From a virus: DNA of 64,000 nucleotides. The DNA is taken from the IMG/VR virus record IMGVR_UViG_3300032240_001872, positions 1 to 64,000 of that record; one strand, written 5' to 3'. The notes under the pieces were generated by a model. The model was not told the origin of the DNA, searched no databases, and saw nothing but the letters and a program-made list of their open reading frames with translations. Numbering within the stretch: position 1 is the first letter of the stretch; every line of letters begins with the position of its first letter. Shown here one piece after another: positions 1 through 64,000 of the stretch. A program made the translations under genes and the position numbers.

Positions 1-1192
1 AGAATCCACGGCCACTAGAATCACGGAAGTCTAACGACAATGTAGAACCATCGTTGGTTTTCAACTGTGCGTTATCACCTTTTACAAAGCCGGCTCCACT
101 TGGTAATGTCAAACTACCATCTGTGCCGAAGTTCCAAGTGTAAAATGTTGATCCAGCATCTGGACTTGTGGTGACACGCACATCTTGATCCTGAGCAAGT
201 ATCAAATTATATCCAGCATTGTTTTCTAATACGGCTTGATTGCCCTGGGGTGCTTTGAGTGTTACCGGCAAGCCAACAGGACCAGTGATAACTCCGCCTG
301 TGGGTAATGTTAATGTACCATCTGATGTCAATGTAACTACCGCGGTGCTAGATGTAAGTTGAAATGGAGTACCTCCGGCCTGTACAGGTTGAAAACTTAA
401 TGTACCGCTACCGTCGCTGTACAAGTATCCTGTAGCAGTAGTCATAAACCACGCGGGCTTGTTCACAACATCAGTCCAGTTGCCAGTTCTTGCAACTGTG
501 GCAAGGTTGTTGGTTAGGCTGTTGGCGATCAAGGTATTAACTGAAGCAGTTGTTACATAACCTCGAGTAGTTACATATGATTGTGTTGCATAGTTGGTTA
601 ATGAGTTAGCGATTAGGCTTGTAACTGTACTGACAAAATTGCTTAGACTATTTGCGATCAACGTTGTTACTGTGGCAGTACCAACTCCACTGACAAAGTT
701 AGTTAGGCTATTTGCTATCAATGCCTTTACTGTAGCAGTACTGACTCCGCCCGATGTATCAATTACATTCTGAAAACTCAGTGTACCACTGCCGTCGCTA
801 TATAGATAACCAGGCGTTGTTGTATTAAACCATGCAGGTTTATTAACGATGTCTAACCAGTTGCCACTTGTTGCAACTGCTGACAGTTGCGGAGCATTTG
901 TAATGATACCATAGTCAACTGTTGTAAGATATCCCCTGTCATTTGTAAATGCAGATACTAGGGTGGGTATAACTGGTATAGTTGGCTTGCCGCTTAGATC
1001 AGCATACAATCCACTAAATGCCACACTATTAAAATTAGGCTTACCAGTTACTTCACTCCAGCTGGGAGTAACTGCTGTTTTGATTGAGCTTAACGCAAGT
1101 TTGTAATTGCTACCGCTTGATACTATTGGAAATATAGTATCGCTGGGAGGACTTGTTAAAAATTGTAGTTGACTAAATTTAATTGATGACAT
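1..1192 (-). CDS. Virion fibre/structural protein, 3' end outside the window (not in ORF track)
   Basis: ATG at 1192, 2 nt after the S8 protease stop. My translation is open to the window edge: MSSIKFSQLQFLTSPPSD...WSEVTGKPNF...YADLSGKPTIP...FTNDRGYLT. It has two copies of GNWxD(I/V)VNKPAWFxTTxxGYLYSDGSGTLSFQ and four LIANSL repeats, and is T/S/G-rich like the neighbouring fibre genes. Confidence 0.8.
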   Translation of the reverse strand, partial: MSSIKFSQLQFLTSPPSDTIFPIVSSGSNYKLALSSIKTAVTPSWSEVTGKPNFNSVAFSGLYADLSGKPTIPVIPTLVSAFTNDRGYLTTVDYGIITNAPQLSAVATSGNWLDIVNKPAWFNTTTPGYLYSDGSGTLSFQNVIDTSGGVSTATVKALIANSLTNFVSGVGTATVTTLIANSLSNFVSTVTSLIANSLTNYATQSYVTTRGYVTTASVNTLIANSLTNNLATVARTGNWTDVVNKPAWFMTTATGYLYSDGSGTLSFQPVQAGGTPFQLTSSTAVVTLTSDGTLTLPTGGVITGPVGLPVTLKAPQGNQAVLENNAGYNLILAQDQDVRVTTSPDAGSTFYTWNFGTDGSLTLPSGAGFVKGDNAQLKTNDGSTLSLDFRDSSGRGF

Positions 1193-1194
1193 TG

Positions 1195-2772
1195 TTAGAA
1201 TCCAGATGTAATTGACCAAGGATACGGATTATTGAACGGTTGATATAACTGTCTATTAACTGCTCCTTGTAGACCGGCAAACTGCACGTATCCGGCTCCG
1301 CCATAGTATGTTTCGTTTAGTGTATTTAATAGAGCATTCTCTTTAAGCCACTGCTGTACTTGCCATTGCTTATACCAAGGACGACTCTGTAATAGGCAAG
1401 CAACTACACCAGTGACCTGCGGACATGATTGACTTGTTCCACTAATCTTGTTTAGATAGAATGTTGCTGTTGTAGAAGTAGATATATTTCCACTTCTTGG
1501 ATCAACTACTGCGGGATCAGTATATGCGGCATTGATAAACGCTCCCATGATGCCTGCACCTGGCGCAAATATATCTACTCGGGGACCAGTATTTGAAAAA
1601 CTAATTTTATGTTCAGGGAGCGCATAGCTGGTAGCACCTACACAGATAACCCCATCTGCGGCAGCTGGACTGGTTCCTCTATGATAATAGTATTTTGATC
1701 CGCCAGCGGTAACCCAATAGTTATTGTAATCAGTGCCACCGCTTACATCACATTTCATTGCTTGATTGCCTGCAGACGCGGTAAAAATTATACCTGCTGA
1801 TATACAACTGGCTATCTCTGCTTCAATTGATGGTACACGTAGTCCAAAGGTAGTTGTTGATGTATTTGCTGCCGGTACTGAACCATCTGAACTGACCTGA
1901 CCGTACACAGAAAGAGGACCTGTAGCAGGATACATAACACCTTGCCAGAATGTACCAGTCATGTTGGCATATTGAATATCGTATCCCCAACTGTTGTTAC
2001 ATACTGTTGGACGTCTATATCCTGTCTCAGTTGTTGGCTTGGCATTGTGCCATGCTCGTAGAGTCTGTAGTGCGCTCACAGGATCTGTATAGTTGCTTAG
2101 GTTAGGATCGATGATGTTGAAGCTGTAGATATTGGCGGCTCTAGCCCAACCTTGTGTGTTGCCTGCGGCAATACTGGCACAGTTGCTACCGTGGCCGTCT
2201 AAGTCCCCTACCCAAGATGAAATACCAGTTCCGGGTATTATACCATATGTAGACCAATTGACTTCAACTACCCTTGTACCGCCGGTGCCATCAGGGTTAA
2301 CTGCGAACTCAGGATGATATTTGATTATACCAGTGTCCATCATAACGATGTCAACTCCGGCACCATCAAGATTGAAACCAAAGGCCGCAACTGTTGCAGT
2401 ATTAACACCAAAAGGTTCTACTGGACTTATGCTTCTTAGTAATCCCCAGTTCTTGTCTGTTGATGTATTTGTATATCCTGGTTTAGCAAATGTAGCTGTC
2501 GTTAATGTAAAGGTCTTAGGATGTAATCCTAGGTCTACAGGATCTCTATGCACGTCGGCAATTCTAGGATCATTAACCAGCTTTTCTGCTTCTGCCTCTG
2601 TTAGATAGTATACGCCATTGTATTCGCTATGTCGCATGGGATTTTGACACACAATAGGACGAGCAGGAACATATTCAGTGCCTGCAGGTGCAACAAGATC
2701 TTGATGGATACTTGGCTTGTGTTCAGGATCTTGCGCAACAACATAGTATCTATACTGCATTTTATAATCCAC
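1195..2772 (-). CDS. Subtilisin-like S8 serine protease with N-terminal prodomain
   Basis: Catalytic motifs in S8 order: IVMMDTG (Asp), DGHGSNCASIAAG (His), ASAGN (oxyanion Asn), VDIFAPG, SGTSQSCPQVTG (Ser). Paralog of the N-terminal part of 18757-23115. Confidence 0.9.
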   Translation of the reverse strand: MDYKMQYRYYVVAQDPEHKPSIHQDLVAPAGTEYVPARPIVCQNPMRHSEYNGVYYLTEAEAEKLVNDPRIADVHRDPVDLGLHPKTFTLTTATFAKPGYTNTSTDKNWGLLRSISPVEPFGVNTATVAAFGFNLDGAGVDIVMMDTGIIKYHPEFAVNPDGTGGTRVVEVNWSTYGIIPGTGISSWVGDLDGHGSNCASIAAGNTQGWARAANIYSFNIIDPNLSNYTDPVSALQTLRAWHNAKPTTETGYRRPTVCNNSWGYDIQYANMTGTFWQGVMYPATGPLSVYGQVSSDGSVPAANTSTTTFGLRVPSIEAEIASCISAGIIFTASAGNQAMKCDVSGGTDYNNYWVTAGGSKYYYHRGTSPAAADGVICVGATSYALPEHKISFSNTGPRVDIFAPGAGIMGAFINAAYTDPAVVDPRSGNISTSTTATFYLNKISGTSQSCPQVTGVVACLLQSRPWYKQWQVQQWLKENALLNTLNETYYGGAGYVQFAGLQGAVNRQLYQPFNNPYPWSITSGF

Positions 2773-5700
2773 GTAAGAATGTTGCTTGGAAGAATGTAGC
2801 AGTTGAACTAACTGGTAAACTCATTGCGGCGCCAGTTGTTTGATATGCAAATGCTTCTATAAAGTCACTGGACCCGTTACATTGTACGATAGCACTTGCT
2901 GTTACAATAACTCCACTTGCGTTGTTTGCAACTTTGTTACCTGCTTTATATGCCGCAGAATTTCTATATATGCTTACACCAACTAGGCCAGTACCGCTGG
3001 GCGCAGGTTGCATTGATACAGATACTTGATAGAACCCAGGAACCAGAGGAGTATATCTAAAGTTTGAAGTGTTATCAAAGTAACCACCAGTATCATATTC
3101 CTTGGTTTGGAATGTGATCTTGGTCGGAACGCCAGATGCAACTGCCGCCTGTGCAACACTTAGATATGTGCTTACTATTGGTCCATAACCTACTGGCACC
3201 GGAGTTGTACCCGTTGCAGTAGTAATATAGAAACTGGTAGCATTAACACGACCCCCGACACCAAGTCCACCGTTGGTAATCGTTACTGCACCAGAACTTG
3301 TGCTTCCAGATGCTTGAACGTTATTAACCTGTAGTGTGTTAGTGATAACACCGCCGTTAAAGATCGTGCTGGTTGACAACTGTAGTCCGTTAATAAAGAT
3401 CTTACCAGCTACGTTTACGTCTTGTCCTACAGATATACCACCTGCAACGGCTATAGCACCGTTGCCACTGGTACCAATGCTGGTACTGGTTGATCCTGTT
3501 GCGTTGTTAACAAACAACGGAGCAGTAATAGTACCACCGTTAAACACAGTACCAGTACTTAGGGTAGCACCGTTTAATATTAGACTTCCGTTGATATTAA
3601 CAGGACCTGTAACTCCCATACCACCTAATACAACCAGCCCGCCTGAACTTGTTCCAGTTGATACGGTACTTGTTTGTAAGATTCTAACAGGTACACCGGC
3701 ATCTGCACCACGGCGTGTTACAGTATCTAGATTACTTGTGACGTTAACAGTAACAGTACCTGTACCAATAAAACTTGCTGTTCCGTTGGTTAATAATGAA
3801 ATATCATTTCCTGGAACGATTGATGTTGGACCAGTATTTTTAATGTTGTAGGCAATTACTGTTGCAGTATTACTTGATGTAGTAATATCAATACCAATAT
3901 TTGGAATTAGTATTGCTTCAGTTAAAACACGACGACCGCGATCAAATAAACCTACGTTAGTGGCTGTTGAACTTGCTGTGCTGTCTGCACCTGCATATAC
4001 TCTACTACCAACATATATGTCTCCATATACACCAATACTGCCGTCAACTACCAACGCACCTGTTGATGTTCCAGTTGATCCTGATAATGATGTAATGCGT
4101 ATTGGTGTATTAGTAGTTGCGCCTCGACTTACAATAGTCTGTAGTGTTGAAGTATTCCAAATAGCATAAACACCACTTGATACCAATGCAACTCTTGTAT
4201 CAGTGCCGCCTTGTAATCCAGTTAATGGAGTACCTAAGTTTGCTTGTGTAACGACTTGTGATCCACCAACATATAAGTTTGTTCCAACCCATAGGCTCTT
4301 TGTAACACCCATACCGCCGGCAACAATAACAGCTCCAGATCCTGTTGAATCCACAGCATCTTGTGTTGAATAGAATGTGGCTGTGTTATATTGCGTTAGT
4401 TGTCCTTTATTGTCCCATTGTGCGTACAGGTTACCTGCACCATCTGACAGGCTAACATAGTTTGTTAGAGTAGCAATAGCAGAGCCATTGTAGCCACCGA
4501 TGATAACTTGATAACTGGCTGTTGTTAACGCAGAACCTGCACCATAACCAATTACAGTATTGTATGAACCTGTAGTTGCCTGTAGAGTATTGTTACCAAT
4601 AACAGTATTATATGAACCAGGACGTACTGTACCGTTCTGTATGTTATAACCAACATAGACGTTATTGGACTGTGCTACTATACTTTGATAGTTTGTGTAT
4701 CCGCCTAAGATTGTGTTATATGCGCTGGCTCCTGTGCCTACATAAGTCTGATGACCAAATGCAGAGTTAAATGTACCTGACACTACTCCAAGGCCGGAAC
4801 CAATACCAACTAAGGTATTGTTACTTCCGCTGACTAATGTTGTACCTGCGTTGAAACCAACTGCTGTATTTTGGTCTGCATTGACATTGATTAAAGCGTT
4901 GAAGCCAACTGCTGTAATATACTTTGCACCAGTATTATTTTGTAGGGCGCCTGCACCAATAGCAATGTTGTATGGTTGTGCAGAACCACCAGATCCAATC
5001 AACACACCGTTAATTGTACTTGGTTCGCCTGTGATGATGTTTTTACCAATACCAATACCACCCCATACTTGCAGGGCACCAGTTGAAGTTGATGTTGCAG
5101 GAGTTGATGTATTAACAAACAGAGTCGTGTTTGTAATAACCTGTCCTACAGCACGTAACTGTAGATCGTTGGCGCTGGAAATGATAGTAACTGCTGTGCC
5201 AGTTGTAAAAATATTAGTTGCAGATATTACACCATTAACTGATAAGTTGCCAGTGATAGTAAAGTTACCGTTAACACCAAGACTCAATGCACCATCGGGT
5301 GTTACACTCAAACCATAACCTGGACGAACAACACCGTTAGTTGTTGTAGTTGCCGCAGGAATGTTTGCCGCATTAACATCAATAGTACCGTCCACTGCGG
5401 CTGCGATTGAGTTACCAATCTTAACGCCACCGATTAAGAATTTTGTTGCTGTTGTTAGCACTTGACTAGGAACACTGACGCTACCAAATTTATCAATCTG
5501 TAGACCGTAGCCAATTGTGATACCACCAAGTGTAGCTGTTGTAGCTGTGTTAAGTGTGAAAGCCGCGGCAGAACTTAATGTGCCGTCACCTGCAATAGCC
5601 AGGCCACTACCAATCTTAACCCCACCAATAGTACTTGTAGTAGCTGTTGTTAGTGCTGTTGCCTGACTACTTAAGATACCGTTGCCATCAATCTGCAATC

Positions 5701-6655
5701 CTGTACCAACAATAACCCCACCAATACTTGAAGTACTGGCTGGTAACAATTGGAATGATAGCGTGTTGTTAACTGAAATGGTAACTGACTTAGTACCAGG
5801 GTTAGTCGACAATGTTACGTTGTTGCCTGCAACAAAGTTTAAACTGTCTGTACCGCTGGTAGCTGATATTATACCTTGACCAGGAACTGCAACTTTACCA
5901 AATGCTTTTGAGCTGGCATTGTCAACGTAGCCTTTGGTTGCCGCATCACTTGAACCAACTGGTGCTGCCAAGTTAGTGATACGCTTACCTGTTAGACTCA
6001 TGTTACCAGCTGGAGCAACAATCAAATCGCCTATCTGTGTAATAAGATTTGTAAGAGTAATATATGCAGTGAGTACGCCAGCCGCTGATATAGGACCAGG
6101 TATATTAAGATTAGAGCCATCGCTGGTAATGCTGGTAGCTGTTACTGTAGTTGTATTGAAATAAACTGCAATAGTTCCAGTGGTACCTTTGCCCACGTTA
6201 CCGCTGCCGCCACCTCCACCACCACCGCTGGAGTTAAATGTAATGGTGTTTGTTATAGGATCAGCAACTAATGTTATGTTGTTACCAGCCAAGAAGTTAA
6301 GAGTACTCTTTTCGCCGGCGGCTGTTAGTTGATCGTTGCCCACGTTAATTGTATCAAACGCAGGACCCATGTCTAACACTCCATCTTGCGTGATAGTTAG
6401 ATGTGGACCAACTTTGACGCCGCCAAGCTGATTAATGGTAGCAATAGCCACAGGAAACGTTGATGGCAGTCCTTGAATATCTCCGTAAGCACCTGAGTAT
6501 GCGAGACCGCTTAATCCTGCTGTAGCATAAGATTTAATGTCGCCTATTAATACTTTCTTTGTTCCTAGTGTTAATGAATCAACAATAGGTAGCGCATCAT
6601 TTGCTCTTATATTGCCTACGGCTAAGGCCGGCAGTTGTGAAATTTTAATTCCCAT
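2762..6655 (-). CDS. Long fibre/adhesin-like virion protein with C-terminal C1q/TNF-like domain
   Basis: 1297 aa, G/T/S-rich. Six AT/SxxxxGGVxxGxGLxIxxDG repeats, six STGALxVxGGxG repeats, RITNLAAPVGSSDAATKGYVD stalk motif and N(T/V)xxG beta-roll-like repeats. The C-terminus KITFQTKEYDTGGYFDNTSNFRYTPLVPGFYQVS resembles C1q-like heads. Confidence 0.8.
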   Translation of the reverse strand: MGIKISQLPALAVGNIRANDALPIVDSLTLGTKKVLIGDIKSYATAGLSGLAYSGAYGDIQGLPSTFPVAIATINQLGGVKVGPHLTITQDGVLDMGPAFDTINVGNDQLTAAGEKSTLNFLAGNNITLVADPITNTITFNSSGGGGGGGSGNVGKGTTGTIAVYFNTTTVTATSITSDGSNLNIPGPISAAGVLTAYITLTNLITQIGDLIVAPAGNMSLTGKRITNLAAPVGSSDAATKGYVDNASSKAFGKVAVPGQGIISATSGTDSLNFVAGNNVTLSTNPGTKSVTISVNNTLSFQLLPASTSSIGGVIVGTGLQIDGNGILSSQATALTTATTSTIGGVKIGSGLAIAGDGTLSSAAAFTLNTATTATLGGITIGYGLQIDKFGSVSVPSQVLTTATKFLIGGVKIGNSIAAAVDGTIDVNAANIPAATTTTNGVVRPGYGLSVTPDGALSLGVNGNFTITGNLSVNGVISATNIFTTGTAVTIISSANDLQLRAVGQVITNTTLFVNTSTPATSTSTGALQVWGGIGIGKNIITGEPSTINGVLIGSGGSAQPYNIAIGAGALQNNTGAKYITAVGFNALINVNADQNTAVGFNAGTTLVSGSNNTLVGIGSGLGVVSGTFNSAFGHQTYVGTGASAYNTILGGYTNYQSIVAQSNNVYVGYNIQNGTVRPGSYNTVIGNNTLQATTGSYNTVIGYGAGSALTTASYQVIIGGYNGSAIATLTNYVSLSDGAGNLYAQWDNKGQLTQYNTATFYSTQDAVDSTGSGAVIVAGGMGVTKSLWVGTNLYVGGSQVVTQANLGTPLTGLQGGTDTRVALVSSGVYAIWNTSTLQTIVSRGATTNTPIRITSLSGSTGTSTGALVVDGSIGVYGDIYVGSRVYAGADSTASSTATNVGLFDRGRRVLTEAILIPNIGIDITTSSNTATVIAYNIKNTGPTSIVPGNDISLLTNGTASFIGTGTVTVNVTSNLDTVTRRGADAGVPVRILQTSTVSTGTSSGGLVVLGGMGVTGPVNINGSLILNGATLSTGTVFNGGTITAPLFVNNATGSTSTSIGTSGNGAIAVAGGISVGQDVNVAGKIFINGLQLSTSTIFNGGVITNTLQVNNVQASGSTSSGAVTITNGGLGVGGRVNATSFYITTATGTTPVPVGYGPIVSTYLSVAQAAVASGVPTKITFQTKEYDTGGYFDNTSNFRYTPLVPGFYQVSVSMQPAPSGTGLVGVSIYRNSAAYKAGNKVANNASGVIVTASAIVQCNGSSDFIEAFAYQTTGAAMSLPVSSTATFFQATFLRGL

Positions 6656-6675
6656 GTCTTTATCCTAAAATTCTA

Positions 6676-8415
6676 TTACCATGTACCTGGAGCATTGCCA
6701 GCCGCAATAGGTATTCTTACCCATTGGTTAGTCGCTACGCACAGGTAAAAATATGATCCGTCGTATGTTACTTCTCCAGGGTTTCCAGCATCTGTACTTG
6801 AACCAAGTGTTGATGGACCTCTGTTGGTGATCTGGCCACCTGTTGTTCCTGCTGTTGCACTCAGCACACCGCTACCATCAATGGCCAAACCGTTACCAAC
6901 AATGATACCGCCGACTGTGGCATTTGATGCAGTTGTAATAACTGCGGCTGTTGTCTGTACAGTAGAGTCAGGGAATATAATTCCACCAACACCATTAATT
7001 TGTAAACTACCTGCAAGTGTTAGGTTACCGTTTTTACGCAACAACATCTTGCTGGACCAGCCAGTGGTTGCAATTGGGCTGTTGTATATACCTGCATCAA
7101 ACAAGTTTGCGCCTGCATTACTGTCTCCTACGATACGTAGACTAAAGTTTGTTGCGTCAGTTGCAAGACCTGCATTTAAGAATTGGTTGGTTCTTAACAA
7201 CAAAGAGTTATTGCCACTGCTATGAATGAGTGTGTTGGTTACTCGTATGTTACCGCTGGTTGGGGCAAGTATCAAATCCTCGTTTGGATTTAGTGTTCCG
7301 ATTGTGCTTACATTGAATGTGATGTCCTGGATACCATTGGCTGTGTTTGTGCTTACTGTGCCATCGCCGGCAATCTGTAGACCAACACCAATTTTGATTA
7401 ATCCTAATGTGCTGGTTGTAGCAGTTGACACTGAACGAGTGTCAATACTAATAGTACCATCACCACTTGTGAGTATGCCTGCACCAACTTTAACAACACC
7501 TAATGAAATGTTAGTTGCTGTGACTGTTGAACTGAAAACTGAACGTTGTGTTATCTGTCCGTTTAGATCTGAGTAGTTAAGCACTACATCGCCTGTTCTT
7601 CCTGCTACTGAAACAACCTCGGCTATGATACCGTCAATCTTGTCCCAGTTAGCACCGTTGAACAATGCTAGGTCACCTACGTTCCAAATAGCAATGCCAT
7701 CTAAATTAGTAGTACCTGCAAAATTTACCTTGTAGTAAGATCCTTTGGTTCCTGTACTGGCTGTGAGTACAGGACTATTTGTATTTGCGTTCCATGTACC
7801 TTGATAATTTAATGCACCTAAAACATTGCTGGCTATCTGTGTCAACGGAACGTGTCCGGTTGAATCTAATGTTGCGATGCCGTTTGGTTGACCTAGAGTG
7901 AATGAATTTGCTGGATCAAATCCCAATGCAGTTGATATGTCGGTGGAAGATAAAGTAACCTGACCACTGCGATTATTGAATAGTGTTACTCCAGCATTTG
8001 ATAACACACCAAATTGATTTATTGATAATCCGTTTCCAATGCGTACTCCGCCAATAACGTTTGCACTTGCAGTGGGTAGTATGTATGCACTGGCGGCAGA
8101 AATAACACCATCGGGAGTAATATTAATTCCTGATCCAATTTTAACACCACCGATATTTACGGCAGTTGCTGTCGTAAGACTTGCGCCAATATAGTGAGTG
8201 GCTGTATTATAGGTAAATCTTATTCCATAATCATTTTGGCTATCTGTAAGCGCAGGAGCCACAGCGTCAATGATAGCATTTGTATTAAGACCGGATGTTG
8301 CTCCCAAGATTTCAAAGTTTTTGTTAACCTTATAAAAGGCTGTGCGTAAGCTATCTCCGTCCCCTTTGTTAGCAGATGTTCCAGTGTTGATTACGAGTAT
8401 TGTTGCTGTTGTCAT
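6676..8415 (-). CDS. Baseplate-anchored fibre protein (gp9/gp10-like N-terminus)
   Basis: N-terminus INTGTSANKGDGDSLRTAFYKVNKNF matches the T4-like baseplate gp9/gp10-type N-terminal motif. Five GGV(K/R)IGxGxxIxxDG repeats, SVAGRTGDVVL motif, C-terminal YDGSYFYLCVATNQWVR. Confidence 0.8.
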   Translation of the reverse strand: MTTATILVINTGTSANKGDGDSLRTAFYKVNKNFEILGATSGLNTNAIIDAVAPALTDSQNDYGIRFTYNTATHYIGASLTTATAVNIGGVKIGSGINITPDGVISAASAYILPTASANVIGGVRIGNGLSINQFGVLSNAGVTLFNNRSGQVTLSSTDISTALGFDPANSFTLGQPNGIATLDSTGHVPLTQIASNVLGALNYQGTWNANTNSPVLTASTGTKGSYYKVNFAGTTNLDGIAIWNVGDLALFNGANWDKIDGIIAEVVSVAGRTGDVVLNYSDLNGQITQRSVFSSTVTATNISLGVVKVGAGILTSGDGTISIDTRSVSTATTSTLGLIKIGVGLQIAGDGTVSTNTANGIQDITFNVSTIGTLNPNEDLILAPTSGNIRVTNTLIHSSGNNSLLLRTNQFLNAGLATDATNFSLRIVGDSNAGANLFDAGIYNSPIATTGWSSKMLLRKNGNLTLAGSLQINGVGGIIFPDSTVQTTAAVITTASNATVGGIIVGNGLAIDGSGVLSATAGTTGGQITNRGPSTLGSSTDAGNPGEVTYDGSYFYLCVATNQWVRIPIAAGNAPGTW

Positions 8416-8666
8416 TATTTTAATCCTGCTAATCGTTTCATTGTTTCTAAGTCCTGTTGTTCAACAACGGTATTGGTATTTTCTATAACCTGCTCTTCCA
8501 AAGTATCTACCATTCCACCAGTCTGCATGGGCAAATCCAAAACAAAACTGCGTAAAAAACTCATGCTACGATCTACAGTAGGCTGAGGAATTGGTTCCGA
8601 ACGAGCTTCTTTGATCGCATGTGCGCTGGTGGCTATTTCTTGTAAAATGGTTCTTTGGCGGTTCAT
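8415..8666 (-). CDS. Small hypothetical protein ending MKRLAGLK
   Basis: First gene of the minus-strand structural operon. Its stop overlaps the next ATG (TAATG), and TAAATA lies 6 nt upstream of its ATG. Confidence 0.7.
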   Translation of the reverse strand: MNRQRTILQEIATSAHAIKEARSEPIPQPTVDRSMSFLRSFVLDLPMQTGGMVDTLEEQVIENTNTVVEQQDLETMKRLAGLK

Positions 8667-8672
8667 ACAAGG

Positions 8673-8678
8673 TATTTA
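8673..8678 (-). promoter_or_regulatory. Late-promoter-like TAAATA box for the structural operon
   Basis: Minus strand reads AATAAATACCTTGT-ATG. Confidence 0.55.
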
Positions 8679-8691
8679 TTGGTTTGAGCTC

Positions 8692-8747
8692 TTGATTAAA
8701 CCATTGTGATGTGTTATAATTAAACATTGTTTTAACCCCTATAAATA
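8692..8747 (+). promoter_or_regulatory. Tandem sigma70-like promoter and T4-type late box upstream of the HNH gene
   Basis: TTGATT (8692-8697), 17-nt spacer ending TGT, TATAAT (8715-8720), then TATAAATA (8740-8747) 8 nt before ATG 8756. Confidence 0.65.
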
Positions 8748-8755
8748 GACATATT

Positions 8756-9277
8756 ATGTCAGACTGTTTAATTTTGAATACGGACGGAAGCCCAGTTTCA
8801 CTGCTTCCATTAAGCACGATCACATGGCAAGATGCTATCAAATATATAGTTTTGGAAAAAGCTCATGTACTTGAATGGCACGATGACTGGATCGTAAGAT
8901 CAGCACGATGGGAAACTCGTGTTCCTGCTGTCATTATGGTTAAAGAATACATGAAAAAGAAAACAAGTATTCGTTATTCCAAGCAGAATGTGTTCCTGCG
9001 TGACGGGTATAAGTGTCAATACTGCGGTGTTGACGTTAACCGCCGCACGGCCACGTTAGATCACTTGATTCCAGTATCCAAAGGTGGAAAATCAGTTTGG
9101 GAAAATGCTGTTTGTGCTTGTTCTAAGTGTAACAGCCATAAGGGCAATAAATCGGGCTTTAAACCAAAGAAAGCCCCTCACAGACCTAACTACTATGAAT
9201 TAGTAGAAAAGCGCAGACTTTTTGAATTTCATATTAGCCATCCTGCGTGGAAGGCCTATTTAGGTCTAGAGTCTTAA
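8756..9277 (+). CDS. HNH endonuclease (McrA-like)
   Basis: RDGYKCQYCG...TLDHLIPVSKGG...WENAVCACSKCNSHKG zinc-bound HNH motif. Confidence 0.9.
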   Translation: MSDCLILNTDGSPVSLLPLSTITWQDAIKYIVLEKAHVLEWHDDWIVRSARWETRVPAVIMVKEYMKKKTSIRYSKQNVFLRDGYKCQYCGVDVNRRTATLDHLIPVSKGGKSVWENAVCACSKCNSHKGNKSGFKPKKAPHRPNYYELVEKRRLFEFHISHPAWKAYLGLES

Positions 9278-10073
9278 TCCAATCTGGAATTAATCTAGTA
9301 GCAGACCATCCAAGTAATTCTTTTGCTTGGGTGGTATTCGAACAGGTGTCTTTTGCATAACCCAGTAATTCTTGTTCTGTAACAATAGGACAATTGAACA
9401 GGGGGGCAAGTTCTTCTAGACTCCAATTTTGTCCTGTGCCTAGATCTAGGGTAACATTTTCTGGCTTGTATCCTGCTGTACGTATAAGTGCATCAGCAAC
9501 ATCGTCTACGTGTACAAAATCTCTACGTTGTTGTCCACCACCGCGAAGCAGTATGGGTTTACCGTTCAAGGCAGAATGTAGCCAATTGCCTATTACCAGT
9601 CCTTTATCTCCGTAGGGAGCGTCTTCGCCGTAGCAGGTAAAGATTCTGCAGATAGTATATCGTAGATCTAATGAGCGGCTGTAGGCTTCTATGATCTGTT
9701 CACCTGACTGCTTGGTCCAACTGTAGGGGTTAAGAGGACCGTCACCATTGCCATAAACTGAACTAGAGCTGGCAAATACTAGGTGTACTCCAAATGTTGC
9801 GCACATCTGGGCAACGTATTCAGTAAGCTCAATATTGTCTTTAATATATGCAGATGTTGATCCCCAACTTGTAGGAATCCTGGGACGGGCCGCAAGATGG
9901 ATAACTGCATCTACATCTGTAAGGGCAAACTGGAACTCCCGTCTGCCTTCAGGACTGTTGAGGTCATAGTTTGTTTTACGGTCAAACCCGTAATATCCGA
10001 TATCTAATTGATCCAGTTGTTGGCAAACATGCTTGCCGATCCAACCATCGCTTCCTGTTACTATTATGTTCAT
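9234..10073 (-). CDS. NAD-dependent epimerase/dehydratase (extended SDR)
   Basis: [28 protein letters not shown] (YxxxK), RDFVHVDD. Confidence 0.9.
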
Positions 10074-10285
10074 TGTCTGTATACAATCCTGCCTTTGGTC
10101 AGGTCATACGCACTCATTTCTACTTTAACATTGTCACCTAACAATATTTGAATGCGGTTTTGTCTAATTTTACCCGATACATGGGCCAGTATTAGAATAC
10201 CGTTATCTAACAATACCCTAAACATTGCGTTGGGTAGTACTTCTTCCACTTTACCTATTACGGTAATAACATCATCTTTTGCCAC
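10070..10285 (-). CDS. infA: Translation initiation factor IF-1
   Basis: [29 protein letters not shown]...[41 protein letters not shown] start at 10285 after an AAAGGAG SD gives 71 aa, so the ORF-track start is over-extended. Confidence 0.95.
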
Positions 10286-10301
10286 GGGGCTACTTTCTCC
10301 T

Positions 10302-10910
10302 TTATAAAATAATCTTCGTAGGTACAATAAGATCAATATTGATTACTGATCTTGTATCATGATCGATTGGATTTGAACTGGCGTGAAAATACTTACCAGG
10401 AAAACATATCGCACGACCTTTCTTGGGTGAAATGCGCTGTTTTTCGGTCAAACTTGTGAAATCTGAACCGTAAATCTCATTGAAAATGATAGTATCTCCG
10501 TCTGACTCATTTATATAGTATAGCACTACGATGTGGCTGAATCCAGCATCAACATGGGCTGGATTATATTTTCCAGGCTGGAAGCGACGATTGTTTGTCA
10601 GCATGTTGGCTTTGATTCTATGCAGTTCCGGGGACTTGATAGAAAATTTATCTATGGCTGTGTATATCAACGGCCTAATAAAATCAAAGTGTTTGTCAGC
10701 GGTTTGGACTTGGCTGTGGTAAAATAGATGTGTGTATTGATATGAATCAATCGTGTTACTATCTACGAATAATTCGGGTTTGGCGGTTTCAACGGTATAG
10801 ATATTTGATGGACCAAAATGCCAGTCAAAGGAATAGTCAATAGACATTTCTTCTATGGCATTTTGATATGTTGGCGATACTAGATCGTCAATTACTACAA
10901 TGTCTGTCAA
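10302..10910 (-). CDS. Fe(II)/2-oxoglutarate oxygenase, phage type
   Basis: PAHVD...[11 protein letters not shown]...[17 protein letters not shown]...R (HxD...H...R). Confidence 0.8.
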
Positions 10911-12202
10911 ATCTTTTCGCCTGCTGTAAAGCCACGGAAACGGAGGAATCGTGGAAAGCGCAAACTGTAGGTGCCATCTTGATTTTGGGTAATAGCATCA
11001 GCACGAACTTCAACTACTTGTCCGTCTACCTTGCATGACCAGAACTCATCGCGATCTTCGTCTGTGAAGCCAGATCCAACATTGACCTTGATCAATTTGC
11101 CGTCCTCTGTACCTTCACATACCAATGCACCCATCTTACCCACATTGCGTCCTGTGCCTTCTTCTGTTTCTTTAACCGTAAGGCTAACTTCGATGAAAGG
11201 CTTCTGCTTGAGCCAGCTGACACTACGTTTGCACTCATAGGGCGCATTAGGATCTTTGATCATGATGCCTTCAAAGCCCTTTTCAATTGCTTCCTTATTG
11301 AATTCTTTAAACTGCATCTCGCCCACATAGCCATCAAGGTCTACTTCTGTTTGTGAGATAATGTCAATATGACCGCATTTGTCAAATACTGTTTTAAATG
11401 TTTTCAACAATGAGCTACGACGGCGCTGGCCCATTACTGATTTGCCTTTTTGGAATTCACTGAGCGGAACAATGTCAAACAACATGAGACGAGCATCTTG
11501 TGCCTGTACGTCATCCTTGCGATGTACTTGTTTCATTAGATCTTGAAAGCTCTTGCTAACTACTTCTCCGTCGAGAACATAGCTTCTACCCAAGTCGTCG
11601 ATATTAGCCAAAAGGCTATCTGATATGTGGCTAAAGTTTTCCAACACTTTACCATTTCTTGTGTATTGTACAACGGTTCTAGCTTCAAAGTTGACAACGG
11701 TGATACATCGTACTCCGTCCAACTTTGGTTCGAGCAGTTTAACACCCGTAATTTTCTTCTCATGATTGGCTCCATCATGCGCCAGCATACATTCAAAAAC
11801 CGGAACTGGTTCAATGCTTGTACCTTTTACTGCTTTATTTACAGTCTTTTCGCTAACACCGCAACGCAGGTCTTTGATAAGAATACGACGGTACCAGTAG
11901 TTCCATTGGTCTTGGGTACTTGCACTTAGAGCAAGTTCAATAGCTGACTTTGCATCGTTGCCTGTGAGTTGGCGTGTATAGAGCAAGTGAGCAAGTTCTT
12001 TAAATGCATCATATGGCAGGCCTTGACCGTCCGGTCCCGAGTGTGTGGGAACTTTCTTAACACCAAAAGTGATGTAGTTGTTTAACGCAAGATGCACACC
12101 TGCGAAGAACTCAATGTTGCCTGCATGGGCTTCACGTTCAATGATGGCTTCTTTAGCCAGGCGGCTGTTGTCTGCTTCAAGTTCTTTAATGATATTATGC
12201 AT
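10907..12202 (-). CDS. ATP-dependent DNA ligase
   Basis: EPKLDGVR adenylation motif, VLDGE, FDI, EGIMIKD, WLKQKP, VGSGFTD, SLRFPRF. Confidence 0.95.
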   Translation of the reverse strand: MHNIIKELEADNSRLAKEAIIEREAHAGNIEFFAGVHLALNNYITFGVKKVPTHSGPDGQGLPYDAFKELAHLLYTRQLTGNDAKSAIELALSASTQDQWNYWYRRILIKDLRCGVSEKTVNKAVKGTSIEPVPVFECMLAHDGANHEKKITGVKLLEPKLDGVRCITVVNFEARTVVQYTRNGKVLENFSHISDSLLANIDDLGRSYVLDGEVVSKSFQDLMKQVHRKDDVQAQDARLMLFDIVPLSEFQKGKSVMGQRRRSSLLKTFKTVFDKCGHIDIISQTEVDLDGYVGEMQFKEFNKEAIEKGFEGIMIKDPNAPYECKRSVSWLKQKPFIEVSLTVKETEEGTGRNVGKMGALVCEGTEDGKLIKVNVGSGFTDEDRDEFWSCKVDGQVVEVRADAITQNQDGTYSLRFPRFLRFRGFTAGEKI

Positions 12203-12228
12203 GGTAACCTTTCTAAGTGTATGTGTAT

Positions 12229-12257
12229 ATTATAGCACTCTTTTACCAGTTTGTCAA
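12229..12257 (-). promoter_or_regulatory. Consensus sigma70 promoter (extended -10) for the ligase operon
   Basis: Minus strand TTGACA-aactggtaaaagagtgc (17 nt)-TATAAT, followed by an AAAGGT SD and ATG 12202. Confidence 0.85.
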
Positions 12258-12491
12258 GACCTGTATGCTCAAATCTGAGTCTAAACCGTTGGTTAAACGT
12301 ACTTTTCCACACACTTTGGTTGCATAAGTCATTGTAAATGTTGAACGAATAGCGCCTTTTTCGGTTAACCAATGTAGGAAAACCCTGCAATTTGGGCTAG
12401 GAACTAGGATAGCTTCTTCGCCAAAATCATAGTCCAAAACGGCTCTGCTACCCAATTGGATGTTCTTTGTTTGTAGTTGTTTGTACAGCAT
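12243..12491 (-). CDS. Hypothetical protein (82 aa)
   Basis: ATG at 12491 overlaps the upstream stop (TAATG). No recognisable motif. Confidence 0.55.
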   Translation of the reverse strand: MLYKQLQTKNIQLGSRAVLDYDFGEEAILVPSPNCRVFLHWLTEKGAIRSTFTMTYATKVCGKVRLTNGLDSDLSIQVLTNW

Positions 12492-13216
12492 TAGAGTAAA
12501 GGAATCCAGTGATTTTCCCATGCACGGTTGTCGATAAACTCGCCAGGGACAATATCAAACGCAATGGTAATGCGTGGACGGTTTTTGATTTTCCAAGGTA
12601 TGTTTCTGTGCAGGTCGTTACTGCTAAGGCCCATGATCAACATGTTGTTACGGCCAACAACATCGATAAGTTCATACTCGTCGTTATGCTCTAGCACTCC
12701 TTGATACTGATCTGCAACATCTCTACTCTGTTTGTAGTATTTTGGTTGTAGAGCATAGGTAGTTTTACTCACGTCAACGTCCAGGCAATAAAAGCCGTGC
12801 CATGCCTGCATGTGTTCAGGCCAGTGGTGATGCCACCCTATGCTTTCTGCACCTTCTTCGTAGACATTGATCCAGGCCTGCATGTAATGTATTTTGTTGG
12901 TTGTTCTTGTACTTTGCCAGAATGTGCTGATCTCTTTAAACAGTTCCCACAATGGCTGTGCAGAAAACATAAAGATATTGTATTTTTCAAATGTCTTGGT
13001 TGTGCCCTTGAATCCGTTAGTTTCTACAGAATCTTCTGGATAGCGCATCTTAACAGTATTTGCGGCCATAAGCGTACTGGCCATTAGATTTTCAAGATTA
13101 AGATCCAGTTGCTTTATCTTAAAATAGCCTGCTGTCCACTCATTCCGGGCTGAAGCTGGAGCCGCATCCGCAGGTTGTCTGGGCGTTGGGGTTTTTAATA
13201 TTAAATTGTGATCCAT
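12491..13216 (-). CDS. Putative Fe(II)/2OG oxygenase-like protein, start uncertain
   Basis: AWINVY...GWHHHW...WHGFYC...DLHRN...RITIAFD. The first ~25 aa overlap erpA out of frame. Confidence 0.65.
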
Positions 13217-13448
13217 TTATATCTTCTTTGTAGTCTATTTCAGCGCCGGTGAGATACTGCATGCTCATGGCATCTACTATGACATTTTCAATAACAAAAT
13301 CATCTTCATTCTGCTCGTTGTCAATAGTAAACCCATACTGCATACCACTGCATCCGCCACCTTGCACAAATACACGGACATATTTGCTTCCATCTTCTAA
13401 CAAGATGTCTGCAAGTTTAATCTTAGCGTTTTCTGAAATAGTAATCAT
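13140..13448 (-). CDS. erpA: A-type Fe-S carrier, ErpA-like
   Basis: [17 protein letters not shown]...[16 protein letters not shown]...[14 protein letters not shown]. Confidence 0.9.
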
Positions 13449-14701
13449 ATTATAATTCTTCCACCAGTATTTAAGTTGGCGTCGATAGCCTCGATAGTTT
13501 TCTTGTTCTTTTCAGCATCGGTAAAGTAATTATAACCAAACTTTTTATCAATTAGGTTTAGATGATAGCCACTAAACACCCAGCCTTCTGCATAGTGCGG
13601 GAGTCCCATTTGATTCCTGTTGTAGCAGTCAATTAGAGCTCTTCTAAAGTTCTTGCTTTTCATTAGGTGCTCAGTAGTACGCTCTTTGGCCATGGACCAA
13701 AACGGAGTATCAAATGTGCTTCCGCCGTGATAGAAGAAACATATCATATCTTCTAGCTGTTGTGCGTAGTCTACAAATCGCTCGTTCAATTCTGCTTGTG
13801 TTATGTTGCCTTTGAGATGTTCTATGAATATGTAATTGGTGTAGACATAAAAATAGATACTGCTGGCGCTGATAGGCTCAAAGAAAATAGCACGATTACC
13901 ATTCTTAAGTATGCCGCCTTCGTAGACTTTCTTAGCATAGTAGCTTTTGAATTCGTATTCTATTTGACCTTCAAGACGGCCAACATTGTCAACATCTACG
14001 TTGAATATACGACAAATGTCTTCATAGGCTTGCTCCACAGGCGTAACTGTGTCATTGAATAGGTAGCCGTAAGTTCTGCGATGCTTCAAAGGAATGCCAA
14101 ACATCCATCCATTTGCAGTAGCACGATGTTCTGTGTATTGCCAGTCACCGGGTTTATATTCTGTATGAATGATACCGTGATTCAACGGAAGGCTGGTTAC
14201 AATATGATATCCAGAGTAGTCCTCGGGAAATCCACGGGTATCTACAACATGATCAAAATGATGGGCAACGCCGTTTACAATAACATCTACTCCGTTACCT
14301 GTGCTGACAATATCGTCTACTAGGCCTTCCACGGTTTTAAACTTTAAAGGAAAGCGTTCTGCAAGACGGGGAAATACAAAGTCTTTTAGTTTAAAATTGT
14401 TGATGTGTATCGCGACGCCGCCGTCAAGCAAGGGATTGAACCAATCGTCTGATCTCCAGTCTATAAACTTATTGCCAAACTTTAGAGTGCTGTCCATAGC
14501 ATCTAGGTCGTCCATGAAGCTGAACCCACAGGCTTGTTCTAAGACTGTGATCAATCCGCTGTTAGTGCTTTCACCGATGCCTAGTATCTTTGTGTTGGGG
14601 TCGTATATGTTAGTAATTTCAAATCCGTTAGGCACATTGGCACATAACTGTGCGGCCGAGATCACTCCAGCTGATCCTGCCCCTATTACCGCTATTTTCA
14701 T
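13445..14701 (-). CDS. Flavin-dependent tryptophan-halogenase-like protein
   Basis: IGAGSAG FAD motif, GIGEST, STLKFG (candidate catalytic Lys), GWMFGIP (WxWxIP variant), [12 protein letters not shown]. Confidence 0.8.
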
Positions 14702-15078
14702 TTATGTTTTTCTTTATAGTCTGCTATCGCGGCTTTGATAGCATCTTCTGCTAGGATTGAACAATGTATCTTCACCGGAGGCAACGCTAATTCTTCGGCG
14801 ATTTGGGAGTTTTTAAGGTTAGAAGCATCATCAATATGCATACCCTTAACCCACTCTGTAACCAACGACGAACTGGCGATTGCTGAACCGCATCCATATG
14901 TCTTGAAACGAGCATCTCTAATAATACCATCTTCGTCTACCTTTATTTGTAGTTTCATTACATCACCGCAGGCAGGCGCACCAACCATACCTGTACCTAC
15001 ATCAGTGTCTTCTTTTGGAAAACTTCCAACATTACGAGGATTTTCATAATGATCTATTACTTTGTCACTGTAAGCCAT
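14698..15078 (-). CDS. iscU: Fe-S cluster scaffold IscU
   Basis: MAYSDKVIDHYENPRNVGSF...GAPACGDVMKLQIKV...FKTYGCGSAIASSS...LPPVKIHCSILAEDA. Confidence 0.97.
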   Translation of the reverse strand: MAYSDKVIDHYENPRNVGSFPKEDTDVGTGMVGAPACGDVMKLQIKVDEDGIIRDARFKTYGCGSAIASSSLVTEWVKGMHIDDASNLKNSQIAEELALPPVKIHCSILAEDAIKAAIADYKEKHK

Positions 15079-15839
15079 TCGCCAACTCCTTCAAATAATT
15101 CGCCCGCCGAGATAATTTCTTTATCCCCAAATTTAGAGATCATCTTATCGTATACATACTGATTAGATTTTATCATTTTCTGTTTCAGTTCACAGCCCGA
15201 TAGCATCACATGTTTAGATATAGGCTTAGAACTATCAGTGCATCTTATACTTATCGCTATCCGATTGGTTAGATTATCCTGTGTTCTATGAATTACTCCA
15301 CCCCTAAGTAATAATAGATCCCCAACATGTAATTGAGGAGTTTCTTTGATATCCTCAATATTTACAGAAACTTTAAATACGTCTCCGGTAGTATCATTAT
15401 AAACTGTTGTACCTGTTTCATCGGGCTCGTATCTCGATGCGCCTATCTCAGATAAATCTAACTTGTCTAATGGAACAACACAAAGTCCAGACAAGTTAGG
15501 ATCTGCCTTAACTAATGGAATATACATGTTGATATAATTACGTGTTTGTTGCAACATGTAATAGGGTTCATGATCTTGATGCCAAGGCCAGTTAATAATT
15601 TCTGTGTTTACAAAAAACCCATTAATCCAAAGATCAATACCTTCAATATCTTTTACCACCGCCTCTATTTTAGATTTAATTTTTTTAATCAATGTTAGTG
15701 TACAAGGTGGTAATTCATAGTTTTTATTGGCGGTAGGACTGCTTTTTTTATACTCTTTTATTGCTAACTGTACCTCTTCGTCAGATAAAAAATTTGGAAT
15801 GACTTCAAACCCCTGTGTTCTAAATTGATCAGAGATCAT
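15057..15839 (-). CDS. Phytanoyl-CoA dioxygenase-family Fe/2OG oxygenase
   Basis: FRTQGFEVIPNFLS, WPWHQD, GDLLLL...IHRT...R. The likely ATG is 15839, overlapping the upstream gene end. Confidence 0.8.
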   Translation of the reverse strand: MISDQFRTQGFEVIPNFLSDEEVQLAIKEYKKSSPTANKNYELPPCTLTLIKKIKSKIEAVVKDIEGIDLWINGFFVNTEIINWPWHQDHEPYYMLQQTRNYINMYIPLVKADPNLSGLCVVPLDKLDLSEIGASRYEPDETGTTVYNDTTGDVFKVSVNIEDIKETPQLHVGDLLLLRGGVIHRTQDNLTNRIAISIRCTDSSKPISKHVMLSGCELKQKMIKSNQYVYDKMISKFGDKEIISAGELFEGVGEWLTVTK

Positions 15840-16551
15840 ACCGCCATCCTCTAACAAAAGGAGGAGTATTTGCTTCAAGCTCCGGATCATAGGGATCCCC
15901 CGGAACAGCACCAATTGCCCTTGCATCTAAATCAAACAAAAATACCAGTCTCCATTCTGAACTATAGTTATGGGCACTATGCTGTAGTTGGTTGTTAAAC
16001 GCAAACAAATCAGTCCATTCAACTTCATTTCCGTAGACTTCTAAAAAGATATCGCCTTTGGGAATTATTAACGGTATATGTACTCTAATAAATTTTCCAT
16101 CTCTGTTTTCTGGGCCAGTATGTCTTTGTAAAATTGTATAAGGCCCAATTAAACTATAATTCATTATAGGGCATATATCGTTGTATTTTTTTAACATGTT
16201 TGTAGCTGTTGGAAATTTTTTGTAATCTTCCTCGCTATGGGCATACATTCTATTTCCGTATCCGTCGTCAAATCTAAACTGTTTAACCATCCAACCTTTT
16301 GGATTGGGGCTCCACTTTTTAGTCGTAGGATCTCTTGATACTAGATACTTGTTTTTTGATGTTTCATAATCATTGCTTACACCAGTATACTCTTCTTCCA
16401 TTACAGGTTGACAATGTACATCGCGAGCATCTTCTAGGCTGGCAAATCCTGCCATGAAATCGTCAAGCAACCCCTGTTGATTGGCCATAATTTCGTCTGC
16501 GATTGGGATTTCACTTCTGGTATAAAGTGCTTTAGGAACGTGTTTTGACAT
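15829..16551 (-). CDS. Aspartyl/asparaginyl beta-hydroxylase-family oxygenase
   Basis: RHTGP...IRVHIPLIIP...FNNQLQHSAHN...RLVFLFD. Confidence 0.8.
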   Translation of the reverse strand: MSKHVPKALYTRSEIPIADEIMANQQGLLDDFMAGFASLEDARDVHCQPVMEEEYTGVSNDYETSKNKYLVSRDPTTKKWSPNPKGWMVKQFRFDDGYGNRMYAHSEEDYKKFPTATNMLKKYNDICPIMNYSLIGPYTILQRHTGPENRDGKFIRVHIPLIIPKGDIFLEVYGNEVEWTDLFAFNNQLQHSAHNYSSEWRLVFLFDLDARAIGAVPGDPYDPELEANTPPFVRGWRYDL

Positions 16552-16576
16552 TTTTTTCGCTTGCCTCTTATTCTAC

Positions 16577-16597
16577 TAAATATGTTATAGGTATTTA
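16577..16597. promoter_or_regulatory. Face-to-face TAAATA boxes at a divergent junction
   Basis: TAAATA on + at 16577-16582 and on - at 16597-16592. Confidence 0.5.
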
Positions 16598-16609
16598 TTG
16601 TAGCATATA

Positions 16610-16936
16610 ATGATCATTTTAACATCTGACGCAGTCAAAAAAGTATCACAAAACCTGGCCAAACGTGGTAAGGGGGTTGGTATTAGGATAGGTGTTAAAA
16701 CCACCGGATGCAGTGGATTGGCTTATGTACTGGAATACGTAGACGAATACAGATCTGAAGTAGGAGTCACAAATTATGCATACCAAGATTTTGTAGTGTT
16801 GGTTAGTGCAAAGGATGAACCTTACTTAAAAGGATTAACAATGGATTGGGTACGCAACGGACTAAATGAAGGATTTGAATTTAATAATCCAAATGAAAGG
16901 GATCGTTGCGGATGCGGAGAAAGTTTTAGGGTTTAA
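16610..16936 (+). CDS. iscA: A-type Fe-S carrier IscA
   Basis: KRGKGVGIRIGVKTTGCSGLAYVLEYVD...GLNEGFEFNNPNERDRCGCGESF. Confidence 0.95.
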   Translation: MIILTSDAVKKVSQNLAKRGKGVGIRIGVKTTGCSGLAYVLEYVDEYRSEVGVTNYAYQDFVVLVSAKDEPYLKGLTMDWVRNGLNEGFEFNNPNERDRCGCGESFRV

Positions 16937-16942
16937 AAATAT

Positions 16943-17854
16943 ATGGCAACCAGCAAAGTAGTAGCACTTAGTTACAACAATATTCAATCAAAGATAGGGG
17001 CAATATTAGGGCCACCTAGTCCGTCTGTATTGGATCTTGGTTATAATCTTACTGTAAGTAGCGTACAAGTTCAGCCTGGTAAAAGAGTCTACGGCCAAGA
17101 TGCCAACTTGATGATCGGCGACTTAAACACTATTTTTACTCATCAAACCACATTAGATTCTGGTCTAACTACATTTAGTCAAGGTCAACTAATCAAAACA
17201 GGAGACCTTACACCGCTATCTTCAAAAACAGATACTGCATACGCCAATCGTAACACAGTTGGTCTTGCAAATTTATCTCAAATAAATTCAGATTCATACA
17301 GCGACGGAACTACATGGTCGGCGTATAGGATACACACCGTAACACTAGATTGGGGCAGTAATGCTGAATTCCGTGGTTGGGGTAATTTAGGTGGTTTCAT
17401 AACTATTGGTGCAGGTTTCCAAGGAGGCAGCGGCACACTTCAAACAAATTCTTGGAGCCAGCTGTTGCAATCTACGGGAGTGGTGGTTCTTGGAAATGTA
17501 GCGGCAACACAAGAAAATCAAACACGTAACGGCAGTTTTCCAAATGGCGGGCTATATAATATCTTGCAAAACGGCCAACAAGGTGCTAATGCAGGTACCG
17601 CTTTTAAAATCTTAGCCACAGACGCAAACTATACAGGTAACTTGTATAAAATAACAATAACACCATACGGTGGTGCTGATGCATTTAACTGCAAGGGATT
17701 TACAATAACAGCAACAATGACAGATCCTCATACTTCTCCACCTAAGGCAAAAAATTCAGATTTCATTGATGCAGATTTTACATGGACCGTTAACACCTAT
17801 TATGCGTTTAACAAATCCCCCACTGCATCTAACGTTACTAACAGTATATCGTAA
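16943..17854 (+). CDS. Putative virion structural protein (copy 1 of a repeated ~290-aa domain)
   Basis: T/S/G/N-rich. YNNIQSKIGAILG, FRGWGNLGG and DANYTGN are shared with the next gene and the C-terminus of 18757-23115. Confidence 0.65.
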   Translation: MATSKVVALSYNNIQSKIGAILGPPSPSVLDLGYNLTVSSVQVQPGKRVYGQDANLMIGDLNTIFTHQTTLDSGLTTFSQGQLIKTGDLTPLSSKTDTAYANRNTVGLANLSQINSDSYSDGTTWSAYRIHTVTLDWGSNAEFRGWGNLGGFITIGAGFQGGSGTLQTNSWSQLLQSTGVVVLGNVAATQENQTRNGSFPNGGLYNILQNGQQGANAGTAFKILATDANYTGNLYKITITPYGGADAFNCKGFTITATMTDPHTSPPKAKNSDFIDADFTWTVNTYYAFNKSPTASNVTNSIS

Positions 17855-17863
17855 GGAAATAAT

Positions 17864-18748
17864 ATGGGAAAAATATACGCATCAGATTGGAATCCTATTC
17901 AATCTTCTATAGCTAATATTATGGGAGCTCCGAGCGGAACTGCTTACGGATGGAACAAAGCATCTAGTGTAACAAGTGCGCAGGTTAACAGCACACAGCA
18001 GATTAATCATACTCACTATAACGTTCTTAAAGACGATATTAATTTTTGTTATACACATATTACGGGATCAAATTCTTCATTACCTATTAGAAATGCAGGA
18101 ACACAAATAACCCAAGCTGATTTAACCAACGTCGCTGCCGCCCAATCTTACATTAGCACAAATAAAACCACGGCCGCCTCCTCACAACTGACTACATCTA
18201 ACATATTCAGTAACACCCAGGCATACACATGGACATCTTCATTGGGAGCCACGTATACATGGTCTTGGGCAAATGCTACCCAGTTTAACGCTTTTTGGAA
18301 TGCTGGTGGACAAATTTATTGGAACACATCTAGATATGCAGGTTCATCAACACCACAGAATCAAGGCTGGACGAATCTCTTGGCCAATTCGGGATTTATC
18401 TATATTACAGCAACAGCCTCGGGTCAAGTAGGTGCTACTTGGGCAGGAACTGTTTATAATACTAACGGTATAGGCGGCTTTTCAACCGTGCCGTCAATAT
18501 TTACAAAGGTATATGATCAGGATTTAAATTATACCAATAATTATTATCAAACTGAAGTATGGTTAGATGCCCAAGCTGGTAATGGAGCCACAACAATGAA
18601 TTTGAAGATATCTCTAATCGATACCCACGTGGGAACTGCTGGAGGCCCCGATGAAATTGATGGTAACGTTGCATTAACTATAACTCAAAAATATCCATAT
18701 ACATGGGCGGCTGGTGCGGCCACTTCCAGCAACGGCTTCTTGACCTAA
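17864..18748 (+). CDS. Putative virion structural protein (copy 2)
   Basis: WNPIQSSIANIMG, FNAFWNAGG, QNQGWTNLL, DLNYTNN. AAGGA SD. Confidence 0.65.
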   Translation: MGKIYASDWNPIQSSIANIMGAPSGTAYGWNKASSVTSAQVNSTQQINHTHYNVLKDDINFCYTHITGSNSSLPIRNAGTQITQADLTNVAAAQSYISTNKTTAASSQLTTSNIFSNTQAYTWTSSLGATYTWSWANATQFNAFWNAGGQIYWNTSRYAGSSTPQNQGWTNLLANSGFIYITATASGQVGATWAGTVYNTNGIGGFSTVPSIFTKVYDQDLNYTNNYYQTEVWLDAQAGNGATTMNLKISLIDTHVGTAGGPDEIDGNVALTITQKYPYTWAAGAATSSNGFLT

Positions 18749-18756
18749 GGAATAAC

Positions 18757-21700
18757 ATGAACGAATTAATTGAATACATTGTAATTGTACACAACATTGA
18801 AGACAAGCCGGCACTACACGACGAAATTATAAATTCCGGCGGTAGCGAATGCGTGCCTGATCGAGCTGTTGATTGCTGTTTAAATCCAACTGCCAGTCGT
18901 TCCACTCATTACATGATGACTGAAGCAGAAGCTGAATTATTAAGGCAAGATCCAAGGGTGTGGGAAATAACTAGAACCATGAAGGATTTAGGAATCGAAG
19001 CTGTACCTGCTGGCGGTTACACACAAACTTCTAATTTATGGAGTAGAGGTTATACAACTGCTCAAGGAGACAACAATTGGGGCATCTTAAGGGCAGTGGA
19101 AGGTGTTCAAAGATTTCAGTGGGGAAGTGACAGTCCTCAACAATTATTCGATGTATCAGCAACTGTGAATATTCCATTTAGCGGCACTAACGTTGACGTA
19201 GTAATTGTAGATGGCCACGCTGATCCGGCGCACCCAGAGTACGCGGTTAACTCGGATGGTAGTGGTGGGAGTCGGTATAATCAATTTAACTGGTTAAGTC
19301 TTAGTAACGGACTTTGGGGATCGACTAACGGCAATTACATATACACCCCATATCGTCAATCCCAAGGAGCGACCGTGGCCTTAGAATCCAACAATATGCA
19401 CGGTTCTCACGTCGCTGGCATTGCATGTGGTAATACTAACGGTTGGGCAAGGAGCGCCAACATCTACAACATATATCCATATGGCAATGATAGCAATGCT
19501 TTTAACTTTACCACTAATCAGTTTATTAACGGATACTTTTTTGAGTACATAAAATATTGGCACCAGAACAAGGCGGTTAACCCTGCGACTGGTACTAGAA
19601 ATCCGACCATTATAAACAACAGTTGGGTCATTCAAAAAGTTATTGATATATCTACTATCAGTTCGGTTACCTACAGAGGAATTACTTACACAGCACCGTC
19701 GGGCGGATTTAGTGTAGCTACCCTTAATGGTTATGGTTTTCCAACTTATAGTAATACTCAGGTTAGAATACTATACCGATATCCTGCATATGAATCACAA
19801 TTACAAGACTGTATTAATGCAGGAATCATAGTAGTCAGTGCCGCTGGTAATTATTCTACAAAGATAGCCAGAGACGATCAATCTACAACTGATCCTGATT
19901 ATAATAATAGTCTTGTAACTTCTGGAACGACATATTACTATAATAGAGGAACATTTACTACAGTTTCTAATGGTATTGTAGTTGGTGCTCTAAGTTCTTC
20001 CTACATTGATATCAAATCAGGATATTCTGAAACAGGTCCTAGAATCGATGTATGGTCTCCTGGTTCTTACATTACAAGCTCAGTTTTTAATAATACCACC
20101 TACAGCGGCGCTGTTGCTGACACTAGAAATAGCAATTACTATCAGGTTAAGATTAACGGAACATCAATGGCAAGCCCGCAGGTCACAGGACTGTTAGCAT
20201 GTTTGTTAGAGTTATTCCCAACAACTACTCAAGCAGATGCACAACAGTACTTAATCGACCACGGTAAAGAAGGCACTATGCAGGACGGCGGTTATAACGT
20301 TGTCAACCCGCTATACGACACCGGACTACTTCAAGGTGCACCAAATAGAACCTTGTATGCATATTGGCCGCCTGCGCCTACTGCAACTGTGGCATTGCCT
20401 TCAACAACTATCAAAACAGACACTGTGGCAAAATTTACTCCCGTAGTAGGATCAGGCGGAGTAGGACAATTGGTTTATACCATCAGTCCTGCTCTGCCCT
20501 TAAGTTCCTTAGATGGTACTGCACAATGTTGGATTGAAGCAATAGCCGGAAGAACTGATGTAGCCTACTTTCATTTAGTATCTGCAACGCCAGTCGATAA
20601 CTTTAAAGTAGGAGACGGAATCTTTGGAGCAGGGATAACAGATGGTTCAGTGTTACAATTTCCAACAGATTCAGGCAAGCTAACCTGGACCATCTCGCCA
20701 GGTTATACTTCTAACGTAGGTAGTGCTGGTAGTCCAGTTTACTTTGATACAGGCTTACATATTAATAATAAGACTGGCGAAATTACAGGAAGAACTGTGA
20801 GAACTCAAGTGTCGACTACTTATACTGTTACAGTTACAGGAGGAGGCGTGTCAGCGACTGCACAGTTTTCTTTAGCGATCACTCCAGGTTCGTCATATGG
20901 TATCACACGTAATGTAGCCTACGGATCTGATGCGATACAACAATGTGACTTCTGGGAAGTGCAGAGTGGTACCCCAAAAGGAGTTATCGTTTGGGTTCAC
21001 GGTGGCGGATGGGTAGGGGGTGCCAAAGGACCTGTCGGGTTTACAACAAGTCAGGGGGGCAACTGGATTAATGATGAAGATCAAATAAGACAACTGGTAC
21101 AGAAAGGCTATTATGTTGTTAACTGCAATTATCGATTGGCTACAACTGATACTAATTATATTCCTACAGGTGGTAGTAGTACCGCTAACTATCATCCAGC
21201 CGGCGCTGATGATATCGAAACTATCATAAGATTTTGTACGACCGCCAACGCCGGGTCTAGTTATAGTTCAGTATGGAATACAATTTCAGCTAGAGCCAAC
21301 ACCTATGGACTCATCATTGCTGGAGAAAGTGCAGGCGGACACTTGGTAGCTTATGCTGGTATGAAGTATATCAATGATTACGGACAAGGTCCTATCACTG
21401 CTATTTGCCCAGTAGTAGGTCCTATGGATTTAGACCATGTAACACTGGAAAATATTGGGCCAACGAACATAACTCAGACTGCTAAGGATATAGTTAATAA
21501 TTATGTAAACGCTGTTAATAATAGTACAGCGTTACAAGCGGCTTCACCTAGATACAAGTATGGATCTCTGGCAAGTCCTGGACCATGGCGTACTGCTGTA
21601 AAAAATTCTGGTGTGAAATTTATTTTTGTAAACAACATCAATGATACATTAGTTCCGTCAATTCTCACTGACAATTTCATTAACACTCTACAATCAGAAT

Positions 21701-23115
21701 TAGGAAATAATAGAGTTAAGTATATCAAACTAGATGAAGGTGGCGATTGGGCGGCGGCCAATATTGCATATCCCAATCATAATTTAACCAGCGCGATTTC
21801 AACTATTGCAGAAACAGTAGCGGCGCTTGGTAATATAATAACGCCGTCAGTATTAGTTACATCAAAAATCATCACAGCAGGACAAGCGACATCATTTACT
21901 CCAGTAACCTTCGTTGGCGGTGCAGGAACTGTCACGTATAGCATAAACCCAAGTCTTCCAGCAGGGATGAGTTTTAATACCTCCAATGGTGCTATTACTG
22001 GAACACCTAGTGCGTTTTCACAAACCACTACATATACAGTTACAGGAACGGATTCGGCCAGTAATACAGCATCTGGTACGTTTACCTTATTGGTTCAGTC
22101 CGCGCCGTCAGTAGGCGGAACAACTCCAGTGAATCATAACGATTGGAACGCATTACACAACAAAGTTGCAACGGTGCTTGGAGCCCCTGATGGTTCCATA
22201 GTCGACTTAGGGTGGAATCAGGGTATTATAAGCGGTATCGTAAATACCAATGACACGATCACCGGTATTGAATACGATCAGATTGCTCAAGACGTTGACG
22301 TTTGCTATCAACACATTGCCAATACAAGATATCAACCTCCATCTAGAGTACCAGTTACTGAAAAGTATCATGTTACACAGTCAGACTATACAGGTCTAAG
22401 TGCGGCTGTTGACTACTGTTATGCAAATAGAACTACAGTTTCTCCGACCAAATTAACTGCATCTTCATGGACTGCACATAGCGGTAATATAACATGGACT
22501 TTGATCCATGGATTTGGTTATCAGATTGATTTCGCAGATAATGCCGCCTTTAGAAGTTTTTGGAACGCGGGCGGGACTATATCTTGGAATTTTGGATTCG
22601 TTCCCACAGCATCTCCTCCATTCGCTCCTATTAATCAAAATTGGGTAGATTTGTTAAGTGGTATTGGTACCTTTACACTTTCTAGAAATTCTTTTACTCA
22701 AACTGGGCAAGTTACCGGTTATAATGCTACTATATATTCGAACGTGTCTTCCGGAGTCTATGGCGGAAATATGTTAGTAAATCCAGACCCAATATCCAAT
22801 CCTGGAACAGCATTGTCTATGAAATGTTTTGGTGGCGACCCAAATTATACCAGTAGTTATATAGAAATGTGGCTCGGTCTGGATAGTAGTAATTTGCTTG
22901 CCGCGAAATCTATTTGGGTCGTTTCTGCAGTAGTTACTGCCCACACTGGATTAGGTGGCTCTAATAACTACACCTCTGATGGTAATTTAAGCCTATCACA
23001 AACCACTAGATATCCATTCAATATTCAACAGGTTGGTCAGAGCCATGCGTATAATTACACTGACGGCGTCAGAACTAACGCTCTAAGCTACCCAGGAATA
23101 CAGCCGTCATTTTAA
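18757..23115 (+). CDS. Multidomain protein: S8 protease + Ig-like repeats + alpha/beta hydrolase + virion domain (copy 3)
   Basis: ATG 18757 after AAGGA. S8 motifs VIVDG, HGSHVAG, AAGN, GTSMASPQV. Ig-like YSINPSLPAGMSFNTSNGAITGTP. Esterase motifs WVHGGGW, NYRL, GESAGG, NDTLVP, H. C-terminus has WNALHNKVATVLG, FRSFWNAGG and DPNYTSS. Confidence 0.85.
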   Translation: MNELIEYIVIVHNIEDKPALHDEIINSGGSECVPDRAVDCCLNPTASRSTHYMMTEAEAELLRQDPRVWEITRTMKDLGIEAVPAGGYTQTSNLWSRGYTTAQGDNNWGILRAVEGVQRFQWGSDSPQQLFDVSATVNIPFSGTNVDVVIVDGHADPAHPEYAVNSDGSGGSRYNQFNWLSLSNGLWGSTNGNYIYTPYRQSQGATVALESNNMHGSHVAGIACGNTNGWARSANIYNIYPYGNDSNAFNFTTNQFINGYFFEYIKYWHQNKAVNPATGTRNPTIINNSWVIQKVIDISTISSVTYRGITYTAPSGGFSVATLNGYGFPTYSNTQVRILYRYPAYESQLQDCINAGIIVVSAAGNYSTKIARDDQSTTDPDYNNSLVTSGTTYYYNRGTFTTVSNGIVVGALSSSYIDIKSGYSETGPRIDVWSPGSYITSSVFNNTTYSGAVADTRNSNYYQVKINGTSMASPQVTGLLACLLELFPTTTQADAQQYLIDHGKEGTMQDGGYNVVNPLYDTGLLQGAPNRTLYAYWPPAPTATVALPSTTIKTDTVAKFTPVVGSGGVGQLVYTISPALPLSSLDGTAQCWIEAIAGRTDVAYFHLVSATPVDNFKVGDGIFGAGITDGSVLQFPTDSGKLTWTISPGYTSNVGSAGSPVYFDTGLHINNKTGEITGRTVRTQVSTTYTVTVTGGGVSATAQFSLAITPGSSYGITRNVAYGSDAIQQCDFWEVQSGTPKGVIVWVHGGGWVGGAKGPVGFTTSQGGNWINDEDQIRQLVQKGYYVVNCNYRLATTDTNYIPTGGSSTANYHPAGADDIETIIRFCTTANAGSSYSSVWNTISARANTYGLIIAGESAGGHLVAYAGMKYINDYGQGPITAICPVVGPMDLDHVTLENIGPTNITQTAKDIVNNYVNAVNNSTALQAASPRYKYGSLASPGPWRTAVKNSGVKFIFVNNINDTLVPSILTDNFINTLQSELGNNRVKYIKLDEGGDWAAANIAYPNHNLTSAISTIAETVAALGNIITPSVLVTSKIITAGQATSFTPVTFVGGAGTVTYSINPSLPAGMSFNTSNGAITGTPSAFSQTTTYTVTGTDSASNTASGTFTLLVQSAPSVGGTTPVNHNDWNALHNKVATVLGAPDGSIVDLGWNQGIISGIVNTNDTITGIEYDQIAQDVDVCYQHIANTRYQPPSRVPVTEKYHVTQSDYTGLSAAVDYCYANRTTVSPTKLTASSWTAHSGNITWTLIHGFGYQIDFADNAAFRSFWNAGGTISWNFGFVPTASPPFAPINQNWVDLLSGIGTFTLSRNSFTQTGQVTGYNATIYSNVSSGVYGGNMLVNPDPISNPGTALSMKCFGGDPNYTSSYIEMWLGLDSSNLLAAKSIWVVSAVVTAHTGLGGSNNYTSDGNLSLSQTTRYPFNIQQVGQSHAYNYTDGVRTNALSYPGIQPSF

Positions 23116-23128
23116 TTAAAGGCGCAAA

Positions 23129-23470
23129 ATGGATGAAAGATTAGTCAAGGCATTAGAACATGCTGATTATCGACAGACTCTTGGTATTGAAAGACAGCGG
23201 TTAAAAGACAAAGCTCACGCAGATCTTATCATAGGCTACAATGGTGGCATGTTTACTGTTGATCGAACACTTATTGGATTTGTAACAGCTATCAAAGAAT
23301 ACGGATCTGCTGTTATTTTAGATGACAACGGATATCCAGTTGAAATTGAAGACCTAGATGAATTCCAAGCAAGGGTAGTTGGTACATATTTTGAAGTTAC
23401 CAACAAATACCTAACAGACTATAACGAAATCAAACAAAAAAGATCTGCGGCAAAATTGGTGGATTTATGA
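23129..23470 (+). CDS. Hypothetical protein
   Basis: Clean ORF, MDERLVKALEHADYRQTL..., coupled (ATGA) to the first glycosyltransferase-like gene. Confidence 0.75.
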   Translation: MDERLVKALEHADYRQTLGIERQRLKDKAHADLIIGYNGGMFTVDRTLIGFVTAIKEYGSAVILDDNGYPVEIEDLDEFQARVVGTYFEVTNKYLTDYNEIKQKRSAAKLVDL

Positions 23471-24297
23471 ACCAAGGTTGTTGTATATTTGCCTACGACG
23501 GCGATATAGCCTACGGCACTCAAGCGGCTCTGTCAGCTCGGTTAGTTAAGAAATATCTTAATATACCTGTTAGTCTTATAACAGATGAAGATACTTCGAA
23601 GCGGGTTGATCACAGTATTTTTGATCAAATCATTATAACTGAAATAGAAGACACAGGTAACTCACGTATGCTGTCCGGAGAAGCCATTGCTTTTAAAAAC
23701 ACCAACAGAAATAAAATCTACGATCTTACTCCGTATGATCGTACACTATTAATCGACAGTGATTTTTTAGTATTCAGTAATCGTCTAAAAGATTATTTAG
23801 ATAGTGGTTACAATTTTATGATATGCGAAAACATGAAAGATCTATGCCCCAATAGACCCGGAAGTAAAGTCACGTTCGGTCCAGCAAGTCTTCGCATGCT
23901 GTGGGCAACAAATATTATATTCAACAAAACTCCCGAAAATAAAATTCTTTTTGATCTAGTAGAACACATTCGCGAAAACTGGGAATGGTATGGAGTGCTT
24001 TATCATTTTGATACCAGGAGATTCCGTAACGACTATGCATTTACAGTAGCATGTCATATTATGGGAGGATTTGGCGCTGATCAATATTATATAGCCTTGC
24101 CTAGTCCCATATTGTTTAATGATCAAGATTCATTAGTTGGTAAGAAGGCCGTGGAAAAAATAATAGCTAAAAAAGATCTAACATGGATTGTTGGGGAGCA
24201 AAACATATTAGTTAAAACGCAAAATCAAGATATTCACATGATGAACAAACTAGATTTACTGAAAAAAATAGATACATTTTTAAATTTATATGATTGA
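23467..24297 (+). CDS. GT-A fold glycosyltransferase-like protein
   Basis: LTPYDRTLLIDSDFL DxD motif, FRNDYAF, HMMNK. Paralog of the next gene. Confidence 0.7.
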   Translation: MNQGCCIFAYDGDIAYGTQAALSARLVKKYLNIPVSLITDEDTSKRVDHSIFDQIIITEIEDTGNSRMLSGEAIAFKNTNRNKIYDLTPYDRTLLIDSDFLVFSNRLKDYLDSGYNFMICENMKDLCPNRPGSKVTFGPASLRMLWATNIIFNKTPENKILFDLVEHIRENWEWYGVLYHFDTRRFRNDYAFTVACHIMGGFGADQYYIALPSPILFNDQDSLVGKKAVEKIIAKKDLTWIVGEQNILVKTQNQDIHMMNKLDLLKKIDTFLNLYD

Positions 24298-25150
24298 TAA
24301 ACTTTTAGACAAAGGCTATTTTATGATAGCCAATAGTACCAAAGAAACCAACTATATAAGATTGGCCTATGTTACTGCGTTGACTATAAAATTGACTCAG
24401 CCAGACGGATATAATAATGTAAGCATAGCCACCACCCATGTACAAAATGCACAATCTTTAAAGTTGTCTTGGGTTTTTGATAGCATCATTGATTACGAAG
24501 GTCCTAAAGGTATGAACGCAAGATCACGTGCTTACGAACATACTCCTTATAAAGAAACAGTATTCATTGATAGCGATTTCCTTTTCCTCAATGATGTGAG
24601 CCACTGGTGGCCGTACATGCAGAAACACGATTTATGGTGTGCTACTCGTCCTATGACATTCCGAGGTGAGACAATGACCAGCAAATATTATCGGCAAGCG
24701 TTTGTTGATAATAATTTACCAGATTTTTATTCGGGATGGCTCTATTTTAAACAGAGTAGGGAAACATCTAAATTTTGGGATATCATGCGAGCGTTAACTG
24801 ACTACCCAGAAACATGGAAAGATCAATTAACTGGTTGCAATTTTGAAAGTATTCCTACAGACGAAGCATGCGCCCTAGCCGCCAAAATGTTAGACATAGT
24901 AGAAGACATGAGCGATCCTAAAATGCCGTTTCCTAGATTTACTCACATGAAACCAAAAAGTCAAGGGTTTGTCGATGGCGTTAATTGGCCGGACTACATT
25001 GCCTTTTATTATAACAAAGATTTTAATGTAAAAATAGGACCATATCATCAACAAGATATTTTGCATTATACCAAGAAAGATCTAATAAGCGATGGCTTGA
25101 TTAACATGTTAGAGGAGAAAGTATGGAACAAGTACAAAGATATTATGTAA
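24290..25150 (+). CDS. GT-A fold glycosyltransferase-like protein
   Basis: HTPYKETVFIDSDFLF DxD motif, YSGWLYFK, PTDEA, FTHMK. Confidence 0.7.
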   Translation: MIDKLLDKGYFMIANSTKETNYIRLAYVTALTIKLTQPDGYNNVSIATTHVQNAQSLKLSWVFDSIIDYEGPKGMNARSRAYEHTPYKETVFIDSDFLFLNDVSHWWPYMQKHDLWCATRPMTFRGETMTSKYYRQAFVDNNLPDFYSGWLYFKQSRETSKFWDIMRALTDYPETWKDQLTGCNFESIPTDEACALAAKMLDIVEDMSDPKMPFPRFTHMKPKSQGFVDGVNWPDYIAFYYNKDFNVKIGPYHQQDILHYTKKDLISDGLINMLEEKVWNKYKDIM

Positions 25151-25686
25151 AGTTTGATTCTTCTACATTAGAAATTAAGTCAATGGGGCAACATTATACA
25201 GAAGAGCCCGGATGTTCTATACTAGAGGTTGATTGGAATTTAATAAAACCATTTTTTGTTGATTTTAAAAACCTATATGAGTTCTATCCTCTAATTGAAA
25301 ATGAAAAAATTACAGGATTTAGACGTAAGCGCATGTTCATGAGTCAATTGGTTAAAAATGACGACTTAGAAACAGTTAAATCCTTAAGACCTTATGAAAA
25401 TTTTATTGCAGACTGTGCAATAATAGCTTTGCTAGATAACAACGTTTTAAAATTGCATTACGATAAAGATCATTTTGACAGTCTTACCAATCAAGAAAAT
25501 ATTGAAAGATTGACATTAGTTAAAGGAGTAATGTATAATATACATATTACAGAAAAGGGTAATCCTTATTGTTTGTATGACTGTCAAGAAATACAAGTAG
25601 ACGACTTAATAGAAGGAATACCAATTTTATTACCATATACAGGGCCAACACCTATTTCAGTTTATGTCTCTACTAAAAATCAATGA
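25123..25686 (+). CDS. Hypothetical protein
   Basis: In-operon ORF with a GAGGAG SD. No motif recognised. Confidence 0.7.
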   Translation: MEQVQRYYVKFDSSTLEIKSMGQHYTEEPGCSILEVDWNLIKPFFVDFKNLYEFYPLIENEKITGFRRKRMFMSQLVKNDDLETVKSLRPYENFIADCAIIALLDNNVLKLHYDKDHFDSLTNQENIERLTLVKGVMYNIHITEKGNPYCLYDCQEIQVDDLIEGIPILLPYTGPTPISVYVSTKNQ

Positions 25687-26539
25687 ACTAGATTGCGTGT
25701 TCATCTCTTATGATGAACCAAATGCAGAACTAAACTATGCCAAGTTGCTATATGAAGCTCCGTGGGCAAAACGTGTTCACGGAGTTAAAGGTAGTGATGC
25801 TTGCCACAAGGCTGCGGCCAACCTGAGCGAAACAGAGTGGTTTGTTACTGTGGACGCAGACAATATTGTTAATCCTAAGTTTTGGGATTTAGAAATTGAG
25901 TTAGACAATTATCCAAATGCACAGGCATTTAACTGGCCAGGTCGCAATAACATCAACGGCTTGCGTTACGGCAACGGCAGTCTCAAGGCATGGCGTAAAG
26001 ACTTTGTGCTTAATATGAAAACACACGAGGCCGCAGAGGAAGACAAAGGTCAGGTAGACTTTTGTTGGGAAGCTGGTTATTATCCGCTTACTGTTAGTTA
26101 CTCAGATACGATTATAAACACAACTCCATTACAAGCATGGCGAGCAGGATTTCGTGAAGGTGTAAAGATGTGTTTAGATCGCGGCATACGATTAGAACAA
26201 GGCAAGAACGCTAAGGAAGTCATATGGTGGGAGAACCTACATAGGCTAAAGCAGTGGCTCACGTTGGGTATACATGCTGATCAAGGTGCGTGGGCAATAG
26301 TCGGTGCGTGGCAAGGCGTTTACCTTACTATGTGTACTGATTGGGACATTACCAATGTCCGAGATTTTGAAGTACTAAATGAAATGTTTAGTAGAATAGC
26401 CGGCATAGATCCCTTAGAACTAATTCAAATGTATCAAATAAAAACAAAAGATTTTATCAGTGTGCCTGTACTCAATGCAGATACAAGCGCCTATGTAGTT
26501 AACACCTTTGACGAATTTTACAGGCTCAATCGTGTATGA
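25664..26539 (+). CDS. Glycosyltransferase-like protein (GT2-like, DxD)
   Basis: FISYDEPNAE, RVHGVKG...H, VTVDADN, YGNG, AWRAGFREGVK. Confidence 0.65.
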   Translation: MSLLKINELDCVFISYDEPNAELNYAKLLYEAPWAKRVHGVKGSDACHKAAANLSETEWFVTVDADNIVNPKFWDLEIELDNYPNAQAFNWPGRNNINGLRYGNGSLKAWRKDFVLNMKTHEAAEEDKGQVDFCWEAGYYPLTVSYSDTIINTTPLQAWRAGFREGVKMCLDRGIRLEQGKNAKEVIWWENLHRLKQWLTLGIHADQGAWAIVGAWQGVYLTMCTDWDITNVRDFEVLNEMFSRIAGIDPLELIQMYQIKTKDFISVPVLNADTSAYVVNTFDEFYRLNRV

Positions 26540-27233
26540 TATAATTTTTATTAGTTACGGAGAACCAAACGCTGAGGACAACTATCAGCGGGTTAAATCA
26601 CGATTTCCTTTAGTAAAGCGTGTTAAGGATGTTAAAGGAATACATCAAGCACACGTGGCGGCCGCCCGTAAGAGCTTTACTGAAATGTTTTGGGTCGTCG
26701 ACGGCGATGCTCATATTCTAGATTCTTTCAACTTTGATTATAAAGTACCCGAATGGGATTTAGAATGTGTGCATGTGTGGCGCAGTCGAAACCCGCTTAA
26801 TAACTTAGAATATGGCTACGGCGGAGTTAAACTGTTACCTAAAAAACTCACGATAAAAATGGATATATCAAAACCAGATATGACAACCAGCATCAGCACC
26901 AAGTTTAAAGCCATGGAAGAAGTTAGTAATATCACAGCATTCAATACAGATGCATTTAGTACTTGGCGAAGTGCTTTTAGAGAGTGTGCCAAACTCTCTA
27001 GCAAAGTTATCGATGGCCAAGTAGATACAGAAAGCGAAGCTAGGTTATATTTTTGGTGTCAGTTAAACACACATGTTCCGTTTGGAGCGCAAGGCTATGC
27101 AGGGGCGCTGTCTGGCAGAAAATTTGGCCTCGAGAACGTAGCTGAAATAAGTAAGATTAACAATTACGAATGGTTAAAAGAACAATATGAACTGGCTTAT
27201 AAGAATATTAACGACTCCCTGGCGCTGGTATAA
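26532..27233 (+). CDS. Glycosyltransferase-like protein, paralog of 25664-26539
   Basis: Likely GTG start at 26532. FISYGEPNAE, VKGIHQAH, WVVDGDA, YGYGG, TWRSAFRECAK. Confidence 0.65.
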   Translation: MYDIIFISYGEPNAEDNYQRVKSRFPLVKRVKDVKGIHQAHVAAARKSFTEMFWVVDGDAHILDSFNFDYKVPEWDLECVHVWRSRNPLNNLEYGYGGVKLLPKKLTIKMDISKPDMTTSISTKFKAMEEVSNITAFNTDAFSTWRSAFRECAKLSSKVIDGQVDTESEARLYFWCQLNTHVPFGAQGYAGALSGRKFGLENVAEISKINNYEWLKEQYELAYKNINDSLALV

Positions 27234-27288
27234 AACTCGCCAACATATTAAAGAATTGCGTAAGCGCGACCCATTTATCTACAAATGA
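27187..27288 (+). CDS. 33-aa peptide ending RDPFIYK (not in ORF track)
   Basis: MNWLIRILTTPWRWYKTRQHIKELRKRDPFIYK. It fills the gap between genes and its TGA overlaps the carbamoyltransferase ATG (ATGA). Confidence 0.7.
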   Translation: MNWLIRILTTPWRWYKTRQHIKELRKRDPFIYK

Positions 27289-28778
27289 TTACTTGGGGGA
27301 TATCAGCTAACAGTCATAATGCGGCAGTTGCTGTGTTTGCTAATGAACGACTGGTATTTGCTTCTGAAACAGAAAGATGGAGCGGAATTAAAAACGATCC
27401 AGACCTCGATAAAGATCTAATATACGATTTACATTATAAGGGTCTTACACCAGATCAAGTAGTTTGGTACGAGCGGCCATTAGTTAAAACTTTTAGACAA
27501 CTCGAGGCAGGACAAGGTTGGCGCTACAAAGAAAACAACATAAAAAGATATCTAAAAGAATATCTTCCTAGTACTCCAATAAAATATGTAAGCCATCACA
27601 AGAGTCATGCCGCAGGCGGCTACCATACCAGTGGGTTTAATAGTGCATGCATCGTTGTCATAGATGCAATTGGAGAATATGAGTCTCTTAGCATTTGGTC
27701 TGGCGTAGGAGAAGAATTACATAAAGTTTATAGTTTAGATTATCCTAATAGCATTGGTTTATTTTATAGTGCTATGACACAACGCTGTGGACTAAAACCC
27801 AACGAAGAAGAATATATTCTTATGGGAATGGCCGCATACGGAAATCCTAAAAGACTATGGAAAGAAATGCTTTCCGATTTTATAAGTTTGCCAAATGATG
27901 ACTGGGGACATATCTTCCGTCTCAAGCAAAATCTGCATAGAGGATGCCTAGATTGGAGGCCCGACTTAACTACCGAACAAGATATATTTGATATTGCGGC
28001 GGCTACACAATATATCTATGAAATGATATTTGAAAGAATATTAATGTGTGCCAGTCAAGATGTAGATCTTACGCCTAATCTTGTTATTGCGGGCGGGTGC
28101 GCATTAAACTGTGTAGCTAATCGCCTGGCAGGCAAGTACTTTAACAACGTTTGGATTATGCCTGCGCCCGGGGACAGTGGTAGTGCTATAGGAGCGGTGC
28201 TGGCCGCAAACCCAAATTGGAGGATGCGCACTGGAGAATTTACTCCCTTCCTTGGGCACGATATGGGAAGTCACGTAACTAATCATGAAATAGTGTCCTA
28301 TTTAGAACAACACCAGATATGCGGTGTTGCTAGAGGTCGAGCAGAGTTCGGTCCTCGTGCATTAGGCAATAGAAGTTTGTTAGCCGATCCCCGTGGCAAA
28401 GACATTAAGGAAACAGTAAATGCAATTAAACAACGACAACAATTTAGACCATTTGCTCCCGCAATTTTGGAGGAGCTATGCGACACTTACTTTGATATGC
28501 CTAGCGGTTGGAGTGATAGTAGGTATATGCAAGTCGTCGCTCGCTGTAGGGTTCCTGAGCTATTTCCTGCTATCGTTCATGCTGACGGGACTTCTCGTGT
28601 GCAAACTGTTCCAAAAGACGGAAGCAAGTTTAGAGAACTCTTAGAATTATGGTATGCTCGGACAGGATGTCCTATGTTGTTGAACACCAGCTTAAACATT
28701 AAAGGCAAGCCGATGGTTAATGATGCCAACGATGCGTTAGAATTTCAAAACACCTATAATGTCAAAGTGTTTACGTAG
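27285..28778 (+). CDS. O-carbamoyltransferase (NodU/CmcH/TobZ family)
   Basis: HHKSHAA, DAIGE, MGMAAYG, AGGCALN, PGDSG, RAEFGPRALGNRS, FRPFAP, LNTSLN. Confidence 0.95.
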   Translation: MITWGISANSHNAAVAVFANERLVFASETERWSGIKNDPDLDKDLIYDLHYKGLTPDQVVWYERPLVKTFRQLEAGQGWRYKENNIKRYLKEYLPSTPIKYVSHHKSHAAGGYHTSGFNSACIVVIDAIGEYESLSIWSGVGEELHKVYSLDYPNSIGLFYSAMTQRCGLKPNEEEYILMGMAAYGNPKRLWKEMLSDFISLPNDDWGHIFRLKQNLHRGCLDWRPDLTTEQDIFDIAAATQYIYEMIFERILMCASQDVDLTPNLVIAGGCALNCVANRLAGKYFNNVWIMPAPGDSGSAIGAVLAANPNWRMRTGEFTPFLGHDMGSHVTNHEIVSYLEQHQICGVARGRAEFGPRALGNRSLLADPRGKDIKETVNAIKQRQQFRPFAPAILEELCDTYFDMPSGWSDSRYMQVVARCRVPELFPAIVHADGTSRVQTVPKDGSKFRELLELWYARTGCPMLLNTSLNIKGKPMVNDANDALEFQNTYNVKVFT

Positions 28779-29562
28779 CCCAACCCATATTAATTAGTAA
28801 ATTTTTTAATACACTATCGTCTGGTAGACTAGATGCAATAATTGAAGCTAGAACGTGATCATTTTCACATTGTTCACTTAAGACTGCCATTATTTCGTAA
28901 CTTCCCAACCAATACTTTGAATCTAATCTAGCTACTGCTCTACAAACTTCTGGGTCTAAAGACATTGCATTTGCAACAGCTGATCGAATATCCACACTCT
29001 GACCAAATTCTGATTGTAACGCATCTAGTGATGCAGTTGTATCTAATGTTATTGCTCTTACTAAGGCAATACGATTTTCGTCTTGTCTAAACTGCTCTGC
29101 TAAATTACGCTGTTTTTGTTCTTCTGTAAGATTTTTTTGGAATAACACCATCTCAGAGTATTCTTTTTCCATATCTATCATTCTTTGATGTAGCTCAGCT
29201 TCTTGGCGTACCATACTTGCTTCATCAATTTGATCTTGTTGAAGCTTCATAGATGCAACATCTTGCAGATATTGATTGTATAAATTCTTAGCTTCTTGTA
29301 CCATTCCATAAACTCTTTTAGATCTGTGTTTAGGATCCGACGTAAGAATATGATACTGGTCCCACACGTCTACATCTTTTCGATTATCATGGCCGGGCTC
29401 AACTATTATGTTTCCGTCGATATTATATTTTATTTTTCTGCCAGGCTTAGTAAATGCTTCCATAATGCTTCCTAAGAGAGGATAGGGAGCGTTCATTGAC
29501 AAAATGACTTCGTTGTTTTCTTCTATAGAAATATTAATTAAGGATATTGATGTATTGAGCAT
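28771..29562 (-). CDS. Hypothetical protein with coiled-coil-like centre
   Basis: Long ORF with a Q/E-rich helical middle. No family recognised. Confidence 0.65.
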   Translation of the reverse strand: MLNTSISLINISIEENNEVILSMNAPYPLLGSIMEAFTKPGRKIKYNIDGNIIVEPGHDNRKDVDVWDQYHILTSDPKHRSKRVYGMVQEAKNLYNQYLQDVASMKLQQDQIDEASMVRQEAELHQRMIDMEKEYSEMVLFQKNLTEEQKQRNLAEQFRQDENRIALVRAITLDTTASLDALQSEFGQSVDIRSAVANAMSLDPEVCRAVARLDSKYWLGSYEIMAVLSEQCENDHVLASIIASSLPDDSVLKNLLINMGWAT

Positions 29563-30248
29563 TGTGTGTTTACTATGTTGACCATTTCATTTTTAAATCC
29601 AGATCCTTCGACGCCTAGAAGATTTTCTATATTTTCTGTCATAAGTTTAAATCTTTCAAGATATTCCTCTCTCGAATATGTAAACTTCATGGGTCCTGCC
29701 CAGAAAATATTTTTTGTTACTGGATCATAAAACGGATTTCCGTTTAAACTTAGCGGATATGTGTGAGATTTCAGATCGCCTGCCGCTATATCAATGACTT
29801 GGATTAGCTGTTCTGAAGCCATTAAAAACTTAGGAAATATTTCTCGAAGAGCTGTTAATTTATCTTCTACTGCTATTAAATTTTCAAAAGGTATACCGTA
29901 GCTATTATATGGACGAGATTGCTCAACATAAGTTATCACCAATCCCATTATACTATGTAATTCTATCAATGTTGGTTTTTCAATAGCGACAGTTTTATTT
30001 GTATCTGAGAGATCACTGAGTTGTTTTTTTCTAATATATAATTCAGTTCTATCGCCGTACTCTAATGAATAGGTTTTTCCATTATAATCGCGATATTCTG
30101 CTTTTCCTGCACCGATTAGAAAAAACCCAGTAGGAGCAATTTCCCACATGCGGTCGCCATCTTGATTGACCCTAGCAACATTGTTGTAGAAAGAATCGGA
30201 CAATTCTGGAGTCCATGACAGCAGTTTTTGTTGTAGAATTTCAAGCAT
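29538..30248 (-). CDS. Hypothetical protein
   Basis: In-operon ORF. No family recognised. Confidence 0.65.
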   Translation of the reverse strand: MLEILQQKLLSWTPELSDSFYNNVARVNQDGDRMWEIAPTGFFLIGAGKAEYRDYNGKTYSLEYGDRTELYIRKKQLSDLSDTNKTVAIEKPTLIELHSIMGLVITYVEQSRPYNSYGIPFENLIAVEDKLTALREIFPKFLMASEQLIQVIDIAAGDLKSHTYPLSLNGNPFYDPVTKNIFWAGPMKFTYSREEYLERFKLMTENIENLLGVEGSGFKNEMVNIVNTQCSIHQYP

Positions 30249-30267
30249 TATTAATCCCGGTATACCT

Positions 30268-31215
30268 TTATTTATGCTTGGGCATCTTACTGTCTGCAGA
30301 GCTTACACAAGAGTCTGTAACGCACAAACTTGGAGTTTTTAATAAACTAAAATTTGTTAATGTTCCTATAGATTCTTCTTTGCAAGAATACCCTCGTTTA
30401 ACTTCATTTCCTCGGATAATTAGTCCTTGGAATCCTGCAGAGCACTTCCAGTTCTTAAATCTATTGAATCCTAATGCGTTGAATCTTTCAGCTTGATCAA
30501 TATAGTAGTTGTTAATTCCGTCAGTTAATCTAATCTGAAACCCTTCTTGCTGTTCAAAATCGTCTTGCATAATTCTAATCATCTCGGGCGTGTAGCCGTC
30601 AACAATGGCAGTAGCAGTATTGTTACTCTGCGGTTTAAGGGTAACGTTGATTCCTTTAGATCGAAATCTGTTACATCTTTCCAAGGTTTCAAAAAACTTA
30701 TCAGGAACCATAACTTGATTAATAGTGACATGCACTAAATCTTCCATGAGCTGTAGGCACTTATCGCTGAATTCATTTTCCTTTGCAAACTCTGCATGAA
30801 AGCTGGCTGTAATGCTCCTTCTTTGTAACATTTCTGTCGATATATGCCATCGTTTCCACCAATTTAAACTAGGACTTAGATTGGTAGTCATATGTACTGA
30901 TTGGTACGGAGATTCTAGTTCGTCTAGATATTTGATTAACTCTAGTAGATTTTTATAGGCAGTAGGTTCGCCGCCACTAAAACTCCAATGAAACTCAGTA
31001 AAACCATTTAGTCTTGCTTGTCTTTTGATTTCATCTATAGTGTTTTTATATATGTCCAACGATTCATGGTCCGGGGTATCGTTTCGAGCATATGGCCAAC
31101 AGTAAGAGCAATTATAGTTACAAAATCTACCTAGTATCCAACTAACATTAAATCTAGGATTATCTAGTAAAGTTTGTTGCCCGAAATAATTAATTTGTTC
31201 TAGAGGTATTGTCAT
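30268..31215 (-). CDS. Radical SAM enzyme with C-terminal Cys cluster (class A)
   Basis: CNYNCSYC, FSGGEPT, TTN, SFH. C-terminal WKCSAG...YSC...CVTDSCVS. Confidence 0.9.
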   Translation of the reverse strand: MTIPLEQINYFGQQTLLDNPRFNVSWILGRFCNYNCSYCWPYARNDTPDHESLDIYKNTIDEIKRQARLNGFTEFHWSFSGGEPTAYKNLLELIKYLDELESPYQSVHMTTNLSPSLNWWKRWHISTEMLQRRSITASFHAEFAKENEFSDKCLQLMEDLVHVTINQVMVPDKFFETLERCNRFRSKGINVTLKPQSNNTATAIVDGYTPEMIRIMQDDFEQQEGFQIRLTDGINNYYIDQAERFNALGFNRFKNWKCSAGFQGLIIRGNEVKRGYSCKEESIGTLTNFSLLKTPSLCVTDSCVSSADSKMPKHK

Positions 31216-32821
31216 TCTTTAATTTTTCTAGTAGTGGGGTAAAATATTGTTCTATAACTGTGTCAAAATATAATTTCGTCATGTCTATAGAGTTTAGCAG
31301 ATCTTTGTATTCCTGCTGTGACATGTTCTTTGTTAATTCTCTATTTGAAAGTATAGGATGATTGAGAGACGATTTATAAAAATCACCCGTGTATATTCTT
31401 TTAGGTACTGATCGATCGTACGAAGCGGCTAATTCGGTGGCTTGTTCAAATGTATATATTCCGCTACAGTCTTCTTTCTTTTTCCAGCTGACTCTATCGT
31501 ATGCTGTTTTAATTTCTCCAAAGTAATATCCGTGTTTATCGTAATTCTTGTCAAACTCACTCTTATATATCCAGTGGTTTCCGTGCTCAGTAGTATCTTT
31601 TCCATCAAAGATGTTTATCGGAAACACCCAAGATTCGTGTATAGGACATTCTGGATCTCGCAAATAATCACAAGTAGATGCAATAGATTCTTCCGGTTCG
31701 GTCGGAAGTCCTACCATAAAACCTGCTTGGATGTGTACATCATTACCCCATACTTCTTTGCATTTAGCAAGAGCTTCTTTTGTTTTTTCGGCCTTCATCG
31801 CTTTTCCAACTGCTTTTCCTGCGCCTGGATGAAATGTTTCAACTCCCATATAAGTTTGTTCTAGACCTATTTCTTTAAGTAACGTAATCTGTTCAGGGTG
31901 TACTGCTAATAAGTCTAATCTTGTATAGCACCAGAACTTAATTTTAAAAGGTAACGAATTAACTACCTCTTTAAACATTAGTAATTTTTCTGTAGTATCA
32001 TTAAAGGTATCATCCATAATGTAATACTGTGTTATTCCCCAACGATTATAATTTTCTAGCAATTCATCTTTTAATACTTCTTTGTATTTTAGATAATCGT
32101 CTATATTTTTTTGCCCTATGAGAGGATAAGAGCAGTATGTACATTTGAATCTGCATCCGCGAGCTACCTCTAAAGAAAGCGTTTCGTTGGGAGTAATAAA
32201 GTCGTAGTCAGTGTATGATGTTTTGCTTTTTCTAAAATCCCACACCGGAAGTTGTGCTTTATAATCGTAATCAAGAACTTTATTGAATAGTCTTTTCTTA
32301 GAACGACCGGTTACTGAATCTAGGTAATCAATAACCATTGTTTCTGATAAGCCGTATATAAAATTATCTACGTCTTGAAAATCTGTAAAAAATCCTATTC
32401 CAGACCCACCAAATACAATTTTAGTTTTTGAATTTAAATTTTTAATACAGTCAAACCATGGGGCCTGGCGACCTGCGGCAATCTCATCAATTAATCTTTT
32501 TGAATACATAGACTCTGTATCAAATCTAAGTATATCAGTTTCTCTTCTATCTCTACCGGGCACTTCTGTACTTAATGGTTCGCCAGGAATGCGCATAGGC
32601 ATAAAAGTAGTAGAAAACCCAACCATATAGGTTTCTTCTCCGACTGTATTTTTTAATATTTCATTGTACATTTCTCCGTCAATTGCTGAAGAAAAATTAA
32701 CCACAAGGCAAGTGTACCCATTATCTCTAATATGAGATGCCAATCGATAAGCTCCATAGTTTCTAGTCTTGGTATCTTGAACTGGCGTATCTGCAAATAT
32801 TATTACATTAAATTTTGGCAT
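31190..32821 (-). CDS. B12-binding-domain radical SAM enzyme
   Basis: N-terminal GAYRLASHIR...GFSTT...IVFGG. EVARGCRFKCTYC, DDTFND, GVETF, FMVGLP. Confidence 0.88.
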   Translation of the reverse strand: MPKFNVIIFADTPVQDTKTRNYGAYRLASHIRDNGYTCLVVNFSSAIDGEMYNEILKNTVGEETYMVGFSTTFMPMRIPGEPLSTEVPGRDRRETDILRFDTESMYSKRLIDEIAAGRQAPWFDCIKNLNSKTKIVFGGSGIGFFTDFQDVDNFIYGLSETMVIDYLDSVTGRSKKRLFNKVLDYDYKAQLPVWDFRKSKTSYTDYDFITPNETLSLEVARGCRFKCTYCSYPLIGQKNIDDYLKYKEVLKDELLENYNRWGITQYYIMDDTFNDTTEKLLMFKEVVNSLPFKIKFWCYTRLDLLAVHPEQITLLKEIGLEQTYMGVETFHPGAGKAVGKAMKAEKTKEALAKCKEVWGNDVHIQAGFMVGLPTEPEESIASTCDYLRDPECPIHESWVFPINIFDGKDTTEHGNHWIYKSEFDKNYDKHGYYFGEIKTAYDRVSWKKKEDCSGIYTFEQATELAASYDRSVPKRIYTGDFYKSSLNHPILSNRELTKNMSQQEYKDLLNSIDMTKLYFDTVIEQYFTPLLEKLKNDNTSRTN

Positions 32822-34421
32822 TTCTTAACTTAATTAGTAATAGATTAAAATAGTCAGTATGCACCGTGTTATAATAAAGTTCATCAAAATTGATATTATC
32901 CATAATATTTCTATATTCTCGTGGTGTCATATCGATAGTGGCTTCTCTATCACGCAGTATAGGATGATTAAAGCTACTTGCGTAAAAATCACCACGACGC
33001 TCTCTTTGGTAAGGTTTAAGTTCCGCTAGAGTAGCATCCGCTATGTCTTGCGCTATGGCAAAAGAGGGAATGTCAGTATCATCATCCTTTTGCCAGGCCA
33101 GCATGCCTTCCACACCTGTATGGGGAAAGTAGTAGCCAAAATCTTCGTAGTTGTTGTCAAACCAGCTGGTGGGGAACCACTTGTTGCGTTCTGATTTTTT
33201 GACTATGTTTAAAGGGTAACAAGTGCTGATGTCCAAAGGACAGTCTGTTTGCTTTAACCAGTCAACGGTTTGACGCCAACTGGCTTGTGTTTCGTAGGGC
33301 AAGCCAATCATAAAGCCGCCTTCCATCCACACACGGTCTCCCCATACTTCTTTGGCTTTGTATAGTGTATCCTTGCGGCGACTGCTGGGCATGCCTTTGC
33401 CGATAGTCTTGCTACTCTTATCGTTAAACGTTTCAAGACCAAAGAACGTTTCAGCAATACCTATTTCTTTAAGCAACATCATTTGTTCAGGATGTGTGGC
33501 CAGCAAGTCAATACGTGTATAACACCAGAACTTGATTTTAAAAGGCAAGTCGCTCATGACCTTGGCCAGCATTTCTAACTTTTCAGTGCTGTCGTTAAAT
33601 GTGTCATCCACAATAAAGTATTTGGTAGTGCCCCAACGTTCGTAGTTCTCTAACAGCTCATCTCGTATGTGTGTGGAATACTTGAGATAGTCGTTAACAT
33701 TCTTCTGTCCAATGAGAGGAAAGTTGCAGAAGGCACATTTGAATCTACATCCACGCCCTACTTCAAGCACTTGCGTTTCCTGTGGTTGTATAAAGTCCCA
33801 CTCAGTATAACGTGTACTGCTTTCACGAAAGTCCCATGTAGGTTGGTGTGCTTTACGGTCATGGTCAACAAATTTGCTAAAGATTCGTTTACTTTTACCA
33901 CTGAGCTTGTCCAGCAAGTCTATGGTCATGGTTTCAGCGATACCAAATATAACATGATCAACATTTGGTATATCCATATAGAAATCTGCTTTTGCACCAC
34001 CCAATACTATCTTGAGTTTGGGATTAATTGTTTTTGGATACTGCAACCATTCAGCAACTTCATTCTTACCAAACTTGACCACAAGATTGTCTTTGCGCCA
34101 GTCTAGTTTTTCATTTTTGTCGTGGCTTAGTTCGTGTTGAACGCCTATGTGATGTCCGGGTATCTGATTGGTATATTCTCCGGGTTTTTCTGGCCAACGG
34201 TATGGCAACCATGTGGTACTGAAACCGACCATAAGAGTATTAGGACCAACTGTTAGATCTAGTATTTCTTTGTACAGATCAAATGTCAATGCAGAACTAA
34301 AATCTATAACGATACATGAATAGCCATTAGCACGTATATGGCTGGCTATTCTATGTACACCATATCCTCTAATCTTATGGTGTGGGTAGGGGGCATCTGC
34401 AAACAGAATTACATCGAACAT
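32808..34421 (-). CDS. B12-binding-domain radical SAM enzyme (tandem paralog)
   Basis: GVHRIASHIR, GFSTT, IVLGG, EVGRGCRFKCAFC, DDTFND, GLETF, FMIGLPYET. Confidence 0.88.
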   Translation of the reverse strand: MFDVILFADAPYPHHKIRGYGVHRIASHIRANGYSCIVIDFSSALTFDLYKEILDLTVGPNTLMVGFSTTWLPYRWPEKPGEYTNQIPGHHIGVQHELSHDKNEKLDWRKDNLVVKFGKNEVAEWLQYPKTINPKLKIVLGGAKADFYMDIPNVDHVIFGIAETMTIDLLDKLSGKSKRIFSKFVDHDRKAHQPTWDFRESSTRYTEWDFIQPQETQVLEVGRGCRFKCAFCNFPLIGQKNVNDYLKYSTHIRDELLENYERWGTTKYFIVDDTFNDSTEKLEMLAKVMSDLPFKIKFWCYTRIDLLATHPEQMMLLKEIGIAETFFGLETFNDKSSKTIGKGMPSSRRKDTLYKAKEVWGDRVWMEGGFMIGLPYETQASWRQTVDWLKQTDCPLDISTCYPLNIVKKSERNKWFPTSWFDNNYEDFGYYFPHTGVEGMLAWQKDDDTDIPSFAIAQDIADATLAELKPYQRERRGDFYASSFNHPILRDREATIDMTPREYRNIMDNINFDELYYNTVHTDYFNLLLIKLRNAKI

Positions 34422-34425
34422 GCTG

Positions 34426-34440
34426 TATTTAAGATAAATA
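34426..34440. promoter_or_regulatory. Back-to-back TAAATA boxes
   Basis: Minus TAAATA-CAGC-ATG (34421). Plus TAAATA-CCTACATA-ATG (34449). Confidence 0.6.
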
Positions 34441-34448
34441 CCTACATA

Positions 34449-35207
34449 ATGAAAAACTTTGAATCAGTACTTGCATTTGGCGATAGCCATACAGTTGGCG
34501 CAGAAACTATTGTAAATTTAGAAGATTTAGATCTTGTACTGTCTGGTAAAAAATCTCAGTGGGAAGCTGAAGAGATTACAAAATCTCTTGCCTTTCCTGC
34601 CAAGGTTGCGGCCTCTCTTAATATTCCTTGTTTCAACTACGCTATGTCTGGTGGAAGTAACGACCGTAGTATTAGATTATTATCAGATGCTCTTATAAGT
34701 CATCCAAACAGTCTTGTATTATTTTGTTATACTGCTGGCGAAAGAAGAGAATTTTATTATCCAGACAAAGGTAATTTCTTAGGTAGAGATAATGATGATT
34801 ATCTACAACTTGGTATACAATGGTACGGCGCTATTAAAGACAAGGCTGATGAATTTGCGTGTTTTGCTTCTGTTAATGATTATTTTGTAGAAAATATTCT
34901 GAGAGTCAATAAGACAGAAAACTCAAGATTCGTTAACATGATGCAATATGTTGAATTGGTCTGTGAAAAACATGCTTTAGATTATAGACATATATTATTA
35001 TATCCGGGATTGGTAACATATAATAAAACCAAAACGTGGCATTCACTGGATCATACAAAGATATTAAACTTAGCCGGGTTTACCAACGAGGGGTATGGAT
35101 CTTATCTCGAATGGGCAGAACGCTACAATTTTGAAAAGGGCCCATTTCACCACTACAAAGAAGAAGCCCATTTGGCTTTATCAAATAAAATATTGGAGAC
35201 ACTATGA
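34449..35207 (+). CDS. SGNH/GDSL hydrolase-like protein
   Basis: AFGDSHT block I, NYAMSGGSN, C-terminal HHYKEEAH. Likely ATG at 34449. Confidence 0.7.
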   Translation: MKNFESVLAFGDSHTVGAETIVNLEDLDLVLSGKKSQWEAEEITKSLAFPAKVAASLNIPCFNYAMSGGSNDRSIRLLSDALISHPNSLVLFCYTAGERREFYYPDKGNFLGRDNDDYLQLGIQWYGAIKDKADEFACFASVNDYFVENILRVNKTENSRFVNMMQYVELVCEKHALDYRHILLYPGLVTYNKTKTWHSLDHTKILNLAGFTNEGYGSYLEWAERYNFEKGPFHHYKEEAHLALSNKILETL

Positions 35208-35554
35208 CCTGGGGCTATCATTTATTACTCGATTGTGCAGGATGCAATCAAAGTATTGATAACGACATAGTAATTGAAAAATTTGTTGTTGAACTAATTC
35301 CTCGAATAGGTATGCAGGCAGTTGACGGCCCTAGGATTGAATATCTATTGCCCAAGACTCCTAACGCAGGATTCAGCATGATGCAAATGATCCAAACCAG
35401 TAATATTACAGCACACTTTGTTAGTGCAACTAGAGAGGGTTATATCGATCTATTCAGTTGTAAATCGTTTGATAAAGATATTGTTATTGAATTGGTTAAG
35501 AAATATTTTGATCCAAAAAGTATTAAAGAAACTTTCTTGCAAAGACAGGCTTAA
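35204..35554 (+). CDS. Pyruvoyl-dependent S-adenosylmethionine decarboxylase-like proenzyme
   Basis: GYHLLLDC...GFSMMQMIQTSNITAHF...YIDLFSCKSFD. Confidence 0.8.
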   Translation: MTWGYHLLLDCAGCNQSIDNDIVIEKFVVELIPRIGMQAVDGPRIEYLLPKTPNAGFSMMQMIQTSNITAHFVSATREGYIDLFSCKSFDKDIVIELVKKYFDPKSIKETFLQRQA

Positions 35555-36633
35555 GGATCAATCCATATATCTTCTCTACTTCGATATCTATAACGCTCGT
35601 TAACGGTATCCCATAATGGCATACCTTTGTTAATTGCGGCATCACGAAGCATTACTTGATGTAAAAAATTACTAATAGGCTTGTTTGGCACAAAGTCACA
35701 CCAAGGGCCGCATCGTAGTTCTTCCATGTCAATAGTCTTAGGATCACTCCATTGTATCAGCCTGTGGGTGATACCGTTGATCTTAACCATGTAGTGATAC
35801 AAGTTATCATCTCCAGGGATCTTTTCCCAAGTCCATCCTCGACTATCAGCATAGTCTTTAATAGATTTTACATGGTCACTTAGATAGTAGCGCGGTTCAT
35901 CGGGACTACGACCAATATCGCTACCTGCACGTATACGATACTGATAAACTCCATTACCAATACGCTGTATTTCTTCTAGTACTTCAGGTATGTGATTAAC
36001 ATCTTCTAAAGTGTATCCAACATAGTAGATAGTCATACCAGCGTCTTTGCAATTTTGTATACCTTGCAGTTGCTTCTTATGTACAGTTTTACCTTGATAA
36101 GAATGATGATTAAGTCCAATCATTACAGATCGTGCGCCTGCTTGTTTAATTTCGTTTACCCAACTTGCATCAGACAATTTAACCCCATTAGTAAGTATGG
36201 TGATATCTTGATGTAGTCTACCTAATTGTTGTTGCTGTTCAGTTATTTTAGATATTAGATTAGGTAAGTCTTTTCTAAGTGTAGGTTCTGCTCCTGCAAG
36301 GATAACACTACCTACATCATCTGGCCAACTGGCTATTTGTGCTAATATAAGATCAATAGGCTTGTCTGTTGTAGCATTCTCTGGTTCGTGATAGCAATGC
36401 GGGCACTTAAGATTACATCTATCAGTTACTTCAATTAACACTCCGCTAGGGGTATCGTAGCCTCTAGCATCATATACCAAAGACTTATAAAATTCTGCAT
36501 CTCTTTCGATCATGTATTCAACTGTGCCGTGTTCTGAGCAAGTTTTACGCATCCATACAGAATCGTCTCTTTCAAACTTTTCAGCTGGGACGTGCCTATA
36601 GCAATGCTCGCATAATGATACTGTTATTTCCAT
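35551..36633 (-). CDS. Radical SAM enzyme with N-terminal CxxC...CxxHG metal-binding domain
   Basis: TVSLCEHC...RKTCSEHG, EVTDRCNLKCPHCY, GAEPT, LTNG. Confidence 0.88.
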   Translation of the reverse strand: MEITVSLCEHCYRHVPAEKFERDDSVWMRKTCSEHGTVEYMIERDAEFYKSLVYDARGYDTPSGVLIEVTDRCNLKCPHCYHEPENATTDKPIDLILAQIASWPDDVGSVILAGAEPTLRKDLPNLISKITEQQQQLGRLHQDITILTNGVKLSDASWVNEIKQAGARSVMIGLNHHSYQGKTVHKKQLQGIQNCKDAGMTIYYVGYTLEDVNHIPEVLEEIQRIGNGVYQYRIRAGSDIGRSPDEPRYYLSDHVKSIKDYADSRGWTWEKIPGDDNLYHYMVKINGITHRLIQWSDPKTIDMEELRCGPWCDFVPNKPISNFLHQVMLRDAAINKGMPLWDTVNERYRYRSREDIWIDP

Positions 36634-37166
36634 CTTGGACCTTTTAATAGTTGTTCTAAGAATACATCTTTATTTAAGCGCCAAAAAGTTTGTATATGAC
36701 CTCTGTAGAACTTGGTATCTGCAAGAGTCAGGCAACCAGTTAATTCTAATGCTGGACCCCAAACAGTATGTACTAATCGCTGTGTGCCTATTTCACTAGG
36801 ATGCGTAGTAATGTACATATCGTGGTCGCCTACCCATTCAACACATTGTGGTATGAAGAACTGTGCTGTTACATTTTGATGTGACGTAATGCCTTCTCTA
36901 GTACGTAAATGATGCAATGGCATCATGTCTGTAAATGCACAAGTTCTTGCACAGATTCTATATCCGCCATCGTCTAGTGAATGTGCGCCTACACTGCCTA
37001 CGGCTGTATTGTTGTAGTAAAGAATCCACACGCACCACTCACGTTCATTACGAAAGCAATCTACCATGGCTTTTTGGCTAGAGTTGTTAGTAAAACCCCG
37101 GCGGTCAGCTTCTGCATAGAAGTCTGTCAAATCTAAATCTTCAGACCACGGTATTAGTTTATACAT
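36624..37166 (-). CDS. Hypothetical protein, possibly GNAT-like
   Basis: WILYYNNTAVGSVGAH...YRICART beta-strand pattern. Weak call. Confidence 0.5.
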   Translation of the reverse strand: MYKLIPWSEDLDLTDFYAEADRRGFTNNSSQKAMVDCFRNEREWCVWILYYNNTAVGSVGAHSLDDGGYRICARTCAFTDMMPLHHLRTREGITSHQNVTAQFFIPQCVEWVGDHDMYITTHPSEIGTQRLVHTVWGPALELTGCLTLADTKFYRGHIQTFWRLNKDVFLEQLLKGPRWK

Positions 37167-37831
37167 TTTTCAATAAAGTCCGCAGGATAATGTGTTCTAA
37201 AACTTTCCCAACACAAGCGATCAAAAGTAGTCCACGGAGCAGGTGCATTCCAGTCTATGTTTAGACCTATTAGGTACTTCTTCATCTCTTCCTGTCGTCC
37301 AGTATGAATATGGCTTTGCACACTACTAACAGTTATGTTAGGTTCATCCCTGTGATATGTAAAAAAATAATTAATGCTCTTTAATTTACCGTCAACTATA
37401 AAATAGCTACTAGGATGCATACTATATTTGTGTAGTCCCAAATGTTTATGGGCTTGAATGATTTCAAACATCTGGTCTTGCCAGCCGGGTAATACTTTAT
37501 CAAAGGTACAGTTGTTATCTAAACTTCTTTGCCAAAGATCATGTCCGTCAACCTTGAGGTAAATCTTTTTAGACTTATAATCTATATCTAATATTTGCGG
37601 AACAAGATTAGGATATGCGCCACGCATCAGTGATAGATACTTTACCTCCCTTTCCCACTTTTCCTCCATCACATCGGAATCTACTACTTGGTTTTGACCC
37701 TTGTGATATTCAGTGTCGTTATTGTACCATTGAACAAAAACTTCTTGGTCAGTAGACATCAAACTGGTGTAAATTAGGTTATTCCGCCATTGATTTCCAG
37801 CGAACCTATTATAGTAGTATTCATATTGCAT
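37154..37831 (-). CDS. Degenerate protein-kinase-like fold protein
   Basis: WEREVKYL, VPQILDID, HKYSMHPSSYF, LKSINYF. Paralog of 38671-39297. Confidence 0.5.
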   Translation of the reverse strand: MQYEYYYNRFAGNQWRNNLIYTSLMSTDQEVFVQWYNNDTEYHKGQNQVVDSDVMEEKWEREVKYLSLMRGAYPNLVPQILDIDYKSKKIYLKVDGHDLWQRSLDNNCTFDKVLPGWQDQMFEIIQAHKHLGLHKYSMHPSSYFIVDGKLKSINYFFTYHRDEPNITVSSVQSHIHTGRQEEMKKYLIGLNIDWNAPAPWTTFDRLCWESFRTHYPADFIEKCIN

Positions 37832-37835
37832 AAAA

Positions 37836-37845
37836 GATAATTATC
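37836..37845. promoter_or_regulatory. Palindromic GATAATTATC at a divergent junction
   Basis: Contains TAATTA on both strands, 6 nt before ATG 37831 on the minus strand. Confidence 0.4.
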
Positions 37846-37865
37846 ATTATACAGAACGGTACACC

Positions 37866-38669
37866 ATGATAAAAGGAATTAACAATCAGCCCTACGTCGA
37901 CATGACTCCATATATCAATATGGACGAGTTCGATCAACTACAGCCGGAAATTATCCGAGGGTTTGCAGAAGCTAGAGAGTTTGCTAAGGAAGGCACTTGG
38001 ATGAAACCAGGTTTCAGTTTTAACAATATGAGCTACAAACTACACTGGAAACCTATATACCAAGCCATGGAAGAATTTATGGAATTACCAAAAGATGATC
38101 CTGTCTATCTAGGTGGTATAGATCTTTTTAGAGATTTCAAAGACTACAAACAACGCAACAAGTTCACACGATACTTGAAAATGGCCATGGGTGCTTATGA
38201 TCCTTATATATACTATTTCTTATGGGGAGAAGGATCGTGGGATGATAGAACTGCCGCACGTAAACTAACTGAAGAGGCACAATACTTCCCTAATGTAGTC
38301 AAATGGGTAGAAGATCTAATTACCTTAGGTATATTTGAACATATAGGCCGTGTTATATTCTTCCACTGTGAAGCAGATGGCATACCATTTGAACATAGAG
38401 ATTTAGATGCCAAGAACGGAGTTGATGTTGTTAAACCTCACCGTAATGAATTTATACACATACGACCTAACACAAAGAAAGCATTTTATCTTTGGGATCC
38501 AGAGTCCAAGAACAAAACATATCTTAATACTCGTGCCGCATGGTGGAATGACGTTGACTGGCATGGCGGCGAACGCATTATGGAACAAAGTTATAGTTTA
38601 CGTATCGATGGTAAGTTTACAGAAGCATTTCGTAAAAAGTTAGGTATTAGTCATTTGGAGAATTATTAA
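37866..38669 (+). CDS. Hypothetical protein with C-terminal Fe/2OG-oxygenase-like motifs
   Basis: PFEHRD...WWNDVDWHGG...YSLRIDG. Confidence 0.55.
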   Translation: MIKGINNQPYVDMTPYINMDEFDQLQPEIIRGFAEAREFAKEGTWMKPGFSFNNMSYKLHWKPIYQAMEEFMELPKDDPVYLGGIDLFRDFKDYKQRNKFTRYLKMAMGAYDPYIYYFLWGEGSWDDRTAARKLTEEAQYFPNVVKWVEDLITLGIFEHIGRVIFFHCEADGIPFEHRDLDAKNGVDVVKPHRNEFIHIRPNTKKAFYLWDPESKNKTYLNTRAAWWNDVDWHGGERIMEQSYSLRIDGKFTEAFRKKLGISHLENY

Positions 38670-38670
38670 T

Positions 38671-39297
38671 ATGATGAGTGAGAATTGGATTCCTGTTGAG
38701 CGTGGAGTTTACAGTCTTTATAAGAGCATAGACAATAAGTTCCTTTGTCAGGCATACGAAAATACGGAAAAGTACGGAATGATGCTTATGAGAAGTTGTT
38801 TTATTCGCGACTTAAATCTAATCGACGTGTGTTCTCCAATCGCTCAGTATCCTTGGTGCGCAGAGTTTGCAGATGAGACTAGGGACGGATATAAAATATT
38901 CTTGCACTTTGACGGAATTCTATGTCAGGAGATACTAGATCGTGGAGAAAAATTAGAGGACTATTGTCCAGATTGGAAACAGCAACTAGAACAGATGTGT
39001 GCAGACTTACACAAAGAAGGTATCTGTAAGTTGTCAATGTATACAAAATGTTTCTTTATTGATAGTAACAAACAACTCAAGGCATTTGGACATTTTTCAA
39101 CTTCTAGGTATCTAGAACAACCAATGCATATGGAAATGTATATGCCTCTGTTTAACGATGAACGTAGTGCAATGGTAAAACAACTAATGGTAGGAAGCAC
39201 ATTAGATATGAGATTGCTAAGAGAAAAAGCCTTTAATGAGTATATTAAATGGCCCGACGATGTACTTCCAGAAATTTATAAGAAAGTATTTCTATGA
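38671..39297 (+). CDS. Degenerate kinase-like protein, paralog of 37154-37831
   Basis: CPDWKQQL vs LPGWQDQM; CKLSMYTKCFF vs HKYSMHPSSYF; LKAFGHF vs LKSINYF; WPDD vs YPAD. Confidence 0.5.
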   Translation: MMSENWIPVERGVYSLYKSIDNKFLCQAYENTEKYGMMLMRSCFIRDLNLIDVCSPIAQYPWCAEFADETRDGYKIFLHFDGILCQEILDRGEKLEDYCPDWKQQLEQMCADLHKEGICKLSMYTKCFFIDSNKQLKAFGHFSTSRYLEQPMHMEMYMPLFNDERSAMVKQLMVGSTLDMRLLREKAFNEYIKWPDDVLPEIYKKVFL

Positions 39298-40356
39298 TTT
39301 TTGTACATTCTTATACATAGAGAACTGTACGTCTTGTTTTCCACACACTCCAGAACACACCAATAATCTTCCAGTATCGAACTTCTTCTGCCACGACTCT
39401 ACAAGAGCCTGATAGAAAGATCCATTTAGTATATCATTCCAATCGGTGTTGTTTAGATTAATTTTATCGGCGCCGTGAGTAGTCCATAGATCATGGTATC
39501 CGTCAACGTCATCTACTTTTAATGTAAATTTTGCACCAGCAAGATAGCAACACGGAAGCAAGTGACCTTCTGCATCTATATACGCTTCAAAGGTTTCTTG
39601 TGCTTGACATTTAATACACGTCTTCTCTGCAGACGCTAACCATTCTATTTGCGTAGTTGGAACTGGTTTATCTCTTCGAAGTAACGGAGATATCTTATCT
39701 TCAGTTTTTGGAGGGCGCAGTGGTAGACCGTTACCACCTAGTGTTTCTGGTCTACCAAACATTTCTTCAACTAAGAATCTATTATTGTAAATTGTATAAA
39801 AATTTTTAAATCCTAGTTCAATTGACAGTTGTTTTGCTTGTTCAATTTGAGATTCGTTATGTTCAAATACTATAAACTGCCACCAGGCTCGGCCGCCCGT
39901 ATTAATAAACGATTCGACATTGTTTATAAGTTTATTCCAACGAACATTGACTCGGTATATGTAATTTGTATCTTCTAACCCGTCTATTCCAAATATTATA
40001 ACATCATTGGGAAGTAGAGTTTTTCCTAATTCAGCCCACCATTCGGGATTTTTCATCCCACCATTTGTTGCAATGACCAATTCTATATGTGGGTAATTCG
40101 TTTTGATATATTTGCATACTTCTATAAAATTAGGAGCGGTACAGGGATCACCGACTGTTCCGCAAAAATTAATCTTTTGTAAATTTTCGTAGACTTTTTT
40201 AGGAATATTATTCTGATAAAACTCTATAGGCAAATATGTTTGATTAATCCGGCTATAATCACCATTCCACCACTCTCGCAAACATTGCGGACACGCGGCA
40301 TTACACATACTACTATGTTCTATTTGAATTACTTTAACAGAATTATAAAAAGACAT
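39292..40356 (-). CDS. Radical SAM enzyme with SPASM/Twitch-type C-terminus (class B)
   Basis: CNAACPQC, GTVGDP, ATNGG, FGIDG, C...YIDAEGHLLPCC...CSGVCG. Confidence 0.9.
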   Translation of the reverse strand: MSFYNSVKVIQIEHSSMCNAACPQCLREWWNGDYSRINQTYLPIEFYQNNIPKKVYENLQKINFCGTVGDPCTAPNFIEVCKYIKTNYPHIELVIATNGGMKNPEWWAELGKTLLPNDVIIFGIDGLEDTNYIYRVNVRWNKLINNVESFINTGGRAWWQFIVFEHNESQIEQAKQLSIELGFKNFYTIYNNRFLVEEMFGRPETLGGNGLPLRPPKTEDKISPLLRRDKPVPTTQIEWLASAEKTCIKCQAQETFEAYIDAEGHLLPCCYLAGAKFTLKVDDVDGYHDLWTTHGADKINLNNTDWNDILNGSFYQALVESWQKKFDTGRLLVCSGVCGKQDVQFSMYKNVQKS

Positions 40357-41414
40357 TAGGGAAGTTTAAAATCTTTTATGCCAAGCAAATTAACGATTTC
40401 TGTAATTTCGTTTTTATATTGTTCTGCATAGTGTGGTTGTATATAAGGTTGCCACGCCGACTCTTGTAGATATGTATAGTCGTATTGGATTCTATATGCA
40501 AGCCTATTAGGGTTTGAACCTCCCAATCTTCGATGCATCACAATACTATTATCAAACAACAATAAGTCTTGTTGATTTTCAGTATACCAATGATCGTATG
40601 TATATTGTTCTTGGCATAATTCTTCCCATAGCCATTTAATAAATTTATTACTCTCTACATCAGTCATGCCTTTTATCCTGCCAACTTTTTCTAATGACAG
40701 GTGTATTCCCATATGGCCCGCAGGACTTCTAATTACTAACGGAACCTCAGTATCTTCAGTGCCGCATCCGCTATTATGGTAATACAGTATAGAAAGATCC
40801 CTAGTACCGCCAGGATTTAATGTTTCCATATCAAAGGTATGTAACAGTACCATTTCGTTTAATTCGCTACGAAAACTTTCAGTTTGTTTTTCATACCAAT
40901 CAGTTGTGGTGAGCCACCCAGTGGCTGAATCAACCATGTTTTCACCAGACAATAATGCAACAGCAGGAGAAAAATGCAGGCGGCCACCTTCATTGCTGTG
41001 CCATCCTAATTGGCCCGAGCCAAATAATCCAAGAGATGCTCCGTCTTCGGCAAATCGACCAGTTACCCTTACAACTTGCCCGTCATGTATTGTCCGGAGA
41101 GCTTTCCGTAAGTACGTTTTATGTGCTTCACTTAATAGATCGCTATCTTTCCTTAATTGTTCAGAAACCCATTCCATTCCTTGAGGGTATGCTTTTGTTA
41201 ATTCAGCAGAGACTGAAAATCTAGGCTCCCCCCACTTGGCCATCCATTTTTGATATTTGTCTAAGGGCATATTAGTATTGCGTATGACAGTAACAAGATT
41301 ATCTAAATGTAATTTGCCAATTTCCATCCATTCATCTTGTGTGAGGTTTTCAAAGTCTACGTCGTCAATATAAATTCCAAATCTACCGCATCCCGGCATT
41401 TTACTTACTTTCAT
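40356..41414 (-). CDS. TauD/TfdA-family dioxygenase-like protein
   Basis: GWHSNE, T, PLV, DLLLFDNSIVMHRR, RLAYR. Confidence 0.8.
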   Translation of the reverse strand: MKVSKMPGCGRFGIYIDDVDFENLTQDEWMEIGKLHLDNLVTVIRNTNMPLDKYQKWMAKWGEPRFSVSAELTKAYPQGMEWVSEQLRKDSDLLSEAHKTYLRKALRTIHDGQVVRVTGRFAEDGASLGLFGSGQLGWHSNEGGRLHFSPAVALLSGENMVDSATGWLTTTDWYEKQTESFRSELNEMVLLHTFDMETLNPGGTRDLSILYYHNSGCGTEDTEVPLVIRSPAGHMGIHLSLEKVGRIKGMTDVESNKFIKWLWEELCQEQYTYDHWYTENQQDLLLFDNSIVMHRRLGGSNPNRLAYRIQYDYTYLQESAWQPYIQPHYAEQYKNEITEIVNLLGIKDFKLP

Positions 41415-42042
41415 TATTTCCTCCGTATATTAATGCAACTTGAAAATAGTCAGGGTTACCATCAAATTGCATATTATAGTTATTATCCTTAATTTGTTCT
41501 TTCAATTCTTCTATAGAAAATGCCGCAAGCAGAGAATTGTAAAAATCTCGTTTAAATATTTCCGGATCTTGTCCGTTTATCATTTCTACGATAGCATCTG
41601 CAACTTCTATACTTTGTGGCCTAATAATATCCATAACTAGAATTTTATCTGATATTGATTTTATTGCATCCCATAAGACCGCTGGATCATGTAAATGGTG
41701 TAGAGTGTTGATTGATATTGCACAATCAGCAGTATCTTCTATATCAGCAAACTGTTTGCATATAACTGTGATGTTATATCCCTGTATATTCTTTTCTGCT
41801 TGCTTGATCATGTTAGGACTACCGTCATAGCCTACTATAACTAATTTTGGATATTTTTTAGCCAATGCAACTAGATAATCAGCAGTTCCGCACCCAAGGT
41901 CGACAATTTTTCCTTCAGTTATATTGATATTTTTTTCGTAATAATTTAAGAATCCCTCAATTCCAAATTCTTTATTTCCTGCGTTGTATGCCGCAACTTG
42001 ATCAACGTCATCCATTAACTCGGGTTCTATAATACGTTGCAT
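41401..42042 (-). CDS. Class I SAM-dependent methyltransferase
   Basis: RIIEPELMD, VDLGCGTAD, GYDGSPNM, LHHLHDP, DIIRP. Confidence 0.9.
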   Translation of the reverse strand: MQRIIEPELMDDVDQVAAYNAGNKEFGIEGFLNYYEKNINITEGKIVDLGCGTADYLVALAKKYPKLVIVGYDGSPNMIKQAEKNIQGYNITVICKQFADIEDTADCAISINTLHHLHDPAVLWDAIKSISDKILVMDIIRPQSIEVADAIVEMINGQDPEIFKRDFYNSLLAAFSIEELKEQIKDNNYNMQFDGNPDYFQVALIYGGNNESK

Positions 42043-42635
42043 ATATTAGCACCTATCATAATTCGATCCTGGATTGCATTGTTAGGCAATGTTTTGTGAT
42101 TTAGGTATCCCGGAAACAATATTAAGTCACCTGTTTTAACAGGAACATGGTATTCCCAAAATTCTGGATGATTCCTAACCAAGTCCATATCATATGGTTG
42201 ATGTTTCATCAGGGCCATCATAGGATGTTCAAATACTAAATTACCACCATTATCCGGCTGTTGTAGATAAAAACTTGCAATCATTTGTACAGGACTGTGA
42301 GCATGCACATCTATGAATGATCCAGTTTTATATACATTCGTCCACATTTCAAAAACACTAGGCTGTTGTAATGGAGAATATCCTAAATCTTTCCAATATA
42401 TGTGAGAATGTTCTTCGATAAATTTTACTAGGGATTTAAATTTAGTTTGAGTATGCAGGTCTCTAGATGTGTTATATGAACACAAACCGTCTCCCCTCAT
42501 AAATTCTTGATTGTTCTCTTTGGCAGAACTATAAGATTTTTCAAGTAGTACATTTACTGTGTCTAACATTGACTGGCAATCAAAACCGCTAGATACATGA
42601 TATATTTTAGTTGGAAATATGTTGATCGTACTCAT
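42027..42635 (-). CDS. Putative Fe/2OG oxygenase (TIGR02466-like)
   Basis: IFPT, MWTN...HAH...GDLILFPGYLNHKT...RIMIGAN. Confidence 0.8.
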   Translation of the reverse strand: MSTINIFPTKIYHVSSGFDCQSMLDTVNVLLEKSYSSAKENNQEFMRGDGLCSYNTSRDLHTQTKFKSLVKFIEEHSHIYWKDLGYSPLQQPSVFEMWTNVYKTGSFIDVHAHSPVQMIASFYLQQPDNGGNLVFEHPMMALMKHQPYDMDLVRNHPEFWEYHVPVKTGDLILFPGYLNHKTLPNNAIQDRIMIGANICNVL

Positions 42636-44110
42636 TTTTCTAATTTTTTCTTTTTATATTCTTTTTCAGGCTCTCTAGTGCTCATCGGTTGCTGTGTGAA
42701 ATCGATCTTCATTATCTCTTCCATGCTTAGACCGTAAAACGCATGATCACTAAACGCATACATTGAAATACCCATTTGTATTTTTTTATCAATAACTTTT
42801 CGATAGAAGTCATTACTTATTCTACAAGCGTCAGCGAAACTCATATTATCGTTAGCCCAATTCATATTTGATATACCGTGTTTGATACGAGTAATTGATC
42901 CCATTGCTTCCCATTCGGGTGGAGGAGGTGGCGGTTCTTCTGTGCCTTCTCTGTATCCGTATTTTTCAAAGTCTTTAGATATAAGGCTCAACACATCTTG
43001 CTTTGGGTCTAACGGAATTTCTAATGGCCAGACGTGTATTGATTCACCTTGCCAGTTGTCTTCAATCCATTGTAATGTCTTTGTTTGACTATCGATCGTT
43101 TCGTGTGGTAATCCAACAACAATGCCCATTGAGGATCTATAGTGTCCCCTAGCTTTAAAATATTCTCTGGCTTCTATTAGGCCTGCTTGTAACTTCTCAG
43201 GGTTCATGCCTTTACCAATGGCTTTGGCAGTAGCGGCATTCATTGTTTCTACACCATAGAAGTGTCCAAAGAACCCCAGTCTAGCCATTGGATCCCAGTC
43301 TTGCTTCCTTGCTACCATTAGGTCAGCACGGATGAATCCAGAGAAGTATGTATCAAATGATAACTGGTCAGCAATATCTGCAAACTTCTGTATCTTTTCT
43401 GTACGATCATTAAATGTTTCGTCAGCAACATAATAATTACTTACTCCCCATCGATCATAATTATCCCGCATTTCTATTCCAAAGTCCTCAGCATCTCGAC
43501 TATAGTCTCCTTTAACTCCAAGTACTGGAAAATTACAATAGTCACATTGAAATTTACAACCTCTAGAAAATTCCACAGTTAACCATTCCCAGGGCTGTAT
43601 GTAATCGCGGTCTTCATATATTACCTTAAGACTCTTCATAGGAAAACTAGGATATGATGTGTTGGCACTAATAACACGCTTTGCTCCAAAAAACAAAGGA
43701 TCAAAAGCTATTTTAACTCCCGGGGTCCCTATCATATACTTTACTAATTCTAAGATAGCCATTTCACCGTACCCGTGAATGTAGTAATCAACACCCTTTG
43801 CTTCAATACGTGGCCGACTTTGCCCGCCAATTACTATCTTAACATGGGGAAACGTTAATGTGATCCAATCTATAAATTGATCCATTTCCGGAGTCCAGTA
43901 TGCAAAGAAACTGCTGAAGCCTATAAAAATTGAGTTAGAGGTTATTCTTCGATGGCAAATTTCTTTTAGTTCTTCAAATTTCCAACTTGCGGCATATTCA
44001 ATTACTTCGGCATCCCATCCTTGCTCACGCAAAAAGGATGCAATACGATAAGGGCCAGACGGACGTCTTACTCCTAACCAATGAACGTTAAAAAACAAGG
44101 CATGGTGCAT
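42632..44110 (-). CDS. B12-binding-domain radical SAM enzyme (third paralog)
   Basis: GPYRIASFLR, GFSS, IVIGG, EFSRGCKFQCDYC, DETFND, GVET, VGLPHET. Confidence 0.88.
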   Translation of the reverse strand: MHHALFFNVHWLGVRRPSGPYRIASFLREQGWDAEVIEYAASWKFEELKEICHRRITSNSIFIGFSSFFAYWTPEMDQFIDWITLTFPHVKIVIGGQSRPRIEAKGVDYYIHGYGEMAILELVKYMIGTPGVKIAFDPLFFGAKRVISANTSYPSFPMKSLKVIYEDRDYIQPWEWLTVEFSRGCKFQCDYCNFPVLGVKGDYSRDAEDFGIEMRDNYDRWGVSNYYVADETFNDRTEKIQKFADIADQLSFDTYFSGFIRADLMVARKQDWDPMARLGFFGHFYGVETMNAATAKAIGKGMNPEKLQAGLIEAREYFKARGHYRSSMGIVVGLPHETIDSQTKTLQWIEDNWQGESIHVWPLEIPLDPKQDVLSLISKDFEKYGYREGTEEPPPPPPEWEAMGSITRIKHGISNMNWANDNMSFADACRISNDFYRKVIDKKIQMGISMYAFSDHAFYGLSMEEIMKIDFTQQPMSTREPEKEYKKKKLEK

Positions 44111-44111
44111 A

Positions 44112-44723
44112 TTACATCCTGTTAAGTAACGATAGACTGTATATGAAACAATTAGATTTAATTGAATTAATCATAAATTCAACAGCATTTGTAACATCAT
44201 CAACGTCTATTAATACTCCCCTCTTTTTAAAATCTTTATAATGTTCAAGTAAATTTTCTGGATCAATCCCATAGGGATTTTCAAAACCGGTTTCAACGAT
44301 ACCCAATAATAAACTCATGGCTTTACATTTACTGTCTCGTTGATCACAAATATCAAATGTTTTTTGATTTAATCTGTGTTTTTCTTCCGCATAAGGAACT
44401 AGATGTGGCAATTTATTTGCAACGTCAAACATAGGATCTGACGCAAGAGTACTAACATTAATGATAAAATGCTCTTGACCGTTATGTATATTTTTCCAAA
44501 GTTCTGCAATCTTAGTCTGCTGGTCAAAATGATATGCATTGTTAATAAAGACATCGCAGTCACGAGTTTCGTCTAGAATACGTAGTATGTCTGTATCTTT
44601 TGAAATGTCATAACCGTTGGTTCTACTAAAGCCAACAACATCATAGGTTTCTGATAGTCGACTGAGCAAACTTTTACCAATTCCTTTAGTATGCCCAGTT
44701 ATGGCAATCTTTTTAATGTTCAT
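44112..44723 (-). CDS. Short-chain dehydrogenase/reductase
   Basis: ITGHTKGIG, FINNAY, INVST, YAEEK (YxxxK). Start placed at the second Met (44723), 5 nt after TAAATA. Confidence 0.85.
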   Translation of the reverse strand: MNIKKIAITGHTKGIGKSLLSRLSETYDVVGFSRTNGYDISKDTDILRILDETRDCDVFINNAYHFDQQTKIAELWKNIHNGQEHFIINVSTLASDPMFDVANKLPHLVPYAEEKHRLNQKTFDICDQRDSKCKAMSLLLGIVETGFENPYGIDPENLLEHYKDFKKRGVLIDVDDVTNAVEFMINSIKSNCFIYSLSLLNRM

Positions 44724-44728
44724 ATTCA

Positions 44729-44757
44729 TATTTACTTTATAAACTACTCAGTAAATA
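44729..44757. promoter_or_regulatory. Back-to-back TAAATA boxes
   Basis: Minus TAAATA-TGAAT-ATG (44723). Plus TAAATA-CAGTC-ATG (44763). Confidence 0.6.
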
Positions 44758-44762
44758 CAGTC

Positions 44763-45419
44763 ATGAGCGCATTAGAATACAAAGACTATCCCTTATTGCC
44801 AGATTGGTTAGAAGATCATCTTTATAATATACTTGAAGATCAACACTCTAGTGCGATTACCTATGACGACGATTTCAAAGAACGTATGCTTAAAGAAGCA
44901 GAAATGCTGATGGGTGGAGCAGATCAAGCAACACTAGATGCTATTGCATTTTTAGACTATAATGAAGAAGATACTTTAGGCGGTCCATTTACTGATCCTA
45001 GCGCATATGAATTTTTTACTGAGAGACTGGCAAGATTTGATTTTATTCCAGTAGACCAGATCGTGATAGATTGGGTCACTGCAAATATACCAGAAAAGGT
45101 CATAGGTGTTAATTTACAAGTTATGCATAGCGGAGAAATAATTACTCCGCATATTGACGAACTGCGGCATTATGCATTGAACTATACATTAGAGCGCGGT
45201 GGCCATGTACGTACATGTTTTTATGAAGTTTTACCAGAATGGTCACATCAAAAAGCATACGCTAGAACATTAATACCATTTGGTAAACTTAAAGAGACAC
45301 TATCGGAAGAGATTCCAGAAAGGCGTTGGCATAAACTAGATATACAGGTCATCCACGGTGTCTTAGATTTAGATCCAACTAAAAAGAGAATTGCATTAAG
45401 CGTAAGCATAAGCAGATGA
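44763..45419 (+). CDS. Fe/2OG-oxygenase-like protein
   Basis: PHIDELR.YALNY...WH...IHGV...RIALS. Likely ATG at 44763. Confidence 0.6.
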   Translation: MSALEYKDYPLLPDWLEDHLYNILEDQHSSAITYDDDFKERMLKEAEMLMGGADQATLDAIAFLDYNEEDTLGGPFTDPSAYEFFTERLARFDFIPVDQIVIDWVTANIPEKVIGVNLQVMHSGEIITPHIDELRHYALNYTLERGGHVRTCFYEVLPEWSHQKAYARTLIPFGKLKETLSEEIPERRWHKLDIQVIHGVLDLDPTKKRIALSVSISR

Positions 45420-46609
45420 ATACAAACATAATATTTCCCTACGCAACTAATGATAACCAACCTACACGTAGCATAGAACAGTATACCGACTATGGCTTCA
45501 TTGAAAACGGTGCAGAGTACTTGGATTTAAGTTTAGGTGCTTGCGGTTGCTTTCCGTTAGGGTTTAAACGCAACGATATTATTGAAGCTGTTACTAAGCG
45601 CATGATCAACAATCCGTTCTGTGGCGGGGAGTTTTATACTACCAATCCTGCTGTAATTGAATTGACAGATAAGATAGCTAATCTAAGCGGTGGATATAAA
45701 ACTGCATTTGCCCTAAGCGGCAGTGATGCCGTAGAAGGTGCATTACGATTAGCACAGATGTACAATAAGCGTAACAAATTCTTAGGGTTCACAAAAAGTT
45801 ATCACGGCAGTACGTTCCTAAGTTCGAGCGTAAGTGATGCAACATACATGACCAACACATTTGGTAAAGATGTTCGCTGTGTTATTAGCAACTATACACT
45901 AGACAATATCACAGATGACTTGTGTGCTGTTGTGATAGAAACTGCCAGTTGGCAAAATGGATTATATGATCCAGGACAAGATTTTTGGAAAGGTCTACGA
46001 AAGATATGTACCGATAAAGACATAGTCCTTATTGTCGATGACATCGCAATGTGCGGTGGGAAGACTGGTACATTCTTTGGGTGGCAGGGTAGGATACAAC
46101 CTGATATTTTTACAATGGGCAAGGCCTTAACTGGCGGTTACTTTCCACTGAGTGCTGTATGTGCTGATACAAAGATATTTGATCGTGTTAAGCATGATGT
46201 CTTTATACACGGCTTCAGCTATAGTTTTAGCCTAAGCGGAATCTATTCTGCATTAGAATATATGAATGTGTTAGAAAAAGAGCAACTGTTAGTTAATCAA
46301 CCCAAAATAGAACTCTGGGGACAACAGATGTGTAAGAGGTTTAAAGACAGCGGCCTGATTAAAGATTACAGTAATTATGGACTGTTGTTTAACCTAGTAC
46401 TGCCTAATGAAAAGCCTATGGACAGCACGTTTGAACGCTTTCTATATCAGTACGGAATAAATGCAGGAATGTGGAATGAGGGAGGCACTGGTGTGCTGTT
46501 TGTAGTTCCGCTTAATGCTCCCGCTATGTGGTTTGAAGAACTAGAATATAGATTGAATACTGCTCTATTTGATTATAGAGCGATTGTCGCCTTCCCTAGA
46601 CAAATCTAA
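45416..46609 (+). CDS. Class III PLP-dependent aminotransferase
   Basis: YLDLSLG, SGSDAVEGAL, SYHGST, LIVDDIAMCGGKTG, PDIFTMGKALTGGYFPLS, HGFSY. Confidence 0.92.
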   Translation: MNTNIIFPYATNDNQPTRSIEQYTDYGFIENGAEYLDLSLGACGCFPLGFKRNDIIEAVTKRMINNPFCGGEFYTTNPAVIELTDKIANLSGGYKTAFALSGSDAVEGALRLAQMYNKRNKFLGFTKSYHGSTFLSSSVSDATYMTNTFGKDVRCVISNYTLDNITDDLCAVVIETASWQNGLYDPGQDFWKGLRKICTDKDIVLIVDDIAMCGGKTGTFFGWQGRIQPDIFTMGKALTGGYFPLSAVCADTKIFDRVKHDVFIHGFSYSFSLSGIYSALEYMNVLEKEQLLVNQPKIELWGQQMCKRFKDSGLIKDYSNYGLLFNLVLPNEKPMDSTFERFLYQYGINAGMWNEGGTGVLFVVPLNAPAMWFEELEYRLNTALFDYRAIVAFPRQI

Positions 46610-47638
46610 TGTCATACAATGTACACCGCTTTCCCAGAATAGCCCGTGTCGCTGTTTGACTACATGCGGAGTAATTCCCCAACCTTCTAGCATTTTAAAT
46701 AATCTAGGTTGAGTATTAGAAAAGATAACGTTTTGCGGATTAATGACCAGAACGTTACTGTCAAAGAATACATCCTGCGCATATCCCTTCCATTCGTTTA
46801 ACCAAGTATCAATCCATTCTTTGGTAAACTTGCCGCCTGTTTTTGTATAGCTGGCAATAAACTTTTCATCATCAAATTTATCAACTAGATTTTCAAACTC
46901 TACAATTTCTTTGTTGCGCAATGGTTCAGGTACCCATGACTTGTTAGCACAGAATACTAGATCATCGTTAGTCATAAACCAGCCATGATCAATGTGTCCC
47001 CAACTCTTTTGAAAGTTGCGTCCTGCGCTGACAATAGTGCTGGAAGGTAAATTACGGCTCATCCATTCAAGGCCTGACTCTGTACCGGGACCTTCTGTGT
47101 TGGTAATCAACTTATCTCCACATTTAAACATAGTAGCAGTATGCCAAAGTATACGATTGCCTAATGTATGATGATATATTTCCTTGCCGTCTGCCCACCA
47201 TTTGTCTTTTTGCAATGCTTTTAGTACAGGTGGCGGTTGGCTAATCCAATTATACCCTTCATCAAACTTTTGTTTGAATATGTGATTGTAATTAATACTA
47301 TCTAAGTATCTATCCGGCATGCTGGTATATGTTTGGTAGATTGTTTTTCCATATGCAAGATATTGATCGCGTGGAACCACCGGAGCAGTTGGATTTAGTA
47401 TCTTAAAGTATCCTAGATCAACATATGATTTATATTCAGGAACTTTTGGTCTATGCACTTTGATTTTAAATGCAGTCAAGTAGTCTGCAAGATTCTGCAG
47501 GTCCTCCTTAGTTTCCTCTAATATCTTATTAAACTGTAGTTCTGCACCTTTGGGTAGTACACTATCTAATGTACCAGGGGCATAGCAGTCACCGACAATA
47601 ACTTCTTGTAAGGGATCCCAATTTGTGTAAATGCTCAT
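46565..47638 (-). CDS. Amidinotransferase (glycine/inosamine-phosphate amidinotransferase family)
   Basis: NWDPLQEVIVG, PRD, GHIDH, C-terminal SGVHCMTLD with the catalytic Cys. Confidence 0.88.
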   Translation of the reverse strand: MSIYTNWDPLQEVIVGDCYAPGTLDSVLPKGAELQFNKILEETKEDLQNLADYLTAFKIKVHRPKVPEYKSYVDLGYFKILNPTAPVVPRDQYLAYGKTIYQTYTSMPDRYLDSINYNHIFKQKFDEGYNWISQPPPVLKALQKDKWWADGKEIYHHTLGNRILWHTATMFKCGDKLITNTEGPGTESGLEWMSRNLPSSTIVSAGRNFQKSWGHIDHGWFMTNDDLVFCANKSWVPEPLRNKEIVEFENLVDKFDDEKFIASYTKTGGKFTKEWIDTWLNEWKGYAQDVFFDSNVLVINPQNVIFSNTQPRLFKMLEGWGITPHVVKQRHGLFWESGVHCMTLDLSREGDNRSIIK

Positions 47639-48057
47639 GTGTTTAATATTTCCTGTAAGTAGTCAGCATCCCAAAAACTATAGTAGGATGTGTTAGCTAA
47701 TTTAGTTCTAGCTGTTTCTAAGGTATCGCGCCACTGACACAGTATTATGTTATACTTGCCGTTGTTAGTTTGTACACCATTTATAAAAGTATCCCTGTCC
47801 TTATGGTCAGGAAGGAATACCATTTCTGGATACATGTTATTGTATTCTGTTGCAATATCTGTAAGTTCATCAATCGAATAATGATCTGGTAATTTGTAAA
47901 TGATAAGATCAAAGTCCCAGGGTGGAGGACTAATATCGGATCCGTTAGTTTCAATAACTTCGTATTGTGTTCCCTTAGCGTAAGGACACACTGGCATATT
48001 ATTAAGTTGCTGTTGAGGTGTTGATATATGATCAACCCATTGTTTTAAATTATCCAT
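47635..48057 (-). CDS. Hypothetical protein (CPYA motif, DUF1415-like)
   Basis: MPVCPYAK...LPDH...YYSFW. Confidence 0.55.
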   Translation of the reverse strand: MDNLKQWVDHISTPQQQLNNMPVCPYAKGTQYEVIETNGSDISPPPWDFDLIIYKLPDHYSIDELTDIATEYNNMYPEMVFLPDHKDRDTFINGVQTNNGKYNIILCQWRDTLETARTKLANTSYYSFWDADYLQEILNT

Positions 48058-48661
48058 TTGATATCGTTAACGATGATATGAAGTTACGACTGTTTGCATG
48101 AGTTAATACATTTGCAATGGATTCTACTACGTCGTTCACTTCTAATATTGTTCCTTTGTTTTCTAAAGTTTGATAAAACTCTGCCATCCCTTGATCAAAT
48201 GGAAACCCGCTAATAAAATCTGTATTAACAATTCCAGGCATAGCTGTAATACATCTAGCTTTTGATTCGCTAAGATTAATAGTATTACCTACATTGTTCA
48301 GCAACATTTTGTTTATTCCGTACTCTACTATTTTTTTATTTTTTATATTCAACTTATGCACTACATTTTCGCTACTGCCTAATGAACTCATATTAAGAAT
48401 ATAATGTTCTTTTTCATAATGAGCATTATGCCATTGTAAAGCAATATAAGCCTGTTGCTCATCGTAATAGGCATTATTAATGAATAAATCACAGTCTATC
48501 GTCTTCTCTATAATTTCTAAGATGTCATCATTGCAACTGATATCGTAACCATTAGATTTACTAAATCCCTGTACTATACACCCCTTACTTACAAAGTAAT
48601 TGTATAAGCCTTTACCTATTCCAGCAGTATGCCCTGTAATAGCAACTGATTTAAATTCCAT
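48050..48661 (-). CDS. Short-chain dehydrogenase/reductase, paralog of 44112-44723
   Basis: ITGHTAGIG, GFSKSNGYDIS, FINNAY, YGINK. Likely ATG at 48661. Confidence 0.85.
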   Translation of the reverse strand: MEFKSVAITGHTAGIGKGLYNYFVSKGCIVQGFSKSNGYDISCNDDILEIIEKTIDCDLFINNAYYDEQQAYIALQWHNAHYEKEHYILNMSSLGSSENVVHKLNIKNKKIVEYGINKMLLNNVGNTINLSESKARCITAMPGIVNTDFISGFPFDQGMAEFYQTLENKGTILEVNDVVESIANVLTHANSRNFISSLTISNG

Positions 48662-49982
48662 TCCAGTCTCCATTTGTATGCCATGTAGGCCTTTGTAATT
48701 TATCTGATACATTGCCCACCATGATCAGTGTAGCATCTGGTACGTATTTTTTTAATTTGTCTAGTAACAAACGTTCATTATATATCCTGTGCTTCAACGG
48801 AACAAATGGGGCGACTGGGTCATAATTAAAAATATGACTAAGGTGTATAATTGTACTAGGTACATTGTCTACCCACGTGCTCACAGGCAACGCTGTGTTA
48901 AGCACAAGATCCTGGTGATGAAACTCAAACTTAACTTTATGTATCATATCATTCCACATGCGAGGATCAACCGTTTGATCTCCTCCTGTCATAGTAATCA
49001 TGTGTTCACCGCCTGAGCTTAAAATGCTCTTTCGACTGGCAATATAATCTTTAACAAAAGTTATATAGTCGTAGTTAGGATTCCAATTTGTAACTATATG
49101 TTGCATACATTCAAGTGCAAATAAGTTATAGTCAACAAACTTGACTGTAGTATTTTCATCGTATCCATAGTAGAGCAAATACTCATACCACTGTAGTCCA
49201 CTTGATTGAATTACCAACTGTTGTATAGGACCTTTGAAATCTACAGCAACAAACTCTTCTGTGTTGTAGGGATAAAACAATGCCTGACTTGCAACGCTGT
49301 ACTTTCCATATAGGTACGAGCTCTTAGGAATAAAAGCAGGTTCGTAGTTAGGATAGTAATACATCTTGTTGTTTCTAAACCGTTCTGGAAATGGTCTAAC
49401 ATGTTTGTTGTTAGCAAATGCCACACTTAGAATGTTCCATCCGTGCCACTTATGTTTATACTGTTTAGGAGTATCGCCACCTGTCACCCAAATAGGTGTA
49501 TAATCATCGTGTATATTTTCTTCACTGCGGCGTGGCTCTATTTGTGTATGTAGGGAATAATAAGCAAACTCTCCAACTTCTGGACAGCCTAAATCTTTAT
49601 AAATGTCTAGGTTAATAATGTAGCATTGTTCATGTAGTTCATAGTAACCATCGTCTCTGTCTGGAATGTGCCCATAGATAAAAATGTTTCTATCACTATA
49701 TACTTCGTCCTCTACATAGTTAAAGAACTCGTCACCGTTAATAAATTCTGTGCCTGTACTTAGTACAACTGCATGACTATAGTCTTTGGCGGCTTCCCTG
49801 AGCATAGCATCTTCGTCTAAGCCTTGTATAACATTGAATCCGCTATCAATAATTTTGCTCAAAACAAAGTCGCTGAGATTCTTCATCAACTCAGCAGTCC
49901 ATGCGGTTTGGCAGGTGTGTATTCTATCCAAGAAGATAAAGACAATATCTTCTGATCCTGCCGGCGTATTAAATTTGACCAT
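48651..49982 (-). CDS. Hypothetical protein (443 aa)
   Basis: Long in-operon ORF with GHIPDR, ELHEQC and HDDYTP motifs. No family recognised. Confidence 0.7.
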   Translation of the reverse strand: MVKFNTPAGSEDIVFIFLDRIHTCQTAWTAELMKNLSDFVLSKIIDSGFNVIQGLDEDAMLREAAKDYSHAVVLSTGTEFINGDEFFNYVEDEVYSDRNIFIYGHIPDRDDGYYELHEQCYIINLDIYKDLGCPEVGEFAYYSLHTQIEPRRSEENIHDDYTPIWVTGGDTPKQYKHKWHGWNILSVAFANNKHVRPFPERFRNNKMYYYPNYEPAFIPKSSYLYGKYSVASQALFYPYNTEEFVAVDFKGPIQQLVIQSSGLQWYEYLLYYGYDENTTVKFVDYNLFALECMQHIVTNWNPNYDYITFVKDYIASRKSILSSGGEHMITMTGGDQTVDPRMWNDMIHKVKFEFHHQDLVLNTALPVSTWVDNVPSTIIHLSHIFNYDPVAPFVPLKHRIYNERLLLDKLKKYVPDATLIMVGNVSDKLQRPTWHTNGDWNGI

Positions 49983-50622
49983 ATTGTTTATTATAACATC
50001 TTACGAACATTTCGCAAAACTCTTTCTTACGATTACCTAAAATAATATTAGCAATCATATGTACTCTGGACTTACTACTGCGATTAAACACAGCATGATT
50101 TTTGCTTATGTTAATCATAAAGATTTTACCTTCTTTCCAAGGAACAACACCGTGTCCTTCTATTTCCATTTCACAGTTTATCGGATGGGTGATAGCCAAG
50201 TTGATAGGCAGTACAGCATCTAACGGTTCAATACCAGGGGGCAAGTTGCCGTCATTGTGCCAATCGATGTAGCCGCCGGGTCCAATCTTCATAAAGCGGA
50301 TACGGCTGTATCTTTCAGCAGGAAATTGATTTTTCCAAAAGTCTGTTATAGCAGGAGTCTTATATGCTAGGTCAGTGTATTGATAAGGTGCATTATATTC
50401 GTCATAGCCGTAGTTGTCCGCAGTATATGTTTTATCTACGCCCAACCCGTGCAAACAACAGCTAGACCATTGACTACTATCGCTTTGTCTATATTCGTTA
50501 AAGTAGGGCTCGATTTCTAGTATCTGCTGTTTCCACACATCGACTGGAAAATCTAGATCAAGTTCAAGCCACGGAATATAGGTTGTGTTTAAGATCTTAC
50601 GTGCTTGTTCTATAATATCCAT
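49969..50622 (-). CDS. Asp/Asn beta-hydroxylase-like oxygenase
   Basis: RIRFMKIGPGGYIDWHND...NHAVFN...RVHMI. Confidence 0.75.
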   Translation of the reverse strand: MDIIEQARKILNTTYIPWLELDLDFPVDVWKQQILEIEPYFNEYRQSDSSQWSSCCLHGLGVDKTYTADNYGYDEYNAPYQYTDLAYKTPAITDFWKNQFPAERYSRIRFMKIGPGGYIDWHNDGNLPPGIEPLDAVLPINLAITHPINCEMEIEGHGVVPWKEGKIFMINISKNHAVFNRSSKSRVHMIANIILGNRKKEFCEMFVRCYNKQYGQI

Positions 50623-51179
50623 TGTTTAAATATTTCCTTTGCTTGTTCCATCGTAAGTCCTGCCTCTGGTGCAGATTTAATACTAATATCACAACTTAGA
50701 ACCCACCTAGGTTCAAACATACTATTATGTATGTTGTGCGGAATTCCTGTTTGAACAATACTAGGCCATTTTATGGATTGGCTGTGTAAATGTTCCACTT
50801 GTGAAGGATGATATTGTACATATGGCGTTCCTGCTTGTGTTTTTGTATTTTCAAAAGGTTCTTGTCTATCTTTAACAACATACCAATGCATTAAACTTCC
50901 TGCGCCAGCCACACACCAATTCATACATGCGCGATCCGATAGCTCTCCGTAGCCATCAATATGTATGCCACATTGTTTTCCCTTAGGGGTATAAAATATT
51001 AAAGGAGGATAAGTCATAACTAACCCTAAACTGTCTAACCACTCAGTAAATTCAATTGAAACATTGTTGTGGTCAGCGAACCATATTTCAGCCGTATCTC
51101 CTGTCTGATTTAATATACTAGGATCTTTTAACGGATGAGCAACAGGGATAGATAAGTCAACACAATAATTACTTTTCAT
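50610..51179 (-). CDS. Fe/2OG-oxygenase-like protein
   Basis: IFYTP...IHIDG...IPHNI.N...RWVLS. Likely ATG at 51179. Confidence 0.6.
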   Translation of the reverse strand: MKSNYCVDLSIPVAHPLKDPSILNQTGDTAEIWFADHNNVSIEFTEWLDSLGLVMTYPPLIFYTPKGKQCGIHIDGYGELSDRACMNWCVAGAGSLMHWYVVKDRQEPFENTKTQAGTPYVQYHPSQVEHLHSQSIKWPSIVQTGIPHNIHNSMFEPRWVLSCDISIKSAPEAGLTMEQAKEIFKQWIL

Positions 51180-51732
51180 TTGGCCATCCAAAAAAGTTAA
51201 ACATATATTTTGTTTTAACACCCATGTTTAATCCACCATGCCAGTCTTGCCAGCTGTCCCATTTATATGCATCTCCTTGTGCCGCATTGTAGATTGCATG
51301 TCCATCTATGATTGATACTTGCCCAAAACTAGGTTCACAAATATAAACTGTATAATGCTCCGGTACACCAATTTCTAACCACTTACGTTCTTGTTCTGGC
51401 GTTTTATAATCTGGATGCCACGGGACAAGATGGCCAGGCGGAACCGAGCTTACCCAACAGCCTGCTGGCTTGACCTTTAGATATTCGGCAAACTTATCAA
51501 CCCATTCTTGAGGAAAGTGCTCGCCTGGCAGAAAGTCTACCCATTGCACACTAGGACTATCTACGTATCCTGCCTTACCCCAAATCTTTATTAGTGATTC
51601 TACTTTTGGATTATTAACGTGTATATTATCTGTTTGATCAGAACCCCTATGTCTTGGCGGTACTGATTCTAGTATGGAAATAAGTTTTGACCATTCCATA
51701 TGATTGTTTGTATTACCAATAAATGTGGCCAT
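51169..51732 (-). CDS. Fe/2OG-oxygenase-like protein
   Basis: VPPGHLVPWHPD...WHGGLNMG...KYMFNF. Confidence 0.65.
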   Translation of the reverse strand: MATFIGNTNNHMEWSKLISILESVPPRHRGSDQTDNIHVNNPKVESLIKIWGKAGYVDSPSVQWVDFLPGEHFPQEWVDKFAEYLKVKPAGCWVSSVPPGHLVPWHPDYKTPEQERKWLEIGVPEHYTVYICEPSFGQVSIIDGHAIYNAAQGDAYKWDSWQDWHGGLNMGVKTKYMFNFFGWPNEK

Positions 51733-52274
51733 TACTTTATTCCTAAAAAGTTAAACAAAAATTTGTCGTGCAATCCACAATTACCGCCTGCATGCCAAGC
51801 CATATAATCGTCCCATTGATAGGTGTTACCCGATGCTTCGCAATGAAAACATTGATCGTCTACGATAAAGACACCACCGGGATGAGGCTGGCTAATGAAT
51901 GTGCCAAATCTAATTAATTCTCCTTGAGACAGATATGTTTCTATTTGATCGTCTATATCTTTATGTATTGGTGCATATTTGCCAGGACGAATCCTACTAA
52001 TCCATGCTCTTGCGCATCTCGTATTAGTAAACTTTTCAAATTCTTTGATTGGTAGATCATCAAAATGCTTTCCGGGGTAGTAATTAATCCATTCAACTGT
52101 GTCTACTTTGTTGTATCCAGCAGTTTCCCACAGATCAATTATTTCATTAAATCTACCATCTGTATTTTTATAGAAAGCCTGTTTATTATCTCTAACATCG
52201 CCTTCCTGTATCAGCAATGTTTCAATAATACTATCCCATTTGCCAGCAAAAAAATTACCTATAAATTTAGCCAT
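51732..52274 (-). CDS. Fe/2OG-oxygenase-like protein, tandem paralog of 51169-51732
   Basis: MAKFIGN vs MATFIGN. IRPGKYAPIHKD...WHAGGNCG...KFLFNF. Confidence 0.65.
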   Translation of the reverse strand: MAKFIGNFFAGKWDSIIETLLIQEGDVRDNKQAFYKNTDGRFNEIIDLWETAGYNKVDTVEWINYYPGKHFDDLPIKEFEKFTNTRCARAWISRIRPGKYAPIHKDIDDQIETYLSQGELIRFGTFISQPHPGGVFIVDDQCFHCEASGNTYQWDDYMAWHAGGNCGLHDKFLFNFLGIK

Positions 52275-52926
52275 GCTGATCCTCAATCACGTATTCTTTA
52301 AATTTTTCTACACTTCGTTCTATTAGTTGTCTATGTTTATCATTATCTAATATACCAATACAGACCAATATAAGTCTTCCATCTAACACAACGTCAGCAC
52401 CGTGATATACGTCTCTATTGTTAAAAGAATATACAGGGTAGTCTTTAAGTATAGTGGGATATATTTTTTTACTATTGTAATCTTTAGCAAGATAGAAAGA
52501 ATCTTGTCCGTAGTGTGGAGACAATAATACATTGTACCTCTCAGGGCTAATCGCAGATTCGGAATAAACTCTATCTCTGTGTGTAGGTAATAATTCAGTA
52601 TGCATGTTTAGTGCCGCACCTACTATTTGTTGATAAGGTAGCAATTTTAATAGATCTACTAATTCTGGAAACTGTTCTAGAACTCCAGGGGCATAGTATA
52701 AAGTGTTGTCCTCTCTTAATTCAAAATCAGCATTGGTATCTGGTTTGAATACATCTGTAGCATCTTTCCAGTTGCTTATCGGATTACGAGACACAATGGC
52801 ACACATTTGAGATGTATAGCCCGTTGTTTGGTATAGGTTAGGCATATAATTGCTATTAAAATAGTCTACTAACTTTTGGTAATCGGGTAACTTAACAGTA
52901 ATATCTACAGGTGTATAGATTATCAT
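52267..52926 (-). CDS. Fe/2OG-oxygenase-like protein
   Basis: PTHRD...FNN..VYHGA...RLI. Confidence 0.55.
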   Translation of the reverse strand: MIIYTPVDITVKLPDYQKLVDYFNSNYMPNLYQTTGYTSQMCAIVSRNPISNWKDATDVFKPDTNADFELREDNTLYYAPGVLEQFPELVDLLKLLPYQQIVGAALNMHTELLPTHRDRVYSESAISPERYNVLLSPHYGQDSFYLAKDYNSKKIYPTILKDYPVYSFNNRDVYHGADVVLDGRLILVCIGILDNDKHRQLIERSVEKFKEYVIEDQHG

Positions 52927-53579
52927 ACTATTACAAATCCTTCGGGCAACACAGTTTTAAGAACATCAATAATAGCAGGATATATCTTAAATTTAACTCC
53001 GGTTGGTGTCGTACTAAAATCACTAATCATTCGCATCTTATTAACATTGTTAAGCCAAGGGCTTAAGACTGCATCAAATTTATGTCTAACATGATCACCT
53101 GTTGCCTGTATTTCAATAGATACTAATGCATCATTAATTACTTTAGTTAGCAGTTGACGTACTACTAACTGTATACGATCTCCACGACCAAAGTTTGCGG
53201 CAGTATGTTTCTTTCCAGCGTTCATTAGATACCAATAGCCGTCTGCTATTAGTAGATTCATTTGCTCGGTGTCTAGATCGATGAGATAGCTGTCATTGCC
53301 TGCAATGTTTAAATGATATCGATCATCTATATCTGCATGGCTTTGATAACAGGTACCTTCTTTTAATATAATGATACGTGCTTCGCCAATATCAAAGTCA
53401 AATCCTGATAACAACTTCTCCCATACTGTATTCTTATATTCTTCTTTAATGGTCCAAGGATCGTAAAAGAAACTTCCAGTTGGCTCGTTAATAGTCAAAC
53501 GAAATTCATCAGACGGTAAGTTATTAACTGCATCTGCAAGTAATTCCTTATTAATCTTAATGTCTGTTTTCTTCAGCAT
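52923..53579 (-). CDS. Asp/Asn beta-hydroxylase-like oxygenase
   Basis: GEARII...CYQSHADIDDRYH...MNAGKKHTAAN...RIQLV. Confidence 0.7.
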   Translation of the reverse strand: MLKKTDIKINKELLADAVNNLPSDEFRLTINEPTGSFFYDPWTIKEEYKNTVWEKLLSGFDFDIGEARIIILKEGTCYQSHADIDDRYHLNIAGNDSYLIDLDTEQMNLLIADGYWYLMNAGKKHTAANFGRGDRIQLVVRQLLTKVINDALVSIEIQATGDHVRHKFDAVLSPWLNNVNKMRMISDFSTTPTGVKFKIYPAIIDVLKTVLPEGFVIV

Positions 53580-54648
53580 CAAACACTCCTGTATCTACAA
53601 TAGTACTTAACGTAGATATTAATTGTTTACGATCTACACTTTTTGGAGCGCATAGTCCGCAAGCACAAAACGTATTAGGACATACAATAATAGGCATTGT
53701 ATTATTAACTAGGTTATTTCTTAGCGTATCGAGTATAGCACTACTATTACTAATTGATCCAATAGGACCAGTAGTACCATCAAATCGTGCTTGGCAAGTC
53801 TGATGATGATACACGCTGTCTGTTTGTTGTTCAATATGCAAGAAGTACCAATTAACTGAGCAATGCCAGTCTTTAAACTTTCTATAGGTCAAGAACTTGA
53901 CTTCCTGTGTGTCAGTGTCGTTGCTAATTTTCATACTTCTTCCGCCACAACACGGCCGACCAATCTCTGCACCAAAACCAGATGAACTGTTTGAATCCAC
54001 ATTCCAATAACTATTGAACCATTTAAGTTGGTCCTGTGTGTATCGGTGCCCGTATGTTTCTCCTCCTGGGTTCTCTCCAATCATTCTAGGAATATACTGT
54101 ATTCCTTGTTGTTTAAGAATATTACATACATCAACACACTCATCAAAATGTTGTGCATGGAACATGACATTAACTTTAACTGATGTATTACTGTGCAACT
54201 GACGCACACGTTCTAATACACGCTTCTTAAGTTTAGCATCTGCTTCTGCATGATAACTCACTGTTACATAACTAAAGGTATTTCCTACGGCCTCTGCAAC
54301 ACGCTTGCCCATTGCACCATTTGTAGTTAATGCTAGATGTAGGTCTACGCCAGGTAGCTGTTTACTGTTTAGATGATTAACTAACTGTAGAAATTTAGGA
54401 TTAACAGTTGGCTCTCCTCCTGTTAGACTAATATGAAAGTCTTTGTTAGTTCTGTATTCTGCAATAGTACTAATATAGTCAAATATAAAATCAGCAGTTG
54501 TAGTCAATTGATCTAGTGTAGCATGTTTGCTAAAGTTGTCATGATGTATCGGCGCACAATATGTACAGTCGTAGTTACATCTTCTACCTAAGTCCCAGGT
54601 TATCATAAAAGGATCCGAACTGGTGGTAGTTAAACAATTAAATTTCAT
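53557..54648 (-). CDS. Radical SAM enzyme (class A)
   Basis: WDLGRRCNYDCTYC, TGGEPT, TTNG, SYH. C-terminal PCC, WHC, QTC, CPNTFCACGLC. Confidence 0.9.
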   Translation of the reverse strand: MKFNCLTTTSSDPFMITWDLGRRCNYDCTYCAPIHHDNFSKHATLDQLTTTADFIFDYISTIAEYRTNKDFHISLTGGEPTVNPKFLQLVNHLNSKQLPGVDLHLALTTNGAMGKRVAEAVGNTFSYVTVSYHAEADAKLKKRVLERVRQLHSNTSVKVNVMFHAQHFDECVDVCNILKQQGIQYIPRMIGENPGGETYGHRYTQDQLKWFNSYWNVDSNSSSGFGAEIGRPCCGGRSMKISNDTDTQEVKFLTYRKFKDWHCSVNWYFLHIEQQTDSVYHHQTCQARFDGTTGPIGSISNSSAILDTLRNNLVNNTMPIIVCPNTFCACGLCAPKSVDRKQLISTLSTIVDTGVFDAEENRH

Positions 54649-56057
54649 AATAGATGTGCAAGCTCTGGAAATATTTCTTTAGCATTAGTATTTCTATGAA
54701 TATCAAGTTTTTCTACATATTCTTTAAATGCAGGCAACAAATGACTTTTATCATTGGATAGCATAAACTTTAGAAATGCTTCATACCTAGGCCATGCATA
54801 GGGATTGTTCTTCCAGAAGTCATCATCTTGTGTATAGTTGTCCCATAGCCATTGCTTGAGTTCTGCAAATTTTTCTACTATTTCTTGTTTGTCTGCGGCT
54901 GGCAATACCTGTACGTTTAGCCATGTAGGAATGTGTACAACGTGCATATTAAAGATGCCACCACCGTAAAGCATACCTTCTGGGTTAAGGTCTAGGTTAA
55001 TCCGTTTAAAGCCGCTGGTCACTTTCCATTTTACAAAGTCGGGCAAGTGCTTAACGTTCAGTATCTGTATTGCAGGTACGATAGATGTTTCAATGTTATC
55101 AGGTGCATTATCTAGCATGGTTAGATTTTCCATTACATTGCTCCATTCACTAGGGTATCTAATGTACCAATTGCGTAGTTCCATTCCGTCTAAACTAAAC
55201 CCAATTCTTACCTTTTTAAATTTGCTCCATAGGTCTACCATACGCTTACTGATCAGCAATCCGTTGGTATTGTAACGTATCATAATCTTGTCGGCATAAC
55301 CTTGTCGTATAATTTCTTCTAAGAATAGTGCATGCTCTTTAATGATCAACGGCTCTCCACCCGCAAAGTATACTTGCTTTAGGTTAGGAATCTGTGCATA
55401 CATCTCTTTCCAGAAGTCTGGATTCTCGTGCCACGAGTTATTGAATGATGCTTTGTCCCAAGACATAAAACGTTTTAGTTCAGTTGCTTGATATGTTGGA
55501 TATACCTTAGCATGTTCGTCTACCCATTTACTGCTGTCGTGCGGACTACACATCACACATTTCAATTGGCATGTATGTCCCAGTCGTAAGTCTAAGTAAA
55601 CCAGCTTCTCAGGAACTGTACCATCTTCTGCTGTGTTTGCAATTAGCTCTGGAATATCTACATCACTCTGTGACCAGAATAACGATTCCCAAAGACGCTT
55701 ACTGCTTATGCCACTGCTTTCTTCTGTAAAGCATCTATTACAGCTTGCTGGTATCTTACCTTCCATCATGGTCAATCTTACATCTTTCATGTACTCGTTG
55801 TTCCATGCGCTCATAGGTGTTTCACGGCCAAAGTTTGCAGGCTCGCCTTTTTCATTCTTAACTAAACCAACTGTATGATCTACTCCAGGGGCACTGGCAT
55901 TAGAACTACAGCATAAACGCATATCACCATTAGGGCGTGTAGCAAAGTGTATCCACGGCAACGCACAAAAAGTAGGCGATCCAGATATCTCTGTTAGAGT
56001 CTTTTGCCATTTACCGACTTGTGTATCCTCTGATTGTATCCAAAATTGTTTGTTCAT
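54645..56057 (-). CDS. Radical SAM enzyme with N-terminal Twitch/SPASM-like domain (class C)
   Basis: FCALPW...GDMRLCC...CNRC precedes CQLKCVMC, FAGGEP, YNTNG, SLDG. Likely ATG at 56057. Confidence 0.9.
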   Translation of the reverse strand: MNKQFWIQSEDTQVGKWQKTLTEISGSPTFCALPWIHFATRPNGDMRLCCSSNASAPGVDHTVGLVKNEKGEPANFGRETPMSAWNNEYMKDVRLTMMEGKIPASCNRCFTEESSGISSKRLWESLFWSQSDVDIPELIANTAEDGTVPEKLVYLDLRLGHTCQLKCVMCSPHDSSKWVDEHAKVYPTYQATELKRFMSWDKASFNNSWHENPDFWKEMYAQIPNLKQVYFAGGEPLIIKEHALFLEEIIRQGYADKIMIRYNTNGLLISKRMVDLWSKFKKVRIGFSLDGMELRNWYIRYPSEWSNVMENLTMLDNAPDNIETSIVPAIQILNVKHLPDFVKWKVTSGFKRINLDLNPEGMLYGGGIFNMHVVHIPTWLNVQVLPAADKQEIVEKFAELKQWLWDNYTQDDDFWKNNPYAWPRYEAFLKFMLSNDKSHLLPAFKEYVEKLDIHRNTNAKEIFPELAHLL

Positions 56058-56100
56058 GGAAATATTTATGTACCTACATAATAGGGTAAATATTTCCATG
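56055..56100. repeat. Perfect 14-bp inverted repeat containing both start codons and both TAAATA boxes
   Basis: CATGGAAATATTTA (56055-56068), 18-nt spacer, TAAATATTTCCATG (56087-56100). Confidence 0.9.
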
Positions 56101-57159
56101 AGTGCTACCATCTGCGCATATCCTTGGAATAGTTTAGCTATAAACCCTAATGGTAGGGTGCTTCCTTGCTGTCGGTACGCCGCACCAAACTATACTATTG
56201 TAGACTATTCAAGAACATCAGAACATTGGAACGAGCTACGCAATAGAATGTTAGCTGGAGAGAAATCTCAAGGCTGTGAAAAATGTTATAGAGATGAGGC
56301 AAGCGGTAATACCAGTATGCGTCAACGTAGTCTTGACTTTGTACCAAAAGAAAACCAAATAGTACCTTTAGACAAGCTAGAGATCTCATTCAACAACTTG
56401 TGCAATTTGGCATGCGTACATTGCAGTAGTGCATATAGCACCACATGGTATTCAGAGGACTATAAGAAAGGTAAGATTGGTAAAATAGGAATCATTGAAA
56501 ACAGTTTTCCTATAACCGATGAAGACCTTAGTCAGTTAACTGAACTAAAGATTATAGGTGGTGAGCCAATGCTACAGCAAGACAAGTTTATCGAGCTGTT
56601 AGACAAGGTTAACTTATCTAACCTAACTGTATGGATATATACTAACGGTACACACTTGCCTAATAATAGACTATTGGCACAGTTAAAAAAATGCAGAGAG
56701 TTTAAACTAAGTGTTAGTGTTGACGGCATAGATACTGTTAACGATTGGTATAGATGGCCCAGCAAGTTCGATCAAGTTATAGAAAACATGAAGGTATACG
56801 ACGAATGGTTCAATCAACAGAAACGAGTGCATTGTGTAATTAATGCGGTTAATGTTATGTACTTAGAAGAGTACATAGATTTTATGACAACTAATTTTTC
56901 AACATGGGAAATAGAATGGGATTGGATAGTGCATCCAGAGTGGCAACGAGTATCTGTGCTACCTAATACTATCAAAGAACAATTGATTGCTGACTTTAGT
57001 AATAAAGGATATCCCTATACCACTACTATAGATAGGCTGTCTGATAAGATCAGTCTCGATTGGACTGATTTTAAAAACAATGTAAATCAATTATCATCTG
57101 ATAGAAACTTAGATTTTCTAGCAATGGTACCAAAATTTTCTAAGGCATGGAATGAGTAA
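56098..57159 (+). CDS. Radical SAM enzyme with N-terminal Twitch-like domain (class C)
   Basis: ICAYPW...GRVLPCC...CEKC, CNLACVHC, IGGEP, YTNG, SVDG. ATG at 56098. Confidence 0.9.
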   Translation: MSATICAYPWNSLAINPNGRVLPCCRYAAPNYTIVDYSRTSEHWNELRNRMLAGEKSQGCEKCYRDEASGNTSMRQRSLDFVPKENQIVPLDKLEISFNNLCNLACVHCSSAYSTTWYSEDYKKGKIGKIGIIENSFPITDEDLSQLTELKIIGGEPMLQQDKFIELLDKVNLSNLTVWIYTNGTHLPNNRLLAQLKKCREFKLSVSVDGIDTVNDWYRWPSKFDQVIENMKVYDEWFNQQKRVHCVINAVNVMYLEEYIDFMTTNFSTWEIEWDWIVHPEWQRVSVLPNTIKEQLIADFSNKGYPYTTTIDRLSDKISLDWTDFKNNVNQLSSDRNLDFLAMVPKFSKAWNE

Positions 57160-58414
57160 TAGTAAAACATTTTGTATGCATCCTTTTACAGGATTAGCTA
57201 CTAGAGAAGACGGCGCTGTTAAAGTTTGCTGTCGTAGTCAACCCGTTGGGTTTATACAAAACCATAGTTTGGAGGAGATATGGAACGGCCCTACTATGCG
57301 TAGAATACGCAAAGATGTTCTAAGCGACAAGCGTCCGCCAGAATGTATGCCATGTTTCCAATTAGAAGATCAAGGCGTAGAAAGTCTACGTCAACGACAC
57401 ACTAATGGTATTATTCCTGAAGCACGTATAAATCTATATCCTAATGCTTTGGACAGTTTAGGTAATGATTATAAGATGCCGTTTGAGTTTCCAACTATAG
57501 AGATTAAACTTAACAATCTATGCAATCTTAAATGCCGTATGTGCAATCCACTAGACAGCACCAACTGGAAAGATTGGGATCAAGTTGAAGAGTTTTATAA
57601 AAAAGAAAACAACTATCTTGTACCTACAATACAAAAGTTGGTCAACAAGCCAGGACAGTATATAGGTCCATTTGACAATACAGAAAATTGGTGGCACAGT
57701 TTTGAAAAGCTATTACCGCATTTTCGTCGTGTAGAGTTTGCAGGCGGGGAACCATTAATGGATCCGCAACATTACAAGATATTAGATATGCTCAAACCTT
57801 ATGGTAAGGATATTGAGATCAAGTATGCCACTAATGGCACAACGCTAGGAATTAGCAAAGGAAGAACTATACATGATTATTGGCCCCATTTTAGATCAGT
57901 TGCCGTTAATGTCAGCCTTGACGGCATTGGTCCTGTTTACGAGTACATACGTGGTAACTCTAATTGGACTGAAGTTGTGGAGAATATTCAAGACATACAA
58001 ACAATCTCGAACGTCAGCAGAGTCGTTGGCGCCGTTGCAGTACAAGTAAGTAATGTGTTAATCTTAGATAAAATGATTGAAGAGTTTCTTGACAAAATGG
58101 GCGTTGTATTTTATACTAACATGGTGCAACATCCAAATGTTTTATCTGTTCAGGTATTGCCAAAGGCTCTAAAAGACCTAGCCATCACAAGGTTACAGGC
58201 AGTAAAATTAAAAGTACCTGACTACAAATATGTCAAAGAAAACCCTATCCTATTAGGCATAACATTAAAACAAATAGACGGTGTAATTAATTACTTGAAC
58301 GCAAAAGATCAGCATAGCAAATGGAAAGATTGTATTGAATTTAATCGTAGATTAGATGTGACCCGTAATCAAAGTTTTCTTGATGTCACCCCAGAGTTTA
58401 AACCGTATGCTTAA
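57152..58414 (+). CDS. Radical SAM enzyme with N-terminal Twitch-like domain (class C)
   Basis: FCMHPF...VKVCC...CMPC, CNLKCRMC, FAGGEP, ATNG, SLDG. Confidence 0.9.
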   Translation: MSNSKTFCMHPFTGLATREDGAVKVCCRSQPVGFIQNHSLEEIWNGPTMRRIRKDVLSDKRPPECMPCFQLEDQGVESLRQRHTNGIIPEARINLYPNALDSLGNDYKMPFEFPTIEIKLNNLCNLKCRMCNPLDSTNWKDWDQVEEFYKKENNYLVPTIQKLVNKPGQYIGPFDNTENWWHSFEKLLPHFRRVEFAGGEPLMDPQHYKILDMLKPYGKDIEIKYATNGTTLGISKGRTIHDYWPHFRSVAVNVSLDGIGPVYEYIRGNSNWTEVVENIQDIQTISNVSRVVGAVAVQVSNVLILDKMIEEFLDKMGVVFYTNMVQHPNVLSVQVLPKALKDLAITRLQAVKLKVPDYKYVKENPILLGITLKQIDGVINYLNAKDQHSKWKDCIEFNRRLDVTRNQSFLDVTPEFKPYA

Positions 58415-59333
58415 AGTTACAGGCCGTTGGGGACATGAGAGTTCTATCAAAGTAGAATGGAACCTTGGAAAACGCTGTAACTACGACTGTACATATTGTC
58501 CAACAAGTATACACGATAACTCTAGCGACCATATTGATATAGAAACGCTCAAAAAAGTTATAGACCAATTAGTTGCGCTAGGAAAGCCTATTAGACTCAG
58601 TTTTACTGGGGGCGAACCTACTGTACATCCTAAATTTGAAGAACTTGTTAACTATGCTAAACATGTTGGTATACATTGGATCAGCGTGACTACCAACGGT
58701 ACACGCAAGCCCGAATGGTATGATCGATTGCGAGTAGATCAATTTGTGTTTAGTGTACACTTTGAATATGACTATCAGCGAGTTATACATACTATAACAA
58801 GCCTTAAGAACTTTGCTAAAACATCTATTGTTGTACAACTAATGGCCCATCACGATCATATGGCAAACGTTAAAGATGTAGCAGAATACTTAAAGATTAT
58901 GGAGTTTCCTTTTACTGTTCGTAGAATACGCTGGACGGAAGGTGATCATAATATTTTTGATGACATGCGATATCACCCAGATGATTTTAAGTGGCTTATG
59001 GAGCGAGAAGCAACAGTTAAGACCAATGTAATAATTTGGTTAGACGACAAGTATACACAAATACCAAAACATGCCAACGATGTTATAAAAGAACATCTAA
59101 ACAAATTCAAAGGGTGGACCTGTAATGCAGGCATAGAAAGTCTAATGATCAACTGGGACGGAGATGTGCATCGTGCAACTTGTAGGGTAGGCGGCAGTCT
59201 AGGTAATATATACGAAGGCAACTTTATTGTACCTAATGAATCTGTAACTTGCGATCGAGACTTCTGCACCTGTGCGGCAGATATTCCGTTGACTAAGATT
59301 AAGTCTTTGAGTTTTCAATCAGTTGAATCATAA
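58407..59333 (+). CDS. Radical SAM enzyme (class A)
   Basis: WNLGKRCNYDCTYC, TGGEPT, TTNG, SVH, WTCNAG...ATC...CDRDFCTC. Likely ATG at 58407. Confidence 0.9.
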   Translation: MLKVTGRWGHESSIKVEWNLGKRCNYDCTYCPTSIHDNSSDHIDIETLKKVIDQLVALGKPIRLSFTGGEPTVHPKFEELVNYAKHVGIHWISVTTNGTRKPEWYDRLRVDQFVFSVHFEYDYQRVIHTITSLKNFAKTSIVVQLMAHHDHMANVKDVAEYLKIMEFPFTVRRIRWTEGDHNIFDDMRYHPDDFKWLMEREATVKTNVIIWLDDKYTQIPKHANDVIKEHLNKFKGWTCNAGIESLMINWDGDVHRATCRVGGSLGNIYEGNFIVPNESVTCDRDFCTCAADIPLTKIKSLSFQSVES

Positions 59334-59547
59334 AAGAACTGCAATTTCTAAAAGTTTCAAGCATTTTATCAGGGTCAGCTAACCACTGTTTATATTGCTC
59401 AGTCTGTTGCCAAGATTGTGCGGTGTGTCCATCAAATTGATGTAGTCTATCGGCCAAATCGTACATTGGATCCCCAGGAAAGTCTAAATCATTTATTAAA
59501 CTAAAAGATTCTAAGATTTCTACAGTTATGCGGTTAGCAGTTTTCAT
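59299..59547 (-). CDS. Hypothetical protein (82 aa)
   Basis: Last gene of a minus-strand operon, with its start overlapping the upstream gene end. Confidence 0.55.
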   Translation of the reverse strand: MKTANRITVEILESFSLINDLDFPGDPMYDLADRLHQFDGHTAQSWQQTEQYKQWLADPDKMLETFRNCSSFMIQLIENSKT

Positions 59548-60724
59548 TTATTATTCTCATTGTAATTGTATGTTGAGTTTCACTAAGATGATTTATCAGT
59601 ATCTTCATATTGTGATCCCAATTAGATTTAACTTCTAACAACTCTTTTTCCAGATCATTAGGATTATTGTCAAAATGTTGTAAGGCATTAATTGTTGCTG
59701 TTAATCTTTTGGCAGGGTCTTTTATTTTATCAATTTGGTAAGTTATCTGGGAGAATTTAAAATCATATAAATCTGTCAATGTGTGATAAAGATCAAAACT
59801 TGCTACAGGTAATATAACTTGCCTGAACAATATTGGTTTTAGAGTTTTTTCAGTAAAAAATAAGTTGTTCTCAAAAAAATGAGTTTCTGTACATACATTT
59901 ATAGGAGCATCTAATGCTTCATCATTTTTCATAGACGGTAAAGTTTCAGAATCCATACTGATAGTATCAACTGATAAAGGTAACAGTTTATTGAGTTCTA
60001 TCAATTCTTCACGAGTTATCTCTATTCCAAGTTGTTTTCCTAAACTAATACATCGACTATTGAAATGTGATAGATGCATAGACACTATCCCTTTATCTAA
60101 TAACTTTTCTTTATACAACATATAAAAGATAAAGATGCGGCCCCACCTTTTATGTCTGTTAAAACTCCAATATAGTTTTTTGTATTGAGTAGGAATTAAA
60201 TTAGGCCATTCATTCGTAAAAAACTCCTTAGTATCTTGCGCATTATATCCCTTTGCAATCGACCCTAATAACAACTGAGAAAAATGTAGATTTGGAAAGT
60301 ATTTTGCTTTGAACGGCGGTTTTTTTACTCGCATGGTTCGACACCATTTTAAAAAACTTCTATCTGTATCAATATCATTATCAACATAGCAAAGAGTTTT
60401 TGGTCGAAACCTATTATAAAAGGACATTAGAAATTCATATACGGGCTGTTGACTCTTAGATTCAATAGGGCACTGACCTAATAACTTTATAGGGCCTTCG
60501 TATACATTGTTTATTATTACATGATCAAAACTTTTAATCCATTCTTGATCTTTTATTATTATAGGAGATAGTTCTAAAGAAAACAAATTAAACAGTTCAA
60601 TAACAAGAACATTTGCTTTATCACTGGAGTTATATCGCCGGCCACTGACGTCGACGTTTTCAATTATTGCCGATGTTTGATTCAATTGCCAAAGTTTATA
60701 ACAAGTGTATGCCAATTCTGTCAT
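59534..60724 (-). CDS. Hypothetical protein, possibly GT-B glycosyltransferase-like
   Basis: SFNRHKRWGR...VCTETHF...FFTEKTLKPI, reminiscent of the (I/V)TEK donor-binding motif of GT10-type enzymes. Confidence 0.5.
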   Translation of the reverse strand: MTELAYTCYKLWQLNQTSAIIENVDVSGRRYNSSDKANVLVIELFNLFSLELSPIIIKDQEWIKSFDHVIINNVYEGPIKLLGQCPIESKSQQPVYEFLMSFYNRFRPKTLCYVDNDIDTDRSFLKWCRTMRVKKPPFKAKYFPNLHFSQLLLGSIAKGYNAQDTKEFFTNEWPNLIPTQYKKLYWSFNRHKRWGRIFIFYMLYKEKLLDKGIVSMHLSHFNSRCISLGKQLGIEITREELIELNKLLPLSVDTISMDSETLPSMKNDEALDAPINVCTETHFFENNLFFTEKTLKPILFRQVILPVASFDLYHTLTDLYDFKFSQITYQIDKIKDPAKRLTATINALQHFDNNPNDLEKELLEVKSNWDHNMKILINHLSETQHTITMRIINENC

Positions 60725-61725
60725 GTGAATTGAGATCCAGATTTATCAAATTTACCGCATTGCTTGGCACATTCATACAAGGGATTCCCGTTCCATGTTT
60801 CTTCAATTTTATTAAAGTATCCCGAATCAAATACATCTTGTAATGTTTGCTCGTGTAGGTTAGGAAACTCTCCTATCTTATCCATAAAGTCAATTCTAGT
60901 ATGTTGTTTGTGTAACTTTTCTTTAAAATCAATCCAACAGCACGGGCTTATGTTTCCGCTGGCAGCAACGTAAATCTGTTGATACTTAACAGCTTTACAT
61001 GTTATTGTACAGTTAGAAACTATTTGCTCTGATGGCAAGTCTCTAGAATATTGTAGTATCTGCGGCAACATGGTTTCTGTTTTAGAACTTGGGTATAGGC
61101 TGTAGATAGTCTTGCCCTCATCATCTAATACAGGAAACTTAACATCCGTAAATCTAGTTGTATGTTTTATTTGAAACTTTCTAAATCCTAGTTGTTCCGA
61201 TAAAGAACGACAGTTTTCAATTTGGTGTTCATTATGTTTGAATACTAACATGTGCCACTCAGCTTCGCCACCTACTTGTATAAATGCTTGAGCATTTTCT
61301 ATAATTTTGTCGTAATTCGTATCTATTCTATGTAAACTATGTGTGTCAGCAAGCCCGTCTATTCCAAATACAACCCTAGTACCTGTGTAAGCAATTTGTT
61401 CCCACCATTGTGCGCTTCTAGCACTACCGTTGGTATGCATGCTCAAATGTATAGTGGGATTTACTTCTCTCAAGTACTGTAGTATTTCCAAACAGTCTTT
61501 AGCAATTATAGGATCGCCTAGGTTACCGCACATGAACAAACTGTTTAACTGTTTGATAAAATCTACACTGAACCATAACTTGAAAGTCTCTAGGTCAATT
61601 TCAACTAAGGACATTAGTGGATTTAACATGCCGCCGTTAATACGTCTTGGGCACATAGGACAACGTGCTTGACATTTAGTTGTTACTTCTAAATGAATAT
61701 CTCGGATATCTTTTAAATTATACAT
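60721..61725 (-). CDS. Radical SAM enzyme with SPASM/Twitch-type C-terminus (class B)
   Basis: CQARCPMC, GNLGDP, HTNG, FGIDG, IYVAASGNISPCC...CAKQCG. Paralog of 39292-40356. Confidence 0.9.
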   Translation of the reverse strand: MYNLKDIRDIHLEVTTKCQARCPMCPRRINGGMLNPLMSLVEIDLETFKLWFSVDFIKQLNSLFMCGNLGDPIIAKDCLEILQYLREVNPTIHLSMHTNGSARSAQWWEQIAYTGTRVVFGIDGLADTHSLHRIDTNYDKIIENAQAFIQVGGEAEWHMLVFKHNEHQIENCRSLSEQLGFRKFQIKHTTRFTDVKFPVLDDEGKTIYSLYPSSKTETMLPQILQYSRDLPSEQIVSNCTITCKAVKYQQIYVAASGNISPCCWIDFKEKLHKQHTRIDFMDKIGEFPNLHEQTLQDVFDSGYFNKIEETWNGNPLYECAKQCGKFDKSGSQFT

Positions 61726-62311
61726 GTCCAATAATCATCCAACGAGTATATAAAGGTAGATGTAGATGTCCTGCCCATATTATGTTATTAAGATGGCATT
61801 GTTTTTTAAAATGATCTAAACTGTCTGCAGGCCTAACATGTTCATCTATTGCGTAGTTATTGCTCTGTAGCACTAACAAACTATTGTGTGGCATTCCGCT
61901 CAACCATAGGTCATATTGATCTTGTGTAATATGTTCGCAACTGGTATTAATAACTAGATCTGCATCACTACGGATAGCACACATATCAGAAGTAACTGCT
62001 ACAAAACGGCCTTCTATTTCTTCTTTCTTGTTCATCATTGTAGCCACGTGCTGACATAACGGGTCAATATCAACGCTACGAATAGTTGTAACAGGCACAC
62101 GACTCTGGAACAGCATACTGGCTAATACTCCTACCCAACCACCGTGTATATCTACACTGATAGGATTAACAATAGTCGATTCTAAGGCATTGATTAACCA
62201 TTCTTTACTCTTAAGTTGCCCGCTCCAGAACGCATCCATAGTACGCATTGGATTATTGCTTTCACGGATGGCACACATCCAGTAATGTAAGTGTTCAGTA
62301 TCTATTAGCAT
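61718..62311 (-). CDS. Class I methyltransferase-like protein
   Basis: IHGGWVG, RSVDIDP, SDM, INTSCEH. Confidence 0.65.
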   Translation of the reverse strand: MLIDTEHLHYWMCAIRESNNPMRTMDAFWSGQLKSKEWLINALESTIVNPISVDIHGGWVGVLASMLFQSRVPVTTIRSVDIDPLCQHVATMMNKKEEIEGRFVAVTSDMCAIRSDADLVINTSCEHITQDQYDLWLSGMPHNSLLVLQSNNYAIDEHVRPADSLDHFKKQCHLNNIIWAGHLHLPLYTRWMIIGHV

Positions 62312-63270
62312 TTCTTTTTATTCATATTGGTTTCAAAATTGCACCAGCATGCTGGTTGCTGGCAAATAGTTGTAGTTATTTCTGGTTGAAACTTTTCCAT
62401 AAAGTCTTCATCAAACACATTATACTCTTTACCATTGTATAGTTTGTTTCCGCATATACCGGATACTTCTCCGTCAAATTTAACATTTAGCCAATCAACT
62501 CCTAAATTACATTCCCATCCTTTAAAGTTGTTTAGCCTATCTGTTACTATTTGATGATCGTTTACCTTGTGCTTCTTACCTGCCTCATCTATTACTGAAG
62601 TTTTAATGCTCCTTATAGATGCTGTTTTTAAATAATACAGTATATTAGAACTACGAATAGTCAATGTCTTTAGTAGCTCTTTCTGTTCATCAGTGTAGGA
62701 TGCCTTGTCATGTATAACTTCAGAACATCTAATGCTCCAAGCATGTTTACTATTCTTGTAGTATTCTATGGCATTGACACATTCATCCCACAGAGAGGGA
62801 TCCATCATAACTTCTACATTTACTAACACATTCTTTGAATACAGATAATCAGCTACATCTCTATTGTGTTCTTTCTTAGAAAACGATTGATGATGGCTTA
62901 TTGATATTCTGTCTAAGTAAGGTCCTGCTTGTTTCCACCAATCAAGTTTCTTAGATGCGTTAGTAGTCAAAGAAAACCGGCAGTCATAATTCTGTTTAAA
63001 ATGCTTGATGAAATCAACAAACCTAGACCAATGGGTCACTTCTCCTCCAATTAGGTGTATTTGAAACTTTTTCTTATTAGTATGTTCTTTATAATAATCT
63101 AGTATATAGGAAATATGTTTAACGTACAAGTCAAAGTCTGGCCATTTGTACGTGCCAGTGTTACACCCCGGAAAACAATACCAACATTTATAGTTACAGA
63201 TGTTACCTATGTAGAGATCAATCCTAAAGAAATCATCAGGCCAGGGTTGTTTTACTTCAACTATGTTCAT
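62305..63270 (-). CDS. Radical SAM enzyme (class A)
   Basis: CNYKCWYC, IGGEVT, TTN, SHH, WECNLG...IC...CQQPACWC. Likely ATG at 63270. Confidence 0.9.
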   Translation of the reverse strand: MNIVEVKQPWPDDFFRIDLYIGNICNYKCWYCFPGCNTGTYKWPDFDLYVKHISYILDYYKEHTNKKKFQIHLIGGEVTHWSRFVDFIKHFKQNYDCRFSLTTNASKKLDWWKQAGPYLDRISISHHQSFSKKEHNRDVADYLYSKNVLVNVEVMMDPSLWDECVNAIEYYKNSKHAWSIRCSEVIHDKASYTDEQKELLKTLTIRSSNILYYLKTASIRSIKTSVIDEAGKKHKVNDHQIVTDRLNNFKGWECNLGVDWLNVKFDGEVSGICGNKLYNGKEYNVFDEDFMEKFQPEITTTICQQPACWCNFETNMNKKKC

Positions 63271-63274
63271 GATG

Positions 63275-63305
63275 TATTTAAACGTATTATAGTAGCATAT
63301 AAATA
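63275..63305. promoter_or_regulatory. Back-to-back TAAATA boxes
   Basis: Minus TAAATA-CATC-ATG (63270). Plus TATAAATA-TTTC-ATG (63310). Confidence 0.6.
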
Positions 63306-63309
63306 TTTC

Positions 63310-63984
63310 ATGATACCAATATTCATAGGCTACGATCCTAAAGAAGCAATAGCATACCATACGTGTGTTAACAGTATAATACGAACTGCATCTAAGCCTA
63401 TATCAGTTATACCATTATCATTAAATCTATTAGATGGTTATACCGAAACTCATATTGACGGTAGTAATACTTTTACCTATACAAGATTTCTAGTACCTAC
63501 TCTGATGGACTACAAAGGCTGGGCTATCTTTGTAGACGGAGATATGTTACTACGCGACGACATTAACAAACTATGGGAGTTGCGAGATGAAAGCAAAGCA
63601 GTTATGGTTGTTAAACATGATTACGAAACTAGAGCAAATAGCAAGTATCTCAAAGCAAGAAATAATAACTATCCCAGAAAAAATTGGTCAAGCGTCATCT
63701 TATGGAATTGCGGGCATGCCAGCAATAGAAACATTACCGCAGAGTTTGTACAACAATCAACAGGAGACTTTCTGCATAGATTTTCCTGGTTAGATGATCA
63801 ACAGATTGGAGAGCTACCAAAGGAATGGAATTGGTTAGACGTTGAATACGAATGGAACCCACTTGCAAAATTAGTACACTACACATTAGGAACACCGTGT
63901 TTCCATGAGTTTGCTGATAAAGGAGACTTTGCTGATGAATGGCACAAAGAACGCATATTAACAAATCATGCTGACCAAGTATAA
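63310..63984 (+). CDS. GT8-like glycosyltransferase
   Basis: MIPIFIGYD, FTYTRFLVP, FVDGDML, RKNWSSV, EWNWL, VHYTLGTP. ATG at 63310. Confidence 0.85.
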   Translation: MIPIFIGYDPKEAIAYHTCVNSIIRTASKPISVIPLSLNLLDGYTETHIDGSNTFTYTRFLVPTLMDYKGWAIFVDGDMLLRDDINKLWELRDESKAVMVVKHDYETRANSKYLKARNNNYPRKNWSSVILWNCGHASNRNITAEFVQQSTGDFLHRFSWLDDQQIGELPKEWNWLDVEYEWNPLAKLVHYTLGTPCFHEFADKGDFADEWHKERILTNHADQV

Positions 63985-64000
63985 AGCAAGAGTACAACCT

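Follow-up and report, generated by a model that had tools for sequence, protein, structure and literature searches.

A radical SAM-rich enzyme island beside fiber-type genes of an uncultured giant T4-type phage: a possible virion-linked glycan-tailoring system

The stretch of DNA analyzed here (the window, 64,000 nucleotides) covers the opening 64 kb of an IMG/VR virus fragment 79.7 kb long, and that fragment represents ~22% of a genome of about 350-360 kb. Fiber-like and cell-wall hydrolase genes on the contig, and the T4-type gp23 capsid protein encoded by its relatives, support the phage origin given by the original prediction; the source is an uncultured giant (jumbo) phage of the T4-type/T4-superfamily. 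More than 40 kb is given to ~50 soluble enzymes, 13 radical SAM proteins among them (Table 1). The island had been placed at 23467-63984, and the enzyme families named for that interval are all present, but its real span is larger, beginning near 13.1 kb and reaching 71.2 kb of the contig or beyond. It had also been described as co-oriented with the genes upstream, which holds for the first seven genes (23129-28778) but not for the remainder, where there are at least 10 strand switches. S8 subtilases lie beside the island, and fiber-like genes adjoin it in the window as they do in a 99%-complete relative (G001). No NRPS, PKS or transporter family is matched in the island, as predicted, and none of its proteins has a credible transmembrane helix. 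Late-type promoter boxes, previously taken to favor a virion target, make a weak argument; copies of the canonical T4 late box TATAAATA are fewer than expected (2 vs 8.9).

Table 1. Features of the island and associated genes (window and contig numbering coincide; aa, amino acids).
Position	Strand	Feature	Basis
9234-10073		Nucleotide-sugar epimerase	PHROG 540
13140-13448	-	IscA/HesB-type A-type Fe-S carrier-like, first of two	GCSG...CGCG motif and paralogy to 16610-16936 only
16610-16936	+	IscA/HesB-type Fe-S carrier-like; heads conserved plus-strand operon	Motif
16943-17854	+	X-domain protein 1, Ser/Thr/Asn-rich, globular	No Pfam match
17864-18748	+	X-domain protein 2	27% identical to paralog 16943-17854, E 6e-21
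18703-23115	+	1470-aa protein: S8 subtilase, BD-FAE esterase, He_PIG Ig domain, X-domain	Pfam; PHROG 9158
23129-23470	+	Conserved 113-aa protein, always ahead of GT8-like pair	
23467-24297	+	GT8-like glycosyltransferase, DxD motif IDSDF	Family profile
24290-25150	+	GT8-like glycosyltransferase, paralog of 23467-24297	Profile
25123-25686	+	Conserved 187-aa protein, function unknown	
25664-26539	+	GT2-like (GT-A motif) protein	Relatives' Pfam; ESM Atlas 0.88
26508-27233	+	GT2-like protein, paralog of 25664-26539	
27187-27288	+	33-aa peptide ending DPFIYK	Stop overlaps carbamoyltransferase start
27285-28778	+	O-carbamoyltransferase, NodU/CmcH/NovN/TobZ family	Pfam Carbam_trans_N and Carbam_trans_C
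30268-31215	-	Radical SAM class A, C-terminal Cys cluster, core	Pfam
31190-34421	-	Two B12-type radical SAM paralogs, 543 and 537 aa, accessory	Pfam
34449-35207	+	SGNH-hydrolase-like protein, GDSH block	Motif only
35204-35554	+	AdoMetDC-like protein	PF02675, E 1.7e-15
35551-36633	-	Radical SAM with N-terminal HMPTM-type zinc ribbon	Pfam
36624-37166	-	Conserved 180-aa core protein, function unknown	In 44/91 loci compared
37154-37831	-	Minimal protein-kinase-fold core protein	pLDDT 90
37866-38669	+	Fe/2OG dioxygenase-fold core protein, HRD...H	Predicted fold
38671-39297	+	Second kinase-fold protein	Paralog of 37154-37831, E 3e-8
39292-40356	-	Radical SAM/SPASM class C	Pfam 27.8 bits; CX3CX2C; paralogy
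40356-41414	-	TauD-family Fe/2OG oxygenase	Pfam
41401-42042	-	Class I SAM methyltransferase	Pfam
42027-42635	-	2OG-FeII_Oxy_5 oxygenase	Pfam
42632-44110	-	Third B12-type radical SAM	Pfam
44112-44729	-	SDR-like protein, TGxxxGIG	Motif
45416-46609	+	Class-III PLP aminotransferase	PF00202 (Aminotran_3), E 1.9e-43
46565-47638	-	Amidinotransferase	StrB1 (1bwd), E 8.5e-20, full length; ESM Atlas
48050-48712		SDR-like paralog of 44112-44729	39% identical, E 5e-44
48651-50622	-	443-aa unknown protein and Asp/Arg-hydroxylase-like oxygenase	
51169-52286	-	Two paralogous cupin/2OG-like core proteins	HPD and HKD motifs
52923-53582	-	Asp_Arg_Hydrox-like core oxygenase	Pfam
53557-54648	-	Radical SAM class A, core	Pfam, locus comparison
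54645-56111	-	N_Twi_rSAM, N-terminal twitch domain, core	NF033640, 389.8 bits vs cut-off 170
56050-57159	+	N-twitch radical SAM paralog	Pfam, alignment, BLAST
57152-58414	+	N_Twi_rSAM	Pfam, NCBIfam
58380-59333	+	Radical SAM class A, core	Pfam, locus comparison
60721-61731	-	Radical SAM/SPASM class C, core	Pfam, locus comparison
61718-62311	-	Rossmann methyltransferase-like core protein	Motif
62305-63360	-	Radical SAM class A	Pfam, paralog comparison
63115-63984	+	GT8 glycosyltransferase	PF01501, 29.4 bits vs cut-off 24.3
Contig 67111-67863		Cytidylyltransferase and mannose-6-P-isomerase-type cupin	

A Ser/Thr-rich domain of ~290 aa, which we call the X-domain, occurs as two free copies and again at the C-terminus of the 1470-aa subtilase-esterase protein (residues 1147-1439; match to the second free copy, E 1e-32). 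It contains no mucin-like Ser/Thr tract, and we consider it a candidate acceptor or fiber-tip module. The operon runs from the X-domain through the 113-aa protein, two GT8-like genes and GT2-like genes to a radical SAM and a methyltransferase, and its order from X-domain to GT2-like genes persists down to 23-35% identity. Wherever a related locus extends far enough, X-domain protein 1 lies upstream of the glycosyltransferase genes, and the Fe-S carrier-like gene ahead of it (16610-16936) is found in the same place in over 10 related loci. Five glycosyltransferase-like genes are found where 5-6 had been predicted. The one at 63115, which probably begins further downstream than the listed ATG, is assigned by Pfam GT8, while the others are remote, putative assignments from family-level matches: the profile of the 23467 and 24290 family matches glycogenin (E 1.5e-6 over positions 14-114) and has D97 and D99 invariant, and members of the 25664/26508 family hit PF00535 or PF13641 (GT2) in 8 of 120 relatives. 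The protein at 25664-26539 has no PDB sequence match and is fused with its paralog (~535 aa) in most relatives.

In related loci the cluster accompanies glycosyltransferase-like and fiber-type genes, in keeping with the proposed linkage to virion genes. The cultured Ralstonia phage RsoM2USA carries the operon inside its tail operon, as ORF347-355, co-oriented with and directly after ORF356, 359 and 361, which are virion proteins verified by mass spectrometry (PMC8504454). That virion proteomics covered ten abundant bands only, and ORF355 is not listed (PMC8504454). GT2-like, radical SAM, GT2-like and methyltransferase genes are interleaved in RsoM2USA and in five IMG/VR loci (L205, L212, L215, L218 and L219). 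The second GT2-like protein of the window shares 45% identity with RsoM2USA ORF348, and the methyltransferase-like core protein at 61718-62311, present in 62 of the 91 loci compared, is a homolog of ORF347. The 33-aa peptide has weak matches with a similar C-terminal motif in G001 and RsoM2USA (E 0.19, 0.57), near or just upstream of their carbamoyltransferase genes.

PF04055 matches 13 ORFs in 30268-63360, the number originally counted, and all but one pass the gathering score. The exception (39292-40356) falls short at 27.8 bits (cut-off 29.5), yet it retains CX3CX2C and has a paralog in 60721-61731 (E 3e-50). Together with a 14th gene outside the window (contig 65784-67151), these enzymes form five paralog classes, all with intact CX3CX2C. 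The class A gene at 30268-31215 is present in 78 of 91 IMG/VR loci compared and shares 44-50% identity with genes of Bdellovibrionales; no island gene is more conserved than the N_Twi_rSAM at 57152-58414, which recurs at ~70% identity in 301 IMG/VR stretches. A BtrN-type identity had been proposed for the twitch enzymes, but they belong to NF033640, whose twitch domain is N-terminal, and BtrN is not among their PDB sequence matches at E up to 1. Similarly, the supposed GenK/GenD1-like C-methyltransferases are indeed B12 radical SAM proteins (AprD4 match for the pair at 31190-34421, E 1.8e-7), but they score far under every NCBIfam equivalog cut-off.

The ~10 Fe/2OG-type genes expected within 23467-63984 are present, four backed by Pfam (40356, TauD; 42027; 49969; 52923), one by predicted fold (37866) and five by an HxD...H motif only (44691, 50610, 51169, 51732 and 52267). 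The gene at 37866 is the best conserved island gene outside the radical SAMs, and that at 52923 occurs in 71 of the 91 loci; the two genes at 48651-50622 correspond to a single fused protein of 740-808 aa in Bdellovibrionales. The SGNH-like gene probably starts inside ORF 34338-35207. The kinase-fold protein at 37154-37831 resembles the IRAK3 pseudokinase and RIO kinases (VIA Z 12.7, rmsd 3.2, 183 aligned residues), has no Asp among its invariant columns, and is possibly a pseudokinase. Two finer calls of the original prediction hold up well: the best matches of the carbamoyltransferase, NovN (E 7e-56) and TobZ (E 6e-35), are both sugar carbamoylases, and the best PDB match of the amidinotransferase is StrB1, with HsvA and SxtG matching too. 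The broader idea of aminoglycoside-like chemistry is upheld for the tailoring families, but no cyclitol synthase, 2-deoxy-scyllo-inosose synthase or DegT-type aminotransferase is matched.

We tentatively favor, as a plausible though far from secure reading, a virion-linked glycan-tailoring island that places a sugar-derived decoration on fiber-type virion proteins. In this scheme, soluble enzymes made during infection would start from an activated precursor, a sugar or a cyclitol-type compound, and turn it into an unusual building block, with the epimerase, nucleotidyltransferase-cupin, SDRs and aminotransferase handling the sugar. Guanidino and carbamoyl groups would come from the amidinotransferase and the carbamoyltransferase, respectively, and methyl groups from the class I methyltransferase and the B12 radical SAM proteins; the ~10 Fe/2OG oxygenases, together with radical SAM classes A, C and N-twitch, may then oxidize, epimerize or rearrange the product. 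The GT8-like and GT2-like transferases would then attach it to a fiber-type virion protein bearing the X-domain, and the two IscA-like carriers may assist in supplying the many Fe-S clusters. That the substrate is a sugar, which reaction each enzyme carries out and which acceptor is used are what we infer; the all-soluble set of island proteins agrees with a target in the cytoplasm, virion proteins for example. In favor of this reading, the amidino-, carbamoyl- and aminotransferases, SDR pair, epimerase and cytidylyltransferase-cupin are, judged by family, small-molecule or sugar enzymes rather than protein modifiers, and the conserved gene order, the position in the RsoM2USA tail operon and the neighboring fiber-like genes link the island to virion genes. 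Against it stand the remote glycosyltransferase assignments, the lack of a mucin-like tract in the X-domain and the occurrence of the radical SAM core in bacteria: it forms megaclusters in Bdellovibrionota chromosomes, and those of Bdellovibrionales lack X-domain and GT8-like genes and mostly canonical GT2, so the core chemistry need not be glycan chemistry. The fold matches of the core oxygenase at 37866 (AspH, AsqJ, PHD2 and AviO1, Z 9.5-9.9) also do not separate protein hydroxylases (AspH, PHD2) from sugar oxygenases (AviO1, EvdO).

The host envelope is a less likely target, with soluble transferases and tailoring enzymes modifying LPS core or another precursor at the cytoplasmic face. GT8 members are mostly LPS-core transferases, which makes this target possible, and lipid A hydroxylases among Asp_Arg_Hydrox relatives count in its favor. 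In Bdellovibrionales loci an LPG_synthase_TM membrane protein adjoins the radical SAMs, and in Vibrio phage K566 the radical SAM cluster lies apart from tail genes, near a PagP-like gene. An envelope-remodeling role has also been proposed for the host-recognition-cluster glycosyltransferases of pelagimyophages (PMC7029224). Against this, the island has no membrane, flippase, polymerase or Und-P transferase gene and is tightly linked to the X-domain and fiber genes, and the RsoM2USA operon sits among tail genes.

It is also conceivable, if rather unlikely, that the virion protein itself is edited in a RiPP-like or collagen-like manner, with X-domain or fiber residues epimerized, C-methylated and hydroxylated and the hydroxyls then glycosylated. 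Typical modifiers of peptides include SPASM/twitch and B12 radical SAMs as well as Asp/Asn hydroxylase-like enzymes, S8 subtilases adjoin the island, glycogenin-like GT8 enzymes act on protein, and the Mimivirus L230 hydroxylase-glycosyltransferase is a viral precedent. AspH and PHD2 are also at the top of the fold matches of the core oxygenase at 37866, within the tie noted above. However, the gaps between genes hold no conserved small ORF or precursor, no PqqD/RRE Pfam match is returned for the island, and the amidino-, carbamoyl- and aminotransferases, SDRs and epimerase act on small molecules, judged by family. Bacteria, moreover, carry the same radical SAM core without the X-domain.

A free aminoglycoside- or nucleoside-like small molecule made during infection, for example to inhibit competitors or host functions, is improbable. 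The tailoring families are common to aminoglycoside and novobiocin pathways, N_Twi_rSAM genes adjoin epimerase and carbamoyltransferase genes in actinomycete genomes, and an amidinotransferase, radical SAM and AHBA_syn-like gene in a cultured cyanophage have been labeled 'antibiotic synthesis genes' (PMC12801897). Yet the island has no cyclitol/scaffold synthase, resistance gene or exporter, and its five transferase-like genes and its link to the X-domain suggest that the product is joined to a macromolecule. Hypermodified bases in the phage genome are very improbable: T4-type phage DNA is glycosylated and known thymidine hypermodification systems include radical SAM, kinase-like, PLP and carbamoyl enzymes, but no TGT/DpdA is found in the window's contig or in four long relatives (the 99%-complete one included) in a search that matched control genomes, the kinase-fold protein has no invariant Asp, and the island is linked to fiber rather than nucleotide-metabolism genes (Tet_JBP gave no match in a search whose control was also silent).

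What is new here is a deeply conserved operon that ties the X-domain to these enzymes, and under the favored reading its product would decorate the virion. If the enzymes instead remodel the host envelope, a block to superinfection or altered adsorption would be possible.

We scanned IMG/VR with the GT2-like protein 26508-27233 and placed all window genes on the 30 loci recovered, in which the gene order around the start of the island proved to be strict. An IscA-like carrier is followed by one or two ~300-aa Ser/Thr/Asn-rich proteins and often a giant subtilase-esterase, then by a 113-aa protein, two GT8-like genes, a 187-aa protein, GT2-like genes, the carbamoyltransferase, and a variable set of radical SAMs and oxygenases; the more distant relatives have a 65784-type radical SAM between the two GT2-like genes. 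Scattering of the homologs independently of the glycosyltransferase-like genes was not seen, and across these loci the genes co-occur tightly. The Ser/Thr-rich proteins are paralogous, and the same domain, called the X-domain here, makes up the C-terminal part (residues 1147-1439; E 1e-32) of the 1470-aa protein, in which subtilase, BD-FAE esterase, Ig-like He_PIG domain and X-domain are fused. This fusion protein may itself be a virion enzyme that degrades a host surface layer. The X-domain has no Pfam, PHROG or named relative, and tblastn against cultured phages gave no match to it. Comparison of the window genes with 91 related IMG/VR loci separated a recurring core, comprising seven radical SAMs, the Fe/2OG-fold 37866, the kinase-fold 37154, the 180-aa 36624, the 51169/51732 pair, the AspH-like 52923 and the methyltransferase-like 61718, from accessory genes present in fewer of the relatives, namely the B12 radical SAMs, AdoMetDC-like protein, TauD, aminotransferase, amidinotransferase and SDRs.

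A minimal version of the module is present in a cultured phage. Searching cultured phages by tblastn, we found Ralstonia phage RsoM2USA (MG752970; 343.8 kb), whose ORF347-355 keep the gene order of the island's relatives. This module comes immediately after ORF356, 359 (tail sheath) and 361 on the same strand, and the baseplate genes ORF362-364 adjoin these. ORF356, 359 and 361 have been identified in virions by mass spectrometry, and the module genes are all annotated as hypothetical and are not discussed in that paper (PMC8504454). The RsoM2USA module has a single radical SAM, 36% identical to contig 65784-67151, while the island has 13-14. A second N-twitch-type radical SAM of this genome (ORF202; 35% identity to contig 65784-67151) lies elsewhere, close to the ligase and the carbamoyltransferase (46%). 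In Vibrio phages K566 and K567, five radical SAM genes form a cluster apart from the tail genes. The ~10-kb cluster of K566, a cultured KVP40-like vibriophage, lies amid NAD-salvage genes, with a PagP-like gene nearby.

The source record is a linear contig of 79,749 bp, of which bases 1-64000 form the window. CheckV puts its completeness at 22%, which implies a genome of ~360 kb (elsewhere we speak of a ~350-kb lineage), and none of 50,697 cultured phage records was a near match in a megablast with 24 kb. Radical SAM genes are also clustered, 9-16 per contig, in four long relatives of 186-353 kb that include a 99%-complete one, and all four encode the T4-type gp23 major capsid protein (PF07068); the window fragment stops short of the gp23 region. 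These features together indicate that the lineage is one of T4-superfamily jumbo myophages. On the contig, enzyme genes of the same kinds extend from ~13.1 kb to 71.2 kb or beyond, so the island is wider than the 23467-63984 of the original prediction. That prediction also had the island co-oriented with the virion genes, which holds for the first seven genes; the rest of the island changes strand at least 10 times. A family assignment is missing for about half of the ORFs. The G+C content of the island (24000-64000) is 35-39%, against 42-43% in the upstream fibre and subtilase region (1-8000), a contrast that a separate origin might explain, as might differing constraints. The halogenase-like gene upstream may contribute a halogenating step to the island's pathway.

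Features of the island, its surroundings and its counterparts. Genes may be named by start coordinate; L001 is a stretch of the same contig, in which 7111-7863 equals contig 67111-67863
Feature	Location	Strand	Remarks
S8 subtilase proteins (n=2)	18703-23115; 1195-2772	+; -	PHROG 9158; upstream of 23467
Fibre-like genes	2762-8415		upstream of island
HNH endonuclease, nucleotide-sugar epimerase, ATP-dependent DNA ligase			upstream of island
IscA/HesB-like A-type Fe-S carriers (n=2)	13140-13448; 16610-16936	-; +	flank island start
Flavin halogenase (tryptophan-halogenase-like)	13445-14701	-	PHROG 2928, E 2e-67; between IscA-like gene and oxygenases, upstream of 23467
PhyH-type and AspH-type oxygenases			upstream of island
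Free X-domain copies	16943-17854; 17864-18748		
33-aa peptide ending DPFIYK	27187-27288	+	overlaps carbamoyltransferase start
Class A radical SAM	30268, 53557, 58380, 62305		
B12-type radical SAM	31190, 32808, 42632		
SPASM radical SAM	39292, 60721		
N-terminal twitch radical SAM	54645, 56050, 57152, 65784		
Zn-ribbon-type radical SAM	35551		
Kinase-like core protein	37154-37831	-	
Three paralogous 390-470-aa proteins	59534-60724; L001 4526-5926; L001 10062-11228	-; -; -	common C-terminal 'EKTFKP...P(F/V)IL' motif
Cytidylyltransferase and mannose-6-P-isomerase-type cupin fusion	L001 7111-7863	-	past window
SleB-type cell-wall hydrolase	L001 8276-8995	-	past window; N-terminal hydrophobic segment
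2OG-Fe(II) oxygenase	L001 9380-10123	-	past window
RsoM2USA module, first part	ORF355->347		X-domain-like protein, 113-aa homolog, two GT8-like genes, small ORF
RsoM2USA module, rest	ORF355->347		GT2-like (41% identity), N-twitch-type radical SAM (36%), GT2-like (45%), methyltransferase homolog
K566 cluster, five N-twitch-type radical SAM genes	OZ196521; L189 18455-29423		
Bdellovibrionales megaclusters	G006 C15 171-213 kb; G007 C2 2131-2156 kb; G008 C91 141-170 kb		three genomes

The count of 13 radical SAM genes in the original prediction is one on which Pfam PF04055 and the CX3CX2C motif agree. Twelve ORFs exceed the PF04055 gathering cut-off of 29.5 bits, and 39292-40356 scores 27.8 bits but is paralogous to a passing member; every one of the 13 window ORFs has a single copy of the motif, as does a 14th, contig 65784-67151. 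These 14 proteins fall into five paralog classes. Against the whole-protein model NF033640 (N_Twi_rSAM; cut-off 170 bits), 54645-56111 scores 389.8 bits and 57152-58414 scores 339 bits, and both share with that family the N-terminal Cys cluster and CX3CX2C, while 56050-57159 and 65784-67151 are placed in the N-twitch class by BLAST paralogy only. The auxiliary cluster consists of invariant C8, C26, C27, C65 and C68, N-terminal to C124/C128/C131 of the core. NF033640 is catalogued without a known substrate, and the class covers only 4/14 of the island's radical SAMs. Among the B12-type enzymes, the B12-binding PF02310 stays under its cut-off of 32.1 bits (21.1 and 29.1 bits), and the best NCBIfam equivalogs score 56-70 bits against cut-offs of 360-600; the best solved-structure sequence match of one of them is AprD4 (E 1.8e-7), and a tblastn search with a B12 radical SAM found no match in cultured phages. 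The PDB sequence matches to the twitch radical SAM with E of 1 or lower did not include BtrN. The two IscA-like carriers are consistent with phage-supplied cluster loading for 14 radical SAM enzymes.

Nearly all of the remaining family inventory was likewise borne out by Pfam, NCBIfam and PDB sequence searches, two structure predictions and motif inspection. Ten Fe/2OG-type genes lie within 23467-63984, four recognized by Pfam, one by fold (37866-38669) and five by motif alone. Both NodU/CmcH/TobZ Pfam domains pass in the carbamoyltransferase (167 and 137 bits; the N-terminal domain is truncated, beginning at profile position 125), and its best solved-structure matches are NovN (E 7e-56) and TobZ (E 6e-35). 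The amidinotransferase, a predicted member of the StrB1/AGAT fold, aligns over its whole length with StrB1 (1bwd; E 8.5e-20, residues 2-350 against 5-341) and also matches HsvA, SxtG and AGAT. Pfam matches are clear for the aminotransferase, the AdoMetDC-like protein and one methyltransferase; the SDR pair, the SGNH block and the second methyltransferase were assigned from motifs and paralogy. A spermidine pathway pair (speE-speD) formed by 34338-35207 and the AdoMetDC gene was considered and rejected because 34338-35207 has an SGNH GDSH block and no spermidine synthase match. PDB sequence and profile searches of 37866, 34338 and 48651 returned nothing significant, and a PHROGs search of ten unannotated ORFs returned almost nothing.

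Fold searches place two core proteins in the Fe/2OG and protein-kinase folds and indicate no substrate for either. The kinase-like 37154 has a confident minimal protein-kinase fold (pLDDT 90; Z 12.7), no Asp is invariant across 31 aligned homologs, and the top structural match is a pseudokinase; the protein may thus be a pseudokinase that binds rather than phosphorylates. The second kinase-like protein is its paralog. The 33-aa DPFIYK peptide has weak matches (E 0.19 and 0.57; DPYIYK and DPFIYK) near or just 5' of carbamoyltransferase genes in the 99%-complete relative and RsoM2USA, and is probably a small accessory subunit.

Five genes are glycosyltransferase-like, with support of differing degree. 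PF01501 (GT8) is passed by 63115-63984 (29.4 bits, cut-off 24.3), and a profile of 23467 and 24290 matches glycogenin (E 1.5e-6) with an invariant DxD, where single-sequence Pfam had given no match. In the 25664/26508 family, PF00535 or PF13641 is found in 8/120 relatives; the window proteins have no Pfam match, the family has no PDB profile match, and its hhalign comparison with the GT8-like profile is not significant. The three paralogous 390-470-aa proteins have no Pfam or PDB match, and their C-terminal motif recalls GT-B transferases, which is no more than a lead.

Related cassettes are also found in bacteria. A scan of one genome per species recovered mostly Bdellovibrionales and other Bdellovibrionota, with some actinomycetes and Bacteroidota. 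Several phage genes each have their own ortholog, at 33-50% identity, within a single bacterial locus, while the phage paralogs are mutually only 20-29% identical; a multi-gene cassette is thus common to phages and bacteria. One such locus (L142) has 54645-, 30268-, 60721- and 53557-type radical SAMs with a carbamoyltransferase, and others add the amidinotransferase. NF033640 exceeds its cut-off in 45/201 Bdellovibrionota genomes sampled versus 0/14 control genomes. Three Bdellovibrionales genomes of ~3 Mb have ~10-13 such genes each, mostly in ~40-kb stretches, and these megaclusters are a large uncharacterized bacterial system in their own right. Their neighboring genes mostly have no Pfam match; ten neighbors tested gave two, Asp_Arg_Hydrox and LPG_synthase_TM. 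No X-domain or GT8-like gene turned up in the bacterial loci compared, and the megaclusters mostly lack canonical GT2 genes. This sharing between phages and Bdellovibrionota suggests gene exchange, or a common need of two kinds of bacterial predators.

Virus-encoded glycosylation has precedents. Chlorovirus and mimivirus glycans are made by virus-encoded transferases, and mycobacteriophage virions are reportedly glycosylated by phage-encoded transferases (Freeman et al. 2023, as cited in PMC12801897). Like the island, these systems have soluble virus-encoded glycosyltransferases beside structural genes; their acceptors are virion proteins on which glycosylation has been demonstrated, whereas for the island it is predicted. 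To our knowledge, these systems have few tailoring enzymes and no radical SAM battery. Similar genes are described in the host-recognition cluster (HRC) of pelagimyophages and cyanomyophages, which is rich in glycosyltransferases and has radical SAM cassettes (Zaragoza-Solas et al. 2020, PMC7029224), and in a T4-like genome of marine origin that has 12 radical SAM genes plus an ATC (Fe-S carrier) gene (Nishimura et al. 2017, PMC5332604). HRC and island are both hypervariable blocks beside the tail-fibre genes of aquatic T4-type myophages, with GT8-type transferases, Asp/Asn-hydroxylase-like genes, radical SAM cassettes and ATC genes nearby; the island combines fibre-like genes upstream, gene content that varies between relatives and a T4-type core in those relatives. 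The island differs in being bigger (>40 kb, 13-14 radical SAMs), in belonging to a ~350-kb lineage and in its defined operon. The two papers merely list the genes, reading them as related to LPS or Fe-S, and describe no conserved module. A 2025 cyanophage paper terms an amidinotransferase, radical SAM and aminotransferase 'antibiotic synthesis genes' (PMC12801897), and none of the three papers assigns a function to the gene set. What is new here is the X-domain in three copies and the conserved operon running from X-domain through glycosyltransferase and radical SAM to methyltransferase, together with its position among mass-spectrometry-verified tail proteins in RsoM2USA, the GT8-like profile evidence, and the StrB1 and NovN matches. 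Also new are the copy-number and distribution figures for Bdellovibrionota and the negative tests for DpdA, precursor peptides and membrane proteins.

The amidino-, carbamoyl- and aminotransferases, SDRs, epimerase and nucleotidyltransferase-cupin must act on small molecules, and their best characterized relatives act on sugars or cyclitols. The transferase-like genes are interleaved with radical SAM genes, no credible transmembrane helix was found in any ORF examined, and the module is tied to a fibre-type domain and, in RsoM2USA, inside a tail operon. Taken together, these observations make a sugar-derived decoration of the virion the most economical reading, if still a tentative one: soluble enzymes would build and edit the decoration in the cytoplasm, and X-domain or fibre proteins would receive it ahead of assembly. 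Late-type promoter boxes had been taken to favor a virion target, but this argument is weak, as the canonical T4 late box TATAAATA is rarer than expected in the window; just the shorter TAAATA is enriched, 5' of 7/69 gene starts versus ~0.6 expected, which is suggestive only.

Remodeling of the host envelope by the same enzymes would agree with the LPS reading of HRC genes, and is in our view unlikely but worth keeping in mind, the tail-operon linkage pointing to the virion. That the radical SAMs and oxygenases edit residues of virion proteins directly is rather doubtful: we found no conserved small ORF in island gaps and no PqqD match that would indicate a precursor peptide (RiPP), though a large protein substrate would escape this search, and the small-molecule enzymes point elsewhere. 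The "aminoglycoside-like" label of the original prediction is apt for the tailoring families, as StrB1, TobZ/NovN and AprD4 have counterparts in the island at low identities. It does not extend to the pathway, because no cyclitol-forming scaffold enzyme, DegT-type aminotransferase, or resistance or export gene was found among the Pfam-scanned ORFs, about half of which have no family match and could include a divergent form; a free metabolite is thus an improbable product. DNA hypermodification is very improbable, as no TGT/DpdA was found in the contig and its four long relatives while positive controls were detected; a Tet_JBP search likewise had no match, but its controls were silent as well.

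More speculatively, and with a low probability, the island and its Bdellovibrionota counterparts might form one uncharacterized system built on four co-inherited radical SAM classes. The product of such a system would be a C-methylated, cationic glycan (amino, guanidino, carbamoyl), made by undescribed radical carbohydrate chemistry and displayed on the attachment structures of jumbo phages and predatory bacteria, where it would bind the anionic surface of Gram-negative hosts or prey.

Radical SAM enzymes perform chemically hard reactions, and the maintenance in one phage of 13-14 such enzymes, some ten oxygenases and five transferase-like genes implies an unusually complex product of strong fitness value. 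The module is widespread, its best-conserved gene, a 420-aa N-twitch radical SAM, having 301 related IMG/VR stretches at ~70% identity and >3000 relatives among metagenome proteins, and papers mention it only in passing. The minimal RsoM2USA module and the K566/K567 cluster offer two culturable entry points, making the question testable now. If the product does decorate fibre proteins, phage host recognition, and possibly defense evasion, would gain an extra layer of chemistry, and a large set of new carbohydrate-active radical enzymes would be opened up.
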